DNA of 64,000 bases, taken from contig OZ242010.1 in the NCBI GenBank assembly GCA_965204745.1, positions 132,007 to 196,006 on the forward strand, read 5' to 3'. Below the pieces are notes generated by a model. It made no database searches and was not told the DNA's origin. It worked only from the letters and a program-made list of their open reading frames with translations. Positions within the stretch are counted from its first letter, which is position 1; the number at the start of each line of letters is the position of its first letter. Below are positions 1 through 64,000 of this stretch, piece after piece. This DNA is from Candidatus Latescibacterota bacterium. Its GTDB lineage: Bacteria; Latescibacterota; UBA2968. The position numbers and the translations under genes were made by a program.

Positions 1-170
1 AAAGGATGTAGCGGGCACAGACGCCGCAAGTAGGGTAGCGACCACAGATTGGGATTGGAGGTTGAGTGAAGGATGCTACGGGTACGAAGGACACAGCGGT
101 TGTGGAGAGTGGATAGGTTTTTAATCCGCGCAATCCCTAAATCCGCGCCAATCCGCGATTCAGACAAATG
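1..170. repeat. Fragment of mosaic interspersed repeat ending in the 'aatccgcg...aatccgcgattcagaca' motif. Related copies at 24300-24355, 28625-28672 (reverse) and 51880-51930.
   Basis: Direct sequence comparison within the window. The motif 'taatccgcgcaatcc...aatccgcgattcagaca' recurs four times. Confidence 0.5.
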
Positions 171-236
171 ACGAGGAAGATTGTCCTGTCTGTGAACATT
201 GCTCCCTTTCCTGTCAGGAAGGGGCCGGGGGTAGGT

Positions 237-641
237 TTATACCTCGAATTTTGTGCCCACCTCGTCTTTGTGCTCGTTGGCGATGACGTAAAAGACCAAG
301 GCCTTGGTCGCGCTGCTGTTTCGGATGCGATGGCGCGTGCCGGCCGGTTGCATCAAGCAATCGCCGACAACGGCTTCCACGGTCTCGCCCTCGCGTTGCA
401 CTATCGCCTTGCCGGACACGATGATGAAAAATTCCCACTGATGGCTGTGTGCGTGAACAGGACACGGACGCGCGCCCGGGGGCACGCGGGTCAATTCCAC
501 GTCAAAGGGATGGGGATTGTCTTTGGTGTTGCCCAGTGCCACGGAGATGTGCTGGCGATGGCGTTCATAAGTGTTGTCCTGCCATTGCCATTGCTGATAT
601 TCCACCGGCACATCTTTGAGGTTGATTTTCCAGATCGACAT
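237..641 (-). CDS. Cupin-domain protein (134 aa)
   Basis: Translation shows a cupin_2-like core (PCPVHAHSHQWEFFIIVSGKA...GTRHRIRN). An SD-like 'aaaggaaaaaat' lies upstream of the ATG at 641. The 168-674 + ORF is its antisense. Confidence 0.65.
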   Translation of the reverse strand: MSIWKINLKDVPVEYQQWQWQDNTYERHRQHISVALGNTKDNPHPFDVELTRVPPGARPCPVHAHSHQWEFFIIVSGKAIVQREGETVEAVVGDCLMQPAGTRHRIRNSSATKALVFYVIANEHKDEVGTKFEV

Positions 642-689
642 ATTTTTTCCTTTTTGGAAAGCGGTGGGAACTGATAGCTGACCGCTTGG

Positions 690-1021
690 GGATTAGGGAC
701 TGACCACTGACCACTGACCACTGACTACTTGAGAAGGATAGCGCGGCTACCTTCTCCCCTCTTGCATCTTTGGGCGAACACGGGAGTATCGCTCCTACAT
801 CTGCGCCCTCTGCATGATCTGCGAGCCGCCTTTGGGCGGCGATGGGCGGGGACTGACCACTGACCACTGACTACTTGAGAAGGATAGCGCGGCTACCTTC
901 TCCCCTCTGTATCTTTGGACGAGCACGAGGACGTCGCCCCTACATCTGCGCCCTCTGCATGATCTGCGAACCGCCTTTGGGCGGCGATGGGCGGGGACTG
1001 ACTACTGACTACTGACCACTG
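690..1021. repeat. Tandem duplication of a ~150-bp unit (2.3 copies). Each unit starts with CTGACCA/CTGACTA heptamer runs.
   Basis: The unit 'gggactgaccactgaccactgactacttgagaaggatagcgcggctaccttctcccctc...gggcggcgatgggcg' is seen twice plus a partial third copy. The last heptamers encode the C-terminal 'VISSQ' of the downstream galE-galT gene. Confidence 0.8.
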
Positions 1022-1022
1022 A

Positions 1023-3188
1023 CTACTGACTACTGATTACTGTTGCCTTTCTCATCGCCCAGCGAATTTCCTCTGCGGTCGTATTCGGGTCCGAGGGGTT
1101 GATGAGGTTGCCGAAAATGTCTGCGCCCACCACATGTTTTCGCAGGCCGGGGCCGCGGAGGAGGGACGTGATGTGGATTTGCATGTGATAGCCGTAGTCG
1201 ATGCCATTTGTGGGGGCTTGCATCAGGGCTAAGGTGTAGTGATAGGGGGCGTTGAACAAGCGGTCTAAGCCGCGGAGGACATCGCGCACCACCATTGCGA
1301 GGTCGCGCCGTTGTGCGGCTTGCAAGTCCAACAGGCTCGGCGCGTGCGCCTTGGGGGTGATGATCACGTCGTAAGGGAACTGCGCGGCATACGGAACATA
1401 ACCCAGCGCGTGTGGGCGATCAGACACAACGCGCCGTCCGTCTTGGGATTCAATGCGGTTGGCGTCGCAAACAAAACAGCGCCCGGTTCTCTCGCGGTGG
1501 GACGCGAACCGCGCCAACTGCGGTTTCACCATCAGGTCCGGAATGTCGCCGTAGGCATAGACCTGCCCGTGCGGGTGGGGTTGCGAATTGCCCATCACCG
1601 CGCCGCGATTCTCAAAAATCAAGGGATAGGCGATCTCGGCCTTTTTCCCCAAGCGCGCGTAAATCTCTGCCCAGGCGTCGATGACGCGGACGAACTCGGC
1701 TAAGGACAAGGTGGACAATCGTTGCGCGTGATCGCGGCTATAGACCACGACTTCGCAGATGCCTCGGCAGGTGCGAGACGCATAAGGCCCCAGTTGTTCG
1801 CGGGTTTGGTAGGCGTCTAATTCCAACGCGGGAAAATCGTTCTCAAATGTCCACACGCCCTCGTAATTCGGATTCGCATCGCCGCGTGCGCGTGCGTTGC
1901 CGGGGCAGAGATAACAGTCGGGATGATAGGCGCGATCAGCAGATTCGTCCATCTCTTGCGTTTCTCCGTGCCAGGGCCTGTCTCGGCGATGGGCCGCGAT
2001 ATTGACCCACCTGTTCCAAAACGGATTGAACCGTTCCTCTTGCACGACCCGATACCCGTGCGGATGCAGGCGATGCCAGTGCCAAGCGGAGTCGATGATG
2101 TCGCGTAACGACTCTTGTGCGACCCAACCCAGTTCGCGCCGAATGCGGCTCGGATCCGCGATCAGCGTTGCCGGATCGCCCTGTCGGCGCGCACCAATCG
2201 CCGTGGGAATCGCATGCCCGGTGATGTCGCGTGCGGCTTCTACAATCTCCTTGACGCTCCAGCCATAGCCCATGCCGAGATTGTAAGTCGCGGACGGCCC
2301 GCCCAGCAACAACCCGTCCAAACTCTTGATATGGGCATCGGCTAATTCCACCACCGAGAGGTAATCGCGCACAGCCGTGCCGTCGGGCGTCGCGTAATCA
2401 TCGCCAAACAAGACGAGTTTGTCGCGTTGTCCCAACGCCACTTGCAAAATGAGGGGGATTAGATGCGTCTCGGGCGCGTGGTCTTCGCCGATCAAACGCG
2501 AGGGGTCCGCGCCCGCGGTATTGAAATACCGGAGGACGACATAAGGCGCGCCAGTGCGTTGCTCTGTGTAGTGCAACATGCGTTCCCCCATCATTTTTGT
2601 GATGCCATAGACGTTCAGGGGGATTTTCAGCATGGCGATATCTTCTTCGCACAATTTGAACGCGCTGTGTTTTTCGCACCACTTTAGCAGGGTGTCAAAA
2701 TTGACCGCCGCGGGCATCAACTGGCTGTGGTCAAAGCCCCCAGCTGCGATCCATCGTTGCGGATAATCCTCTTTCAATGGGAGGTGTTCTGCGCGGGGTT
2801 CGCCGTAAATTGCGGCGGTCGACGATTTTACGAGAGGCAACCCGCTGGCTATGTCCAGCAAGTTTTGAAATGCAACGACATTGTGATCAAAATACAGGCG
2901 CGGCGCGGTTTGGGATTCCCCGACCAAAATTTTGGCGGCAAAGTCGATGATCCCGCAAAACTCGTGGCGTTCAAAAACACAGGCCAGAGCATCGCGGTCG
3001 AGCAAACTGACATGCTCGAAACAAAATTGCTCTGGCCCATACACTTGTTCAAACAAGGTGACGACTTCCCGGTTGCCCGTCGACAAGTCGTCTAACACCA
3101 CCACGCGGCGATGATCTTCCAACAACCGCCGAACCGCATGGCTGCCAATATAACCCGCGCCCCCCGTCACCAAAACAGCATGCTCCAT
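1023..3188 (-). CDS. Bifunctional fusion: UDP-glucose 4-epimerase (GalE, N-terminal ~340 aa) fused to galactose-1-phosphate uridylyltransferase (GalT, C-terminal ~375 aa)
   Basis: The N-terminus has the NAD-binding VLVTGGAGYIGSH and a GalE fold. The C-terminus has the GalT hallmarks RFNPFWNRWVNIAAHRRDRPW, HPDCYLCPGN (Zn site) and FENRGAVMGNSQPHPHGQVYA (HxHxQ uridylyl-His motif). It is one continuous 721-aa ORF. Confidence 0.8.
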   Translation of the reverse strand: MEHAVLVTGGAGYIGSHAVRRLLEDHRRVVVLDDLSTGNREVVTLFEQVYGPEQFCFEHVSLLDRDALACVFERHEFCGIIDFAAKILVGESQTAPRLYFDHNVVAFQNLLDIASGLPLVKSSTAAIYGEPRAEHLPLKEDYPQRWIAAGGFDHSQLMPAAVNFDTLLKWCEKHSAFKLCEEDIAMLKIPLNVYGITKMMGERMLHYTEQRTGAPYVVLRYFNTAGADPSRLIGEDHAPETHLIPLILQVALGQRDKLVLFGDDYATPDGTAVRDYLSVVELADAHIKSLDGLLLGGPSATYNLGMGYGWSVKEIVEAARDITGHAIPTAIGARRQGDPATLIADPSRIRRELGWVAQESLRDIIDSAWHWHRLHPHGYRVVQEERFNPFWNRWVNIAAHRRDRPWHGETQEMDESADRAYHPDCYLCPGNARARGDANPNYEGVWTFENDFPALELDAYQTREQLGPYASRTCRGICEVVVYSRDHAQRLSTLSLAEFVRVIDAWAEIYARLGKKAEIAYPLIFENRGAVMGNSQPHPHGQVYAYGDIPDLMVKPQLARFASHRERTGRCFVCDANRIESQDGRRVVSDRPHALGYVPYAAQFPYDVIITPKAHAPSLLDLQAAQRRDLAMVVRDVLRGLDRLFNAPYHYTLALMQAPTNGIDYGYHMQIHITSLLRGPGLRKHVVGADIFGNLINPSDPNTTAEEIRWAMRKATVISSQ

Positions 3189-3231
3189 ACGTCAAACCTC
3201 TTTGTCTATTGATGCTTTTAGCCGCGCAATT

Positions 3232-4122
3232 TCATCGCGTTTCTTCAATGCGTTTGGCGATGAGCCGCTTTAATTCTGTAAAATCAGCAGGGACATATTT
3301 GGCGTTTCTGAGCAGATCCTTCGCGACCTCATTGATCTTTTCGCGTCCTTGTAGTTGCGTCCCATCTGTCGAGATGACTCGAAAATATCCGGAATTAATT
3401 ACCTGTGCGAGCACCCTTTTGCCGCTAACCCTATCCAACCAATCACCCGAGCCAAAGGCGAGTTGGTCGTTGCCATTTGTCATTTCCTCAAGACATTCCT
3501 CAAAGCGGCGTTCCACCTCTTCAGCAGAAACCGCATTCTCAACACGGATGCGATGTTGATCAAATTCGTTCGCCTGGTTCAATTTTTCCAAAGCGATTTC
3601 TTTGGAGGGAAAGTCATCGGGATTGGAAAATATTTTAATCCACTCCTCCTTTAGGTCTTCCCGGATAGAGATAATGACATGGTTCGCAACATCGAGAAAC
3701 AACCGCTTGTTGGCAAATTGTAGAATTTGTCGCGCCAGATCGTCTTGTTCGGCTTGGCAAAACCGCGACTGAATGAGATAGTTCGGATCTAAAAAATAGT
3801 TTTCGATCTCCCGTCGTCTCCAGACGAGTAGGTTGGATGTAGCAGGGTTCGGAAAATCGCGCCAGCAACGGTTTATGAACTCAATTTTGTGGTGATCGCG
3901 GTCGATCAAAAAATAATAGGTCGGATGGTGGGGGTGCAAAGCCTCCGCAACGCTTTTTACTGAATAGGCAGGGCCAAGAGGCTCTATGCGAAGGCGAGGG
4001 TCAAAAAGTTCACTGAGAACTTTGGGGTCAAAAGCATTCTGATCTTTCCCTTCGACAAAGAGAACATGTCGTGCCTGAAAGTGGACGCTTTCAGAACGGA
4101 TTCCCCTTCTAACGCCGATCAT
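3232..4122 (-). CDS. DUF4435 / OLD-type TOPRIM nuclease-like protein (AriB-like), ~296 aa
   Basis: The motifs VLFVEGKDQNAF, YYFLIDRDH and RREIENYFLDPNYL match the DUF4435/TOPRIM pattern. The start ATG at 4122 overlaps the stop of the upstream ATPase gene (ATGA overlap). The track ORF 3232-4332 has an N-terminal read-through. Confidence 0.6.
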   Translation of the reverse strand: MIGVRRGIRSESVHFQARHVLFVEGKDQNAFDPKVLSELFDPRLRIEPLGPAYSVKSVAEALHPHHPTYYFLIDRDHHKIEFINRCWRDFPNPATSNLLVWRRREIENYFLDPNYLIQSRFCQAEQDDLARQILQFANKRLFLDVANHVIISIREDLKEEWIKIFSNPDDFPSKEIALEKLNQANEFDQHRIRVENAVSAEEVERRFEECLEEMTNGNDQLAFGSGDWLDRVSGKRVLAQVINSGYFRVISTDGTQLQGREKINEVAKDLLRNAKYVPADFTELKRLIAKRIEETR

Positions 4123-5183
4123 GTGCCATCCTCCTGTTCTTCCACCAAGAGAATGCGCCGATCTTCGGCAACCGAGTCCATGATCTCTTCGGAATGGGTT
4201 GCGATGATATATTGATTTTTCGGTGCCAAGTCCACGAGATCTTTGACAAAAGTGCGGTGCCATTGGGCATTCAGGTGCAACTCTGGTTCGTCGATAAACA
4301 CGACCGACGGGTTGTTCTTCGTATGATCCCACACCAAGAACAAAGTCGAAATGATTTCCTTTTGTCCAGAACTCAGACCGTCAAACGTAAATGATTCTCC
4401 GCCGCGCTCGGGTTGCACGCGGAAATCAAAGGTGTTGTCAGGAGACGGGCGGAGTTTACCGATGGTGCCGCGTGCATAACGCGCCATCAACGCATTGAGT
4501 TGCTCTATCGTATCGTCCGGCTCTCGATCTTCCACAGATTCAAAGAGTTGTGCCTTTCCCATCATAGAACGCAAAATCCGCAACTTAAATTCACTCATCG
4601 GCCTGCGTCTCATTCTTGGCAACCGGTCTCGGTCCACCAGCATGCCGAGTTCTGGATTTCCCTCTTGAACTTTGCGATAGCTGTGGAACAAGAGAAAGGT
4701 ATTCTCGACAACTGGGTTGGGCGTAAAGCCACAGATCGCGTTTATGAAATCGTCAAGATCGCGTTCTGAAACAGACCGTTCATTTGCCACCATTTTTTTT
4801 TCAAGCGATTTACCAGATATAGTGCCGTCGCCACGCCGATCTATCCGAATTTGCACCTTGCCCAATGCCTCGCCAAAGGCGATGTCGCCGGCAATTTCCG
4901 CACATTGTGCATCCGATCTGATCAGCAAGTCGGGCACATCCACACTTGAATAATAGTCGGTCAAGTCGGTGAAAGAAAAATTCTCTTCCTCGAGCGTTGC
5001 CGCCAAAAGCAATAGCGAGCAACACTCAATAATTGCTGTCTTGCCGATCCCGTTCTCGCTACCCATCACGAGGATATCCGGATCGCCGGACATTTTAGGC
5101 GGGGGAAAGTGCAACTCGAGTTCGTCAATGCCCTTGTAATTTTGGATGGCTATTCGCCTGATCTGGATGGACATTTTTTTCAT
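4119..5183 (-). CDS. ABC-type ATPase of the AAA_15/AAA_21 (OLD/SMC-like) class, AriA-like, ~354 aa
   Basis: It has Walker A GSENGIGKT, signature LSSGQKE, Walker B VVFIDEPELHLN and H-loop IIATHSEE. A strong SD 'GAGGAGG' lies 5 nt upstream of the ATG at 5183 (MKKMSIQIRRIAIQNYKGI...). Only 13 bp separate it from the uvrB stop. Confidence 0.65.
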   Translation of the reverse strand: MKKMSIQIRRIAIQNYKGIDELELHFPPPKMSGDPDILVMGSENGIGKTAIIECCSLLLLAATLEEENFSFTDLTDYYSSVDVPDLLIRSDAQCAEIAGDIAFGEALGKVQIRIDRRGDGTISGKSLEKKMVANERSVSERDLDDFINAICGFTPNPVVENTFLLFHSYRKVQEGNPELGMLVDRDRLPRMRRRPMSEFKLRILRSMMGKAQLFESVEDREPDDTIEQLNALMARYARGTIGKLRPSPDNTFDFRVQPERGGESFTFDGLSSGQKEIISTLFLVWDHTKNNPSVVFIDEPELHLNAQWHRTFVKDLVDLAPKNQYIIATHSEEIMDSVAEDRRILLVEEQEDGT

Positions 5184-5196
5184 GATGACCTCCTCG

Positions 5197-7185
5197 TTAC
5201 GCAATCTCTGCTTTTAGCCGCGCAATTTCATCGCGGTAGTGCGCGGCTTTTTCAAACTCTAAGTTTTCGGCGGCTTCGGCCATTTGGCGCGTGAGTTCTT
5301 CGATCAGCTCCAGTTGATTGTCGCTGTCCAAATAGGCTGCGGATTCCTCGGCGACCAGGGGCAGGTCTTCGGCTTGCTCGTCGGCCACCGCTGTCGATTG
5401 GAGAATCTCCTCTCGGGTCTTGTACAGGGTCTTGGGGGTGATGCCGTGGTTGGCATTGTACGCCTCTTGCAATGCGCGGCGGCGATTGGTCTCGTCGATG
5501 GCGCGGCGCATCGAATCCGTCACCTTATCCGCGTACATGATCACCGTGCCTTCCGCATTGCGGGCCGCGCGCCCGGCCGTTTGAATCAGCGAGCGTTCGG
5601 ACCGCAAAAAGCCCTCCTTATCCGCGTCTAAAATCGCCACCAGCGACACTTCGGGCAAATCCAAGCCCTCGCGCAACAAGTTCACGCCCACGAGCACGTC
5701 AAACTCGCCCAAGCGCAAATCGCGGATGATCGCCACGCGCTCGAGCGAATCCACATCCGAGTGCATATAGCGCGCGCCGATGCCCAACTCGCGCATGTAT
5801 TCCGACAAGTCTTCGGCCATGCGCTTGGTCAGGGTCGTCACCAACACGCGATGCCCGCTCTCCACGCGCTGCCGGGCCTCTTCGATGAGATCATCGACCT
5901 GCCCGCGCACCGGGCGCACGATCATTTTGGGATCGAGCAAGCCGGTGGGCCGAATCACCTGCTCGACCACCACGCCCTCGCAGCGTTCCAACTCGTAATC
6001 CGCGGGCGTGGCCGACATGAAAACGACCTGCTTGGCCTTTTGTTCAAACTCCTCGAAATACAGGGGGCGATTGTCCAGCGCGGCGGGCAATCTGAACCCG
6101 TGCTCGATCAACACCTCTTTGCGAGACCGGTCCCCGTTCCACATGCCGCGCAACTGCGGCACTGTGACGTGGGATTCGTCCAGCACGATCAGAAAATCGT
6201 CTGAAAAATAATCCAACAACACATAAGGTGCTTCCCCGGGCGCGCGCCCGTCGATGTAGCGCGAATAATTTTCAATGCCCTGGCAGAACCCGATCTCGCG
6301 CATCATCTCGATATCGTAGCGCGTCCGCATTTCCAACCGCTGTGCCTCCAACAATTTGCCCTGGTTGTGAAACGCCTCCAATTGTTGGGTCAAATCAAAT
6401 TCGATCTTTGCTATGGCTCTCTCGATCCGATTGCCGCTGGTGACGAAGTGTTTGGCCGGATAAATGACGATGCGGTCGCGTTCTTCGATCACCTCGCCCG
6501 TTACCGGATGCACGATGCACAGCGCGTCGACCTCGTCGCCAAAAAACTCCACGCGCACCGGATGCTCGCGCTCGGGCGGATAAATTTCGACCACATCGCC
6601 GCGCACCCGAAACGCGGCCGGCGCGAGTTCTATGTCATTGCGCGCAAAGTGAATGTCCACGAGTTTTCGCAACATGGCATCGCGGTCCATCTCTGCGCCG
6701 CGATCCAACACGACGAGGTGATCCTCGTATTCCGTGGGGTTGCCAATGCCGTAAATGCACGACACACTCGCCACGATGATCACGTCTTGCCGCTCCATCA
6801 ACGCACTGGTCGCGCGCAGGCGCAAGCGGTTGATTTCATCGTTGATATCCGATTCTTTTTCAATAAATGTATCCGTCACGGGTTTGTACGCTTCCGGCTG
6901 GTAATAGTCGTAATACGAGATGAAATACTCCACGGCATTGCGCGGGAAAAAGCTGCGAAACTCCCCGTAGAGTTGCGCGGCCAGGGTCTTGTTGTGGGAA
7001 ATCACGAGCGTGGGCTTTTGAATGGCTTCGATCACTTTTGACATGGAAAACGTCTTTCCCGTGCCCGTGGCGCCCAACAAAGTCTGGTACCGCATGCCCG
7101 TGCGAATGCCCTGGGCGAGTTCTTCGATGGCCCGCGGCTGATCCCCGGCCGGCTCAAAAGGCGATACCACTTCAAATTTCGGCAT
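5197..7185 (-). CDS. uvrB: Excinuclease ABC subunit B (UvrB)
   Basis: [23 protein letters not shown]...GATGTGKTF, helicase motifs, and a C-terminal UVR domain ([19 protein letters not shown]). The start is chosen at the conserved MPKF (7185) rather than the ORF start 7242. Confidence 0.9.
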
Positions 7186-7325
7186 GGCGATGTTCCAAAG
7201 AAAGTGGGGCGTGTTTTCATCCGTCACCCAAGAATATAACATCTCGGGTTTCTGTCAAAGCAAAACCCGGCCAGTGCCCGTGGTTTTTTGGTTTTTTGCG
7301 TGCCATTTTTGATTATCATGATTTT

Positions 7326-7646
7326 ATGACCGAACAGACGCGCACAAAAATTCTGCAATCCACACCGACCGGCATTCGCAAACTCGACCACAAACGCCTG
7401 CGCGCCCAACTGCATCGCGCCGCGCCCCCAGTTGATTACGACCGATATATGCGATCCAAGGCGTGGCAAATCAAACGGCGAAAATTCCTCGCCCACTTCA
7501 ACTGCCAATGCGCCCTGTGCGGCAGCAAAGACCATCTGCACGTCCACCACTTGCACTATGAGACCCTGGGCAACGAGCGCGTGGAAGACGTCCTCGTGTG
7601 TTGCAGGCGGTGCCATTTCCTCGCGCATAAGAAAGGGGAGAGGTGA
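7326..7646 (+). CDS. Small HNH-like zinc-finger protein (~107 aa)
   Basis: CQCALCGSKDHLHVHHLHYETLGNERVEDVLVCCRRCHFLAH fits an HNH/Zn-ribbon pattern (CxxC...HH...N/E...CxxCH..H). The ATG is at 7326 and the C-terminal residues come from a heptamer array. The gene is divergent from uvrB. Confidence 0.45.
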   Translation: MTEQTRTKILQSTPTGIRKLDHKRLRAQLHRAAPPVDYDRYMRSKAWQIKRRKFLAHFNCQCALCGSKDHLHVHHLHYETLGNERVEDVLVCCRRCHFLAHKKGER

Positions 7647-7711
7647 GAGGCAAGAGGCGAGAGGCAAGAAGTGAGAGGCGAGAGGCGAGAGGCAAGAGGT
7701 GAGAGGCAAGC
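7637..7711. repeat. GA-rich heptamer tandem array (GTGAGAG / GCAAGAG / GCGAGAG), ~11 units, with a second short run at 7741-7780
   Basis: Read directly: gagaggtgagaggcaagaggcgagaggcaagaagtgagaggcgagaggcgagaggcaagaggtgagaggcaag. Confidence 0.8.
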
Positions 7712-7953
7712 GAAATGTCTGGCGCGCGTTGCCGAGCTTTATCCGGGAGAGGCGAGAGGCAAGAGGTGAGGGAAAAGACGGGGTTAACGCACGCGGCGGA
7801 GGGGGGAAGAGGAAGGGCACGCACACGGCGGGGCAGGGTGGCGGAGGGGATCGCACTTGGGCGGTTGGGTGGGGTTGCCTCACCTCTCCCGTCTTGCGTC
7901 TCACCGCAGGGGGTTGGGCGGGGTGGGAACTGACCACTAATTCCGGAGCTTCC

Positions 7954-9288
7954 ATGCCAAATATCATCATCATCACCACGCACGACACCGGGCGGCATTT
8001 GGGGTGTTATGGCGTCGAGACTGTGCATACGCCGGCCATTGACGCCATCGCCGAGGATGGATTCAAATTCACGCGCTATTTCACCACGAGCCCGGTGTGT
8101 AGCCCGAGTCGAGGGGCCATGCTCACGGGGCGGTATCCGCAGAGCAATGGCCTGATTGGCCTGACGCATTCGCATTGGAATTGGCGTTTTCATGAGGGCG
8201 AGCGGCACCTCTCGCACATCTTGCGCGACGCGGGTTATCACACGGCCCTGTTCGGCCTGCAACACGAAGCGGCCAACCTCGACGATCTGGGATTTGAGGC
8301 CGTGCATGCCAGGCGGCGTTCAACCGCGCCCGTGGTGGCCCGCACGCTGGCCGATTTTCTCCGCACAGACGCCGCACGCAAAGCCCCGTTTTACGCGCAG
8401 GTCGGCTTTTTTGAAACCCATCGCCCGCACGATTTTGGCGATGTCGAACCCGACGATAGCAAGGGCGTTTTCGTCCCGCCCTATCTCGTCGACAACGAGA
8501 TTTCTCGCAAAGCCCTCGCCTTGCAACAAGGCGCGATCCGCCGGGTGGATGACGCGGTGCGGATCATCACAGACGCGCTCGCGGAAAGCGGCTTGGAGGA
8601 CGATACCCTGCTCGTGTTCACGGTCGATCACGGCATTGAATTTCCCCGCGCCAAGTATTTTTGTTACGACTCGGGCATCGGCGTCGCCCTGCTGATGCGC
8701 TGGCCCGGTGGCGATGTTCGCGGGGGCATAACGTGCGACCACCTGCTCAGCAATGTCGATTTTTTACCCACCCTGATGGACCTCATCGGCCAACCCGTGC
8801 CCGGCAATGTCGAGGGCATCAGCTTTGCCCAAGTGTTCACAAATCCCGATGCGCCGCCGACGAGAGACGCGGTCTTTTCCCTTTTTTGTGACAGCGACAG
8901 CCGCAGCATTCGCACGGACCGCTACAAGTTCATTCGCCACTTCAGCCCGCGCCGTTTGATGGACACGCCGGTCGACATGACAATTTCGCCGGAGGCGGTA
9001 ATCTACGATTTTCTCGGTCGGTGCTTGATAGACGCACCGGGCACTGCAAAAAACCCGCCTAAACCGCGCATCCCACAGCCCGTAGCGCAACTCTACGATT
9101 TGGAAAACGACCCCAACGAGTTTGACGATGTCGCGCGCAATCCCGAATACCGGGACATCTATAACGCCTTGAGCCAACGCCTTTGGCAGTGGATGGAAGA
9201 CGTGAACGACCCCACGCTCAAAAGCCCGCTTCCCACGCCGTATTACTGGGAAGCCATGGCGGATTATCGCAACCCCCACGCGAAATAG
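7954..9288 (+). CDS. Cys-type sulfatase (arylsulfatase family), apparently without signal peptide
   Basis: MPNIIIITTHDTGRHLGCYG...TTSPVCSPSRGAMLTGRYP has the CxPxR formylglycine motif. The 7699-7953 part of the track ORF reads through repeat sequence, and the first ATG preceding the conserved N-terminus is 7954. Confidence 0.8.
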   Translation: MPNIIIITTHDTGRHLGCYGVETVHTPAIDAIAEDGFKFTRYFTTSPVCSPSRGAMLTGRYPQSNGLIGLTHSHWNWRFHEGERHLSHILRDAGYHTALFGLQHEAANLDDLGFEAVHARRRSTAPVVARTLADFLRTDAARKAPFYAQVGFFETHRPHDFGDVEPDDSKGVFVPPYLVDNEISRKALALQQGAIRRVDDAVRIITDALAESGLEDDTLLVFTVDHGIEFPRAKYFCYDSGIGVALLMRWPGGDVRGGITCDHLLSNVDFLPTLMDLIGQPVPGNVEGISFAQVFTNPDAPPTRDAVFSLFCDSDSRSIRTDRYKFIRHFSPRRLMDTPVDMTISPEAVIYDFLGRCLIDAPGTAKNPPKPRIPQPVAQLYDLENDPNEFDDVARNPEYRDIYNALSQRLWQWMEDVNDPTLKSPLPTPYYWEAMADYRNPHAK

Positions 9289-9309
9289 GGGGCGTCCTGA
9301 TCCCACTTC

Positions 9310-10530
9310 ATGAAAGGAAATATCATGTCCACGGGAAAACCCGTAACCCTCGCACTGGTCGGATGCGGCGGCATTGCTGGCGCGCATCTGCGGCGGTATG
9401 ACGAACTCCTCGCCCGCGGCGAAGACCGATTTCGCATTGTCGCCACAGTGGATAGCGATTTTGACCGTGCAACCGCGTGTGCAGATCAGATCAGCGGCAA
9501 AACCGGCTGGGCCGTGACGCCCTATGCCTCGGTGGAAGACCTGCTCAACTCGGGCACGGCCCTCGACGGCGCGGATATTTGCAGTCCGCACGGCCTCCAC
9601 CATGTCCTCGCTTGCGAACTGCTCGCGGGTGGGGTGCATATCCTCTGCGAAAAGCCCATTGGCGTGACCGTGAAAGCCACGAAACAAATCATCGCCACAG
9701 CCAAACGCCACGACAGGATCGCCGCCAATGCCGAACAGTGCCGCCGTAGCATTGGGCAACGCACCATTCACTGGGCCTTTCACAACGGCCTGCTCGGGGA
9801 TGCGCGGTTGTGGTACGCCATCCGATCCGGCTGGCAAGACCCCGCGGATCACCCGGACTGGCACTGGCGCGTGGATCGCAAACTCGGGGGTTGCGGCATG
9901 GTGATGGACAGCGGCGCGCACTGGGTAGATACGATGCGCTATTGGTTTGGGGAGATCGACAGCGTGTACGCCCGAGTCGAGCAACTCGAAGCGCGCCCGC
10001 ACAAAAAAGGCGACCGTCTGGTGGCAGACGCCCGCGAGGATTTTTGGACGAGCATTTTCAATTTTGCCAATGGCGTGATCGGCACCTGGTCGTGGACTAT
10101 CAGCGCGCCCGGCAAGGGCTTTACCCAACTCGCGCTCACCGGCACCAAGGGCAGCATTGTCGATAGCGACATTTTCCACCCGGCAGCGTCGCAAGCGCGG
10201 GGCGAGTGCCATCTGCTCGACGGAACGACCTACGGCATGTCCCAACTGCAAGCCATGTTCCTCGACACCCTCGGCCCACGCGACAAGGACCGCCTTTTTC
10301 CCTACGGCCTCACCGATGGCATGGCGATTGAATTGTGGGATTTTATCGACGCCCTCAGCACCGGGCGCGATGTTGAAATCGACGCGACAGAGGGCCTCAA
10401 GAGCAAAGCCGTGAGCGAGGCGATCTACGAATCGGGCACGAGCGGACAGGTCGTCAAAGTGGCCAACGTGATCTCCGGCAAGGTCGATGCTTACCAGCGC
10501 GATGTCGATCAAATGTGGGGATTGGATTGA
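9310..10530 (+). CDS. Gfo/Idh/MocA family oxidoreductase
   Basis: N-terminal Rossmann VTLALVGCGGIAGAHL and a C-terminal GFO_IDH_MocA-like region. It lies 22 bp after the sulfatase stop with an 'aaaggaaatatc' RBS, so it is probably co-operonic. Confidence 0.8.
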   Translation: MKGNIMSTGKPVTLALVGCGGIAGAHLRRYDELLARGEDRFRIVATVDSDFDRATACADQISGKTGWAVTPYASVEDLLNSGTALDGADICSPHGLHHVLACELLAGGVHILCEKPIGVTVKATKQIIATAKRHDRIAANAEQCRRSIGQRTIHWAFHNGLLGDARLWYAIRSGWQDPADHPDWHWRVDRKLGGCGMVMDSGAHWVDTMRYWFGEIDSVYARVEQLEARPHKKGDRLVADAREDFWTSIFNFANGVIGTWSWTISAPGKGFTQLALTGTKGSIVDSDIFHPAASQARGECHLLDGTTYGMSQLQAMFLDTLGPRDKDRLFPYGLTDGMAIELWDFIDALSTGRDVEIDATEGLKSKAVSEAIYESGTSGQVVKVANVISGKVDAYQRDVDQMWGLD

Positions 10531-10625
10531 GCGAATGATCCATGCAGGGCAAGAGGCAAGAAGCAAGAGGCAAGAGGTAAGATTGAACTGAGCGGATGAT
10601 CCGAGAAGGGACACCGAGAAAAAAC

Positions 10626-10661
10626 GGGCCGCGGTCAAAATGATCGCGGCCCTATTTTTTT
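10626..10661 (+). terminator. Rho-independent terminator after the oxidoreductase gene
   Basis: The stem gggccgcg / cgcggccc has an 11-nt loop and is followed by tattttttt. Confidence 0.7.
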
Positions 10662-10689
10662 CAAAATAACTGACGTTACGCAGTACGTC

Positions 10690-11092
10690 AACGGAGCCAG
10701 TTGACATTTACGAGCCATGCACCGGCTTGAGCGGTTTATCGAGAAAATCAAGTCCTGACGTTCCGCAGTTCAAAGAAAGCATCCCAACAAGTGCCCTCGC
10801 AAAACCCCCTCCGATCAAGCCATCACGCACAGCGCGCAAGTCCGTTTCGCAACCAACGTCCATTATGCAACCCACTTTGCAGGCTGGCGCATATCGTTCT
10901 GTTACAAAAGCGATTTGCGCTGTGCAAGCCTCTCGGCGTTTGAGAGCGGCATTTTTTGCTTACTTTTTTTTGCTGTTGAAAAAAAGTAAGTCGCCGAAGG
11001 CATCGAAGGCAACAAACGAGGCTGTAGGACCAAACACATTAAATGAGCAAGCAACACATTTGTTAATCTGTGCGTAACGTCAAAATCCATTC
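10690..11092 (+). repeat. ~400-bp interspersed element, copy A. Its inverted partner is at 55610-56078. It contains a perfect 13-bp hairpin (cttactttttttt-gctgtt-aaaaaaagtaag).
   Basis: It aligns by eye to the reverse complement of 55610-56078 with frame-breaking indels and one nested 35-bp mini-element in copy B. The overlapping + ORF 10727-11077 is therefore not coding. Confidence 0.75.
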
Positions 11093-11096
11093 GCCT

Positions 11097-11186
11097 TTCA
11101 TCCGTGTTCATCCGTGTTCATCCGTGTTCATCCGTGTTCATCCGTGTTCATCCGTGTTCATCCGTGTTCATCCGTGTTCATCCGTG
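11097..11186. repeat. Perfect 10-mer tandem repeat (ttcatccgtg) x9
   Basis: Read directly. It overlaps the 3' end of the VOC gene, whose stop lies in the first unit. Confidence 0.9.
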
Positions 11187-11589
11187 GTTGCTTTTCGCCT
11201 CTCTCATGCTTGGCGAGTTCGATGAGGTTGCCATCGGGATCGTGGACGAAAACATAGCGCGTGCCATCGTGGGGGCGCACGCCCGGGCCTGATGCGACGC
11301 GCACGCGCGCTTGGTCGAGCGAGGTGATCACGCGGTCAAAATTGGCGACTTCAAAGGCGATGTGCCTGCGCGAGGGGCGGGGGTGTTCTTCGGCGACGAT
11401 CAGGTGAAGTTCGAGATCGCCGCAACGATACCACGCGCCTGCAAAATCGTAATCTGGCCGAGGGATGGGTTGCAGGCCCAAGAACTTTTCGTAAAACGCA
11501 GAAGCGCGTTCCAGATCGCCCGTCACCAATGTGATGTGGCTGACGTGTTCAATGCCTAGGCCAGTGGGCGCAGTCGGGCGGTTGGACAC
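11158..11589 (-). CDS. VOC/glyoxalase-family protein
   Basis: HVSHITLVTGDLERASAFYEKFLGL...HIAFEV...VFVHDPDGNLIEL is the glyoxalase/bleomycin-resistance fold pattern. Confidence 0.7.
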   Translation of the reverse strand: MSNRPTAPTGLGIEHVSHITLVTGDLERASAFYEKFLGLQPIPRPDYDFAGAWYRCGDLELHLIVAEEHPRPSRRHIAFEVANFDRVITSLDQARVRVASGPGVRPHDGTRYVFVHDPDGNLIELAKHERGEKQPRMNTDEHG

Positions 11590-11593
11590 CGGA

Positions 11594-12475
11594 TCAATTC
11601 TCCGTCAGAAGGGTTCTGATTTTCCGCATGCGTGCGGGATGCTTGAGGGCAGAGAGGGCTTTGTCGCGGATTTGGCGCACGCGCTCTTTGGTCAGGTTGA
11701 GGATGTTGCCGATTTGTTCGAGCGTCATGGTCTCGCCGCTGTTGATGCCAAAATACAGGCGCAAGACCCGGGCATCGCGCGGGGCCAACGTGTCGAGGGC
11801 CGTGTGGATTTCCTCGGCCATGGAATTTTCCATCAACACCTCTTCGGGCGTTTCCTGATTTTGGTCTGCCAACAGTTCCAGCATGTTGGTGTCCGGGCTG
11901 TCGTCGATGGGCTTGTCATAAGAAATGTGCCACCGAGACGCATTGAGCAGGTCTTGCACTTGACCGGGCTGCATGTCGGCGCGGGCCGCAATTTCATCGA
12001 CTTGCGGTTCTCTGCCCAACATCTGTTTGAGGTCCGCAGAGATGCGCTCCAATTTGCTCAGGTGTTTGATCTTGTTCACCGGCAAGCGCACCATGCGGGC
12101 TTTTTCTGCCAATGCGGACAAGATGCTCTGCCGAATCCACCACACGGCATAAGTGGTGAACTTGACGCCCACGGTTTCGTCGTAGCGAGTCGCCGCGCGC
12201 ACGAGCCCCATGTTGCCTTCGGCGATGAGGTCTTCCAAGGGCAGGCCGCGCCCCTGATACTCTTTGGCAATGGTGATGACGAATCGCAAATTGGATTCGA
12301 TCATTTTGTTCAGGCTTTGGCGGTCTCCGTTGCGGATGCGCTTGGCCAGGGCGACTTCTTCTTGTGGCGAGAGCAATTCGTTGCACGCGATGTCTTTGAG
12401 ATAGAGCTCAAATGCAGAACCCGTGCTACCATTTGTTCTGGGTGCGGTGTTGTAACTCATGAGTGCAGCAGGCAT
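11594..12475 (-). CDS. RNA polymerase sigma-70 family factor (RpoD/RpoS-like, regions 1.2-4)
   Basis: LYLKDIACNELLSPQEEVALAKRI, region 2 IESNLRFVITIAKEY...GNMGLVRAATRYD...FTTYAVWWIRQSI, and region 4 MTLEQIGNILNLTKERVRQIRDKAL. The start is placed at MPAAL/MSYN (12475/12460). A long AT-rich leader follows at 12590-12860. Confidence 0.85.
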   Translation of the reverse strand: MPAALMSYNTAPRTNGSTGSAFELYLKDIACNELLSPQEEVALAKRIRNGDRQSLNKMIESNLRFVITIAKEYQGRGLPLEDLIAEGNMGLVRAATRYDETVGVKFTTYAVWWIRQSILSALAEKARMVRLPVNKIKHLSKLERISADLKQMLGREPQVDEIAARADMQPGQVQDLLNASRWHISYDKPIDDSPDTNMLELLADQNQETPEEVLMENSMAEEIHTALDTLAPRDARVLRLYFGINSGETMTLEQIGNILNLTKERVRQIRDKALSALKHPARMRKIRTLLTEN

Positions 12476-12864
12476 ATATTTCCCCCGTGACTTGGAAAAC
12501 GACTCTCGGTCGCGTGTCTCGTCAACGGCACGCAAAAAAATGCGGATGCGATGACGCAATCCGACTTCGGTCGTTGCCAAAATAAACGCCCCTCGGTCAT
12601 GGGGAAACCAAGGCGTGGTTGTGTGACAACATTGGGATAAGGGGAGTGTTGCTTTGGGGAGTGATTTGGAGGAAGGAATCGATCACGAGCCGCAGGGGAG
12701 CGGTGTTTTCGACCAAACCAAAATGCGTGGGGCAAGTATTGAGGAAATACTTGGGCGCACAAGATAGGGGATTAAACTTTGAAACGCAACAATAATTTTC
12801 CCATTTTTTGCAAAAAATTGTCTGCATGTCAAAAAAAAACAACAAAAAGCACGAGTGCAAACGC

Positions 12865-15759
12865 TCAAGACTGCCCGTAATCCTGAACGAAAATCAAAAA
12901 ATCGCCAAAACCAATCTGTCCATCACCATCCAAATCGTATCGCACATCGTAGTTTGCATGCCCGGCCGCGTACCCGTAATGCGATGCGAACAAGAGGAAA
13001 TCCTGAAACCCCACGCTGCCATTGCCATCAAAATCGGTCCGCAACCCGGCCTGGCGCGCAAAGGTTAAGACCAGCGGCTCGGCAAACACCTCGAATTGTC
13101 CCGCCCGCCGGATGCGCGCCTGTCGCAACCGGATTTGACCCGCATCGGAGGCGCGAAAGCGGATGGTGCCGAGCCGTGCGGAGGGCTGCGCGATTTTTCC
13201 GCCGAATGACGCGGCCATCACTTCAACCGCCGAAGCATCGTTGGCCGGGTGATAAGGCCCTGGCGAGTGTCCATTGGGAATCCCCTCTCCAATGTCAAAT
13301 CCCTCGTAAGCCAACGCGGGCGCGTCAAAATCGAACAAGGCGCGAAAGCCGATGGCGTCTTTGACCTGCTGCCCGTGAATTTGCACGGCGATCACGCCAT
13401 CGGCGGGCAGGACATGCACGCCGTTATTTTTTTCTCCCTCTGTTGCGAGCGACAGCGCGAACCGCGTGCTTTGCGGCCGGTACCCGGTTCCGGAAACGCG
13501 AATGCCGACCGAAGGCGTTTGCGGGTCATTGCTGGATAGGGTCGCGCTGCCTTGCAGGTCGCCCGGTCTGCTGGGTTCAAAACGCAGGGTAAAAAAGCCG
13601 TTTCGCTTGGCGGGAATCGTCAATTGTTTCGGGATGGCCCCCACTTGATCATCGCTGGTGATAATGTCGGTAATGGACAGGGCCGCGTCTCCAAAATTCG
13701 TGACCGTGACGATCATCGACTTTGACGTACCGATCTCAACGCGCCCAAAATCGCGTGGGGACGTATCGACCGAGAGTTGCGGTGCCGGAGCGACGGGTTG
13801 TTGAACGCCTCGTGCGCGCAACCGCACGGTGGCCCGATCCGGCAAATTGCTCAAAATGGTCATTGCGCCGGATTTATCGCCCAGGCTTTGCGGCGAAAAA
13901 GTGACGAAAATTTGCCCGCTGCGCCCCGGTGGCACCGTGAGGGACGATTGCGAGAGGCCATAGTCTCGAGAGGGCAACAGGATGGTCGTTATGACCAAGG
14001 ACGCCTGACCGGGATTGACAATCCCCAGTTCGAGGGTTTGGGATTGCCCCAACAAGACCGCGCCAAAATCGAGTTCCGTGCGCGAAAGGTTCATGATGGG
14101 CGTGCCGATCAAAAGTGGAGACAACTCCAATCGCCCGGCGCCATAGACATTATCGGGGCCAGGAGTGCCCATATCCACCACAGATCGCATCAGCGCGTCC
14201 TTCAACCTCCGCGCATTGTAATGCACGGGGTTGGAAGATTTTAGGAGGGCCGCGGCCCCAGCGACATGGGGCGTTGCCGCGGATGTGCCGTAATAGCCCG
14301 AAGGGCCGTAGCTTCGCGTGAGAACCCCCGCAGGCGCGACCAAGTCGGGTTTGATTCGCCCATCAAACGTCGGGCCTTGAGAACTATACGATTCAATCGG
14401 CCCCGTCGCATAGTTGCGATGCCCCAACGCGCCCACAGTCAGCGCGCCACGCGCATCCCCCGGCGAAGTCAATGACCCCGCAATGGATATAGGCCCGTCG
14501 AGATCATGGGATGGGCTGATCAATTTGAAAAGGGTCACTTTGGCGTCCCTTGCCCGCCAAACCGCCAAGCCGTAAGTTCCCGGTTCCCGAATGGTATAAA
14601 CGAGCCACTCTAAGGGCGGCGAGTAAGATTGTTTGGTATCTGCACGCTCGACAACATCAGCACTGCCATCCGTCGCGATTTTTACGAGCAACAGATCGTA
14701 GTCGTGAGACGTGCGCGGCCATTCATTCCAGGTCAAGACTGCTTTTACTTCGTCTCCTACTTGCACATTTTTGAGGTTGACGATTTCATCGCCTCCATCA
14801 AAGTTGTGATACCCGTTGGCATCCGGGTCGCTTAACTGTGCCGAGATTTTTCTTTGCGCCTCATTCCCCGCTGCGTTCACCCACAAAACATTGTTCTGAA
14901 ACGCATCATCGGCAATTTCACACGCAATACCCGTTCCATCGCCAAACCCTCTCGCAAAATCCCATCCCAACGATACGGTGACAATATCGAGCCCCTCCTG
15001 AATTGCCGCGTCCTTGGCGTTTTCCAAACTGACCATATCATCCACCTTGTACAGATGAATTTCGGCATCCGGGGCAATGTCGTGAACGATTTCAGCGCAG
15101 GCCGATCCATGCACCATGGCATCTTCGGAAAGACTGCCGCGTTCAAAAATCCCTTCGCCCGTAAAATCCCGAGAAAACACCGCGGGCAATTCTCCTCGGT
15201 TTTGCAAGGATGGCACGTTGACAAAACCGATGTCAATGACCCCGACTTTTATGCCGCGCCCGGTAAAACCACTGCGCGAATAAACCGGTGCTTTGATGCG
15301 CTCTACACCCTCGCTGACGAGGAGTGGGCGCGGCTTGATGGGCAGTCGCACAAACTGCACACCCGCCACATGGGTCAACTTTTCGAGTGCGGATATGGGC
15401 GCGGACACTTTGACCAAATGCCGAGATTGGGCGACAATGCTGACGCCCAAATTGGATAACGCGCCAAAATCAATCCTTTCTGAAAGTTGCCCATCTCGCG
15501 GCTCCAATACGACTGTGATATTTTCGCCATCGCTATCTGCCGCGCCGTATTGTTTTGCCGTCGCCTTGGCCAGTGCGCGTTTTTGTGCCACCCAGTTCTT
15601 TTGAATCCGCGCCAGCACCCCTTCCAACTTCGGGGGATGATCGACCTTTTCGTACTCAAGTTGAGTCGCCTGCACGGAAGCGGTTAAACTCAGCGCAACA
15701 GCGTGCAAAAACAGGACGAGCACAGAGAGAACCCCGCGCCGAGAGGAACGAACCATCAC
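12865..15759 (-). CDS. Secreted S8 subtilisin-like serine peptidase. It has tandem ASH/Ig-like domains, a cohesin-like beta-sandwich and a C-terminal type-I dockerin.
   Basis: Signal peptide MMVRSSRRGVLSVLVLFLHAVALSLTASVQA. The catalytic triad context is VGVIDIG (D), HGSACAEIV (H) and GTSAATPHVAGAAALL (S). The C-terminus DFDGNGSVGFQDFLLFASHYG...YDLDGDGQIGFGDFLIFVQDYG is a duplicated Ca-loop dockerin. Confidence 0.85.
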   Translation of the reverse strand: MMVRSSRRGVLSVLVLFLHAVALSLTASVQATQLEYEKVDHPPKLEGVLARIQKNWVAQKRALAKATAKQYGAADSDGENITVVLEPRDGQLSERIDFGALSNLGVSIVAQSRHLVKVSAPISALEKLTHVAGVQFVRLPIKPRPLLVSEGVERIKAPVYSRSGFTGRGIKVGVIDIGFVNVPSLQNRGELPAVFSRDFTGEGIFERGSLSEDAMVHGSACAEIVHDIAPDAEIHLYKVDDMVSLENAKDAAIQEGLDIVTVSLGWDFARGFGDGTGIACEIADDAFQNNVLWVNAAGNEAQRKISAQLSDPDANGYHNFDGGDEIVNLKNVQVGDEVKAVLTWNEWPRTSHDYDLLLVKIATDGSADVVERADTKQSYSPPLEWLVYTIREPGTYGLAVWRARDAKVTLFKLISPSHDLDGPISIAGSLTSPGDARGALTVGALGHRNYATGPIESYSSQGPTFDGRIKPDLVAPAGVLTRSYGPSGYYGTSAATPHVAGAAALLKSSNPVHYNARRLKDALMRSVVDMGTPGPDNVYGAGRLELSPLLIGTPIMNLSRTELDFGAVLLGQSQTLELGIVNPGQASLVITTILLPSRDYGLSQSSLTVPPGRSGQIFVTFSPQSLGDKSGAMTILSNLPDRATVRLRARGVQQPVAPAPQLSVDTSPRDFGRVEIGTSKSMIVTVTNFGDAALSITDIITSDDQVGAIPKQLTIPAKRNGFFTLRFEPSRPGDLQGSATLSSNDPQTPSVGIRVSGTGYRPQSTRFALSLATEGEKNNGVHVLPADGVIAVQIHGQQVKDAIGFRALFDFDAPALAYEGFDIGEGIPNGHSPGPYHPANDASAVEVMAASFGGKIAQPSARLGTIRFRASDAGQIRLRQARIRRAGQFEVFAEPLVLTFARQAGLRTDFDGNGSVGFQDFLLFASHYGYAAGHANYDVRYDLDGDGQIGFGDFLIFVQDYGQS

Positions 15760-16890
15760 TCACTGTCCTTTGCCAAAATTTTCCGAAAAAATGAGGAAAT
15801 CATCGCCATCCACATCGCCATCATCGTCCAAATCACCCCTTAAGGAGGTGGTCGAACCGGCGTTGGATTGGGCAGAGTTGCTCGACCAAGTCGTGATACC
15901 CTGCGGGGACAGCGTGCGGACAATGCCATTGCCATCTAACGTGGCTGTCATGTCGGCAAGCAACCTTTCCCGGTTGTCCTGGATGCCGATATAGCCATTT
16001 TCGTTCGCGCCAACGATCCAAGCACCGAGGGTGCCATAGCGATTGCTCACTCTGATCAATCCATTATCGTTTGTATTTGATCCTGCTGTAATGAGTTCTG
16101 TGCCCGTTTCGGACTTGAGTCTCAATACACCTCGCCCCTCGCCACTCCATCCCAAATAAGCAATTTGCTGGTCGTTGTTATTGTATAGATCCACATTGCC
16201 TGCGGTCTCATCTGCATACATGGACGCCAACCTTTTTCCCGATGCGTTCCTCAGACTCAACAGTCCATTGCCCCGAGTACTTGCCCCAAGATACGCCAAA
16301 TTTTCACTTTCATTGTTGATGTGTATCGCGGGGGTTTCATCCGCGCCCAGACTAATCAAATGCACGCCATTTTTGTTTTTTACGTTGATCAATCCATCGC
16401 CTGACTCAACATCTGATCCCAAAGCAATGAGATTATTTTCTTCTGTTGTATTGATCAACACATGTCCATTGCCATTTGAAGCACTCGATCCAATATAAAC
16501 CAGTTGCCTGCCTTCCGCAGAATTGACAAAAATAAGGCCCCCGCCCACGGTACTAGGCCACAATTCAACGACTGCTTGCCCGGTGCTGTTCACAATCTGC
16601 AATCCGCTCGTGCGAATCGGCCCCTGCGTTTGCGCCGTTGCTTTTCCCGATCTCTGTGCGGCTGGATGCCTTGTAGCGGGCCTGTCTTCGGTTGGCGCGT
16701 TGGGGATTTCAAAATCGGCTTTGGGCTTTGGAATAGGCGCGAGGAATGAGCCGATCCGCAATGGCGAAATGCCCTCTGTTGAGGCAACCGAGATCATTGC
16801 CAGCAACAGAAAACACAACAAGATGTTGAAATTGCGGTAGCGCGCAACGCGCGTTTCCAATTTGCCCAAACGCTCTTCAACTGAATTCAT
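15760..16890 (-). CDS. Membrane-anchored or secreted beta-repeat protein (~20-aa G-rich repeats, NHL/beta-propeller-like) ending in a single dockerin-like Ca-loop
   Basis: N-terminal hydrophobic segment ILLCFLLLAMISVAST. About 12 repeats of the type GNGxLxLxNxxGxxLxxLGADET. C-terminal DLDDDGDVDGDDFLIFSENFG. The start is at MNSVEERLG (16890). The stop abuts the subtilase start with no spacer. Confidence 0.6.
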   Translation of the reverse strand: MNSVEERLGKLETRVARYRNFNILLCFLLLAMISVASTEGISPLRIGSFLAPIPKPKADFEIPNAPTEDRPATRHPAAQRSGKATAQTQGPIRTSGLQIVNSTGQAVVELWPSTVGGGLIFVNSAEGRQLVYIGSSASNGNGHVLINTTEENNLIALGSDVESGDGLINVKNKNGVHLISLGADETPAIHINNESENLAYLGASTRGNGLLSLRNASGKRLASMYADETAGNVDLYNNNDQQIAYLGWSGEGRGVLRLKSETGTELITAGSNTNDNGLIRVSNRYGTLGAWIVGANENGYIGIQDNRERLLADMTATLDGNGIVRTLSPQGITTWSSNSAQSNAGSTTSLRGDLDDDGDVDGDDFLIFSENFGKGQ

Positions 16891-17001
16891 AATGCTTTCT
16901 CCTGTGTTGAGGTGGTGAACATCGAACAAACGCATAGCGGGTCGGTACTCGGGCGAGTACCGACCCGCTCTCATTGGGATTCCATACAGATCGGCTCTGG
17001 A

Positions 17002-17511
17002 TTATTTGAAATACAAACCCGCAAGCCCCAACAACATCACGATAAAAATGCCGACAAGCCATTGCCGCGTCGCTCGCAATTCCCGGAACTGATTGTCCAT
17101 ATCCCGTTTCAAGTCATCAAATCGCTTATCGACATCTCGTTTCAAGTCGTTAAACCGGTTGTTCATATCATCGAACCGGTTGTTCATGCTCTCTTTCAAA
17201 TCCTCGAACCGCTTATCGACACTTTCAAACCTGCTGTTCATCTCCTGTTTCAGGTCACCGAACCGCTTGTCCATGTCGCGTTTCAGGTCATCGAACCGGT
17301 TGTCCATGTCGCGTTTCAAGTCATCGAACCGGTTGTTCATATCCTCAAACCGGTTGTTTGAACTCTCTTTCAAATCCTCAAACCGCTTGTCCATTTGGTC
17401 GAGAAAACCGCCCAAATAGCCCTGCTGTTTCTGCGTTTCGCTTTGAAAAAACTTTGCCCAATTTTCAAACCCATTTGACGATTTCCGTTCTTTTGGGGTG
17501 CTCATGGTCAT
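17002..17511 (-). CDS. Tail-anchored hendecad-repeat protein (12 x 11-aa DxRFDDLKRDM units plus a C-terminal TM helix)
   Basis: The SD 'AAAGGAG' precedes ATGACCATG at 17511. The repeat NRFDDLKRDMD/KRFEDLKESMN is encoded by a 33-bp tandem array (17090-17400). The C-terminal WLVGIFIVMLLGLAGLYFK is a TM segment. Confidence 0.55.
   Translation of the reverse strand: MTMSTPKERKSSNGFENWAKFFQSETQKQQGYLGGFLDQMDKRFEDLKESSNNRFEDMNNRFDDLKRDMDNRFDDLKRDMDKRFGDLKQEMNSRFESVDKRFEDLKESMNNRFDDMNNRFNDLKRDVDKRFDDLKRDMDNQFRELRATRQWLVGIFIVMLLGLAGLYFK
17090..17400. repeat. 33-bp in-frame tandem repeat (about 9-10 units) encoding the hendecad repeats
   Basis: Read directly; e.g. 'catatcccgtttcaagtcatcaaatcgcttatcga' is reiterated. 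Confidence 0.7.
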
Positions 17512-17787
17512 CTCCTTTCGCAAAGCCAACACAACTGTCCATAACATAATAGCCAATTTTGGTTTTTTTTCAAGGAGAAATATCGTGCTATCGGCAATCA
17601 GTACAGATAGAGCGAAAAAAGGCACTGGATTCCGACCCCTGCTTTATGCTTTTGTCAGAATGACGGTGGGCGAGTGTTTTACGTACTGAATAACACCATT
17701 GCCTCACGTCTTGTATCTTTGGGCGAGCACGGGGGCGTTGCCCCGTTCCGTCTATTCGCTTGACTTCAATGCGGTCAAACAATAGGT

Positions 17788-19581
17788 TTGAACCGCAAAA
17801 TAATGCCCCTCAAATCCCATCGCGTTATGACCTTTATCAAACAAATCTACGACCTGCTCGAGGGCCGCCGCCTTTTTATGGCCTGTTCGATTGCCTGCGG
17901 ATTGATCTTTGCAGCGGCCAATTTGATTCCGCCATTGCTCATCCGCAAACTCATCCAGTGGCTCACCGAGGCGCAACCCGTTGGGGACCTCGTGTGGATC
18001 AGCATCCTGCTCTTTGGGGTTTATGTGTTGCGCGGCGTCTCGCGGTATGGGTATGGCTTTTTTTCCCACGTCACGGCGTACCGCGTGATGCACGCCTTGA
18101 TGACGCGGGTGTACGCGCATCTGCAAAATTTGTCCCACAGCTTTTTTAATCGGCAACGCACCGGCAATTTGATGGCGCGGTCTATCAATGACATCGAAGC
18201 CATTGAGGATTTTATCGCGCACGGCATCCCGGAAACCGCACTCGCTACGGTCATTCCCATCTCCATGATCACCGTGCTCTTTTACCTCAATCCGGAACTC
18301 GCGCTCATCGCCATTTTGCCCATACCGCTCGCGGCGTTTCTCGTGTACCGCTACGTGTCCAAAGTGCGTGCGATGTGGCAGGCGGTGCGCGAGCGGCTTT
18401 CCGAACTCGCGGCATTGGTGCAAGACAATTTGTCGGGCATTGCGGTGATCAAATCCTTTGCCCGAGAGCGCGAATGCGCGCGGCATGTGGCCGACCGCAG
18501 CGCGAAATTTCACGACCGCTTGATCGAGGCCAACACGATCTCGCTCTTGCCGGCCGGAATTATCGAAGCCACAGGTGGATTGGGCATTGTGTGCGTGATA
18601 TGGAGCGGGGGCAACATGGCCCTCGACGACCGCATTTCGGTGGCGGATTTGTTCGTGTTCATCGTTTATATGGCGCATATCTACCAGCCGTTTTTGCAGT
18701 TGGCGTCTTTTAATGACGTGCTTCAAAAAGCCGCTGTGAGCACCAACCGGGTTTTTCAACTGCTCGCTGTGCGCCCGGAAATTACGGACGCGCCGCACGT
18801 TGTCGCGCCCAAGGCTATCGCTTGGGATGTTCACCTCGACGGACTCACCTTTGGCTACGACCCCGCAGTACCCGTGTTGCACGACATCGACATTTACATC
18901 GGCGAAGGGGAAATCCTCGCGTTGGTCGGCCCCACGGGCGCGGGCAAATCCACGGTTGCCAATCTCTTGCCCCGGTTTTACGACCCACAGCGCGGCGCGG
19001 TTCGCATCGGCGGGCATGACCTGCGCGACATGCCCATCGCGTTTGTGCGCGAAAACATCGCTTCGGTCTTGCAAGACGTGTTTCTGTTTCACGGCACGGT
19101 CTATGAAAATCTGATCTTTGGCCGCCCGGATGCGTCCGAGCGTGCGGTGCGAGAAGCCGCCAATGCCGCCAATGCCCATGCGTTTATCCGCGACTTGCCT
19201 CGTGGCTACGACACGGTGATCGGGGAACGCGGCGTACGCCTGTCTGGCGGTCAAAAACAGCGGCTCTCCATTGCCCGCGCCCTCCTCAAGGACGCGCCCA
19301 TCCTCATCTTGGACGAAGCCACATCCTCTGTCGATGTCGAAACCGAGGCCCTGATTCAAGAAGCCCTTTCCCGGCTCACGCAAAACCGCACCACCCTCGT
19401 CATTGCCCATCGTCTTTCCACCGTGCGCCGCGCCCACGCCATTGTGGTGCTCGACGAAGGCCGCATAGTCGAAACCGGGAACCACGATACCCTCATCGCC
19501 CGCGAGGGACTCTACGCGCGCATGGTTCGGGCACAAGACCTCACGCGAGACGGGGATTTCCTTCCGCATGTTGCGGATTGA
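17788..19581 (+). CDS. ABC exporter, fused permease plus ATP-binding domains (MsbA/type-I exporter-like)
   Basis: Six-TM N-terminal half. The NBD has GPTGAGKST (Walker A), LSGGQKQRLSIARAL (signature) and ILILDEATSSVD (Walker B). There is no C39 peptidase domain. Confidence 0.85.
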   Translation: MNRKIMPLKSHRVMTFIKQIYDLLEGRRLFMACSIACGLIFAAANLIPPLLIRKLIQWLTEAQPVGDLVWISILLFGVYVLRGVSRYGYGFFSHVTAYRVMHALMTRVYAHLQNLSHSFFNRQRTGNLMARSINDIEAIEDFIAHGIPETALATVIPISMITVLFYLNPELALIAILPIPLAAFLVYRYVSKVRAMWQAVRERLSELAALVQDNLSGIAVIKSFARERECARHVADRSAKFHDRLIEANTISLLPAGIIEATGGLGIVCVIWSGGNMALDDRISVADLFVFIVYMAHIYQPFLQLASFNDVLQKAAVSTNRVFQLLAVRPEITDAPHVVAPKAIAWDVHLDGLTFGYDPAVPVLHDIDIYIGEGEILALVGPTGAGKSTVANLLPRFYDPQRGAVRIGGHDLRDMPIAFVRENIASVLQDVFLFHGTVYENLIFGRPDASERAVREAANAANAHAFIRDLPRGYDTVIGERGVRLSGGQKQRLSIARALLKDAPILILDEATSSVDVETEALIQEALSRLTQNRTTLVIAHRLSTVRRAHAIVVLDEGRIVETGNHDTLIAREGLYARMVRAQDLTRDGDFLPHVAD

Positions 19582-19676
19582 GGGGTCAGTCCCCGCACCG
19601 TGCCTAAGCGAGACGTGAGATGAGATTTTAGCCACGAGCGGGGTACAACTGGCGATAACCCGTTCAAAAACGAGCA

Positions 19677-19996
19677 GTGTGTAGGTCTTCTCCCGTCTTG
19701 CCTCTCACCTCTCACCTTTTTAGGCGATGCCTCCGTGCCTCGCCCAAAGATACAAGAGGATTTGGGGCCGGTGGGCCTCTCCCTCTCCCCTCTGCCCTCT
19801 TGCGTCTCACTTGCGGGCGGCGGACGGGCGGGTGGGCCTCTCCCCTCTGCCCTCTTACGTCTCACTTGCAGGAGGTGGACGGGCGGGTGGGTGGGCCTCT
19901 CCCTCTCCCCTCTGCCCTCTTACGTCTCACTTTCGGGAGGCGGACAGGCGGGGCGGACTGACAACTGACAACTGACAACTGACAACTGACAACTGA
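19677..19996. repeat. Composite repeat: ~60-bp tandem unit x3 (ggcctctcccctctgccctcttgcgtctcacttgcgggcggcggacgggcgggtg), then (GACAACT) x6 heptamers directly abutting IS left end
   Basis: Read directly. The + ORFs 19677/19727/19735 are its three reading frames. Confidence 0.8.
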
Positions 19997-20986
19997 CAAT
20001 GCGAATTAAGAGTTGAATCCATCGCGTACTTGTCTTTTTTTGAGGGCTCAATCATTTCACCCTTAAAGGAAGGAGCACGCGATGGATTGGCAAGATAAAC
20101 TCATTCACTTGTATGTCTATATTTGTCAGCAGTATGACCAAAAGCATCTGTGGTTTTATACGGAACGCATGAGTAATAACGACACGCCGACCTTCACAGA
20201 TGAAGAAGTGCTGACGATCTATTTGTTTGGGATCATGCAACAACACACGCAGATCAAGGCGATTTATACCTATACCAAGGATCATTTGTTCGACTGGTTT
20301 CCCAATCTGCCCACTTATGCAGGCTATATCCAGCGGTTGAACCGCTTGTGTGTGGTCTTCGCCCCATTGATTGAACAAATCCAAAAGGATAGTCCCGCAA
20401 CCGATGTCTCTGAACACACCTACTTGGTGGATTCCATGCCGATTGTCATGGCACAATCGGCACGTAGCGGAAAGGCATGTGTGGCTGAAGAACAACGGGC
20501 CAACAAAGGCCGCTGCGCTTCCAAAAAGATGTGGTATTACGGCACCAAACTGCACATGGTCGCACAAGACCGCGAGAATGGCCTCCCGAAAGCAGAGTAC
20601 TTCGGCTTGACAGGCGCAGCAGAGCATGACCTGACTGCTTTGCGACACGTCTTACCCGTTTTGCGTGATGGACACCTCTACGGCGATAAACTCTACGCCG
20701 ATCAGCCCTTAAAAGACACGCTTAGCAAACAGCAGAACCTGATCTTCGAGACGCCGGTGAAGCGAAAAAAGGGGCAAGAAAGCCTGACCGAGGCCGAAAA
20801 AGACTTTTCTCGGGCGGTTTCGAGCATGCGACAGCCTATAGAGGCCTTGTTCAGTTGGATTGAACGAAAGACGAACATCTCGATGGCGTCTCGGGTACGA
20901 TCCTATGAGGGCTTACTCGTTCATGTCTTTGGGCGATTGACCGCGGCTTGCTTCTTACTCGCTTTCTACTCTTAATTCGCATTGTT
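19995..20986 (+). mobile_element. IS982-family insertion sequence (~990 bp) with 18-bp terminal inverted repeats acaatgcgaattaagagt
   Basis: IRL at 19995-20013 and IRR at 20968-20986 are perfect reverse complements. The element has a single DDE transposase ORF. No clean target duplication is visible. Confidence 0.8.
20082..20975 (+). CDS. IS982-family DDE transposase (297 aa)
   Basis: It has the size and organisation of IS982 transposases. The conserved D...D...E spacing is implied by VDSMPI...LHMV...YADQP. The gene ends inside IRR. Confidence 0.75.
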   Translation: MDWQDKLIHLYVYICQQYDQKHLWFYTERMSNNDTPTFTDEEVLTIYLFGIMQQHTQIKAIYTYTKDHLFDWFPNLPTYAGYIQRLNRLCVVFAPLIEQIQKDSPATDVSEHTYLVDSMPIVMAQSARSGKACVAEEQRANKGRCASKKMWYYGTKLHMVAQDRENGLPKAEYFGLTGAAEHDLTALRHVLPVLRDGHLYGDKLYADQPLKDTLSKQQNLIFETPVKRKKGQESLTEAEKDFSRAVSSMRQPIEALFSWIERKTNISMASRVRSYEGLLVHVFGRLTAACFLLAFYS

Positions 20987-23921
20987 GACTACTTGCTATG
21001 CTCAACGTGACGATGAACTCAAGGGACGAGGAACCGCTCCCCTCGGTCACACTCGGAGAATCAATACTCAGCGTCGGCGGGTCATCATCATCGGTTAGCG
21101 TCAAATTCGCGTTGACCAAACTGCCCACGCCTTGATCGTTGCTTGCCACACCGGACACGGTCACGGCGCGATTAACCTCGTATTGACCGTTGTCCACCGC
21201 CGTGATCGCTACCGTGTCCGACGCGTTCGTCGTGTCCCCAGCCGCGATGGCAATCGTCGAATCCTGACCCACCGTGTAGGCACCGGTCACCGGGCGCACC
21301 GTGATCGTGGTCGCCTCACTCGACGGACGCGAGAGCGTCGCGCTCACCGTCGAAACACCGCCAGCCTCCGAGATGGACGAGGGCGACAGCATCAGCGTCA
21401 CATCCGGCGCGGCGTCATCGTCTGTGATCGTCAGGGCCCCGGAAGCCATCGATGCCACATCGTCGCCTGCCACCGTGCCAGACACGCCTAAGCGCTTGTC
21501 CGGTGCATCGGTCGTGTTGTTCACCGCCGTGATGACCACCGTGTCCGACGCGTTCGTCGTGTCCCCAGCCGCAATGGTGATCGTCGAATCCTGATCCACC
21601 GTGTAAGCACCGGTCACCGGCCGCACCGTGATTGTTGTCGCATCCCTCGATAGATGCGACAGCTTCGCGCTCACCGTCGCAACACCACCAGCCTCAGAAA
21701 TCGACGTGGGCGACAGTGCCAATGTCACCGTCGGTTTATCCAGCGCGATGCCATTTGGCGTAGTCAATCCTGTGGTGATGAGGTCTTCGACATTCGAGCC
21801 ATCGAGGTCGGCACGCAGAATCTTATCCGTGCTCCAGTCCGTCCAGTACATCTTTCCGCCCCCCACATCCAGCGCGATGTCAATTGGCGAACTCAATCCT
21901 GTGGTGATGAGGTCTTCGACATTGGAGCCATCGAGGTCGGCACGCTGAATCTTACCCGGGCTCTCTTCCGTCCAGTACATCTTGCCGCGTCCCACATCCA
22001 GCGCGATGCCAACTGGCGTATTCAATCCTGTGGTGATGAGGTCTTCGACATTCGAGCCATCGAGGTCGGCACGCTGAATCTTATCCGTGCCATAGTCCGT
22101 CCAGTACATCTTTCCGCCCCCCACATCCAGCGCGATGCCATATGGTTCTCTCAATCCTGTGGTGATGAGGTCTTCGACATTGGAGCCATCGAGGTCGGCA
22201 CGCTGAATCTTATCCGTGCCAGTGTCCATCCAGTACATCTTTCCGCCCCCCACATCCAGCGCGATGCCAGATGGATTCCTCAATCCTGATGCGCTGGTGA
22301 TGAGGTCTTCGACATTGGAGCCATCGAGGTCGGCACGCTGAATCTTACGTGCGTCATAGTCCGTCCAGTACATCTTGCCGCGGCCCACATCCAGCGCGAT
22401 GCCAACTGGCGTATTCAATCCTGTGGTGATGAGGTCTTCGACATTGGAGCCATCAATGTTGACACGCTGAATCTTATCCGTGCCATAGTCCGTCCAGTAC
22501 ATCTTGGGCGCGTCATCGTCTTCCAGCGTCAAAGCCGCACCGGTCACACGGCCCACGCCTTGATCGTTGCGTGCCACACCGGACACGGTCACGGCGCGAG
22601 TAACCTCGTATTGACCGTTGTCCACCGCCGTGATCGCTACCGTGTCCGACGCGTTCGTCGTGTCCCCAGCCGCGATGGTGATCGTCGAATCCGACCCCAC
22701 CGTGTAGGCATTGGCCACGGGGCGCACCGTGATCGTGGTCGCCTCACTCGACGGACGCGAGAGCACCGCGCTCACCGTCGAGACACCGCCAGCCTCCGAG
22801 ATGGACGAGGGCGACAGCATCAGCGTCACGGTAGGCGAGGCGTCATCGTCCTCCAGCGTCAATGCCGCACCGAGCACACTGACCGTGTCATCGCTTGCCA
22901 CACCGAACACGGTCACACGCTTACTCGGCGCATCGGTCGTGTTGTTCACCGCCGTGATGACCACCGTGTCCGACGCGTTCGTCGTGTCCCCAGCCGCAAT
23001 GGTGATCGTCGAATCCGACCCCACCGTGTAAGCACCGGTCACCGGGCGCACCGTGATTGTTGTCGCCGCCGCCAACCGATGCGACAGCTTCGCGCTCACC
23101 GTCGCAACACCACCAGCCTCAGAAATCGACGTGGGCGACAGTGCCAATGTCACCGTCGGTTTATCCAGCGCGATGCCAAATGGCGTAGTCAATCCTGTGG
23201 TGATGAGGTCTTCGACATTGGAGCCATCGAGGTCGGCACGCTGAATCTTATCCGTGAGCTGGTCCACCCAGTACATCTTTCCGCCCCCCACATCCAGTGC
23301 GATGCCCTGTGGCCTCCTCAATCCTGATGCTCTGGTGATGAGGTCTTCGACATTGGAGCCATCGAGGTCGGCACGCTGAATCTTACCCGGGCTCTCTTCC
23401 GTCCAGTACATCTTTCCGCCCCCCACATCCAGCGCGATGCCAACTGGAAAACTCAATCCTGTGGTGATGAGGTCTTCGACATTGGAGCCATCGAGGTCGG
23501 CACGCTGAATCTTAAACGTGTTGCTGTCTGTCCAGTACATCTTTCCGCCCCCCACATCCAGCGCGATGTGTGGCGTAATCAATCCTCTGATGAGGTCTTC
23601 GACATTGGAGCCATCGAGGTCGGCACGCCGAATACGACCTCCGAGAAGGTCCGTCCAGTACATCTTTCCGCCCCCCACATCCAGCGCGAGGCCCCGTGGA
23701 TTCGTCAATCCTGTGGTGATGAGGTCTTCGACATTGGAGCCATCCAAGTTGGCACGCTGAATCTTATCCGTGCCATAGTCCGTCCAGTACATCTTGAGCG
23801 TGTCGCCCCCGCTGCTCACCAGTGGTGTCGTCTGCGCTGTCGCGGGGGCGATCAGCAAGGGCATGACCAACACGGCGATCCATGTTGGAAGGGACAGAAA
23901 ACGGGGATAATGGGATGTCAT
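20955..23921 (-). CDS. Secreted YWTD (LDL-receptor class B) beta-propeller plus Calx-beta protein, C-terminally truncated or replaced by the IS982 insertion
   Basis: Signal peptide MTSHYPRFLSLPTWIAVLVMPLLIAPATAQ. There are 2 x 6 YWTD blades (KMYWTDYGTDKIQRADLDGSNVEDLITTGL...) and about 7 Calx-beta-like units (ISEAGGVSTVSA...ITAVDN). The last 10 codons (QCELRVESE*) are IS terminal sequence. Confidence 0.75.
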   Translation of the reverse strand: MTSHYPRFLSLPTWIAVLVMPLLIAPATAQTTPLVSSGGDTLKMYWTDYGTDKIQRANLDGSNVEDLITTGLTNPRGLALDVGGGKMYWTDLLGGRIRRADLDGSNVEDLIRGLITPHIALDVGGGKMYWTDSNTFKIQRADLDGSNVEDLITTGLSFPVGIALDVGGGKMYWTEESPGKIQRADLDGSNVEDLITRASGLRRPQGIALDVGGGKMYWVDQLTDKIQRADLDGSNVEDLITTGLTTPFGIALDKPTVTLALSPTSISEAGGVATVSAKLSHRLAAATTITVRPVTGAYTVGSDSTITIAAGDTTNASDTVVITAVNNTTDAPSKRVTVFGVASDDTVSVLGAALTLEDDDASPTVTLMLSPSSISEAGGVSTVSAVLSRPSSEATTITVRPVANAYTVGSDSTITIAAGDTTNASDTVAITAVDNGQYEVTRAVTVSGVARNDQGVGRVTGAALTLEDDDAPKMYWTDYGTDKIQRVNIDGSNVEDLITTGLNTPVGIALDVGRGKMYWTDYDARKIQRADLDGSNVEDLITSASGLRNPSGIALDVGGGKMYWMDTGTDKIQRADLDGSNVEDLITTGLREPYGIALDVGGGKMYWTDYGTDKIQRADLDGSNVEDLITTGLNTPVGIALDVGRGKMYWTEESPGKIQRADLDGSNVEDLITTGLSSPIDIALDVGGGKMYWTDWSTDKILRADLDGSNVEDLITTGLTTPNGIALDKPTVTLALSPTSISEAGGVATVSAKLSHLSRDATTITVRPVTGAYTVDQDSTITIAAGDTTNASDTVVITAVNNTTDAPDKRLGVSGTVAGDDVASMASGALTITDDDAAPDVTLMLSPSSISEAGGVSTVSATLSRPSSEATTITVRPVTGAYTVGQDSTIAIAAGDTTNASDTVAITAVDNGQYEVNRAVTVSGVASNDQGVGSLVNANLTLTDDDDPPTLSIDSPSVTEGSGSSSLEFIVTLSIASSQQCELRVESE

Positions 23922-23949
23922 TTTATTTTTCTCTCGGGGAAGGGAATCG

Positions 23950-24360
23950 CGTTATTATTTGGCAAGTGGTAAAATAACGATGGGGTCGATGGTCAGTCAA
24001 GCAATAAGGACAGGCACAGGGGCCTGTCCCTACGGATGATGAGGCGGGGGATGCGAGGGGGACCTACCCCCTGGCCCCCTTCCTGCGAGGAAGGGGGAAT
24101 GGCGAGAGGTTGTGCGAGGGATTGTGTGTAAGGGTTTTTGGATTTGCATGGCGTGATCCATTCGCCCAAAGCCATCAAAACAGCCAGGGATGCAAACCTT
24201 TAAGAAAGCCATGCGCTCCCCCTTTCCTCGTAGGCACAGGCGTAACCTACAATGAGCGAAGCGAATAACGGGGGCCGGGGGGATAGGTCCTGCGGTTGGG
24301 CGGTGTGGGGTAATCCGCGCAATCCCCTAATCCGTTTAATCCGCGATTCAGACACGGCCG
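23950..24360. repeat. Mosaic REP/MITE-like intergenic repeat block R1 (hairpins ggacaggcacaggggcctgtcc and gtaggcacaggcgtaacctac). It is homologous to 51560-51930.
   Basis: By-eye alignment with 51470-51960, 25440-25560 and 58860-59175. Small ORFs across it (24030-24212) recur with the repeat and so are not genes. Confidence 0.7.
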
Positions 24361-24396
24361 GGTGGCGCGGTTGGGTCGTGGGTAATCAAAATCGCG

Positions 24397-25374
24397 TCAC
24401 GCCTCCGCATCCAATGCGCGCTGAAATTCACCCAGATCCGCGACTTGCACTGCCGAGCGATGCAACTGCTTGAGGCGTTGCAAATCTTCGATGGTCCGAA
24501 GGCGACCTGCGACCTGATCGGCCACGGCAGGATCAAAGCGAATCTCCAGCACGTCGAGAATCGCGTCCATGGTATGTTCCCTACCCCCTCGCTCGATACC
24601 CTGCTCAATGCCCTGCTCGATGCCCTGCTCGATGCCCTGCTCGATGCCCTGCTCAATGCCCTGCTCAATAAACTGTTCCTTGAAGTGCTCCTTGAGGTAT
24701 TGGGCAAACGATGATTCACGCATAATCGCGTCCATAAAACCCTCCTGAGAAAGAATTCGGTTGATGGTGGTCGGCTCATAAGCCAAACCACTCATGACCG
24801 CCAAGCCACCCAAAAAGTCGATCTTGCTTGAATGATCCAAGGGCATCACATCGGTCTTGCGGATACACTGACGCAACCATGCCTCTGAATCCACCCCCAC
24901 AGGAGGTCTCATCAACGGCGCGAAGGGAAGCAAGCCCGCCTGACCCCCTTCAAGAATGCTTTGCCCATCCATCTCACTCAGCCGAATCACCTTGTATTCC
25001 ACATAGATGAAATGGCCGGGAAGTTCTTGCGTGTAGCATCCTGGATCGTGCCGCCCGGCATTGCGCCGCAAGTAGATCACACAGGAATAGACCGGCAGGC
25101 CATACTGCGCGATAATGTAACCCATGTAATTGATCATGCGGCGATTCATCGGGGTGCCCGTGCTGTCGGCGGTTTGAAATTCCGTGTGAACCAAGGCCTC
25201 CTGACCGCCAATCCGCACGCGAATCAGATTATCGCTCCGGCGCATTTCAACGGTGGGTTGTTCGGTTTCGAGCAGACCGTCAACTTCCACGTCAACTCGT
25301 CCGAGAATGAATTGGACGAGGTCGTCTGGATAGTTTTGAATCAGGTGTTTGGAAATTGTATCGTACTCGGCCAT
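24397..25374 (-). CDS. Rpn/YhgA-like PD-(D/E)XK recombination-promoting nuclease (transposase_31 family) with C-terminal DUF4351-like tail and an internal (IEQG)n repeat
   Basis: N-terminal MAEYDTISKHLIQNYPDDLVQF...IRVRIGGQEALVHTEFQ (PD-(D/E)XK core). C-terminal ILDVLEIRFDPAVADQVAGRLRTIEDLQRLKQLHRSA. A paralogous copy is at 53698-54630. Confidence 0.75.
   Translation of the reverse strand: MAEYDTISKHLIQNYPDDLVQFILGRVDVEVDGLLETEQPTVEMRRSDNLIRVRIGGQEALVHTEFQTADSTGTPMNRRMINYMGYIIAQYGLPVYSCVIYLRRNAGRHDPGCYTQELPGHFIYVEYKVIRLSEMDGQSILEGGQAGLLPFAPLMRPPVGVDSEAWLRQCIRKTDVMPLDHSSKIDFLGGLAVMSGLAYEPTTINRILSQEGFMDAIMRESSFAQYLKEHFKEQFIEQGIEQGIEQGIEQGIEQGIEQGIERGGREHTMDAILDVLEIRFDPAVADQVAGRLRTIEDLQRLKQLHRSAVQVADLGEFQRALDAEA
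24590..24672. repeat. In-frame 12-bp coding microsatellite (ctgctcgatgcc / ctgctcaatgcc) x~7, encoding (IEQG)n in Rpn copy 1. Copy 2 has only about 3.5 units (53890-53935).
   Basis: Read directly in both paralogs. Confidence 0.85.
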
Positions 25375-25439
25375 GTGAATCCTCCGAAATAAAATCATAC
25401 CCATTCGATTTCAAAGCGAAAAAAAATAAAGAATCACGC

Positions 25440-25700
25440 TATTGTTTGTCAAGCGGTAAAATGACGATGGGATCGGTGGTCAGTCAAGCGAGAAGGACAG
25501 GCAAAGGGGCCTGTCCCTACGGATGATGAGGCGGGGGATGCGGAGGACACAGCGGAGTGGAACGATGAAGCGGCGGTAGGGTGGTGGGTGGATCTCGCCT
25601 CTTACTTCTTGCCTCTTACTTGGGGATAGGGCTTGCGGTTGGGCGGATGGGCGAGCACGGAGGCATCGCCCAAAAAGGTGAGAGGTGAGAGGCAAGACGG
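25440..25700. repeat. Mosaic repeat block (hairpin ggacaggcaaaggggcctgtcc, 'ggacacagcggagtgg aacgatgaagcgg' module, GA-heptamers)
   Basis: It shares modules with 23960-24060 and 51800-51870. Confidence 0.6.
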
Positions 25701-25783
25701 GAGAAGACCTACACTCACTGCTCGCCTTTGGACTGGCTACCGCCAGTTGTATCCCGCTCGTGGTGAAACGCCTATCTTCCCAC

Positions 25784-26785
25784 TTACAGCTTCTCCTCCA
25801 GCAATTGATCGATGAGGTCCGCGGTGGTGATGCCTTCGGCTTCGGCGTTGAAACTCGTGACCAAGCGGTGGCGCAACACGGGTTTGGCGACGAAGGATAC
25901 GTCTTCAATTGAAGGGGCAAAGCGACCGCTGAGCACGGCACGCGCTTTGGCGCCTAGGATCAGACACTGTGACGCGCGCGGCCCTGCGCCCCAGCGGAGC
26001 ATGGGTGCGATAGAGGTGTTTGCGTCCCTGTGGGTTTGTGGTCGGGTTTTGCGGACGAGGCGCACCGCGTGCTCTACGATGTGATCTGCGACCGGCACTT
26101 TGCGGATGAGGTGCTGGAGGTTGCGAATCTGATCCGCATCGAGCACCGGGTTGATGGCGTGGGTTTGCGCGCCTGTGGTGGCTTTGACAATGGCGCGTTC
26201 CTCTTCTTCGGTGGGATAGTCGATCCACAAGTTAAAAATGAACCGGTCGAGTTGGGCTTCGGGCAGGGGATACGTGCCTTCTTGTTCAATGGGATTTTGC
26301 GTTGCCAAGACAAAGAACGGTTCTTCGAGGCGAAAGGTCCCGCCCCCGGCCGTGACTTCGTGTTCTTGCATGGCCTGCAACAAAGCGGCTTGCGTTTTGG
26401 GCGGGGTGCGATTGATCTCGTCTGCCAAGATGATGTTGGCAAACAACGGGCCTTTGACAAAGCGAAATGTTTTGTGGCCCGTGGCGTGATCTTCTTCGAG
26501 GACTTCGGTGCCCGTGATGTCGGACGGCATCAGGTCGGGGGTGAACTGGATGCGGCTAAACGACAAGTCCAGGGCGCGGGCAAGGGTGCTGATGAGCAGG
26601 GTCTTTGCCAACCCCGGCACGCCGACGAGCAAGCAATGCCCCCCGCAGAGCAGGGCGATGAGGAGTTGATCGACGATGTCCCGCTGTCCGATGATCACTT
26701 TGCCAATTTCAGCGGTGATCTGGTCGCAGGCGGTTTTCAGGTGTTCAACGGTTTGGAGATCGTTATCAGGTGTTGCGTCTAACAT
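25784..26785 (-). CDS. MoxR-family AAA+ ATPase
   Basis: [32 protein letters not shown] (Walker A), [12 protein letters not shown] (Walker B), and the typical MoxR C-terminal region. Confidence 0.85.
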
Positions 26786-26897
26786 GGCGTGTCCTCAAGT
26801 GCGTGTCCATCCTCGCTTCCACCCCGCCGTGTGCGTTATCCCGGCCCATATTCCCCGACCTCTTGCCTCTCACGTCTTGCCTTTCACGTCTTGCCTC

Positions 26898-28082
26898 TCA
26901 CGTCTTCTGCTTCTCCTTTTTCGCAGCGGGGAAGAGGATGTTGTTGAGGATGAGGCGGTAGCCCGGGGAATTTTTGTGCAGGGCGAGTTGCGTGGGGGGG
27001 TCGTTGACGAAGTGTTGGTAGTCCTCTGGGTCGTGGCCCGCGTAAAATGTGAACGTGCCCCGGCCGATGTTGCCGTGGATGTATTTGACGTGGTTCGTGC
27101 CGGGGATGTCGCCCATGATGGTCACGGATTTTTTGATGCGGTCTTTGCGGAACGCCGTTGTTTGTCCCAAAAACCCGGGTACGATGGGCGTGTGGTTTTG
27201 CGTGAGCATCGTGGGCACGGGATCGTATTTGGCGGAAAATTCAAACAGGGAAAAAGCGTGCAGGTCCGCATCTTTGATCTGGCTCATTTCCGTGGGCGAC
27301 AGGTCGATGTCCGCGTGTTCGTATTCCATCGGGTCCAGCACCAGATTGAAGTTTTCAAAGGCCACTGTGCGCGAAAAGTCGAGTTTTTGTTGCGACATGG
27401 GATCCGCGGGGTCCCCGTCATAAACGCCATCGACAATATCGACCCCGCGGGCCGCGAGGGCAATGTCAAAGGTATCGGTTGCCGAGCACATGGCAAAGAT
27501 AAATCCGCCCTGCGTCATGTAGTTGTGAATGGCCCGTGCAACCGCGCCCTTGAGTTGCGAAACTTTGGCAAAGCCCAATTTGTGCGCGAGGGCCTCAAAC
27601 TCGGCCTGTTGCCGCCGATACCAGAGTTGGCGGCCGTGGCTGCGATAGAATTTGCCGTATTGCCCGGTGAAGTCTTCGTGGTGCAGGTGCAGCCAGTCGT
27701 AGTCCTCGAGTTGACCCGATAGCACTTCCTCGTCCCACAACGTGGTGTAGGGGATTTCCGCGTACGTGAGGGCCAAGGTCACGGCGTCGTCCCACGGCTG
27801 TTTGTGCGGCGGGGTATAGACCGCGATGCGCGGTGCTTTTTCGAGGTGCATGCGGTTCATGTTGGCGGATTCGATGTCCGCGTAGATGCGCGTGGCCTGC
27901 GCTGCGGAGATGGCCTGAAAAGATACGGCGCGGATTCGGGCTTCGCGCACAATGGTCTCGTGGAAGTCCATGAGAAAAGCCCCGCCCCGATAATTGAGCA
28001 ACCATTCCACGGGATGGCCCTCTTGCAAGGCCCAAAACGCAATGCCGTAGGCTTTGAGGTGATCGGTTTGCGTCACATCCAT
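26898..28082 (-). CDS. Hypothetical protein (~394 aa) upstream of moxR. The start is uncertain and the fold is unrecognised.
   Basis: The continuous ORF has normal composition from MDVTQTDHLKAYGIAFWALQEG... The upstream 170 codons of the track ORF are translated GA-heptamer and REP repeats and are not credible coding sequence. Confidence 0.45.
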   Translation of the reverse strand: MDVTQTDHLKAYGIAFWALQEGHPVEWLLNYRGGAFLMDFHETIVREARIRAVSFQAISAAQATRIYADIESANMNRMHLEKAPRIAVYTPPHKQPWDDAVTLALTYAEIPYTTLWDEEVLSGQLEDYDWLHLHHEDFTGQYGKFYRSHGRQLWYRRQQAEFEALAHKLGFAKVSQLKGAVARAIHNYMTQGGFIFAMCSATDTFDIALAARGVDIVDGVYDGDPADPMSQQKLDFSRTVAFENFNLVLDPMEYEHADIDLSPTEMSQIKDADLHAFSLFEFSAKYDPVPTMLTQNHTPIVPGFLGQTTAFRKDRIKKSVTIMGDIPGTNHVKYIHGNIGRGTFTFYAGHDPEDYQHFVNDPPTQLALHKNSPGYRLILNNILFPAAKKEKQKT

Positions 28083-28136
28083 CGGGATGAGCACCTTGCC
28101 GACATTGACCTGCCCCCCACCAATCGCCGCCGTGCA

Positions 28137-28500
28137 AACAGAGGATAGGGTCAAGATGAGGAAGAGGGAAGAGGCAAGAGGTGAGAGGGAAGAGGCAAGA
28201 GGTGAGAGGGAAGAGGAGAGACGGGAGAGGGAAGAGGCAAGTTTAGCCACGAGCGGGGTACAACTGGGCGACAGCCAGTTCAAAGGCACAAAAGGCACAA
28301 AAGCCACAAGCGGGGTACAACTGGGCGACAGCCAGTTCAAAGGCGAGCAGGGTGGGTAGGGGCGATGCCCTCGCGCTCGACCAAAGATACGAGAGGGAAG
28401 ACGGGAGTTTAGCCACAACAGGCACAAAAGGCACAAGAGGCGAGCAGGGTGGGTAGGGGCGATGCCCCCGTGCTCGCCCAAAGATACGAGATGGGAAAGG
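28137..28500. repeat. GA-heptamer array followed by two tandem copies of a small hairpin element (gagcggggtacaactgggcgacagccagttcaaagg) and 'cgcccaaagatacgaga' modules
   Basis: Read directly. The same mini-element is at 19628-19665 and nested in 55860-55900. Confidence 0.75.
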
Positions 28501-28619
28501 CGAGACATCCGCCCACCGTCACTCCGGCGAAAGCCAGAATCCAGTGATTTTTTGATTTTTCGCCGTGTCCGTCCGTCTTTGTGGGTGGTTATCTGTGATT
28601 GCATTCTTGGGCCTCCGTG

Positions 28620-28800
28620 TCATTATGGATCGCGGATTTTCGCGGATTAGGGGATTGCGCGGATTACCTCCCCCAACCCCTCTTGCTTCTCACGTCTTGC
28701 TTCTCACGTCTTGCCTCTCACGTCTTGCTTCTCACGTCTTGCCTCTCACGTCTTGCTTCTCACGTCTTGCTTCTCACGTCTTGCTTCTCACGCCTTTTGA
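28620..28800. repeat. aatccgcg-motif module (reverse orientation) followed by a 14-mer tandem array (cttgcttctcacgt / cttgcctctcacgt) x~8.5
   Basis: Read directly. This is the reverse complement of the GTGAGAG/GCAAGAG heptamer family. Confidence 0.8.
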
Positions 28801-30518
28801 TTCGCATCTTCGCGCGTGAGTTCGCGGGGGGCGACCATCAGGGTTTTTTCATTGCGGATTGTGACCAAACCCGGGCGCGCGCCTCGGGGCTTTTGCACAT
28901 AGCGCACTTCCGTGTGGTTGACCGGCACGCTCTTGGCCCCGCGCGCTTTGCTCCAGTACGCGGCGAGTGCGGCGGCTTCTTTCAGGGTCTTGCGAGAGGG
29001 GCGGTCCGCTCTGCCATCGCGCTTGAGGATGACGTGCGAGCCCGGGCATCCGTGAACGTGCAGGAAAATGTCGTCTCGTGCCGAGCGTTTGGTCAACCGG
29101 TCGTTTTCCGCATTGTTCCGCCCCACGAGCACGCGCCAGCCATCTCGCGTGCGATACCGCCTGGGGTGAATGTCCCCAGGCTGGCGTTTGGACTGGGCGG
29201 GCGGTCTCTTTTTTGGTTTTCTGATTAGGCGGGCGTCTTCCAATTCCCGGCGCAGGGAGTCGAGTTCATCTTCGGATTGCACGGCATTGAACCGGTCGAG
29301 GTAATGCTGGATTTTGTCCTTCTCCTGTCGGGCGATCTCGAGGCGTTTGCCGAGGATGGGCGCGCCTGTTCGCGCTTTTCGCGCCCGTTTGAGATAGTCG
29401 CTGGCATTTTCTGAGGGCGTGCGCCGCGGGTTGAGGGGAATGACCATCTCTGCGCTAGCCGGGTCGAACAAGTCGGGCAGGGTGATGGCTTCGACATAGA
29501 GGGGGATTTGCGCGAGGTGGCACATCAGCAAGTTGCCCATTCTTTCGTACTGATCCGCGCGGCCCGCGTCGGTTATGTCCTCGCGGATGCGGGTGATTTT
29601 GCGCTCTGTGGTGGTCAGGCGGTTTTGCAGGTCTTTTGCCAAATTCTTCTGCTGCCCTTGACGCGCTTCTGCCTGCACTTCTCTCGCAGCGACATCCGCG
29701 ATGGCTCGGCTCAAGGTTGAATACGTCTGCTCGGCCTGCGTGTGTTGAAGGGACAGGGCGCATACCGCGTCCCGATTGTCCATGTCGCGCACGCGCATGC
29801 CCCCGGCGCAAAAGGGCGGCGTTTTGAAAAAGGTGCTAATGGTTTGGGCAAACGCGCCGAGGTCGTCGGGCAAGAGCGGCTGTTTGTCCATCAGTCCGGC
29901 GAGATGGAGCACTTCGCAAGCCGATACCGGGTCGATCCCTGCGATGCGTTGTACCAGCGCGTTGGCGCGGGCGTCTTCGGGGCAATCGGTCAAAAAGGTG
30001 AGGGATTGCGCGGTCAGGGTTTCGGGCGGGCGGCGGTCGAGCGCGGGCGGCGGCTGATAGGTCGTCCCCGGGTAGATGGCCCGCACGCGATTTTGGCGCG
30101 CGCGCGTGGATCGCAATGCCCCGAGGATTTTGTTCGTCTCGGCGTGAACGAGAATGACATTGGCATATCGCCCGATCAATTCCACGACAATGCGGCAATC
30201 CATGGCCGTGCCAATGCGGTCGCGTTTGCGCGCGATGAGATGCACAACGCGCTCGTGGGCAACATGTTCAATGCCGATAATTCCCCCACCGCGCAAATAC
30301 CGATCCGCCCAGGGCAGTTGCACGCGCCGCGCAGGCGGTTGGGCAAATACCACGCAACTCCTGTTCGGATGCGCGGACAACAAGAGATGCCCGGCATCGC
30401 CCAAGTTCAAATACAGATCGCGCTGATCCACCAAAAAGACATCGCGTATCAAACGATAGTCAATTTGCGGTCGCAACTCATCGCACAACCTGCGAAGTGT
30501 GAGGGGGCTGAGGGTCAT
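28788..30518 (-). CDS. NFACT-family protein (FbpA/RqcH-like ribosome quality-control factor)
   Basis: N-terminal NFACT-N (MTLSPLTLRRLCDELRPQIDYRLIRDVFLVDQRDLYL...) and C-terminal NFACT-R/DUF814 (RYRTRDGWRVLVGRNNAENDRLT...HVHGCPGSHVIL). The ATG at 30518 lies 36 bp downstream of the giant gene stop. Confidence 0.75.
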   Translation of the reverse strand: MTLSPLTLRRLCDELRPQIDYRLIRDVFLVDQRDLYLNLGDAGHLLLSAHPNRSCVVFAQPPARRVQLPWADRYLRGGGIIGIEHVAHERVVHLIARKRDRIGTAMDCRIVVELIGRYANVILVHAETNKILGALRSTRARQNRVRAIYPGTTYQPPPALDRRPPETLTAQSLTFLTDCPEDARANALVQRIAGIDPVSACEVLHLAGLMDKQPLLPDDLGAFAQTISTFFKTPPFCAGGMRVRDMDNRDAVCALSLQHTQAEQTYSTLSRAIADVAAREVQAEARQGQQKNLAKDLQNRLTTTERKITRIREDITDAGRADQYERMGNLLMCHLAQIPLYVEAITLPDLFDPASAEMVIPLNPRRTPSENASDYLKRARKARTGAPILGKRLEIARQEKDKIQHYLDRFNAVQSEDELDSLRRELEDARLIRKPKKRPPAQSKRQPGDIHPRRYRTRDGWRVLVGRNNAENDRLTKRSARDDIFLHVHGCPGSHVILKRDGRADRPSRKTLKEAAALAAYWSKARGAKSVPVNHTEVRYVQKPRGARPGLVTIRNEKTLMVAPRELTREDANQKA

Positions 30519-30553
30519 AAGCGGTAAGACGGGAGAGGTAAGAAGTGAGAGGG

Positions 30554-33500
30554 CTAGGGGGGTAGGTCCCAATTCCCTATCGCAGTTGTTTCGCCTGTCG
30601 AGCCATAGATGGCGGCGAAGATGCGGAAATCGTCATAGTCAATTTGCCCATCGCCATTGAGATCGTACAGGGCGTCATATCGCTTTTGACCGAGCCGCGA
30701 TTCGTACTTGACCACAAAGTTCGAGAAGTCGGCGAAATTCACAACCCCATCGCCATTGAAGTCGGGCGAGGGGAGTGAGACCTCGAGCGTGAAGGGCAGC
30801 GAGGCCGTATCGCCATCGGCTTCCAACGCGCTCAAGGTGTAGGTCGCCTGGGCCTTAGCCTCGGTCGGCAGACCGGAAAGGGTGCGCGTGGTCGGGTCAA
30901 ACGATAGGCCCTCTGGGAGGAATGGCAAGAGGATATAGACCAACATCCCATCGTCATTGCTCGCTTGCGGGAGCGTTAGGGACGCGATCTCCTGATTGAC
31001 GAGATAGCTCTGTGGATCGATAGTCGTATCGCCAAAGGTCGGCATCCAATTCTGGACTTCAAGGGTGAACAGGAGATGCACTTCATCGCCATTGCCGTCT
31101 GTTGCGGTCAGCGTGTAGGTCGTCTCGTCCATGGCCTTGATCGGTGTGCCAGACGCGATGCGCGTCTCGGCGTCAAAGGTCAAGCCCTCGGGCAGATCGG
31201 GGAGTAGCGCGTAGGTCAGCGGTTTATCGCCACCGGTTGCCGGCGGTAGGGTCAAGGGATCGATCTTTTGATATTGCACATAGCCCTGTGCGGCGACGGT
31301 CGTCTCGCCGAAGGTCGGTATCGGATCGGTCATTACAGAGAGGATGAACATCAAGGTCGCCTCGTCGCCATTTCTGTCTGTTGCGGTCAGCGTATAGGTC
31401 GTGTCGGCTATCGCCTCGAGCGGCGTGCCAGACAGCACCCGCGTCTTTTTATCGAAACTCAAGCCCTCGGGCAGATCCGGGGTCAGCGCGTAGGTCAGTG
31501 GTTTATCGCCACCGGTCGCTTGTGGGAGCGTCAGGGACTCGATCTCTTGCTTTCGCATATAGGCTTGGGCGGCCACACTCGCATCGCCAAAAGAGGGTAT
31601 CGGGTTCGCGATGACGGTGAGGAAGAAACTCAGGCCGGCCTCATCGCCATCTTCTTCTGTGGCGGTTAGGGTGTAGATCGCTTTTTTTATTGCCTTAAGT
31701 GGTGTGCCAGACACAGTGAGCGTCTCCGCGTCAAAGGTCAAGCCCTCGGGCAGATCCGGCAGGCTGTACGTTAATGTTCTCATCGTCTCATCGCCATATA
31801 GCACCGCGGCGGGCAGGGTCAGCGGTTTAATGGCCCTGTGTTGATAGTAGCTTTGCGGATCAACGGCATCGGTGAAGGTCAGTTCCGTATCCGGTTCTGG
31901 TTCTGGCTCGGGTTCTGGCTCTGGCTCGGGTTCTGGTTCTGGCTCGGGTTCTGGAGTAGCGGGCCTCTCGGGGGGATCGTCTTCCTCAATGGTTAGGGTC
32001 ACGGGAGACGCTAGCGACGCCAGATTGCCACCCGTCACCGTTGCAGACACGGTCACGCGCTTGTCAGGCTCATTGAACGAGTTGTCCACGGCTGTGATCG
32101 TCACGGTGCCCGTGCTCGTCGTTTGCCCCGCCGCGACGGTCAGCGTGGTCGTGGTCGATAGCGTGAAGTCATCCACAGACGATTCAGCCTCAGTTGAGAC
32201 AGTGATCGTCGTCGCTTCGGTTGCGGGCCGATCTAGCGTCGCCGTTACTGTCGAAACTCCGCCATTCTCCGTAATCGCCACCGGAGACAAAACCAACGTC
32301 ACCTGCGGCACGTCGTCATCGGTAATCGTCAGCGTCGCAGAAGTGACCGATCCCGCGCCCTGGCTGTTGGATGGCGTGCCCGTCACGGTTACCGTCTTGC
32401 TCCCCGAAGCGATATTGTTGTTCACTGTCGTGATCGTCACGATGCCCGTGCTCGTCGTTTGCCCGGCCGCGACGGTCAGCGTGGTCGCCGTGCTCAGAGT
32501 GTAGTCGGATGATGTAGGCACGGAAACCGCGATCGTCGTCGCCTCGCTCGACGGGTGAGACAGCGTCGCTGTCACTGTCGAAACCCCGCCGTTCTCCGAA
32601 ATCGACGCAGGCGACACAACCATCGTCACGGCCGGCGCAACATCGTCGTCCGTCAGCGTCAAAGAGCCCCCGGTCACACTGCCCGCGCCTTGGTCGTTGC
32701 GCGCCACACCGGTCACGACCACGTTGCGTGGAGGCGCGTCTCGGTTGTTGTCCACGGACGTGATGATCACCGTGTCCGCAGTGTTCGCAGTTTGCCCGGC
32801 CGCGATGGCAATCGTCGAATCCGTCGCCCCCACCGTGTAAGCACCAGGCACCGAGCGCACCGTGATCGTCGTGATCGCGCTCGACTTGTGAGACAGCGTC
32901 GCCGTGATCGTCGAGACCGCGCCGTTCTCTGAAATCGACGAAGGATCCGGCGTCAACATCACCGTCGGTGGATCGTCGTCATCTGTGATCGTCAGGGGCT
33001 CGGAAGACGATAGCGACGCCAGATTGCCAGCCGCCACCGTTGCAGACACGGTCACGCGCTTGTTCGGCGCATCGGTCGTATCGTTCACCGCCGTGATCGT
33101 CACGGTACCGGTGCTCGTCGTCACACTCGCCGCGATAGTCAGCGTGGTCGTGGCCGATAACGTGAAGTCACCCGCAACCGCAGGCGACACAGCCAGTGCT
33201 GAAACCGTGATCGTCGTCGCCGCGGTCGCAGTGCGATCCAGCGTCGCTGTGATCGTGGAAACCCCGCCATTCTCCGAAATCGACGACGGAGACAAAACCA
33301 ACATCACCTGCGCCACGTCGTCATCGGTAATCGTCAGCGTCGCAGGAGTGACCGACGACCCTACGCCCACGCTGTTGGATGGCGTGCCCGTCACGGTCAC
33401 CGTCTTGCTCCCCGAAGCGATATTGTTGTTCACCGTCGTGATCGTCACGGTGCCCGTGCTCGTCGTTTGCCCGGCCGAGACGGTCAGCGTGGTCGCCGTG

Positions 33501-36500
33501 CTCAATGTGTAGTCGGATGACGTAGGCACGGAAACCGTAATCGTCGTCGCCGCGCTCGATGGGCGATTCAGCGTCGCCGTCACAGTTGAAACCTCAATGT
33601 TCTCCGAAATTGACGACGGAGACACTGCCATCGTCACGTCCGGCGCGGCCTCATCCTCTGTGATCGTCAAAGTCGCGGCGGTCACATTGCCCGCGCCTTG
33701 GGCGTTGCCCGCCACACCGGACACGGTCACACGCTTGTCACGCGCATGGGTCGTGTTGTTCACGGCCGTGATCGTCACACTGCCCGTGCTCGTCGTCTCG
33801 CCCGCCGCGACGGTCAGCGTCTTCGTGGTCGATAGCGTGAAATCGCCCGCAACCGCAGGCGACACAGCCTCTGCTGATACCGTGATCGTCGTCGCCGCGC
33901 TTGACTTGTGAGACAGCGTCGCCGTGATCGTGGAAACGCCGCTCGCCTCTGAAATCGACGCGGGCGACAGCGATAGTGCCACCGTCGGCGCGGCATCATC
34001 GTCGGTGATCGTCAGGGTCACATCAGACGGGGCAGACGCCAGATTGCCAGCCGCCACCGTTGCAGACACGGTCACGCGCTTATTCGGCGCATCGGTCGTA
34101 TCGTTCACCGAGGTGATCGTCACGGTGCCCGTGCTCGTCGTCACACTCGCCGCGATAGTCAGCGTGGTCGTGGCCGATAGCGTGAAATCGCCCGCAACCG
34201 CAGGCGACACAGCCTCCGCTGAAACCGTGATCGTCGTCGCCGTGGTCGCGGGGCGATTTAGCGTCGCCGTTACGGTCGAAACCTTAGCATTTTCAGAAAT
34301 CGACGCAGGAGACAAAACCAACGTCACCTGTGCCACGTCGTCATCGGTAATCGTCAGCGTCGCATCCGTGACCGATCCCGTGCCCACGCTGTTGGATGGC
34401 GTGCCCGTCACGGTCACCATCCTGTCCCCCGAAGCGTTGTTGTTGTCCACCGTCGTGATGACCACCATGTCCGACGCGTTCGCCGTTTGCCCGGCCGCGA
34501 TGACAATCGTCGAATCCGTCGCCCCCACCGTGTAAGCACCAGGCACCGAGCGCACGGTGATCGTCGTCGCCGCGCTCGATGGGCGATTCAGCGTCGCCGT
34601 CACGGTTGAAACCTCGCCAGTCTCCGCAATCGACGTCGGGGACACTGCTATCGTCACGGCCGGCGCGGCCTCATCCTCTGTGATCGTCAACGCCGTGCCG
34701 GTCACACTACTGCCCACGCCTTGGTCATTACGTGGCACAACGGACACGGTCACACTGTTGTCCGGCGCATGGGTCGTGTTGTCCACTGCTGTGATGAGCA
34801 CCGTATCAGACGTGTTCGCCGTTTGCCCGGCCGCGATGACAATCGTCGAATCCGTAGCACCCACCGTGTAAGTACCAGGCACCGAGCGCACGGTGATCGT
34901 CGTCGCTTCGCTCGACTTGTGAGACAAGGTCGCCGTGATCGTGGAAACGCCGCTCGCCTCTGAAATTGACGCGGGCGATAGCGACAGGGCCACCGTCGGC
35001 GCGTCATCATCGTCGGTGATCGTCAGGGTCACGTCAGACGGGGCCGACGCCAGATTGCCAACCGCCACCGTTGCAGACACGGTTACGCGCTTGTTCGGCG
35101 CATCGGTCGTATCGTTCACCGAGGTGATCGTCACGGTACCGGTGCTCGTCGTCACACTCGCCGCGATAGTCAGCGTGGTCGTGGCCGATAGCGTGAAGTC
35201 ACCCGCAACCGCAGGCGATACAGCCTCCGCTGAAACCGTGATCGTCGTCGCATCGGTCGCGGGGCGATCCAGCGTCGCTGTGATCGTGGAAACCCCGCCA
35301 TTCTCCGAAATCGACGTCGGAGACAAAACCAACGTCACCTGCGCCACGTCGTCATCGGTAATCGTCAGCGTCGCATCCGTGACCGATCCCGTGCCCACGC
35401 TGTTGGATGGCGTGCCCGTCACGCTCACCATCCTGTCCCCCGAAGCGTTGTTGTTGTCCACCGTCGTGATGATCACCGTGTCCGATGTGTTCGCCGTTTG
35501 CCCGGCCGCGATGACAATCGTCGAATCCGTAGCCCCCACCGTGTAAGCACCAGGCACCGAGCGCACGGTGATCGTCGTCGCCGCGCTCGATGGGCGATTC
35601 AGCGTCGCCGTCACGGTTGAAACCGCGACGTTCTCCGAAATTGACGACGGTGACACCGCCATCGTCACGTCCGGCGGGGCCTCATCCTCTGTGATCGTCA
35701 AAGTCGCGTCGGGCACATTGCCCACGCCTTGGGCATTGCCCGCCACACCGGATACGGTCACGCGCTTGTTCGGCGCATGGGTCGTGTTGTTCACCGCCGT
35801 GATCGTCACACTGCCCGTGCTCGTCGTCTCGCCTGCCGCGAAGGTCAGTGTCTTCGTGGTCGATAGCGTGAAATCGCCCGCAACCGCAGGCGATACAGCC
35901 TCCGCTGATACCGTGATCGTCGTCGCCGCGCTCGATTCGTGAGACAAGGTCGCCGTGATCGTGGAAATGCCGCTCGCCTCTGAAATCGACGCGGGCGACA
36001 GCGACAGCGCCACCGTCGGCGCGGCATCATCGTCTGTGATCATCAGGGTCACATCAGACGGGGCCGACGCCATATTGCCACCCGCCGCCGTTCCGGACAC
36101 GGTTACGCGCTTGTCCGGCGCATCGGTCGTATCATTCACCGATGTGATCGTCACGGTACCCGTGCTCGCCGTCGCATTCGCCGCAATCGTCAGCGTGGTC
36201 GCGGCCGATAGCGTGAAGTCACCCGCAACCGCAGGCGATACAGCCTCCGCTGAAACCGTGATCGTCGTCGCCGTGGTCGCGGGGCGATTTAGCGTCGCCG
36301 TTACGGTCGAAACCTCGGCATTTTCAGAAATCGACGTCGGAGACAAAACCAACGTCGCCTGTGCCACGTCGTCATCGGTAATCGTCAGCGTCGCATCAGT
36401 GACCGACGACCCTACGCCCACGCTGTTAGTTGGCGTGCCCGTCACGGTTACCGTCTTGTCCCCCGAAGCGATGTTGTTGTTCACCGTCGTGATCGTCACG

Positions 36501-39500
36501 CTGCCGGTGCTCGTCGTTTGCCCGGCCGCGACGGTCAGCGTCTTCGCCGTGCTCAGCATGTAATCGCCTACAACCGCAGGTGACACAGGCGTTACCGAAA
36601 CCGTGATCGTCGTCGCCGCGCTCGATGGGCGATTCAGCGTCGCCGTCACGGTTGAAACTGCGACGTTCTCCGAAATTGACGTAGGTGCCACCGCCATCGT
36701 TACGTCCGGCGCGGCCTCATCCTCTGAGATCGTCAAAGTCGCGTCGGGCACATTGCCCACGCCTTGGGCATTGCCCGCCGCACCGGATACGGTCACGCGC
36801 TTGTTCGGCGCATGGGTCGTGTTGTTCACCGCCGTGATCGTCACACTGCCCGTGCTCGTCGTCTCGCCTGCCGCGAAGGTCAGTGTCTTCGTGTTCGATA
36901 GCGTGAAATCGCCCGCAACCGCAGGCGATACAGCCTCCGCTGATACCGTGATCGTCGTCGCTTCGCTCGACTTGTGAGACAAGGTCGCCGTGATCGTGGA
37001 AATGCCGCTCGCCTCCGAAATCGACGCGGGCGACAGCGATAGTGCCACCGTCGGCGCGGCCTCATCGTCGGTGATCGTCAGCGTCACATCAGACGGGGCA
37101 GACGCCAGATTGCCAGCCGCCACCGTTCCGGACACGGTCACGCGCTTGTTGGGCGCATCGGTCGTATCATTCACCGATGTGATCGTCACGCTACCCGTGC
37201 TCGTCGTCACACTCGCCGCGATAGTCAGCGTGGTCGTGGCCGATAGCGTGAAGTCACCCGCAACCGCAGGCGATACAGCCTCCGCTGAAACCGTGATCGT
37301 CGTCGCCGTGGTCGCGGGGCGATTTAGCGTCGCCGTTACGGTCGAAACCTTGGCATTTTCAGAAATCGACGCAGGAGACAAAACCAACGTCACCTTTGCC
37401 ACGTCGTCATCGGTAATCGTCAGCGTCGCAGCCGTGACCGATCCCGTGCCCACGCTGTTGGATGGCGTGCCCGTCACGGTCGCCATCCTGTCCCCCGAAG
37501 CGATGTTGTTGTCCGCCGTCGTGATGACCACCGTGTCCGATGTGTTCGCCGTTTGCCCGGCCGCGATGACAATCGTCGAATCCATCCCCACCGTGTAAGC
37601 ACCGGTCACGGGCCGCACGGTGATCGTCGTCGCCGCGCTTGATGGGCGATTCAGCGTCGCTGTCACGGTTGAAACCGCGCCATTCTCAGAAATTGACGTA
37701 GGCACCACTGCCATCGTCACGTCCGGCGGGTCCTCATCCTCTGTGATCGTCAACGCCGTGCCGGTCACACTACTGCCCACGCCTTGGTCGTTGCTCACCT
37801 CAACGGGCACGGTCACACTGTTGTTCGGCGCATGGGTCGTGTTGTCCACTGCTGTGATGAGCACCGTGTCCGTCGCGTTCGCCGTTTGCCCGGCCGCGAT
37901 GACAATCGTCGAATCCGTCGCCCCCACCGTGTAAGCACCAGGCACCGAGCGCACGGTGATCGTCGTGATCTCGCTCGACTTGTGAGACAAGGTCGCCGTG
38001 ATCGTGGAAACGCCGCTCGCCTCTGAAATCGACGCGGGCGATAGCGTCAGTGCCACCGTCGGCGCGGCCTCATCGTCGGTGATCGTCAGCGTCACGTCAG
38101 ACGGGGCCGACGCCAGATTGCCAGCCGCCACCGTTCCGGACACGGTCACGCGCTTGTTCGGCGCATCGGTCGTATCATTCACCGATGTGATCGTCACGGT
38201 ACCGGTGCTCGCCGTCGCATTCGCCGCAATCGTCAGCGTCTTCGTGGTCGATAGCATGAAATCGCCCGCAACCGCAGGCGACACAGCCTCCGCTGAAACC
38301 GTGATCGTCGTCGCATCGGTCGCGGGGCGATTTAGTGTCGCCGTTACGGTCGAAACCTTGGCATTTTCAGAAATCGACGCCGGAGACAAAACCAACGTCA
38401 CCTGCGCCATGTCGTCATCGGTAATCGTCAGCGTCGCAGCCGTGACCGATCCCGTGCCCACGCTGTTGGATGGCGTGCCCGTCACGGTCACCATCCTGGC
38501 CCCCGAAGCGATGGCGTTGTCCACCGTCGTGATGAGCACCGTATCCGTCGCGTTCGCCGTTTGCCCGGCCGCGATGACAATCGTCGAATCCGTCGCACCC
38601 ACCGTGTAAGCACCAGGCACCGAGCGCACGGTGATCGTCGTCGCCGCGCTCGATGGGCGAGACAGCGTCGCCGTCACGGTTGAAACCGCGACGGTCTCCG
38701 AAATTGACGTAGGTGACACTGCTATCGTCACGTCCGGCGGGTCCTCATCTTCTGTGATCGTCAACGCCGTGCCGGTCACACTACTGCCCACGCCTTGGTC
38801 GTTACGTGGCACAACGGACACGGTCACACTGTTGTTAGGCGCATGAATCATGTTGTCCACTGCTGTGATGAGCACCGTGTCCGTCGCGTTCGCCGTTTGT
38901 CCGGCCGCGATGACAATCGTCGAATCCGTCGCCCCCACCGTGTAAGCCCCGGCCACCGGGCGCACGGTGATCGTCGTCGCTTCGCTCGATTCGTGAGACA
39001 GGGTCGCCGTGATCGTGGAAATGCCGCTCGCCTCCGAAATCGACGCGGGCGACAGCGACAGTGCCACCGTCGGCGCGGCATCATCGTCTGTAATCGTCAG
39101 GGTCACGTCAGACGGGGCAGACGCCATATTGCCACCCGTCGCCGTTCCGGACACGGTTACGCGCTTGTCCGGCGCATCGGTCGTATTGTTCACCGATGTG
39201 ATCGTCACGATGCCCGTGCTCGTCGTCTCACTCGCCGCAATCGTCAGCGTCTTCGCGGCCGATAGCGTGAAATCGCCCGCAACCGCAGGCGATACAGCCT
39301 CCGCTGATACCGTGATCGTCGTCGCCTCGGTCGCGGGGCGATTTAGTGTCGCCGTTACGGTCGAAACCTTGGCATTTTCAGAAATCGACGTCGGAGACAA
39401 AACCAACGTCACCTGTGCCACGTCGTCATCGGTAATCGTCAGCGTCGCAGCCGTGACCGACGACCCTACGCCCACGCTGTTAGCTGGCGTGCCCGTCACG

Positions 39501-42500
39501 GTTACCGTCTTGTCCCCCGAAGCGATGTTGTTGTTCACCGTCGTGATCGTCACGGTGCCGGTGCTCGTCGTCTCGCCCGCCGCTATCGTCAGCGTCTTCG
39601 CCGTGCTCAGCGTGTAATCGCCTACAACCGCAGGTAATACAGGCGTTACTGAAACCGTGATCGTCGTCGCCGCGCTTGATGGGCGATTCAGCGTCGCCGT
39701 CACGGTTGAAACTGCGACGTTCTCCGAAATCGACGTAGGCGCCACCGCCATCGTTACCTCCGGCGCGGCCTCATCCTCTGTGATCGTCAAAGTCGCGTCG
39801 GGCACATTGCCCACGCCTTGGGCATTGCCCGCCGCACCGGATACGGTCACGCGCTTGTTCGGCGCATGGGTCGTGTTGTTCACGGCCGTGATCGTCACAC
39901 TGCCCGTGCTCGTCGTCTCGCCTGCCGCGAAGGTCAGTGTCTTCATGGTCGATAGCGTGAAATCGCCCGCAACCGCAGGCGATACAGCCTCCGCTGATAC
40001 CGTGATCGTCGTCGCTTCGCTCGACTTGTGAGACAAGGTCGCCGTGATCGTGGAAACGCCGCTCGCCTCTGAAATTGACGCGGGCGACAGCGACAGCGCC
40101 ACCGTCGGCGCGGCCTCATCGTCGGTGATCGTCAGCGTCACATCAGACGGGGCAGACGCCAGATTGCCAGCCGCCACCGTTGCAGACACGGTCACGCGCT
40201 TGTCCGGCGCATCGGTCGTATCGTTCACCGATGTGATCGTCACGCTGCCCGTGCTCGCCGTCGCATTCGCCGCAATCGTCAGCGTGGTCGCGGCCGATAG
40301 CGTGAAATCACCCGCAACCGCAGGCGATACAGCCTCCGCTGAAACCGTGATCGTCGTCGCCGTGGTCGCGGGGCGATTTAGTGTCGCCGTTATGGTCGAA
40401 ACCTTGGCATTTTCAGAAATCGACGTCGGAGACAAAACCAACGTCACCTGCGCCATGTCGTCATCGGTAATCGTCAGCGTCGCAGCCGTGACCGATCCCG
40501 TGCCCACGCTGTTGGATGGCGTGCCCGTCACGGTCACCATCCTGGCCCCCGAAGCGATGTTGTTGTCCACCGTCGTGATGACCACCATGTCCGATGTGTT
40601 CGCCGTTTGCTCGGCTGCGATGACAATCGTCGAATCCGTCGCCCCCACCGTGTAAGCACCAGGCACCGAGCGCACGGTGATCGTCGTCGCCGCGCTCGAT
40701 GGGCGATTCAGCGTCGCCGTCACGGTTGAAACCGCGCCAGTCTCCGCAATCGACGTAGGTGACACCGCCATCGTCACGTCCGGCGGGTCCTCATCCTCTG
40801 TGATCGTCAACGCCGTGCCGGTCACACTACTGCCCACGCCTTGGTCGTTGCTCACCTCAACGGGCACGGTCACACTGTTGTTCGGCGCATGAATCATGTT
40901 GTCCACTGCTGTGATGAGCACCGTATCCGTCGCGTTCGCCGTTTGCCCGGCCGCGATGACAATCGTCGAATCCGTCGCACCCACCGTGTAAGCACCAGGC
41001 ACCGAGCGCACGGTGATCGTCGTCGCCGCGCTCGATTCGTGAGACAGGGTCGCCGTGATCGTGGAAACGCCGCTCGCCTCTGAAATTGACGCGGGCGACA
41101 GCGACAGTGCCACCGTCGGCGCGGCCTCATCGTCGGTGATCGTTAGGGTCACGGCAGACGGGGCAGACGCCATATTGCCACCCGTCGCTGTTCCAGACAC
41201 GGTTACGCGCTTGTCCGGTGCATCGGTCGTATCGTTCACCGATGTGATCGTCACGGTACCGGTGCTCGTCGTCACACTCGCCGCGATAGTCAGCGTGGTC
41301 GCGGTCGATAGCGTGAAATTGCCCGCAACCGCAGGCGATACAGCCTCCGCTGATACCGTGATCGTCGTCGCCTCGGTCGCGGGGCGATCTAGCGTCGCCG
41401 TTACGGTCGAAACCTCGGCATTTTCAGAAATCGACGCAGGAGACAAAATCAACATCACCTGCGCCACGTCGTCATCGGCAATCGTCAGCGTCGCAGGAGT
41501 GACCGACGACCCTACGCCCACGCTGTTAGTTGGCGTGCCCGTCACGGTTACCGTCTTGTCCCCCGAAGCGATGTTGTTGTTCACCGTCGTGATCGTCACG
41601 CTGCCCGTGCTCGTCGTCTCGCCCGCCGCGACGGTCAGCGTCTTGTCCGTGCTCAGCGTGTAATCGCCTACAACCGCAGGTAACACAGGCGTTACTGAAA
41701 CCGTGATCGTCGTCGCCGCGCTCGATGGGCGAGACAGCGTCGCCGTCACGGTCGAAACCGCGCCAGTCTCCGCAATTGACGTAGGCTCCACTGCTATCGT
41801 CACGTCCGGCGCGGCCTCATCCTCTGTGATCGTCAACGCCGTGCCGGTCACAATACTGCCCACGCCTTGGTCGTTATGTGGCACAACGGGCACGGTCACA
41901 CTGTTGTTCGGCGCATGGGTCGTGTTGTCCACCGCTGTGATGATCACCGTGTCCGTCGCGTTCGCCGTTTGCCCGGCCGCGATGACAATCGTCGAATCCG
42001 TCGCCCCCACCGTGTAAGCACCAGGCACCGAGCGCACGGTGATCGTCGTCGCTTCGCTCGACTTGTGAGACAAGGTCGCCGTGATCGTGGAAACGCCGCT
42101 CGCCTCTGAAATCGACGCGGGCGATAGGGTCAGTGCCACCGTCGGCGCGGCATCATCGTCGGTGATCGTCAGGGTCACATCATCCGGGGCCGACGCCAGA
42201 TTGCCAGCCGCCACCGTTCCGGACACGGTCACGCGCTTGTCCGGTGCATCGGTCGTATCGTTCACCGATGTGATCGTCACGGTGCCCGTGCTCGTCGTCA
42301 CACTCGCCGCGATAGTCAGCGTGGTCGTGGCCGATAGCGTGAAATCGCCCGCAACCGCAGGTGATACAGCCTCCGCTGAAACCGTGATCGTCGTCGCCGT
42401 GGTCGCGGGGCGATTTAGTGTCGCCGTTACGGTCGAAACCTTGGCATTTTCAGAAATCGACGTCGGAGACAAAATCAACGTCACCTGCGCCACGTCGTCA

Positions 42501-45500
42501 TCGGCTATCGTTAGCGTCGCAGCAGTGACCGATCCCGTGCCCACGCTGTTAGTTGGCGTGCCCGTCACGGTTACCGTCTTGTCCCCCGAAGCGACGCTGT
42601 TGTCCACCGTCGTGATTGTCACGGTGCCCGTGCTCGTCGTCTCGCCCGCCGCTATCGTCAGCGTCTTCGCCGTGCTCAGCGTGTAATCGCCTCCAACCGC
42701 AGGTGACACAGGCGTTACTGAAACCGTGATCGTCGTCGCCGCGCTCGATGGGCGAGACAGCGTCGCCGTCACGGTTGAAACCTCGCCAGTCTCCGCAATC
42801 GACGTCGGGGACACCGCTATCGTTACGGCCGACGCGGCCTCATCCTCTGTGATCGTCAACGCCGTGCCGGTCACACTACTGCCCACGCCTTGGTCGTTAC
42901 GTGGCACAACGGACACGGTCACACTGTTGTTAGGCGCATGAATCATGTTGTCCACTGCTGTGATGATCACTGTATCCGGCGCGTTCGCCGTTTGCCCGGC
43001 CGCGATGACAATCATCGAATCCGTCGCCCCCACCGTGTAAGCACCAGGCACCGAGCGCACGGTGATCGTCGTCGCTTCGCTCGACTTGTGAGATAGGGTC
43101 GCCGTGATCGTGGAAACGCCGCTCGCCTCTGAAATCGACGCGGGCGATAGCAACAGTGCCACCGTCGGCGCGGCCTCATCGTCGGTGATCGTCAGGGTCA
43201 CATCAGATGGGGCCGACGCCATATTGCCACCCGTCGCTGTTCCAGACACGGTCACTTCCTTGTCCGGTGCATCGGTCGTATCGTTCACCGAGGTGATCGT
43301 CACGGTACCCGTGCTCGTCGTCACACTTGCCGCGATAGTCAGCGTGGTCGTGGCCGATAGCGTGAAATCGCCCGCAACCGCAGGCGATACCGCCTCCGCT
43401 GATACCGTGATCGTCGTCGCCTCGGTCGCGGGGCGATTTAGTCTCGCCGTTACGGTCGAAACCTCGGCATTTTCAGAAATCGACGTCGGAGACAAAACCA
43501 ATGTCACCTGCGCCACGTCGTCATCGGCTATCGTTAGCGTAGCAGCCGTGACCGACGACCCTACGCCCACGCTGTTGGATGGCGTGCCCGTCACGGTTAC
43601 CGTCTTGTCCCCCGAAGCGACGCTGTTGTTCACTGTTGTGATCGTCACGGTGCCGGTGCTCGTCGTCTCGCCCGCCGCGACGGTCAGCGTCTTCGCCGTG
43701 CTCAGCGTGTAATCGCCTACAACCGCAGGTAATACAGGCGTTACTGAAACCGTGATCGTCGTCGCCGCGCTCGATGGGCGATTCAGCGTCGCCGTCACGG
43801 TTGAAACCGCGATGTTCTCCGAAATCGACGTAGGTGACACTGCTATCGTCACCTCCGGCGCGGCCTCATCCTCTGTGATCGTCAAAGTCGCGGCGGTCAC
43901 ACTGCCCACGCCTTGGGCGTTGCGTGGCACAACATTCACGGTCACATCGTTGTCCGGCGCATGGGTCGTGTTGTTCACCGCTGTGATGAGCACCGTATCA
44001 GACGTGTTCGCCGTTTGTCCGGCCGCGATGACAATCGTCGAATCTGTCCCCACCGTGTAAGCCCCGGCCACCGGGCGCACGGTGATCGTCGTCGCTTCGC
44101 TCGACTCGTGAGATAGGGTCGCCGTGATCGTGGAAACGCCGCTCGCCTCTGAAATCGACGCGGGCGATAGCGACAGTGCCACCGTCGGCGGATCGTCGTC
44201 GTCTGTAATCATCAGGGTCACGGCAGACGGGGCAGACGCCAGATTGCCAACCGCCACCGTTGCAGATACGGTCACGCGCTTGTCCGGCGCATCGGTCGTA
44301 TTGTTCACCGATGTGATCGTCACAAGACCCGTGCTCGCCGTCGCATTCGCCGCGACGGTCAGCGTCTTCGCGGTCGATAGCGTGAAATCGCCCGCAACCG
44401 CAGGTGATTCCGCCGTAGCTGAAACCGTGATCGTCGTCGCCTTGGTCGTGGGGCGATCCAGTGTCGCTGTGATCGTGGAAACCCCGCCATCCTCTGAAAT
44501 CGACGCAGGAGACAAAACCAACATCACCTGCGCCACATCGTCATCGGCTATCGTCAGCGTCGCAAGAGCGACCGTTCTCGTGCTCGCGCTGTTGTCCACC
44601 GCGCTGAACACGGTCACCCTCTTGTCCCCCGAAGCGGTGTTGTTGTCCACGGCCGTGATGACCACCGTGTCCGACGCGTTTGCCGTTTGCCCGGACGCGA
44701 TGATGATCGTCGAATCCATCCCCACCGTGTAAGCCTCGGCCACCGGGCGCACGGTGATCGTCGTCGTCGCGTCCAACGACTGTGTCAGCCTCGCCGTCAC
44801 GGTCGAAACGCCGCCGTTTTCCGAGATCGTCGAGGGCGTAAGTGTCAACATCACTATTTCTGGTTGCAGATCAAATTGCACAGTGGTGTCCATGCCGTCA
44901 TACTTCAAGACCGGATACTGATTCACCGTGCCAAAGTGCCACGGATCGTCGTCGCCGGGTTGTCCGTCGATGTCGATGTTCCAATTTTCGTAGATGCCGG
45001 TGTATCCTGTAACGGATACGAGTTCGGCGGTGGTCTTGCTGGTGACGCCGCTGGTGTCGGGGTCAGGGCTGTGGACGGCGCCGATGGCACGGCTCAGTCC
45101 GCTGGTTTCGGTGTCATAGTAGCTGTTGGATATGTCGTTGGTGTTTTGGTTTAAGCCTCCGATAAATCCGCCAGAGCCGTGCCATCGGCGCCAGTTACCG
45201 GCGCGGACGCGGTCAGTGGAGCTGACAGGGCCGATGGCGTAAGAGTTTATTATAACACTGTTAAAAATTCTGCCCACTAGACCGCCGACATACCTACTGC
45301 CGCTGACAGATGCCGTAGAGTAGCTCGTGGAGATCTTTCCGCGGATATCGGTCCGGCCTACTAATCCACCGATAGTGTAACCCCCACGGGGAGAGGGATC
45401 GGGCCACCGCCACTCAATGGGATTGAAACCGGCGACCCTGCCGGTGGTGTAGCAAGCGACAATGGTGCCGTGATTTTGTCCGGCCAGAATACCTACATGA

Positions 45501-48500
45501 GAAATTCCCGTGATATTGGCGTTGGTTATGCCCAGGGTTTCGACGCGGGAGAAGGCGCCAAGTTTGAAGAACAGGCCGAGGAAATTGGGGTTGGTGCCGC
45601 TACCGTAGATGGTGCGGTTGATGAACAGGTTGTTTATGGTGTGACCGTTGCCCTTGAAGTAGCCTGTGTAGCTGTTGCTGGTTCTGCAACAGGCGATGGG
45701 TAGCCAGCCGGAGCCGCCGTCCCAGTATTTGCCGCTGTGGTCGGTGGCATCTACATCGCCATCGCCATTGCTGTCGAAATCGAGGCTTGCGGTGAGTTCG
45801 TAGCCGACGCAGCGCCCGGACGGGCACCCCATGCGCTCCGCGGCAGCGGTGAAACGGTTGGGGAATGCAGCGTTGTAAGCGTTGTAGTTCATGGTATCAG
45901 CAGGGGCTACGAAACCATCGCCGTTGAGGTCATAGCGTATGGCGTTGAGTTGGTCGAGGTTGGCTACATCGATGTAACCGTCGTTATCCTCGTCGTAGTC
46001 GATCACATTCTCTGTGATCATCAGGGTCACGGTAGACCGGGCCACTGCTCCATTGCCACCCGCCACCGTTGCAGACACGGTCACGCGCTTGTCCGACGCC
46101 TGGATCATATTGTTCGCCGCTGTGATCGTCACAAGGCCCGTGCTCGTCGTCACACTCGCCGCGATAGTCAGCGTGGTCGCGGCCGATAGCGTGAAATCGC
46201 CCGAAACCGCAGGCGGTACCGCCGTAGCTGAAACCGTGATCGTCGTCGCCTCGGTCGCAGGGCGATCCAGCGTTGCCGTGATCGTGGAAACCCCGCCAGC
46301 CTCCGAAATCGACGACGGAGATAAAACCAACGTCGCATGCGGCCGGTCGTCATCGGTAATCGTCAGCGTCGCAGCCGTGACCGTTCCCGTGCCCGCGCTG
46401 TTGTCCACCGCGCTCAACACGGTCACCGTCTTGTCCCCCGCCGTTATGGCGTTGTCCACCGTCGTGATGACCACCGTGTCCGACGCGTTCGCCGTTTGCC
46501 CGGCCGCAATGATGATCGTCGAATCCATCCCCACCGCGTAAGCACCGGTCACGGGCCGCACGGTGATCGTCGTCACCGCGCTCGATGGGCGAGACAGGGT
46601 CGCCGTCACGGTCGAAACCTCGCCAGTCTCCGCAATCGACGTCGGGGACACCTCCATCGTCACGTCCGGCGGGTCCTCATCCTCTGTGAACGTCAACTCC
46701 GCGGTGACCACGTTTATGCCGTGCCAGTTAGTCACCTGAACCCACACGCCACGGCTGTTGTCCGGCGCATGAATCATGTTGTCCACTGCTGTGATGATCA
46801 CTGTATCCGTGGTCGCCGTTTGCCCGGCCGCGATGGTAATCGTCGAATTCGTCGCCCCAACCGTGTACACGCCAGGCACCGGGCGCACTGTGATCGACGT
46901 CGGCGCAACCGAACTACCCGATAGCGTCGCCGTGACCGTGGCAACACCGCCGTTCTCCGAAATCGACGACGGGTTCACCGCCATCGTCACTGTCGGCGTG
47001 GACTCATCGTCGGCAATCGTCAGGATCGCGTGCGACGTCGTTATATCGTTTGCCCCTGAAACCGTTGCCGCCACGGTCACGCGCTTCCACGGCGCATCGA
47101 TGGCGTTGTCCACCGCTGTGATCGTCACGGTGCCCGTGCTCGTCGTCGCATTTGCCGCTATCGTTAGCGTCTTCGCGGTCGAGAGCGTAAAATCGCCCGC
47201 AACCGCAGGTGCCACCGCTGTCGCCGAGACCGTGACCACCACTGCGGATGTCAGTGGTTTCGTCAATGCTGCCGTCACAGTCGTCTGATTGGCTGTACCA
47301 CTCTCGTCGATCTGTCGTGGCGTAAGTATCAATGTCACGAGTCGTGGTTGCAGATTAAATTGCAAGTCGGTGTCCATGTCGGCATACTTCAAGACCGGAT
47401 ACTGACTCGCCGTGCCAAAGTGCCACGGATCGTCGTTGCCCCCTTGCCCGTCGATGTCGATGTTCCAGTTTGAGTAGATGCCGGTGTAGCCGGTAATGGA
47501 TCGGAGTTCGTGGGTGGTCTTGCCGACGCCGAGCGCGCTGGTGCCTTTCCCACTGCTGTGCATGTCCCAATAGCTGAAGTTTGCGATGTTCGTAGTCGCT
47601 CGTACCCCGCCGCAGGCGAACGTTGCACCACTGTAAGTATAACAGGTGCTTTCGTCATTCGCATTCCCTACTAACCCGCCGGCCCAGCTGGCTTCGACGC
47701 TGGGGTACTCCTCTGCACCACCGACGCCGACGCCGACGGCGGGGAGGACCGCGCCCTGATCACGCTCACTTCTTATTATCCTGCCGAAAGCGTTGCCTCC
47801 GGTGACTATGCCGTTGGCGTAAGAGCTTGATATATGGGTGTTCTGCCACGCAGTGCCTACCAGACCACCGACGTCTCTGACTTCGCTGACATTTGCCATG
47901 GAGTAGCTCGCGTGGATAGTTCCCTGGAAGGAAAAACCGACTAATCCACCGATACTGTGGCTGTTGACCCCCCACGGGGTGAAGTGCGGGGTTGGGGTGC
48001 CTACTGGAGCGAAATCTTGGCCAGAGACCGTGCCGTGTGTGTAGCAGGCGACAATGGTACCTTTGAAAAGTATTCCGGCCAGAATACCTAGGTAAGAACC
48101 TCCTGTGACATTGGCGTTGATTATGCCCAGGGATTCGACGCGGGAGCCGATTCCAAGGCTATAGAACAACCCGAGTTTAGAGACAGAAAAGCCAACAGTG
48201 CTGGTTCTCTTTATGAACAGGTTTTTTATGGTGTGGCCGTTGCCCTTGAAGTAGCCTAAGTAGCCCGATTGGTGCCCTTGGTCCCCCCCGGGCACCCAGT
48301 AGCGGTAGTCGTACCTGTCTCCATAGAAGGCCCCAGAGGTTCCGGCGATTGGTCTCCAGCCGCGGCCGTTGTCCCAGTATTTGCCTCCGTGGTCGTCGGC
48401 ATCTACATCGCTATCGCCATCGCTGTCGAAGTTGAGGTCGTTCAGCAGTTCGTAGCCGACGCATCCAGAAGTGGGGCAGCCCATGGGTCCAACAGAAGAG

Positions 48501-51370
48501 GTGGGAGTGACGATGCGGTCGGGGAATGCGGCGTTGTAGGGCCGGGTGTAGGTCAGGGTATCGACAGTGGGCCATATCCCTGGAGTGGGAAATATCTCTG
48601 GCCTCGGGAGGTCCACGACGCCATCGGCGTTTATGTCACTGCGAATGGCAGAGAGCTGATCGAGGTTGGTTATATCGATGTAACCGTCGTTATCCAGGTC
48701 GTAGTCAACAAAGCCGTCGTTGTCTATAATCGTCAAAGAGCCGGTCACGTTGCCCACGCCTTGGTCGTTGCTCACCCCAACAACCACGGACACTACGATA
48801 TCCGCGGTATTGACTGCGTTGTCCACGGCCGTGAGGATCACCGTGTCCGACGCGTTCGTCGTGTCCCCGGCCGCGATGGTGATCGTCGAATCCGCCCCCA
48901 CCGTGTAAGTATCCGCCACCGGGCGCACGGTGATCGTCGTGATCGCGCTCGATAGATGCGACAGGGTCGCCGTGACCGTGGAAACGCCGAGCGCCTCCGA
49001 AATCGTCGAGGGCGACATCGACAAGGTTATGTCCGGCGCGGCCTCATCGTCGGTGATCGTCAGCATCAGGGTAGCCGGGATCGTCGCCCCATTGTCGCTC
49101 TGCACAATTGTGGGCACGGTCACTCTGTTGTCCGGCGCATCGGTTATATTGTCCACGGCCGTGAGGATCACCGTGTCCGACGCGTTCGCGGTTTGTCCTG
49201 CCGCGATGGTGATCGTCGAATCCGTCCCCACGGTATAAGCCCCCGCCACCGGGCGCACCGTGATCGTCGTCGCCAGGGTCGATGCGCGAGACAGGGCCGC
49301 CGTGATCGTGGCAACACCGCCGTTCTCCGAAATCGTTGACGGGTTCGCCGCCAGCGTCACTGTCGGCGCGGCCTCATCGTCGGTGATCGTCAATGTCGCG
49401 TTCAATACCGACAATGTGTCGCTCGAAGCTGACCCCGAGACGGTCACGCGCCTGTGCCGCGCATCGGCGGTCGCGTTGTTCACCGCTGTGATCGTCACAA
49501 GTCCCGTGCTCGTCGTCGCATTCGCCGCGACAGTCAGCGTCTTCGCGGCCGATAGCGTGAAATCGCCCGCAACCGTAGGCGATACCCCTGTCGCAGCCAC
49601 CGTGATCGTCACTGCGTTGTTCACCGCTCTCGGCAATGTTGCCGTTACAGTCGTCCGATTGGTCGCACCGCTCTCGTCGATCGTCGAAGGCGCGAGTGTC
49701 AACCTCGCCACCGCAATCTGGGCGGCAAATTGCGCGGTGGTGTCCATGCCTGCATACTTCAAGACCGGATACTGATACGCCGTGCCAAAGGTCCACGGAT
49801 CATCGTCGCCGAGTTGCCCGTCGATGTCGATGTTCCAGTTTTCGTAGATGCCGGTGTATGTCGTAACGGATACGAGATCGCTGGTGATATAGCCGGTGCC
49901 GACAGCACTGGTGTCTTGTCCACTGGTCAAAGTGTCCCAATAATTGTCGCGTGTGCTGGTGTTTCTCTTCAGCCCTACTAACCCGCCGACGCGGGAGGTT
50001 CCGGTGACCCGGCCGGTGGCGTAAGAGTTTATTACCCTACCTGGAGGATACCCTGTGGATGGCGAGTAAACAGCTCCGCCCAGCAAACCGCCGACACCGA
50101 TGTGACCGCTGACAGATGCAGTGGAGTAGCTCGTAGAGATAATTCCTAAGGATTCGCCGACTAATCCACCTGCATAATGTGAGTAGCGAGAATTTAAGGC
50201 CCTGACCGTGCCTGTGGTGTAGCAGGCGACAATTTCGCCAGCAGTGTAAGCGGCCAGAATGCCTGCACCACCTAAGGTTGTGATATTGGCGTTGGTTATG
50301 CCCAGGGTTTCGACGCGGGATCCGGGGCCAAGCTGGTAAAACAGACCTGCATACGCGCTGCCATCCCGATAGAGACGGAGGTCGCTGAATAGGTTGTTTA
50401 TGGTGTGACTGTTGCCCTTGAAGTTGCCTGTGAGGCTGTAGGGTAGCCAGCCAGCGCCGTTGTTCCAGTATTTGCCGCTGTGGTCGTTGGCATCTACATC
50501 GCCATCGCCGTCGCTGTCGAAGTCGAGGCTTGCGGTGAGTTCGTAGCCGACGCATCCGGAAGTGGGGCAGCCCATGAGTCCAACGGAAGCGTTAGCAGTG
50601 GCGATGCGGTTGGGGAATGCGGCGTTGTAGGCGGCACCCTCCCGCAGATTTGTCGCGACGGAGATGGAATCGAGCCATCCCTGAGTAAAAGGGCGACTTC
50701 CCGCAGCGCGCCATGCCGCGATGCTGACCGCTAAGGCAAGGGAATCGGCGACCGAATGGGCTCTATCCCGGGCGCCATCGGTGTCCATGTCATAGCGAAT
50801 GGCATTGAGCTGATCGAGGTTGGCTACATCGATGTAACCGTCGTTATCGAAGTCGTAGTCAACCTCATCGTCGGTGATCGTCAGGGTCACGGCAGACGGG
50901 GCCAATGCCCCATTGCCACCCGCCGCCGTTGCAGACACGGTCACGCGCTTGCTCGGCACCTGGGTCCTATCGTCCACCGCCGTGATCGTCACGATCCCCG
51001 TGCTCGTCGTCGCATTCGCCGCTATCGTCAGCGTGGTCGCGGCCGATAGCGTGAAATCGCCCGCAACCGCAGGCGATACAGCCGTAGCTGAAACCGTGAT
51101 CGTCGTCGCCTCGGTCGCAGTGCGATCCAGCGTTGCCGTGATCGTGGAAACCCCGCCGTTCTCCGAAATCGACGACGGAGACAAAACCAACGTCACCTGG
51201 GCGTTTTGGGCAAAAGCCGACCCCGATGCCATCAGCAAAACCAGCACGATATAGAACCACACCCCAAGAAGGGGATGGCCGCCATGAACCCCGGTTTTCG
51301 CGGGAGGACAAGCGGTGGGAACCGAGGGCCTAAATGGGTTCAAACAGCGTCTGAAAATTTCGGCAATCAT
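30554..51370 (-). CDS. Giant secreted multi-domain protein (6,938 aa). N-terminal: 3 GLUG-motif modules interleaved with Calx-beta. Middle: ~45 Calx-beta-like domains in ABC triplet super-repeats. C-terminal: (PE)13 linker, 4 He_PIG/cadherin-like domains, and a type-I dockerin.
   Basis: Single uninterrupted ORF. The hydrophobic leader is WFYIVLVLLMASGSAFAQ. Calx-beta consensus: ISENGGVSTITATL...TITVSA.AVSPAVAGDFTLS...TLTIAA..TTSTG.VTITAVDN. GLUG: GGLVGE/GGLLGG. C-terminal DFNGDGVVNFADFSNFVVKY...YDLNGDGQIDYDDFRIFAAIYG. The exact start codon is uncertain because there is no SD at 51370. Confidence 0.85.
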   Translation of the reverse strand: MIAEIFRRCLNPFRPSVPTACPPAKTGVHGGHPLLGVWFYIVLVLLMASGSAFAQNAQVTLVLSPSSISENGGVSTITATLDRTATEATTITVSATAVSPAVAGDFTLSAATTLTIAANATTSTGIVTITAVDDRTQVPSKRVTVSATAAGGNGALAPSAVTLTITDDEVDYDFDNDGYIDVANLDQLNAIRYDMDTDGARDRAHSVADSLALAVSIAAWRAAGSRPFTQGWLDSISVATNLREGAAYNAAFPNRIATANASVGLMGCPTSGCVGYELTASLDFDSDGDGDVDANDHSGKYWNNGAGWLPYSLTGNFKGNSHTINNLFSDLRLYRDGSAYAGLFYQLGPGSRVETLGITNANITTLGGAGILAAYTAGEIVACYTTGTVRALNSRYSHYAGGLVGESLGIISTSYSTASVSGHIGVGGLLGGAVYSPSTGYPPGRVINSYATGRVTGTSRVGGLVGLKRNTSTRDNYWDTLTSGQDTSAVGTGYITSDLVSVTTYTGIYENWNIDIDGQLGDDDPWTFGTAYQYPVLKYAGMDTTAQFAAQIAVARLTLAPSTIDESGATNRTTVTATLPRAVNNAVTITVAATGVSPTVAGDFTLSAAKTLTVAANATTSTGLVTITAVNNATADARHRRVTVSGSASSDTLSVLNATLTITDDEAAPTVTLAANPSTISENGGVATITAALSRASTLATTITVRPVAGAYTVGTDSTITIAAGQTANASDTVILTAVDNITDAPDNRVTVPTIVQSDNGATIPATLMLTITDDEAAPDITLSMSPSTISEALGVSTVTATLSHLSSAITTITVRPVADTYTVGADSTITIAAGDTTNASDTVILTAVDNAVNTADIVVSVVVGVSNDQGVGNVTGSLTIIDNDGFVDYDLDNDGYIDITNLDQLSAIRSDINADGVVDLPRPEIFPTPGIWPTVDTLTYTRPYNAAFPDRIVTPTSSVGPMGCPTSGCVGYELLNDLNFDSDGDSDVDADDHGGKYWDNGRGWRPIAGTSGAFYGDRYDYRYWVPGGDQGHQSGYLGYFKGNGHTIKNLFIKRTSTVGFSVSKLGLFYSLGIGSRVESLGIINANVTGGSYLGILAGILFKGTIVACYTHGTVSGQDFAPVGTPTPHFTPWGVNSHSIGGLVGFSFQGTIHASYSMANVSEVRDVGGLVGTAWQNTHISSSYANGIVTGGNAFGRIIRSERDQGAVLPAVGVGVGGAEEYPSVEASWAGGLVGNANDESTCYTYSGATFACGGVRATTNIANFSYWDMHSSGKGTSALGVGKTTHELRSITGYTGIYSNWNIDIDGQGGNDDPWHFGTASQYPVLKYADMDTDLQFNLQPRLVTLILTPRQIDESGTANQTTVTAALTKPLTSAVVVTVSATAVAPAVAGDFTLSTAKTLTIAANATTSTGTVTITAVDNAIDAPWKRVTVAATVSGANDITTSHAILTIADDESTPTVTMAVNPSSISENGGVATVTATLSGSSVAPTSITVRPVPGVYTVGATNSTITIAAGQTATTDTVIITAVDNMIHAPDNSRGVWVQVTNWHGINVVTAELTFTEDEDPPDVTMEVSPTSIAETGEVSTVTATLSRPSSAVTTITVRPVTGAYAVGMDSTIIIAAGQTANASDTVVITTVDNAITAGDKTVTVLSAVDNSAGTGTVTAATLTITDDDRPHATLVLSPSSISEAGGVSTITATLDRPATEATTITVSATAVPPAVSGDFTLSAATTLTIAASVTTSTGLVTITAANNMIQASDKRVTVSATVAGGNGAVARSTVTLMITENVIDYDEDNDGYIDVANLDQLNAIRYDLNGDGFVAPADTMNYNAYNAAFPNRFTAAAERMGCPSGRCVGYELTASLDFDSNGDGDVDATDHSGKYWDGGSGWLPIACCRTSNSYTGYFKGNGHTINNLFINRTIYGSGTNPNFLGLFFKLGAFSRVETLGITNANITGISHVGILAGQNHGTIVACYTTGRVAGFNPIEWRWPDPSPRGGYTIGGLVGRTDIRGKISTSYSTASVSGSRYVGGLVGRIFNSVIINSYAIGPVSSTDRVRAGNWRRWHGSGGFIGGLNQNTNDISNSYYDTETSGLSRAIGAVHSPDPDTSGVTSKTTAELVSVTGYTGIYENWNIDIDGQPGDDDPWHFGTVNQYPVLKYDGMDTTVQFDLQPEIVMLTLTPSTISENGGVSTVTARLTQSLDATTTITVRPVAEAYTVGMDSTIIIASGQTANASDTVVITAVDNNTASGDKRVTVFSAVDNSASTRTVALATLTIADDDVAQVMLVLSPASISEDGGVSTITATLDRPTTKATTITVSATAESPAVAGDFTLSTAKTLTVAANATASTGLVTITSVNNTTDAPDKRVTVSATVAVGNLASAPSAVTLMITDDDDPPTVALSLSPASISEASGVSTITATLSHESSEATTITVRPVAGAYTVGTDSTIVIAAGQTANTSDTVLITAVNNTTHAPDNDVTVNVVPRNAQGVGSVTAATLTITEDEAAPEVTIAVSPTSISENIAVSTVTATLNRPSSAATTITVSVTPVLPAVVGDYTLSTAKTLTVAAGETTSTGTVTITTVNNSVASGDKTVTVTGTPSNSVGVGSSVTAATLTIADDDVAQVTLVLSPTSISENAEVSTVTARLNRPATEATTITVSAEAVSPAVAGDFTLSATTTLTIAASVTTSTGTVTITSVNDTTDAPDKEVTVSGTATGGNMASAPSDVTLTITDDEAAPTVALLLSPASISEASGVSTITATLSHKSSEATTITVRSVPGAYTVGATDSMIVIAAGQTANAPDTVIITAVDNMIHAPNNSVTVSVVPRNDQGVGSSVTGTALTITEDEAASAVTIAVSPTSIAETGEVSTVTATLSRPSSAATTITVSVTPVSPAVGGDYTLSTAKTLTIAAGETTSTGTVTITTVDNSVASGDKTVTVTGTPTNSVGTGSVTAATLTIADDDVAQVTLILSPTSISENAKVSTVTATLNRPATTATTITVSAEAVSPAVAGDFTLSATTTLTIAASVTTSTGTVTITSVNDTTDAPDKRVTVSGTVAAGNLASAPDDVTLTITDDDAAPTVALTLSPASISEASGVSTITATLSHKSSEATTITVRSVPGAYTVGATDSTIVIAAGQTANATDTVIITAVDNTTHAPNNSVTVPVVPHNDQGVGSIVTGTALTITEDEAAPDVTIAVEPTSIAETGAVSTVTATLSRPSSAATTITVSVTPVLPAVVGDYTLSTDKTLTVAAGETTSTGSVTITTVNNNIASGDKTVTVTGTPTNSVGVGSSVTPATLTIADDDVAQVMLILSPASISENAEVSTVTATLDRPATEATTITVSAEAVSPAVAGNFTLSTATTLTIAASVTTSTGTVTITSVNDTTDAPDKRVTVSGTATGGNMASAPSAVTLTITDDEAAPTVALSLSPASISEASGVSTITATLSHESSAATTITVRSVPGAYTVGATDSTIVIAAGQTANATDTVLITAVDNMIHAPNNSVTVPVEVSNDQGVGSSVTGTALTITEDEDPPDVTMAVSPTSIAETGAVSTVTATLNRPSSAATTITVRSVPGAYTVGATDSTIVIAAEQTANTSDMVVITTVDNNIASGARMVTVTGTPSNSVGTGSVTAATLTITDDDMAQVTLVLSPTSISENAKVSTITATLNRPATTATTITVSAEAVSPAVAGDFTLSAATTLTIAANATASTGSVTITSVNDTTDAPDKRVTVSATVAAGNLASAPSDVTLTITDDEAAPTVALSLSPASISEASGVSTITATLSHKSSEATTITVSAEAVSPAVAGDFTLSTMKTLTFAAGETTSTGSVTITAVNNTTHAPNKRVTVSGAAGNAQGVGNVPDATLTITEDEAAPEVTMAVAPTSISENVAVSTVTATLNRPSSAATTITVSVTPVLPAVVGDYTLSTAKTLTIAAGETTSTGTVTITTVNNNIASGDKTVTVTGTPANSVGVGSSVTAATLTITDDDVAQVTLVLSPTSISENAKVSTVTATLNRPATEATTITVSAEAVSPAVAGDFTLSAAKTLTIAASETTSTGIVTITSVNNTTDAPDKRVTVSGTATGGNMASAPSDVTLTITDDDAAPTVALSLSPASISEASGISTITATLSHESSEATTITVRPVAGAYTVGATDSTIVIAAGQTANATDTVLITAVDNMIHAPNNSVTVSVVPRNDQGVGSSVTGTALTITEDEDPPDVTIAVSPTSISETVAVSTVTATLSRPSSAATTITVRSVPGAYTVGATDSTIVIAAGQTANATDTVLITTVDNAIASGARMVTVTGTPSNSVGTGSVTAATLTITDDDMAQVTLVLSPASISENAKVSTVTATLNRPATDATTITVSAEAVSPAVAGDFMLSTTKTLTIAANATASTGTVTITSVNDTTDAPNKRVTVSGTVAAGNLASAPSDVTLTITDDEAAPTVALTLSPASISEASGVSTITATLSHKSSEITTITVRSVPGAYTVGATDSTIVIAAGQTANATDTVLITAVDNTTHAPNNSVTVPVEVSNDQGVGSSVTGTALTITEDEDPPDVTMAVVPTSISENGAVSTVTATLNRPSSAATTITVRPVTGAYTVGMDSTIVIAAGQTANTSDTVVITTADNNIASGDRMATVTGTPSNSVGTGSVTAATLTITDDDVAKVTLVLSPASISENAKVSTVTATLNRPATTATTITVSAEAVSPAVAGDFTLSATTTLTIAASVTTSTGSVTITSVNDTTDAPNKRVTVSGTVAAGNLASAPSDVTLTITDDEAAPTVALSLSPASISEASGISTITATLSHKSSEATTITVSAEAVSPAVAGDFTLSNTKTLTFAAGETTSTGSVTITAVNNTTHAPNKRVTVSGAAGNAQGVGNVPDATLTISEDEAAPDVTMAVAPTSISENVAVSTVTATLNRPSSAATTITVSVTPVSPAVVGDYMLSTAKTLTVAAGQTTSTGSVTITTVNNNIASGDKTVTVTGTPTNSVGVGSSVTDATLTITDDDVAQATLVLSPTSISENAEVSTVTATLNRPATTATTITVSAEAVSPAVAGDFTLSAATTLTIAANATASTGTVTITSVNDTTDAPDKRVTVSGTAAGGNMASAPSDVTLMITDDDAAPTVALSLSPASISEASGISTITATLSHESSAATTITVSAEAVSPAVAGDFTLSTTKTLTFAAGETTSTGSVTITAVNNTTHAPNKRVTVSGVAGNAQGVGNVPDATLTITEDEAPPDVTMAVSPSSISENVAVSTVTATLNRPSSAATTITVRSVPGAYTVGATDSTIVIAAGQTANTSDTVIITTVDNNNASGDRMVSVTGTPSNSVGTGSVTDATLTITDDDVAQVTLVLSPTSISENGGVSTITATLDRPATDATTITVSAEAVSPAVAGDFTLSATTTLTIAASVTTSTGTVTITSVNDTTDAPNKRVTVSATVAVGNLASAPSDVTLTITDDDDAPTVALSLSPASISEASGVSTITATLSHKSSEATTITVRSVPGTYTVGATDSTIVIAAGQTANTSDTVLITAVDNTTHAPDNSVTVSVVPRNDQGVGSSVTGTALTITEDEAAPAVTIAVSPTSIAETGEVSTVTATLNRPSSAATTITVRSVPGAYTVGATDSTIVIAAGQTANASDMVVITTVDNNNASGDRMVTVTGTPSNSVGTGSVTDATLTITDDDVAQVTLVLSPASISENAKVSTVTATLNRPATTATTITVSAEAVSPAVAGDFTLSATTTLTIAASVTTSTGTVTITSVNDTTDAPNKRVTVSATVAAGNLASAPSDVTLTITDDDAAPTVALSLSPASISEASGVSTITATLSHKSSAATTITVSAEAVSPAVAGDFTLSTTKTLTVAAGETTSTGSVTITAVNNTTHARDKRVTVSGVAGNAQGAGNVTAATLTITEDEAAPDVTMAVSPSSISENIEVSTVTATLNRPSSAATTITVSVPTSSDYTLSTATTLTVSAGQTTSTGTVTITTVNNNIASGSKTVTVTGTPSNSVGVGSSVTPATLTITDDDVAQVMLVLSPSSISENGGVSTITATLDRTATAATTITVSALAVSPAVAGDFTLSATTTLTIAASVTTSTGTVTITAVNDTTDAPNKRVTVSATVAAGNLASLSSSEPLTITDDDDPPTVMLTPDPSSISENGAVSTITATLSHKSSAITTITVRSVPGAYTVGATDSTIAIAAGQTANTADTVIITSVDNNRDAPPRNVVVTGVARNDQGAGSVTGGSLTLTDDDVAPAVTMVVSPASISENGGVSTVTATLSHPSSEATTIAVSVPTSSDYTLSTATTLTVAAGQTTSTGIVTITTVNNNIASGSKTVTVTGTPSNSQGAGSVTSATLTITDDDVPQVTLVLSPVAITENGGVSTVTATLDRPATEATTITVSTEAESSVDDFTLSTTTTLTVAAGQTTSTGTVTITAVDNSFNEPDKRVTVSATVTGGNLASLASPVTLTIEEDDPPERPATPEPEPEPEPEPEPEPEPEPEPDTELTFTDAVDPQSYYQHRAIKPLTLPAAVLYGDETMRTLTYSLPDLPEGLTFDAETLTVSGTPLKAIKKAIYTLTATEEDGDEAGLSFFLTVIANPIPSFGDASVAAQAYMRKQEIESLTLPQATGGDKPLTYALTPDLPEGLSFDKKTRVLSGTPLEAIADTTYTLTATDRNGDEATLMFILSVMTDPIPTFGETTVAAQGYVQYQKIDPLTLPPATGGDKPLTYALLPDLPEGLTFDAETRIASGTPIKAMDETTYTLTATDGNGDEVHLLFTLEVQNWMPTFGDTTIDPQSYLVNQEIASLTLPQASNDDGMLVYILLPFLPEGLSFDPTTRTLSGLPTEAKAQATYTLSALEADGDTASLPFTLEVSLPSPDFNGDGVVNFADFSNFVVKYESRLGQKRYDALYDLNGDGQIDYDDFRIFAAIYGSTGETTAIGNWDLPP
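31888..31953. repeat. 6-bp tandem repeat (ggttct/ggctcg) encoding the (PE)13 linker
   Basis: Read directly. The + strand reading gives the GSGS... ORF 31872-32504. Confidence 0.8.
32900..44700. repeat. About 11.5 near-identical (~93-97%) tandem super-repeats of ~1,026 bp (three Calx-beta domains each) inside the giant gene
   Basis: The + strand antisense ORFs recur with a 1,011-1,035 bp period (33924, 34935, 35955, 36990, 37998, 39009, 40044, 41055, 42081, 43104, 44124). Their products are >90% identical. Confidence 0.85.
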
Positions 51371-51469
51371 TCTGAAGTCTCGAAAAATACAACGAGTTGC
51401 ACGGGCAGGGCTTTTGCCTGCGTGCGCGAAATAAAGATGGTGGAGGACAAAATAAGACTTTACGCCATT

Positions 51470-51960
51470 TCGTCAAAGCGTAAAGTGACGAGGGGATCGT
51501 CAAGGCAAGGGGGAATGGGACCTACCCCCTGGCCCCGTTACTCGCTACGCTTCGTTGTAGGCTACGCCTGTGCCTAAAAGGAAGGGGGAATGGCGATGGG
51601 TCTTCCGAGGGGAATGGCGAGAGGGGTTGCGAGGGATTGTGCGAGAGGGGTTTGGTTTTTCATGGCGTGATTCATTCGCTCAAAGCCATCAAAACAGCTA
51701 GGGAGACAAACCTTCAAGAAAGCCATACGCGCCCCCTTTCCTCGTAGACACAGGCGTAGCCTACAATGAGCGAAGCGAATAACGGGGGTCGGGGGGATAG
51801 GGCTATGGCGACAGGGCATGCGAAGGACACAGCGGAGTGGGAACGATGAAGCGGTGGTAGGGCGGTGTGGGGTAATCCGCGCAATCCGCGTAATCCGTTT
51901 AATCCGCGATTCAGACACGGTGGGGTGGAAAGGGCACGCACACGGCGGAGTTGCTCGCTG
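51470..51960. repeat. Mosaic repeat block R2. It is homologous to R1 at 23950-24360, and its first 90 bp are the reverse complement of 59090-59170.
   Basis: By-eye alignment. The repeated pseudo-ORF 'MAFLKVC(I/L)P(G/S)CFDGF' is seen in both. Confidence 0.7.
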
Positions 51961-51978
51961 ATCGCTCATCATGATAGC

Positions 51979-52007
51979 TTGACAGTTTGGCGTCATACTG
52001 GTATTGT
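51979..52007 (+). promoter_or_regulatory. Sigma-70-like promoter TTGACA-17-TATTGT upstream of the clpX-like gene
   Basis: ttgacagtttggcgtcatactggtattgt lies ~120 bp upstream of the start at 52129. Confidence 0.45.
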
Positions 52008-52128
52008 TTAGAGACTTACTCCCGCCCCCCTAATATCTCCGCTCCCCGCGTCGGAGAGCGACCGAGAGAGGGGTAGCTTTCTTACGTCTCACGTCTTACG
52101 CCTTTCATCTCACCACATTGGAGCTTTT

Positions 52129-53664
52129 ATGTCGAAAAAACAACCTTTCTCGCCGACGGATTTGCAAAAAGACCTCAAGGATTTCCTCGAGCAAAAATAC
52201 GGCAGTCAGGTGGTCGTGCAACAGGGAGAACCCGCCGGGATGAAGGAGGACCCGCCCGTGGAAGAGCCCGCAGAGGAGACCATTGATTTTGACCTCAAAC
52301 CCGAAGAACTGGAGGCGTATTTAGACGAGTATGTGGTCGAGCAGGGCGCGGCAAAAGAAGTGTTGGCAACCAAGATCTGCACGCATTACAACCGCATGAA
52401 ACTCGACCGCGAAGACCCGGAGTTTTCGCGCAAAAACGTGGGGCAGATCAAAAACAACATCCTCCTGATCGGGCCTACGGGTGTGGGCAAAACGTATTTG
52501 ATCAAGTTGATCGCGCAGCGCATTGGCGTGCCCTTTGTCAAGGGCGATGCGACCAAATTCAGCGAGACGGGATACGTGGGCGGCGATGTCGAAGACCTCA
52601 TTCGGGAACTGGTGCGCGAGGCCGATGGCAGCATTGCAAAGGCGCAATACGGGATTGTGTACATCGACGAAATCGACAAAATCGCGTCGTCCTCAAATCT
52701 GACCGGCCCGGATGTGTCGCGCACCGGCGTTCAGCGCAACTTGCTCAAGTTGATGGAAGAGACCGATGTCGATCTCAAAGCACCGCACGACCTCACGTCG
52801 CAGATGGAATCGATGATGCAATTTCAGCGCAGTGGCAAAGTGGAGCGGCAAAAAATCAACACGCGCAACATTTTGTTTATCGTCAGCGGCGCGTTCAGCG
52901 ATCTTGAGGACATCGTGCGAAAGCGGCTCAATTTGGGCAAGGTCGGGTTTCAATTTGAGCGCGAGATCGCCCAGGCACAGGAACGGGATCGGACCGCGCT
53001 TTTGCAAGAGGTCAAAACAGAAGACCTCATCGAATACGGGTTTGAGTCTGAATTTGTGGGCCGGTTGCCGGTCACGGCGATTTTGACATCCTTGAGCGTT
53101 GACGATCTCTACGCGATTTTGAAAAGCCCGACGAGTTCGGTGATCGTGGGCAAAAAACGCGATTTCAAAGCCTACGGCATCGATCTGAAATTTGACGACG
53201 ACGCGTTGCAGTTGCTGGCTGAACAAGCCGCGCTAGAACAAACCGGCGCGCGCAGTCTGGTCAGCGTTTGCGAACGCGCCTTGCTCAAATTTGAAAAATC
53301 CCTGCCCTCAACGGATATCGACGCCTTCCGCGTGACGAAAAGTGTGATCGAATCCCCCGAGCACGCACTTCGGCAATTGTTGGTCTTGCGGGACACGGGC
53401 GCGTTTGTCGACCGGTTTCGAGACGCTTACGGCATCGCGCTCACGTTCGACGATGCGGCCCTGCGAGAACTCGCGCAAAAAGCAAAGAGCGAACATCGCC
53501 CGGTTCACGAGATCTGCCAAGATATGTTCGACGACTACGGACACGGGCTGAAGTTGCTCGGACACGCGACATTTGAAATCCCCGCCGAAGCCACGCGCCG
53601 CCCCAAAGATTTTCTCAACAGTCTGGTCAAAGCATTTTACCAAGCGGATAGGGCAGAAAAATAA
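52129..53664 (+). CDS. ClpX-like AAA+ unfoldase lacking the N-terminal zinc-binding domain (acidic N-terminal extension instead)
   Basis: LIGPTGVGKTYLIKLIAQRIGVPFVKGDATKFSETGYVGGDVEDLI (Walker A plus GYVG pore loop), GIVYIDEIDKI (Walker B), VGF loop (LNLGKVGFQF) and sensor-2 GARSL. There is no C4 zinc finger at the N-terminus. Confidence 0.75.
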   Translation: MSKKQPFSPTDLQKDLKDFLEQKYGSQVVVQQGEPAGMKEDPPVEEPAEETIDFDLKPEELEAYLDEYVVEQGAAKEVLATKICTHYNRMKLDREDPEFSRKNVGQIKNNILLIGPTGVGKTYLIKLIAQRIGVPFVKGDATKFSETGYVGGDVEDLIRELVREADGSIAKAQYGIVYIDEIDKIASSSNLTGPDVSRTGVQRNLLKLMEETDVDLKAPHDLTSQMESMMQFQRSGKVERQKINTRNILFIVSGAFSDLEDIVRKRLNLGKVGFQFEREIAQAQERDRTALLQEVKTEDLIEYGFESEFVGRLPVTAILTSLSVDDLYAILKSPTSSVIVGKKRDFKAYGIDLKFDDDALQLLAEQAALEQTGARSLVSVCERALLKFEKSLPSTDIDAFRVTKSVIESPEHALRQLLVLRDTGAFVDRFRDAYGIALTFDDAALRELAQKAKSEHRPVHEICQDMFDDYGHGLKLLGHATFEIPAEATRRPKDFLNSLVKAFYQADRAEK

Positions 53665-53697
53665 CCCCGCCCCGCTTCCCTTCATCGGAAAATCGCG

Positions 53698-54630
53698 TCA
53701 CGCCTCCGCGTCCAATTCGCGCTGAAATTCACCCAGATCCGAGACTTGCACTGCCGAGCGATGCAACTGCTTGAGGCGTTGCAAATCTTCGATAGCTCGA
53801 ATGCAACCTGCGACCTGATCGGCCCCGGCAGGATCAAAGCGAATCTCCAGCACGTCGAGAATCGCGTCCATGGTATGTTCCCTACCCCCTCGCTCAATGC
53901 CCTGCTCAATGCCCTGCTCAATGCCCTGCTCAATAAACTGTTCCTTGAAGTGTTCCTTGAGGTATTGGGCAAACGATGATTCACGCATAATCGCGTCCAT
54001 AAAACCCTCCTGAGAAATGATACGCTTGATGGTGTTCGACTCATAAGCCAAGCCACTCATGACCGCCAAGCCACCCAAAAAGTTGATCTTGCTTGAATGA
54101 TCCAAGGGCATCGCATCGGTCTTGCGGATACACTGACGCAACCATGCCTCTGAATCCACCCCCACAGGAGGTTTCATCAACGGCGCGAAAGGAAGCAAGC
54201 CCGCCTGACCCCCTTCAAGAATGCTTTGCCCATCCACCTCACTCAGCCGAATCACCTTGTATTCCACAAAGATGAAATGGCCGGGAAGTTCTTGCGTGTA
54301 GCATCCTGGATCGTGCCGCCCGGCATTGCGCCGCAAGTAGATCACACAGGAATAGACCGGCAGGCCATACTGCGCGATAATGTAACCCATGTAATTGATC
54401 ATGCGGCGATTCATCGGGGTGCCCGTGCTGTCGGTGGTTTGAAATTCCGTGTGAACCAAGGCCTCCTGACCGTCAAGGCGCACGCGAATCAGATTATCGC
54501 TTCGACGCAGGTGGGTTGTTCGGTTTCGAGCAGACCGTCAACTTCCACATCAACTCGTCCGAGGATGAATTGGACGAGGTCGGCTGGATAGTTTTGAATC
54601 AGGTTTGGAAATTGTATCGTACTCGGCCAT
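53698..54630 (-). pseudogene. Rpn/YhgA-like PD-(D/E)XK gene, copy 2, disrupted by at least two frameshifting deletions near the 5' end
   Basis: ~90% nt identity to 24397-25374. A ~7-nt deletion at ~54505 and a 2-nt deletion at ~54606 relative to copy 1 split the N-terminus (MAEYDTISK) into ORF 54550-54756, out of frame with the body ORF 53698-54483. Confidence 0.65.
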
Positions 54631-54703
54631 GTGAATTCTCCTAAATAAAGTCACTTCAGGGCATCTGAAGTAACGGGTCAATGCCACTGGTTGGACGAAT
54701 AAA

Positions 54704-55606
54704 TCACTTCCCCAAGACCGCGTTGACGACGCCATGGTTTTCTTTGAGCAATGCACGGGCCGTTTCTATGGAGACGGCCCGTTTTGTCATGACGAGGGCG
54801 GTTTTGAGGTCGCCCTGTGCGAGGGCGAGGGCGCGGCGACTTTCTTCTGGCGTTAAGTCCGCGACGAGGCCCAAAATGCGTTGGGCGCGGTCCGCGAGTT
54901 TGTCGCAGGTGGGTGCGAGATCGACCATCAGGTTTTCATAGACCTTGCCCATGCGGATCATCGCGGTCGTGGTGATCATGTTGAGGACGAGTTTGGTCGC
55001 TGTGCCCGCTTTCATGCGCGTGGATCCGGCGATGACTTCCGGGCCGACGACCGGGGCGATAACGACATTTGCACACACCTCTCGATTGGGATTGCAAGTG
55101 AAAAACACGGTCTTCGCGCCGATGCGATAGGCGTAGTCGAGCGCGCCGAGCACAAAGGGCGTAACCCCACTCGCGGCAATGCCCATCACGACATCATCAG
55201 CGGAACAGGCGCGGGCTTCAAGGGCGGCTCGTCCGGCTTCGGGCTGGTCTTCCGCGCCTTCTTGGGATCGGGTCAACGCGGGTGTGCCGCCTGCGATGAT
55301 GCCGTGTACCAGGTCGGGTTGTACCCCATAAGTCGGCGGGCATTCAGCCGCGTCGAGCACGCCGAGGCGCCCGCTTGTGCCCGCGCCCACGTAAAAGAGC
55401 CGCCCGCCCTTTTGAAATGCTTTGACCACGAGATCCACGGCTTTGGCTATGTCGCCTATCGCGCCTTCAACCGCATGGGCGACTTTTTGGTCTTCGGCAT
55501 TGATGATCCGAAGTGCATCCGCAGTCGAACACCGGTCGATGTAGGTGCTGTTGGGATTGCGCTGCTCCGTGAGCAACCCCGCCCATTTTGAGATTGGATT
55601 ATTCAT
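54704..55606 (-). CDS. murQ: N-acetylmuramic acid 6-phosphate etherase (MurQ), SIS domain
   Basis: LLTEQRNPNSTYID...GGRLFYVGAGTSGRLGVLDAAECPPTYGV and the C-terminal MurQ signature ...ALV.TK. An alternative TTG start is at 55615. Confidence 0.85.
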   Translation of the reverse strand: MNNPISKWAGLLTEQRNPNSTYIDRCSTADALRIINAEDQKVAHAVEGAIGDIAKAVDLVVKAFQKGGRLFYVGAGTSGRLGVLDAAECPPTYGVQPDLVHGIIAGGTPALTRSQEGAEDQPEAGRAALEARACSADDVVMGIAASGVTPFVLGALDYAYRIGAKTVFFTCNPNREVCANVVIAPVVGPEVIAGSTRMKAGTATKLVLNMITTTAMIRMGKVYENLMVDLAPTCDKLADRAQRILGLVADLTPEESRRALALAQGDLKTALVMTKRAVSIETARALLKENHGVVNAVLGK

Positions 55607-55609
55607 GAA

Positions 55610-56078
55610 ATGCAACCACAGATAAACGCGGAGAGAAAGTTGAAGTATCCACTTTTTTTATCCATCAGAAGGAATCACAATTTTGGCGATTGTGAGCCAA
55701 TAACCAATGTGTTGCTTGCTCATTTAAGGCGTTTGGTCCTACAGCCTCGTTGGTTGCCTCCGATGCCTTCGGCGACCTACTTTTTTTCAACAGCAAAAAA
55801 AGTAGGCGAGCGGGGTACAACTGCCCCAGCAGTTCAAAAATGCCGCTCTCAAACGCCGAGGGGCTTGCACAGCGCAAAGCGCTTTTGTAACAGAACGATA
55901 TGCGCCAGCCTGCAAAGTGGGTTGCATAATGGACGTTGGTTGCCAATGGACTTGCGCGCTGTGCGTGATGGCTTGATCGGAGGAGTTTTGCGAGGGCACT
56001 TGTTGGGATGCCTTCTTTGAACTGCGGAACGTCAGGGCTTGATTTTCTCGATAAACCGCTCAAGCCCTACGGGTGATG
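55610..56078 (-). repeat. ~430-bp interspersed element, copy B (inverted relative to copy A at 10690-11092), carrying a nested 35-bp mini-element insertion
   Basis: The reverse complement aligns to copy A. The insertion 'gaactgctggggcagttgtaccccgctcgcc' interrupts the 13-bp hairpin region. Confidence 0.75.
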
Positions 56079-56094
56079 GGCACGCCCTGCTTTT

Positions 56095-58830
56095 TCATTT
56101 TTCTCCATTCATGCGCCGAAGGGTTTGGCGCAGGGCGTCGATGCTGTGTCCGTAGTCGGAGAACGCGCCTGCGCGCAAGTGTTTTTGGGCCGTTTCAAAT
56201 TGGCGATAGGCTTGGCGGGCGAGGGCCTCGAGGTCTTCGGGCAACTGTGCATCGGACGGTGGGGCGTCTGAGTTGGCGAAAACCCGGTCGAGCGCGTCGT
56301 CGAGGTCTTCGCCCATTGCCAAGCGATCCCCGTGAATCGCGAGCACGCGCTTGAGTTCGGGCATGCCGTGTTGGGACGCGCGCAAATAGAGCGGTTCGAC
56401 GTAGATGAACGAATTGCGGATGGGAATGACCAGCAAATTGCCGCGGATCACATCCGAGCCGCGCTGGTCCCAAAGGGTGATCTCGCGGGAAATATCCGTG
56501 TCTTGGTTGATGCGTTGTTCGATGAGCATCGGCCCGTAGATGAGTTTTTCCTTGGGCAATTTATAGACCACGAGTTGACCGTAATTCTCCCCGTCGCAGC
56601 GCGCGAAAATCCAGCCGATCATGTTGGGCTTGTTCGACGGCGTGGCCGGCAACATGAGGATGTATTCCTCGCGCTCCTCACCGGGCAAGCGCGCCATCAC
56701 GTAATACGGGCGCATGCGAATGGGGCGGTCCATCGTGCCGTAGTATTCCGTGGGGATTTCCCAAACGTCTTCGCGGTTGTAGAACACGATAGGCGTGGTC
56801 ATGTGATACGTGTTGTAGAGCGACGCCTGAATGTCGAACAGGTCGAGGGGATAGCGCAGGTGGGCGCGCAGGGACGGACGGATTTCATCCGCGGATTTGA
56901 ACAGGTCCGGGAAAATCGCCATGTACGTCTCGAGCAACGGGTCGGTCGGATCCCAGGCGTAAAAGGTGACGCTACCATGGTACGCGTCCAACACCACTTT
57001 GACCGAATTGCGGATGTAATTCATCTCCCGCACGTAAGGCCGGCCATAAGGCATGGAATAGGGGAACATGTTGGAGACCGTATAGGCGTCCTGAATCCAC
57101 ACCAAGCGTTGGTCGACTAAGGCGAGATAGGGGTCGCTGTCAAAGTGGAGAAACGGGGCGATTTTGTCAAAGCGGCGCGGCGCGGTTTCGCCAAAGCGCG
57201 TGCCGATGTGCCGGTCGAAGATGATGCGGCTCTGCGCCGTAATCGCGTCGGTAAAGAGGATGAAGGGATCCGCAAAGCGCAGGGCAAAGCCGAGGCGCGT
57301 CAAAAACCCGCCCATGGGCACGCCGCCGCGCCCTTTGTACGTGGTGTAAATATTTTCGTCGCCTTTGGGATAGTCGAACTCCGGGGTGTTGGTCTGCACG
57401 ATGACGTAGTCGCGCATGTCCTCCCCGTAGTAGAGTTCCGGGCGGGCGACGACGAGGCCGGGCGACGTGGCGGGCGGGATGTCCTTGAGCAGAAACCCGG
57501 GCAGGCCCTCGGCCGCGATCTCATTGGCCGGGCTCATCACCAGCCCGTACCCGTGCGTGTACACGAGGTGGCGATTGACCCACGTATCCCCGGGCAAATC
57601 GCGCGGGTTTCGGGCGAGTTCGCGTGCGGCCAGCATGACCTGCCGATACGCCCCGTCAATGCGATACCGGTCCACATCCACACTGCGGAATTTGTAGTAG
57701 GAGCGGATCTCCTGAATCTGCGAGTACGTGTCCATCAAGGGCCGGCGATCCCACAGGGGAATGCTTTGGATGGTGGCCTGATTGGTTTCGATATCGCTCG
57801 CCGTGAGGTCCGATTCCCCGGGAAAGGGCACTTCCTCGATTTTGTCCAGCGCGTACGCCGTGCGCGTGTAGTCGATGGCGTGTCGGATATACGGGGCTTC
57901 GCGGTCAAATTCATTGGCTCGCACGACCACGAGTTCAAACGCCATGGGGACGAACCAACTCAGAACGACGAGCGCGCCGAGGTAGGCCGCCGCGCCAAAC
58001 CCGGGGATTTTCCAAGTGCGGACGCGCGCGTTGTAGGCGAGCGACAAGGCGAGTGCGACAAGGCCGACGAGCATGGCGCGATAGGCCAGTATTTGAATGT
58101 TGAGGTCCGTATAGCCCGCGCCGAAAAAGGCTTCTTTGCGAGAGGAATAGAGCAGTTCGTATTCCTTCAGCCAATAGCCCCACGCGAGCAACAAGGCGAT
58201 TCCCGCAGCGAGAATCGAGACATGGGCGCGCACATGCGGGATCGTGATCCAGCGTTTGTCGTCATACCGAATCGCGCGGTCTCGGTGATAGGATACCACA
58301 GTGGCAATGCCCGTGACGATCAAGGCGGCGATGAGCCAGCCCTGCAAAAAATTGTACAGGGGCAGGCGGAACGCGTAAAACGCGATGTCCCGCCCAAAGA
58401 TGGGATCCGCCAAGCCAAAGCTGGAGGGATGCGCGTATTTGAGGACGACGATCCAGGACGAGGTGCCCGCAACGCCCATAAAAAAGGACAACAGCGCGAT
58501 AATGCCGATCCACGCATATTGTTGCCTGCGGGCGTGATCCGGAGGCATGGCAACATCGCCATCGATGACGACCTGTAGCGCCATGATGCGCGTGGGCTGT
58601 CCGTAATACCGCGCTGCAAAAATACTCACGCCGCAGATCAGGGCAAACGCGCTGCCAAATGCGAACAAGACGAGGGTCTTGGTGCGGATGATCGTGACAA
58701 AGGTATCGCGGAACCCGAGTTCTGAAAACCAGAGGTAATCGGTTGAAACCACCGCGACCAGCCTGAGCACGACAAAAACAGCGAGCACGGCAAAACAAGA
58801 GATGAGGAGGATGAAGGCGCGTTTTGACAT
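56095..58830 (-). CDS. UPF0182-family large membrane protein (911 aa)
   Basis: N-terminal multi-TM region (MSKRAFILLISCFAVLAVFVVLRL...), then a large soluble region of the length and pattern typical of UPF0182. Confidence 0.7.
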   Translation of the reverse strand: MSKRAFILLISCFAVLAVFVVLRLVAVVSTDYLWFSELGFRDTFVTIIRTKTLVLFAFGSAFALICGVSIFAARYYGQPTRIMALQVVIDGDVAMPPDHARRQQYAWIGIIALLSFFMGVAGTSSWIVVLKYAHPSSFGLADPIFGRDIAFYAFRLPLYNFLQGWLIAALIVTGIATVVSYHRDRAIRYDDKRWITIPHVRAHVSILAAGIALLLAWGYWLKEYELLYSSRKEAFFGAGYTDLNIQILAYRAMLVGLVALALSLAYNARVRTWKIPGFGAAAYLGALVVLSWFVPMAFELVVVRANEFDREAPYIRHAIDYTRTAYALDKIEEVPFPGESDLTASDIETNQATIQSIPLWDRRPLMDTYSQIQEIRSYYKFRSVDVDRYRIDGAYRQVMLAARELARNPRDLPGDTWVNRHLVYTHGYGLVMSPANEIAAEGLPGFLLKDIPPATSPGLVVARPELYYGEDMRDYVIVQTNTPEFDYPKGDENIYTTYKGRGGVPMGGFLTRLGFALRFADPFILFTDAITAQSRIIFDRHIGTRFGETAPRRFDKIAPFLHFDSDPYLALVDQRLVWIQDAYTVSNMFPYSMPYGRPYVREMNYIRNSVKVVLDAYHGSVTFYAWDPTDPLLETYMAIFPDLFKSADEIRPSLRAHLRYPLDLFDIQASLYNTYHMTTPIVFYNREDVWEIPTEYYGTMDRPIRMRPYYVMARLPGEEREEYILMLPATPSNKPNMIGWIFARCDGENYGQLVVYKLPKEKLIYGPMLIEQRINQDTDISREITLWDQRGSDVIRGNLLVIPIRNSFIYVEPLYLRASQHGMPELKRVLAIHGDRLAMGEDLDDALDRVFANSDAPPSDAQLPEDLEALARQAYRQFETAQKHLRAGAFSDYGHSIDALRQTLRRMNGEK

Positions 58831-58859
58831 GGGGATTTCCAGAGAAAAGCAACCACAGA

Positions 58860-59175
58860 TGAACTTTGCGCGAGGGGACCTATCCCCCGGCCCCTTTCCT
58901 AAAAGGAAAGGAGAGTAAAATTCCTTTGATGGCTTCTAGCTACGGTTGCTCTGATGGCGTGGCGCGAGGGGACCTATCCCCCGGCCCCTTTCCTACGAGG
59001 AAAGGGGAGTAAAGTGCCTTTGATGGCTTATCAATGGCTACTCTGGTGGCGTTGCGCGAGGGCATAAAGCGATTAAAAAACCGCTCGCCATTCCCCCCTT
59101 CCTCACAGGCACAGGCGTAGCCTACAACGAAGCGTAGCGAGTAACGGGGCCAGGGGGGTAGGTCCCGATAGGAAG
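58860..59175. repeat. Two tandem ~75-bp REP-like units (gcgcgaggggacctatcccccggcccctttcct...gaggaaagg) plus the 'gtaggctacgcctgtgcc' hairpin module
   Basis: Read directly. Related to 51520-51600 in opposite orientation. Confidence 0.7.
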
Positions 59176-59370
59176 TAGGTCTAAAGTACAAGAAACAAAT
59201 GGGTTGAACAACATTTTTGTCTGCGCGACTTCCGCAGCGACGTACGCATGTTGCTCGTTGCCCAATTTTTTCTTGCCGTGTGTAATGATACCGCCTAAAT
59301 TGATGCGTTGTTCGTCGGGTAGTTGAGAGATCGCATCGCTTGTACGCAAAAAATGAAGTGAGACGAGAAC

Positions 59371-60735
59371 ATGGACACCATCCAACCATTGCAGACGCCG
59401 CGCACCAAACCGCCTGTGGCGCATAAGGACCTCGCGCATCGCGCATTGCGCCGAGACGAATTTTGGCGGCGCGTGCCCGGGTTTAAGCACATCGATGCGC
59501 GCACCTTTCACTCGCATGAGTTTCAGGCGCGGCATTCGATCACCAATGTGGGCAAGTTGCAGGCGGCTATTGGCGAACTCGCGTCTGACGCTTTTTACCG
59601 AGAGGTCGCGGCGGGCTTGCAACACGCGCCGATGAGCGTGCGAATTTCGCCGTACATCTTGAGCTTGATCAACTGGGACGATCCGTATGGCGATCCGCTT
59701 CGCAAACAGTTTTTGTCTCTGCGCGGCGAGCAACGCCCCGATCACCCGGAATTGCTCCTCGATTCGCTCAATGAATTGGGAGACGCGCCCGTCGCGGGCT
59801 TGACGCATCGCTATCCGGATCGCGTGTTATTTCTCGTGTTGGACACCTGCCCGGTGTATTGCCGGTTTTGCACGCGAAGCTATGCGGTGGGGTTGGATAC
59901 AGAGGATGTCGAAAAGGTGAAGTTGCGGGTCAATCGGGCGCGGTGGGACGACGCGATAGGGTATATTCAATCGCGCATCGAGGTCGAAGATGTGGTGGTC
60001 AGCGGGGGTGACGTGTATCAACTCAAAGCCGATCAGTTGGCGGAATTGGGCAACCGCCTGTTGGATATCGACCACATTCGCCGGTTTCGGTTTGCCACAA
60101 AAGGCCCGGCCGTGATGCCGCAAAAACTCGTCACCGATGACGCCTGGGTCGATGCCCTAACCCGCGTGGTGGATCGCGGGCGCGCCATGCACAAAGACGT
60201 GGTTTTGCACACGCATTTCAATCACCCCGCGGAAATCACGGGCATCACGCAAGATGGGCTCAATCGGTTGCTGTCGCGCGGGATCACGATCCGCAACCAA
60301 GCCGTGTTGCAACGCGGCGTGAATGACGACACAGAGACCATGACGCTCTTGGTCAAGCGGCTGAGTTATCTCAACGTGCAACCCTATTACGTGTTTTTTC
60401 ACGATCTCGTAAGCGGGGTCGAGGATTTACGCACCACCCTCGGCGATGGCCTCGCCCTTGAAAAAGCCATCCGCGGCGTCACGTCCGGGTTTAACATGCC
60501 CACGTTCATCGTAGATACCCTAGGCGGCGGCGGGAAGCGAGACGCGCATTCCTACGAGTATTACAACCGGGAAACCGGGATCGCCGTTTATATCAGTCCC
60601 GTAGTCAAGCCCGACGCATTCTTTTTGTATTTTGATCCGCTTTGGCGATTGAGCGCAGACGTGCAAGCGCGATGGCAGGATGAGGCGGAGCGAGAGAAGA
60701 TGAAGGCAGAAGCGATAAAAGCGGCGGGAAGGTGA
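59371..60735 (+). CDS. KamA-family radical SAM aminomutase (lysine 2,3-aminomutase-like)
   Basis: GLTHRYPDRVLFLVLDTCPVYCRFCTRS (CxxxCxxC cluster motif of the KamA family). Its length of 454 aa fits full-length KamA rather than EpmB. Confidence 0.8.
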   Translation: MDTIQPLQTPRTKPPVAHKDLAHRALRRDEFWRRVPGFKHIDARTFHSHEFQARHSITNVGKLQAAIGELASDAFYREVAAGLQHAPMSVRISPYILSLINWDDPYGDPLRKQFLSLRGEQRPDHPELLLDSLNELGDAPVAGLTHRYPDRVLFLVLDTCPVYCRFCTRSYAVGLDTEDVEKVKLRVNRARWDDAIGYIQSRIEVEDVVVSGGDVYQLKADQLAELGNRLLDIDHIRRFRFATKGPAVMPQKLVTDDAWVDALTRVVDRGRAMHKDVVLHTHFNHPAEITGITQDGLNRLLSRGITIRNQAVLQRGVNDDTETMTLLVKRLSYLNVQPYYVFFHDLVSGVEDLRTTLGDGLALEKAIRGVTSGFNMPTFIVDTLGGGGKRDAHSYEYYNRETGIAVYISPVVKPDAFFLYFDPLWRLSADVQARWQDEAEREKMKAEAIKAAGR

Positions 60736-60858
60736 GAGGCAAAAGGCGTGAGAGGTAAGAGGTAAGACGTAAGACGTAAGACGTAAGACGTAAGACGTAA
60801 GACGTAAGACGTAAGACGTAAGACGTAAGACGTAAGACGTAAGACGTAAGACGTGAGA
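60727..60858. repeat. Heptamer tandem array: (GTAAGAC) x~13 preceded by GTGAGAG/GTAAGAG variants
   Basis: Read directly: gtaagacgtaagacgtaagacg... Confidence 0.9.
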
Positions 60859-60923
60859 CGGTCACCGCGCTGTCTCTCTCGAGTTGTCAGTTGTCAGTCC
60901 GCCCTCAACACAGGAGAAATGTC

Positions 60924-61508
60924 ATGGAAATCACCGTTACAGATGTCGCGCAAACGGAAATTGCCCGCTTGATGCACGAGCAAGAGCAGGTGATTACGGG
61001 CGTGCGGATCGCCGCCGAGGCCACATCGCCCTTGCAGGCCAATTACCGCCTCGCCTTTGTCGCCGAAGGGCAGGATACGGACCGCGACACCGCGGTTCCA
61101 TTCGATGGGTTCAACATTTACATCGACGAAGACAGCGTGCCTTATGCCCAAGACATCACGCTCGATTTTGTCGATGGCCTGATGGGGCGCGGCTTCAAAA
61201 TTGACAACCCGCACAAAGTGCCGCCGCACCTCAAGGGTAGCGTGGCTGAAAAAATCCAACTGGTCATCGACGAAAAAATCAACCCGAGCATCGCCGCACA
61301 TGGCGGGCATGTGGCATTGGTCGATGTGAAGGAAGACACGGCCTTTCTGCAATTTGGCGGCGGATGCCAGGGTTGCGGGATGGTCGACGTCACCCTCAAA
61401 CAAGGCGTGGAAGTCATGATCAAAGAAGCCGTGCCCGAAATCGCGAGCGTCCGCGACATCACGGACCACGCCGAAGGCACAAACCCGTATTACCAGACGA
61501 CGCAATAA
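60924..61508 (+). CDS. nfuA: Fe-S cluster biogenesis protein NfuA-like (HesB/IscA-like N-domain plus Nfu C-domain)
   Basis: The start is at MEITVTDVAQTEIARLM. The Nfu motif is FLQFGGGCQGCGMVDVTLKQGVE. Confidence 0.8.
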   Translation: MEITVTDVAQTEIARLMHEQEQVITGVRIAAEATSPLQANYRLAFVAEGQDTDRDTAVPFDGFNIYIDEDSVPYAQDITLDFVDGLMGRGFKIDNPHKVPPHLKGSVAEKIQLVIDEKINPSIAAHGGHVALVDVKEDTAFLQFGGGCQGCGMVDVTLKQGVEVMIKEAVPEIASVRDITDHAEGTNPYYQTTQ

Positions 61509-61535
61509 CAGCCGAATGATTGCCCCTACGCACAA

Positions 61536-61575
61536 GCACCCGATTCTCGCCTGCGGAATCGGGTGCTCTGTTATT
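61536..61575 (+). terminator. Rho-independent terminator after nfuA
   Basis: Perfect 11-bp stem gcacccgattc / gaatcgggtgc with a 9-nt loop, followed by tctgttatt. Confidence 0.75.
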
Positions 61576-61651
61576 AGACCCCGTCTTAATTTTCCTCCAT
61601 TATATTTTTTCGCAGTTGTGTATATTTTGGGTTGGGATAGGAGAATAGGGC

Positions 61652-62026
61652 ATGAAAGTCACGAATTACTTCGTCACCGTGCTACTCGAAAAACACCCTG
61701 AGACCCTGCGAAATTTACGGGCGATTATCGATGCCGTAGATAGTGGAAAAATGGAAGGTTACGAAGTGGAATCTTCGGGGCGCATTCGCCGATGGGTGTA
61801 TATTCCCGATGCAAAAAAATATTTTCGACTCGTCTTTCTGCCCGATCAAAAAACCGTCTTGAATGCCTTTCCAGATGCCGATACAAAAGGAGTAAATGAT
61901 GAAAAAACCATTTATGTATTTCCCCGACTCGGACACGTTGGAAATCACGTTGGCCCATGGCCCGGTATCCAAAACCGAAAACGCAGGCATCGATGGGGAA
62001 CACGACAATATCCTCTTTTCTTATGA
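61652..62026 (+). CDS. Small hypothetical protein. Its 3' end is uncertain because it overlaps the next gene by ~130 nt, which may reflect a frameshift.
   Basis: The ORF begins MKVTNYFVTVLLEKHPETLRNL with a plausible 80-aa body. The tail after ...FPDADTK is low-complexity read-through. Confidence 0.3.
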   Translation: MKVTNYFVTVLLEKHPETLRNLRAIIDAVDSGKMEGYEVESSGRIRRWVYIPDAKKYFRLVFLPDQKTVLNAFPDADTKGVNDEKTIYVFPRLGHVGNHVGPWPGIQNRKRRHRWGTRQYPLFL

Positions 62027-62354
62027 CGATCAGGGTCGGATCGTATCCATTACAATTGACGCGGCGACTCAGGCTGTGAATTTGTCGGACATCACCCGGA
62101 ATAAAGAGAACGCGATTGCGGGACAGGCTTCAGAAATTTTCACGGTATCGAGTCTGGCAAAATTGTGGAATATCTCCCCGCGCACCATTCAAAAAACCGT
62201 CCGATCCATGTTGGAAGCGGGCATCGCGGTTGGCGTCCAAAACAGTGGGCATATTGTGTTGACAGAAGCAGACGCCCACAAAATTGACCAATGGCGAAAA
62301 AAACATCCTCGTGACCGTCCAAAACGGTCGCACGCGTCGGAAGAAAAAAAATAA
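61896..62354 (+). CDS. DUF2283-like N-domain fused to a C-terminal helix-turn-helix DNA-binding domain
   Basis: The SD 'aaaggag' lies 4 nt before ATGATG. MKKPFMYFPDSDTLEITLAHGP resembles DUF2283. The C-terminal FTVSSLAKLWNISPRTIQKTVRSMLEAG is HTH-like. Confidence 0.5.
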   Translation: MMKKPFMYFPDSDTLEITLAHGPVSKTENAGIDGEHDNILFSYDDQGRIVSITIDAATQAVNLSDITRNKENAIAGQASEIFTVSSLAKLWNISPRTIQKTVRSMLEAGIAVGVQNSGHIVLTEADAHKIDQWRKKHPRDRPKRSHASEEKK

Positions 62355-62375
62355 AAGGATGAGATATTCCCCGCT

Positions 62376-63371
62376 TTGGATTGCACCCCTCCCATGTCCC
62401 ACATCATCGTTGAAAATCTGACCAAAACCTTTCACATCGCCCAGCGGCAACCCGGGGTTTGGGGGGCGTTGCGCGGGGTCGTGCGGCGCACGTATCGCCA
62501 GATCGCGGCCTTGGACGGGATCTCGTTTGCGATAGCGCCCGGGGAACTCGTGGGGTATATCGGGCCGAATGGCGCGGGGAAATCCACCACGGTCAAAGTC
62601 TTGTCCGGCATTCTCGTGCCGGATGCGGGGCGGTGTGAAATCCTCGGGCGCGTTCCGTGGAAAGAGCGCGTCGCGCATGTGGCGCAAATCGGCGTGGTCT
62701 TTGGGCAGCGCACGCAACTGTGGTGGGATTTGCCGGTCATGGAATCCTTTGACTTGTTGCGCGACATCTACCGAGTTGACCCGCGCCACTACGGGCAAAC
62801 CCGCGATGAATTGATCGCCCTGCTCGCCCTCGAAGACCTCCTCGACATCCCGGTGCGCCAACTCAGTTTGGGGCAACGCACGCGCTGCGACCTGGCCGCG
62901 GCCCTCATCCATCGCCCGGCCATCCTGTTTTTGGACGAACCCACAATTGGCTTGGACGCAGTCGCCAAACTCGCGGTGCGCGACTTTGTCAAACGCCTCA
63001 ACCGGGAACGCGACATCACGGTCATCCTCACCACGCACGACATGGACGACATCGAAGCCCTTTGCACGCGGGTCATGGTCATCGCACAGGGGCATATCTT
63101 GTCCGATGGCGCGTTGGAAGACCTCCGCGACCGGGTCACAAAAGAGCGGCGCCTCATCGTCGATCTCGAAGGCGCGGGGGACATCGCGGACCCGGACGCT
63201 CGCGTGGTCTTGCGAGACGGGCAGCGCGTGCATCTCGCGTTTGACCCGGACCGCATCGCCACCGCGGCATTGATCGCCCGCATCACAGCGCGGCATCCGG
63301 TGCGCGATCTCTTTGTCGAAAACACACCTATCGAAGAAATCATCTCGCGCCTCTACGCCGAGAACCAATAG
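62376..63371 (+). CDS. ABC transporter ATP-binding protein (ABC-2 type)
   Basis: GYIGPNGAGKSTT (Walker A), LSLGQRTRCDLAAAL (signature), ILFLDEPTIGLD (Walker B). Confidence 0.85.
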   Translation: MDCTPPMSHIIVENLTKTFHIAQRQPGVWGALRGVVRRTYRQIAALDGISFAIAPGELVGYIGPNGAGKSTTVKVLSGILVPDAGRCEILGRVPWKERVAHVAQIGVVFGQRTQLWWDLPVMESFDLLRDIYRVDPRHYGQTRDELIALLALEDLLDIPVRQLSLGQRTRCDLAAALIHRPAILFLDEPTIGLDAVAKLAVRDFVKRLNRERDITVILTTHDMDDIEALCTRVMVIAQGHILSDGALEDLRDRVTKERRLIVDLEGAGDIADPDARVVLRDGQRVHLAFDPDRIATAALIARITARHPVRDLFVENTPIEEIISRLYAENQ

Positions 63372-63394
63372 CCACAAAGCCGAAGAGAAACCGC

Positions 63395-64000
63395 ATGAAT
63401 CCCTCCAATTTGCCCGTTGTCAAAGCGTACGCAGCGGTTTGTTCGGCCAGGTTCCGCGCGCTCTTGCAATACCGCGCTGCGGCAGTTGCCGGGTTTGGCA
63501 CGCAACTCTTTTGGGGCCTCATCCGCATCATGATCTTCGAGGCGTTTTTCCGATCCGCCACCGCGGCCCAGCCCATGACCTATCCGGAAGTCGCGACCTA
63601 TATTTGGCTCAGTCAGGCATTTTTGGTGATCCTCCCTTTTACGCCCGATCCGGACATCCGCGGCATGGTGCGGTCGGGCAATGTGGTCTATGAACTCCTG
63701 CGCCCGGCCAATTTGTATTTCTTCTGGTACAGCCGCGCCATCGCGCAACGCACCGCGCCCGGGGTGTTTCGCGCCCTCCCTTTGGTCATCACCGCGCTCG
63801 TCTTTTTTGAGCTGGATCTGCCGCCCGATTTTTTAGGCGCGGGGGCATGGTTCATCTCGATGATCTTCGCGATCCTCATCAGCGCGGCCCTCACCAATCT
63901 TTTGAACATTTCCATCTTGTGGACCCTATCGGGCGAGGGCATCAGCGTCCTCGTCGCGGCCTCGGCGGGGTTGTTGAGCGGGCTCGTCATTCCCTTGGCG
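63395..64000 (+). CDS. ABC-2 family transporter permease. It is partial because it runs off the window end.
   Basis: Manual translation from the ATG at 63395 gives MNPSNLPVVKAYAAVCSARFRALLQYRAAAVAGFGTQLFWGLIRIMIFEAFF... with no stop before 64000 and several hydrophobic helices. It is not in the supplied ORF track because it lacks a stop. Confidence 0.65.
   Translation, partial: MNPSNLPVVKAYAAVCSARFRALLQYRAAAVAGFGTQLFWGLIRIMIFEAFFRSATAAQPMTYPEVATYIWLSQAFLVILPFTPDPDIRGMVRSGNVVYELLRPANLYFFWYSRAIAQRTAPGVFRALPLVITALVFFELDLPPDFLGAGAWFISMIFAILISAALTNLLNISILWTLSGEGISVLVAASAGLLSGLVIPLA

Follow-up and report, generated by a model that had tools for sequence, protein, structure and literature searches.

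Two paralogues of a divergent Rpn-like family around a 28-kb segment of a Latescibacterota genome: a predicted nuclease gene and a frameshifted copy with a candidate antitoxin module

Two copies of one gene lie 28 kb apart on the minus strand of the 64-kb stretch of Candidatus Latescibacterota DNA analysed here (the window), and remote sequence homology places both as paralogues in a divergent and hitherto unannotated lineage within the Rpn family (YhgA-like, COG5464/TIGR01784). Taken as a whole, the reading that we consider likely to be correct is that they are divergent Rpn toxin-antitoxin paralogues, that copy 2 has become an orphan RpnS-like gene, and that their position on either side of the intervening segment is incidental. 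The long (RpnL-type) product would be a DNA endonuclease with an N-terminal PD-(D/E)XK-type domain, probably toxic, and a short C-terminal (RpnS-type) product, translated from its own ribosome-binding site and ATG inside the gene, would bind and neutralise it. By analogy with E. coli, such a system may act as a toxin-antitoxin or antiphage module rather than a transposase. The family would spread as single-gene units, and its amplification in Latescibacterota is massive. Before the sampled strains diverged, copy 2 would have arisen by duplication or have been homogenised with its partner through gene conversion; a 7-bp deletion would then have destroyed its nuclease frame, leaving an orphan RpnS-like gene that persists.

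Gene-limited homology and a remote Rpn relationship

The two open reading frames are located, as first described, at 24397-25374 (copy 1) and 53698-54630 (copy 2), and tblastn detected no third copy of the gene in the window. The earlier estimate of about 90% identity agrees with gapped blastn, which counts the gaps (91.9%), but falls short of the value over ungapped columns (898/933, or 96.2%). The shared stretch begins 24 nt upstream of the ATG, runs through the gene and ends 9 nt past the stop (CGCGATTTT), and the homology breaks off sharply at both ends, which bears out the claim that it is confined to the gene. No terminal inverted repeats (TIR) pairing both termini in both copies were found, the internal matches being short and no better than chance; nor was there any target-site duplication (TSD), as the sequence just outside the homology differs between the two sides of each copy. 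These limits agree with the proposal of a repeated unit that consists of the gene itself, and rpn genes elsewhere behave in the same manner, as single-gene repeated units without TIR or TSD (PMC10400941). The description of this unit as IS-like has to be dropped, as the published analysis found no evidence of Rpn transposition (PMC10400941).

An insertion sequence or composite transposon was considered and rejected. The likeness consists of a gene-sized unit present at many loci, with two same-strand copies flanking other genes; unlike such elements, the copies lack TIR, TSD, a known transposase class and any defined ends shared past ~24 nt upstream and ~9 nt downstream, and one of them is nuclease-dead. 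Searches with the window protein and its relatives returned no transposase family beyond the historical names of PF04754 (Transposase_31) and PF12784. The “transposase” name of the TIGR01784 members is likewise historical, derived from their copy number, and they have no known transposase activity (PMC10400941). It has also been reported that the PD-(D/E)XK fold is absent from autonomous transposases, and that Rpn proteins are most unlikely to function as transposases and act as toxin-antitoxin or antiphage nucleases (PMC10400941).

The original assignment to Rpn/YhgA-like PD-(D/E)XK nucleases holds as remote homology only. In a Pfam search at E<=10 the window protein matched nothing except a spurious Yae1_N, PF04754 being absent, while the positive controls RpnA and RpnC matched PF04754 at 1e-91 and 2e-87; the NCBIfam model TIGR01784 gave no match at E<=0.01. 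The relationship emerges from a profile of 43 diverse relatives (A6), which hhalign aligned with RpnA and RpnC at a probability of 91% (E 1.1e-6, 91 columns), whereas a shallower profile reached only 12%. Among the same 43 relatives, 21 matched TIGR01784, the “Rpn family” (best E 5.5e-14), two PF04754, one PF12784 and one PF14261 (8.6e-4). The window family resembles the TIGR01784 group (“T_den_put_tspse”, a putative transposase/invertase from Treponema denticola, cyanobacteria and others) in being multi-copy and in that half of its divergent relatives reach the model, and differs from it in that the model does not detect the window protein or its close relatives.

The alignment sets D5, D48, E65, Q67 and R79 of the window protein in register with D11, D63, E82, Q84 and R94 of RpnA, which are essential by mutation (PMC5350276). 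Of these, D48 and E65 never vary in the 43 diverse sequences, and conservation of D5, Q67 and R79 is 90% or more. The core D...ExQ...R..Y occurs in the same order as in E. coli RpnA-RpnE (PF04754/COG5464; PMC5350276, PMC10400941), with the five essential RpnA residues conserved. In the AF2 model of the copy 1 protein (pLDDT 78), residues 1-135 form a core of mixed alpha/beta structure. With the whole protein, Foldseek against PDB and viral structures found nothing at E<0.01, and the RpnA-S crystal structure was not retrieved; the weak matches, none at E<0.01, were to the Cap4 nuclease, XisH, DdmD, BstEII, Kpn2I and viral PD-(D/E)XK proteins, and a sequence-profile search of the PDB gave 0 matches. 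The C-terminal domain is modelled as a long helix followed by three short helices, with pLDDT of about 90 in residues 50-110, and it had no significant Foldseek match in the PDB; RpnS/DUF4351 domains are dimeric three-helix bundles. In contrast to the E. coli proteins, the window protein is too diverged for PF04754 and TIGR01784 and has no significant match to the solved RpnA-S, the stretch linking its core to its C-terminal domain (residues ~135-210) is family-specific, and copy number reaches at least 26 per genome.

Organisation of copy 1 and the candidate internal start

The features of copy 1 and its surroundings are as follows.

24397..25374, minus strand: copy 1, intact 325-aa Rpn-like gene, predicted RpnL-type nuclease (from the ORF, family alignments, hhalign and the AF2 model)
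25381..25385, minus strand: Shine-Dalgarno sequence GGAGG, 7 nt before the copy 1 ATG (from sequence)
24397..24735, minus strand: internal in-frame ORF, 112 aa starting at M214, a candidate RpnS-type antitoxin
24741..24746, minus strand: internal Shine-Dalgarno sequence AGGAGG, spaced 5 nt from the ATG of M214
24586..24669, minus strand: hypervariable 12-nt tandem repeat, 6 x IEQG and 1 x IERG
24388..24396, minus strand: conserved tail CGCGATTTT behind the stop, where homology with copy 2 ends
25417..25754, minus strand: upstream leader made of small intergenic repeats, missing at copy 2
25431..25528, no strand: ~100-nt element B on the upstream side of copy 1, one of two direct repeats that flank it
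23941..24041, no strand: ~100-nt element B on the downstream side of copy 1, the other of these two direct repeats

The encoded protein is helical in its C-terminal part and carries the PD-(D/E)XK-like core (D5, D48, E65-x-Q67, R79, Y83) at its N-terminus. An alternative start at 25404 is disfavoured relative to 25374 by the position of GGAGG and by the N-termini of the family, all of which are MAEYD. The tail, in the form TGA followed by CGCGATTTYCC, is found again in many genomes. The leader is 82% identical to that of the orthologous copy in another assembly (L090) and is related to a leader in OY282377.1, a 5.66-Mb chromosome of a related Latescibacterota, and the two element B members are 89% identical.

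A hypervariable four-residue repeat in the C-terminal helix is a described feature of Rpn proteins (PMC10400941), and the window family shares it: the IEQG repeat resembles the KGIE repeat of RpnC, and both lie, as 12-nt units, in the long C-terminal helix. The number of units is 7 in copy 1, 4 in copy 2, 3 in L001, 2 in L091 and 3 in L090, and the length of the repeat region also varies throughout the family alignment. The array is preceded by AGGAGG-N5-ATG(M214), and the repeats begin ~22 residues downstream of M214, an organisation as in E. coli, where an internal Shine-Dalgarno and ATG stand just ahead of the repeats (PMC10400941). The codons of this internal Shine-Dalgarno, xAG-GAG-GGT, were found in 62/62 loci against background frequencies of 56% for GAG and 25% for GGT; this synonymous-site comparison covers the 62 of 84 loci where the motif search located the motif, and the loci are not independent. 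M214 is invariant in the close family only, not in the remote branch. Translation from M214 would yield a separate C-terminal RpnS-type antitoxin, for which the internal frame is a candidate, and the number of IEQG repeats may set the pairing specificity between RpnL and RpnS.

Lesions and retained module of copy 2

The features of copy 2 are as follows.

53698..54630, minus strand: copy 2, frameshifted Rpn-like gene, nuclease (RpnL) frame destroyed, C-terminal part intact
54509/54510, minus strand: 7-bp deletion (GTTGAAA), common to the window, L001 and L091
54604/54605, minus strand: 2-bp deletion (AC), window only
54550..54552, minus strand: premature stop, 26 codons from the copy 2 ATG
53698..54000, minus strand: intact internal ORF, 100 aa, candidate stand-alone RpnS-type antitoxin
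54006..54011, minus strand: internal Shine-Dalgarno sequence AGGAGG
53887..53934, minus strand: 12-nt repeat array, 3 x IEQG and 1 x IERG

Relative to copy 1, it also lacks 36 bp in frame at 53919/53920, equal to three of the 12-nt repeat units. The locus was compared with two assemblies independent of the window, a 5.28-Mb contig (L001) and a scaffold from a short-read metagenome (L091). Because both have the same 7-bp deletion, it is real and not a sequencing error; the frameshifts that had been proposed as true lesions are thus confirmed for this one across three assemblies, while the 2-bp deletion, seen in the window only, is a putative one. The nuclease frame is lost, as the original description of a decayed gene implied, but that description was incomplete: the 100-aa RpnS-like ORF, its Shine-Dalgarno and its ATG are free of lesions in all three assemblies. 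Copy 2 has lost the nuclease half and kept the half that corresponds to the candidate RpnS antitoxin.

It may also be that copy 2 is simply a dead pseudogene, the C-terminal ORF a functionless leftover and the lesions in part possible assembly errors, an alternative that we regard as a serious one, though the less probable. Copy-2 lineages gain substitutions about three times faster (32 private substitutions against 10 on copy-1 lineages), the additional 2-bp deletion is confined to the window, several fragmented members of the same 90% cluster occur in other assemblies, and there are pseudogenes (L017, L021, L033) among the OY282377.1 copies. Assembly error does not account for the 7-bp deletion, which three independent assemblies from different technologies share in identical form, and the ORF, Shine-Dalgarno and ATG are undamaged in each of them. 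Omega on the copy-2 lineages is ~0.4, lower than under neutrality, though the counts are small and the value fits residual selection or imported conversion tracts alike. E. coli, moreover, has stand-alone RpnS genes that are expressed (ypaA; PMC10400941). Like these genes (DUF4351, PF14261; ypaA lies downstream of rpnE), copy 2 consists of a C-terminal module with its own Shine-Dalgarno and ATG, and PF14261 is the model matched by one relative in the window family. Unlike ypaA, its state results from frameshift decay at a distant locus and not from a duplicated fragment beside the parent, and its 4 repeats, against 7 in copy 1, would by the E. coli rule not match copy 1 (PMC10400941).

The high identity of the copies could have another source, namely gene conversion (concerted evolution) acting on two paralogues that are older and came to their loci independently, in place of a recent duplication or insertion of the gene unit, which we consider possible but somewhat doubtful. 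Conversion tracts stop at the limits of ancestral homology, so gene-limited identity would be expected from this process as well. The OY282377.1 copies offer a parallel, many being 95-99% identical with mosaic homology blocks and many different end points. Private differences in the window family are clustered, for example six changes at copy 2 columns 601-622, and copy 2 differs from its positional orthologue in L001 by 3.7%, more than the flanks (~2%). Recent exchange is opposed by ten fixed differences that separate copy 1 and L090 from copy 2 and L001, with only one site showing the pattern of recent conversion within the window’s genome; the two loci have therefore been evolving independently since before the strain split. 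Nor has copy 1 repaired the 7-bp deletion of copy 2.

The segment between the copies

The intervening segment is context outside the repeated element, and contains the following.

25784..53664, no strand: intervening segment
25784-26785: MoxR
26898-28604: 568-aa protein without assigned function
28788-30572: RqcH/NFACT
30554-51370: 6938-aa repetitive surface protein, He_PIG/GLUG/dockerin
52129-53664: ClpX-like AAA+ ATPase

MoxR, RqcH and the giant adhesin were thus rightly placed between the copies, to which the 568-aa protein and the ClpX-like ATPase are added. No tRNA and no integrase were found in the segment, and no GC step occurs at the copies (GC 0.55-0.63). A genomic island bounded by direct repeats was rejected for these reasons, together with the housekeeping-type content beside the giant surface protein. 

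A functional bracket, composite-transposon-like or programmed, in which the Rpn nuclease or RecA deletes, excises or amplifies the 28-kb segment, is very improbable. Same-strand repeats of ~930 bp at 96% identity suffice for homologous recombination, RpnA increases RecA-independent recombination in E. coli (PMC5350276), and the neighbourhood varies between strains, with three different junctions downstream of MoxR and a giant gene of 6938 aa in the window against 7972 aa in L001. The breakpoints of this variation, however, sit in small intergenic repeats beside MoxR and RqcH, outside both copies, and copy 2 has been nuclease-dead since before the strain split. The order SIS, copy 2, ClpX, giant gene is kept in all three assemblies spanning copy 2, and no recombinant or deletion junction between the copies was found in the assemblies compared, so that the idea of a deletion or amplification device is not borne out. 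As passive 0.9-kb direct repeats, the copies could serve ordinary homologous recombination without being a dedicated device.

The flanking arrangement had also been taken as suggestive in itself, a view that the distribution of paralogues in related genomes contradicts: many scattered copies, the circumstance named beforehand as one that would make the arrangement uninformative, are what these genomes show. The family comprises at least 2081 close homologues and at least 6089 representative clusters, with 583 or more genomic matches, and its expansion is seen in Latescibacterota and some Gemmatimonadota MAGs. As with E. coli rpn genes, each member is a one-gene unit that lacks TIR and TSD and has variable flanks, and a genome carries many copies. 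On OY282377.1, which holds at least 26 scattered copies, same-family pairs no more than 35 kb apart occur at the chance rate (6 adjacent pairs observed, 4.0 expected). The bracketing of the 28-kb segment is most likely incidental. Against this, were the copy number in the window’s own genome ~5, chance would place another same-strand copy within 30 kb in only ~2% of cases.

Intact and frameshifted copies of the gene

Both copies were found on the minus strand, at the positions given in the original prediction:

24397-25374, minus strand: copy 1, an intact open reading frame (ORF) of 325 aa with GGAGG ahead
53698-54630, minus strand: copy 2, a frameshifted paralogue that aligns end to end with copy 1

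Over ungapped columns the copies are identical at 898 of 933 positions (96.2%; 91.9% with gaps counted). Homology runs from 24 nt 5' of the ATG to 9 nt past the stop (CGCGATTTT), and beyond these ends the flanks are unrelated. No third family copy, even a remote one, was found by tblastn in the 64-kb window. The pair most probably represents paralogues of a divergent Rpn-type toxin-antitoxin/defence gene, in which copy 1 would yield a nuclease similar to the long product RpnL together with its own intragenic antitoxin, similar to the short C-terminal product RpnS. Copy 2, its nuclease lost, would persist as an orphaned RpnS-like gene that is fixed in the species. Judged from homology and gene layout, nuclease activity, toxicity, internal translation and a role in defence would be expected.

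Compared with copy 1, copy 2 has three gaps: 2 bp are missing at 54604/54605, 7 bp at 54509/54510 and 36 bp at 53919/53920, the last of these an in-frame loss of three 12-nt repeat units; read from its own ATG, it reaches a stop at 54550-54552. The predicted frameshift is borne out by two other loci, L001, on an ENA contig of 5.28 Mb that matches the window at ~98% identity, and L091, from a short-read metagenome scaffold and independent of L001. In both, the SIS protein gene, copy 2, the ClpX-like ATPase gene and the giant-protein gene follow one another as in the window, and the identical 7-bp deletion is present, so this lesion is real, predates the split of these strains and is not a sequencing error. 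The 2-bp deletion is absent from both L001 and L091; it either arose later by mutation or is an artefact of assembly.

The copy-2 lineages carry 32 private substitutions (19 non-synonymous, 13 synonymous), against 10 in the intact copy-1 lineages (the window and locus L090, 98.7% identical), a higher load that is in line with decay. Ten fixed differences separate copy 1 and L090 from copy 2 and L001, and almost no signal of recent exchange between the copies was seen inside the window genome; the separation of the two loci therefore predates the divergence of the strains. The original event was either a duplication or a homogenisation of older paralogues. Of the members listed in the 90% cluster of the copy-1 protein, only one lies on the 5.28-Mb sister contig, which hints that copy 1 is absent from that genome. 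Exact-protein look-ups of the neighbours (568-aa, 207-aa, 404-aa and SIS proteins) returned no records. Several cluster members elsewhere are split into two ORFs per contig (226+97, 129+133 and 141+58 aa), reflecting either frameshifted copies that are common in the population or indel errors in these long-read assemblies.

A divergent Rpn branch and its gene-within-gene layout

For the window protein, nothing useful was obtained from Pfam, even at E <= 10, or from PADLOC, and a PDB sequence-profile search gave 0 hits. NCBIfam returned FliH matches only, and these, together with matches to a 'putative invertase', fall on the EQGI repeat and were rejected as compositional. In a 39-sequence alignment, D48, H63, E65-F-Q67-T, R79 and V99-I-Y-L-R are fully conserved and Y83 almost fully; D48, E65 and Y83 remain invariant over 43 sequences, down to 24% identity. 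As a positive control, rpnA and rpnC of E. coli K-12 matched PF04754 at 1e-91 and 2e-87. Profile-profile comparison with RpnA/RpnC gave an hhalign probability of 12% for the shallow 39-sequence alignment and of 91% for the diverse 43-sequence alignment (E 1.1e-6, 91 columns). In the hhalign register, D5, D48, E65, Q67 and R79 correspond to RpnA D11, D63, E82, Q84 and R94, residues whose mutation abolishes or alters function (PMC5350276). TIGR01784 ('Rpn family recombination-promoting nuclease/putative transposase') was matched by 21 of the 43 relatives, with a best E of 5.5e-14, and a few also touched PF04754, PF12784 or PF14261.

The diverse-profile match, the essential residues and the TIGR01784 relatives together indicate that the label 'Rpn-like PD-(D/E)XK', originally given to both genes, is right as remote homology; on sequence criteria, the family is a divergent Rpn branch that curated models miss. 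The at least 2081 close homologues in a set of 5.8 billion proteins, 0 of them with a Pfam domain, and the 6089 representative clusters from an exhaustive search (E <= 1e-3), so far 'hypothetical proteins', are now assignable to the Rpn superfamily. Support from structure is weak. The AF2 model (pLDDT 78) combines an alpha/beta N-terminal core with a helical C-terminal part. Foldseek searches of the full model against the PDB and viral libraries gave no significant match and did not recover RpnA-S, the weak matches leaning to restriction-endonuclease-like nucleases.

The rpn genes have been described as toxin-antitoxin and antiphage genes, in which the RpnS antitoxin is the C-terminal part of rpn, separately translated from its own internal start (Zhong et al., PMC10400941). 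A dodecamer (four-residue) repeat, located 8-20 residues past the RpnS methionine and widely variable in number between strains, sets the specificity of RpnL/RpnS pairing, and RpnS is also found as a stand-alone DUF4351 gene (PMC10400941). In the present family, the 12-nt units encode IEQG, similar to the KGIE repeat of E. coli RpnC, and number 7 in copy 1, 4 in copy 2, 3 in L001, 2 in L091 and 3 in L090. The invariant M214 sits ~22 residues before the repeats and has a perfect AGGAGG 5 nt ahead (TCT CAG GAG GGT TTT ATG). The codons xAG-GAG-GGT occur in 62 of the 62 family loci where the motif was located, loci that span many genomes and are not independent, with 22 further loci escaping the motif search; GAG and GGT have background frequencies of 56% and 25% in these genes, and the adjacent third positions vary. 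The internal start would open the following frames:

24397-24735, within copy 1: internal ORF of 112 aa, candidate RpnS-type
53698-54000, within copy 2: internal ORF of 100 aa, candidate RpnS-type

The internal ORF of copy 2, with its Shine-Dalgarno sequence and ATG, is intact in all three assemblies and, as the nuclease frame is lost, copy 2 would effectively be a stand-alone RpnS-type gene. Modelled by itself, the C-terminal domain reaches a pLDDT of ~90 over residues 50-110; a Foldseek search of this model against the PDB gave nothing significant and did not retrieve RpnA-S, so its homology is argued from the layout and a single PF14261 match among the relatives. Catalytic residues and the RpnL/RpnS layout are apparently conserved across the family, and this architecture would extend to Latescibacterota and Gemmatimonadota MAGs. 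Copy 2 would then be a natural example of a stand-alone RpnS that arises when a frameshift removes the nuclease half, a state fixed across strains, and the pipeline labels, 'plain pseudogene' for copy 2 and 'hypothetical protein' for copy 1, can be improved. The novelty is limited to an unannotated branch of a known family and this natural example of RpnS orphaning.

Ends of the repeated unit

The gene had also been proposed to be an IS-like unit in itself. Neither terminal inverted repeats at the unit ends nor a target duplication was found for the window copies, and the IS reading was rejected on these grounds; published rpn genes likewise show gene-limited homology, variable flanks and neither of these features, and are considered 'highly unlikely' to be transposases (PMC10400941). 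The sequences next to the ORFs are:

24388-24396: non-coding post-stop tail of copy 1
53676-53697: non-coding post-stop tail of copy 2
25417-25754: leader of copy 1, 340 nt, built of small intergenic repeats

The tail, TGA CGCGATTTYCCGMTGAATGRCAA (TGA followed by CGCGATTTYCC...), recurs in many genomes with proteins only 55-65% identical (loci L012, L018, L022, L024, L030, L031, L035-37, L042, L044, L050, L051 and L053 among them), which indicates that the conserved unit reaches slightly past the ORF. About 22 nt of the tail remain at copy 2, against only 9 nt at copy 1; it may mark the boundary of the unit, or act as a terminator or in recombination. At copy 1, direct copies of a ~100-nt element form a bracket (23941-24041 and 25431-25528); copy 2 lacks a leader, as the SIS gene stops just 74 nt before it.

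On OY282377.1, a Latescibacterota chromosome of 5.66 Mb, direct copies of a ~115-nt element with its own inverted termini (CTAAGAGTCCCTAACAAAAAG ... CTTTTTCTTAGGGCTTCTAAG) bracket ~10 of the 26 listed family copies, for example at L009:2587-2700 and 4012-4125, L013:2540 and 4013, and L020:2542 and 3953. The right-hand element runs into the stop codon of the gene, and the outer ends are sharply defined (CTAAG/CTTAG context). A 450-nt leader is common to ~17 family copies of this chromosome (loci L009-L064). Among the loci fetched, the ~115-nt element was found in OY282377.1 only. While published rpn genes have no defined ends, these copies differ, and the bracketed unit could be a MITE-bracketed mobilisable cassette.

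Copy number and strain-level rearrangement

The segment between the copies encodes MoxR, a 568-aa uncharacterised protein, NFACT/RqcH, a He_PIG/GLUG/dockerin protein of 6938 aa and an AAA+ ATPase similar to ClpX. Its RqcH is 89% identical to that of OZ251458.1, a Latescibacterota MAG, which puts the organism of the window in this phylum too. A scan of the genome collection gave at least 583 matches, with 519 confirmed among the matches listed, and the best 80 of these at least 583 lie nearly all on Latescibacterota MAG chromosomes. OY282377.1 carries at least 26 family copies (26 among the best 80 of at least 583 matches), many of them 95-99% identical to one another with mosaic block boundaries, and its adjacent pairs within 35 kb number 6 (5 same-strand) versus 4.0 expected under uniform placement. 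Many scattered copies had been named in the original prediction as grounds against a meaning of the flanking arrangement, and such copies are seen at least in related genomes; the bracketing of the segment is most likely incidental. The family is already known as multi-copy, single-gene and repeat-variable, and the flanking position of the pair needs no special mechanism. No tRNA was found in the intervening segment, no integrase at it and no GC or compositional step at the copies, and a genomic island was rejected for these reasons. Recombination between the copies had been suggested to delete or amplify the segment; no such junction is present in any assembly examined. As direct repeats the copies are passive and could serve as substrates for ordinary homologous recombination, and no sign was seen that they make up a mechanism for deletion or amplification of the surface-protein locus.

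The variation between strains lies in the intergenic regions. Downstream of MoxR, three arrangements were found: the leader with copy 1 (window, L004), a SACS/NOV_C block (L002, L006, L007, L090), and a third in L003 and L005. In L090, 8.8 kb (L090:783-9557, versus window 25727-25754) separate MoxR from the leader of the copy-1 orthologue and encode SACS-like and NOV_C-domain proteins and a 1172-aa DnaE-type polymerase; then follow the leader, the copy 98.7% identical to copy 1 and different downstream genes. Its MoxR-side junction is common to L002, L006 and L007. On the L090 contig there is also a Cas12f1-like_TNB (TnpB-type) gene. In the window, copy 1 is followed directly downstream by a gene (20955-23921) for a 988-aa protein whose LDL-receptor class B (YWTD) repeats, of a eukaryote-like type, number at least 10; this protein is absent at the matching position in L090.

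RqcH (window 28710-30550) was found, 97.6% identical, in an entirely different neighbourhood in L094 (1-15885) and L095, with UvrD, an AAA_15/21 ATPase, PIN/UPF0150 and an MjaI-type restriction-modification system (N6_N4 methyltransferase and RE_MjaI) upstream and an RND pump downstream; beyond the two ends of the RqcH gene there is no homology to the window. A 324-aa gene near RqcH in L094, without a Pfam match, is not a family member. This relocation points to very high gene-order plasticity or gene-sized exchange in the lineage, and the shuffled neighbours at both MoxR and RqcH indicate that gene-sized conserved blocks are general there, and specific neither to the nuclease nor to the segment.

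Small intergenic repeat families, for example GGATTAGGGGATTGCGCGGATTACCCC and a CGTAGGGACAGGC...GCCTGTCC hairpin, occupy many intergenic regions of the window:

122-166, 7632-7683, 19606-19758, 23941-24055, 24292-24365, 25417-25754, 28163-28360, 28457-28480, 28615-28803, 51516-51588, 51805-51928, 59093-59170 and 60724-60904: small intergenic repeats

They look like REP/BIME elements, and Rfam gave no match for them and no known RNA in the window. These repeats coincide with the strain-level breakpoints. A further reading was considered, which we regard as very improbable: paralogous copies and the small repeats around them would be the sites at which the amplified Rpn-like nucleases drive the extreme gene-by-gene shuffling between ~98%-identical strains (the three MoxR junctions and the relocated RqcH), and decayed copies such as copy 2 would be kept as orphan RpnS antitoxins, adjusting which of the nuclease paralogues can act. 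Rather than serving only in defence, the family would then form a domesticated plasticity system in Latescibacterota. The toxin-antitoxin/defence reading of the pair is preferred.

An intergenic sequence of 240-270 nt occurs twice, inverted and 44.6 kb apart (10846-11086 and 55680-55946), as two blocks 94-98% identical, with one copy between the UPF0182 gene and the SIS gene adjoining copy 2; recombination at this pair would flip the region holding both Rpn copies and the segment. The giant surface protein (30554-51370) measures 6938 aa in the window and 7972 aa in the 98%-identical sister (L001:13008-20774), a difference indicating that strains gain and lose copies of its internal repeats (~345 nt and ~1 kb).
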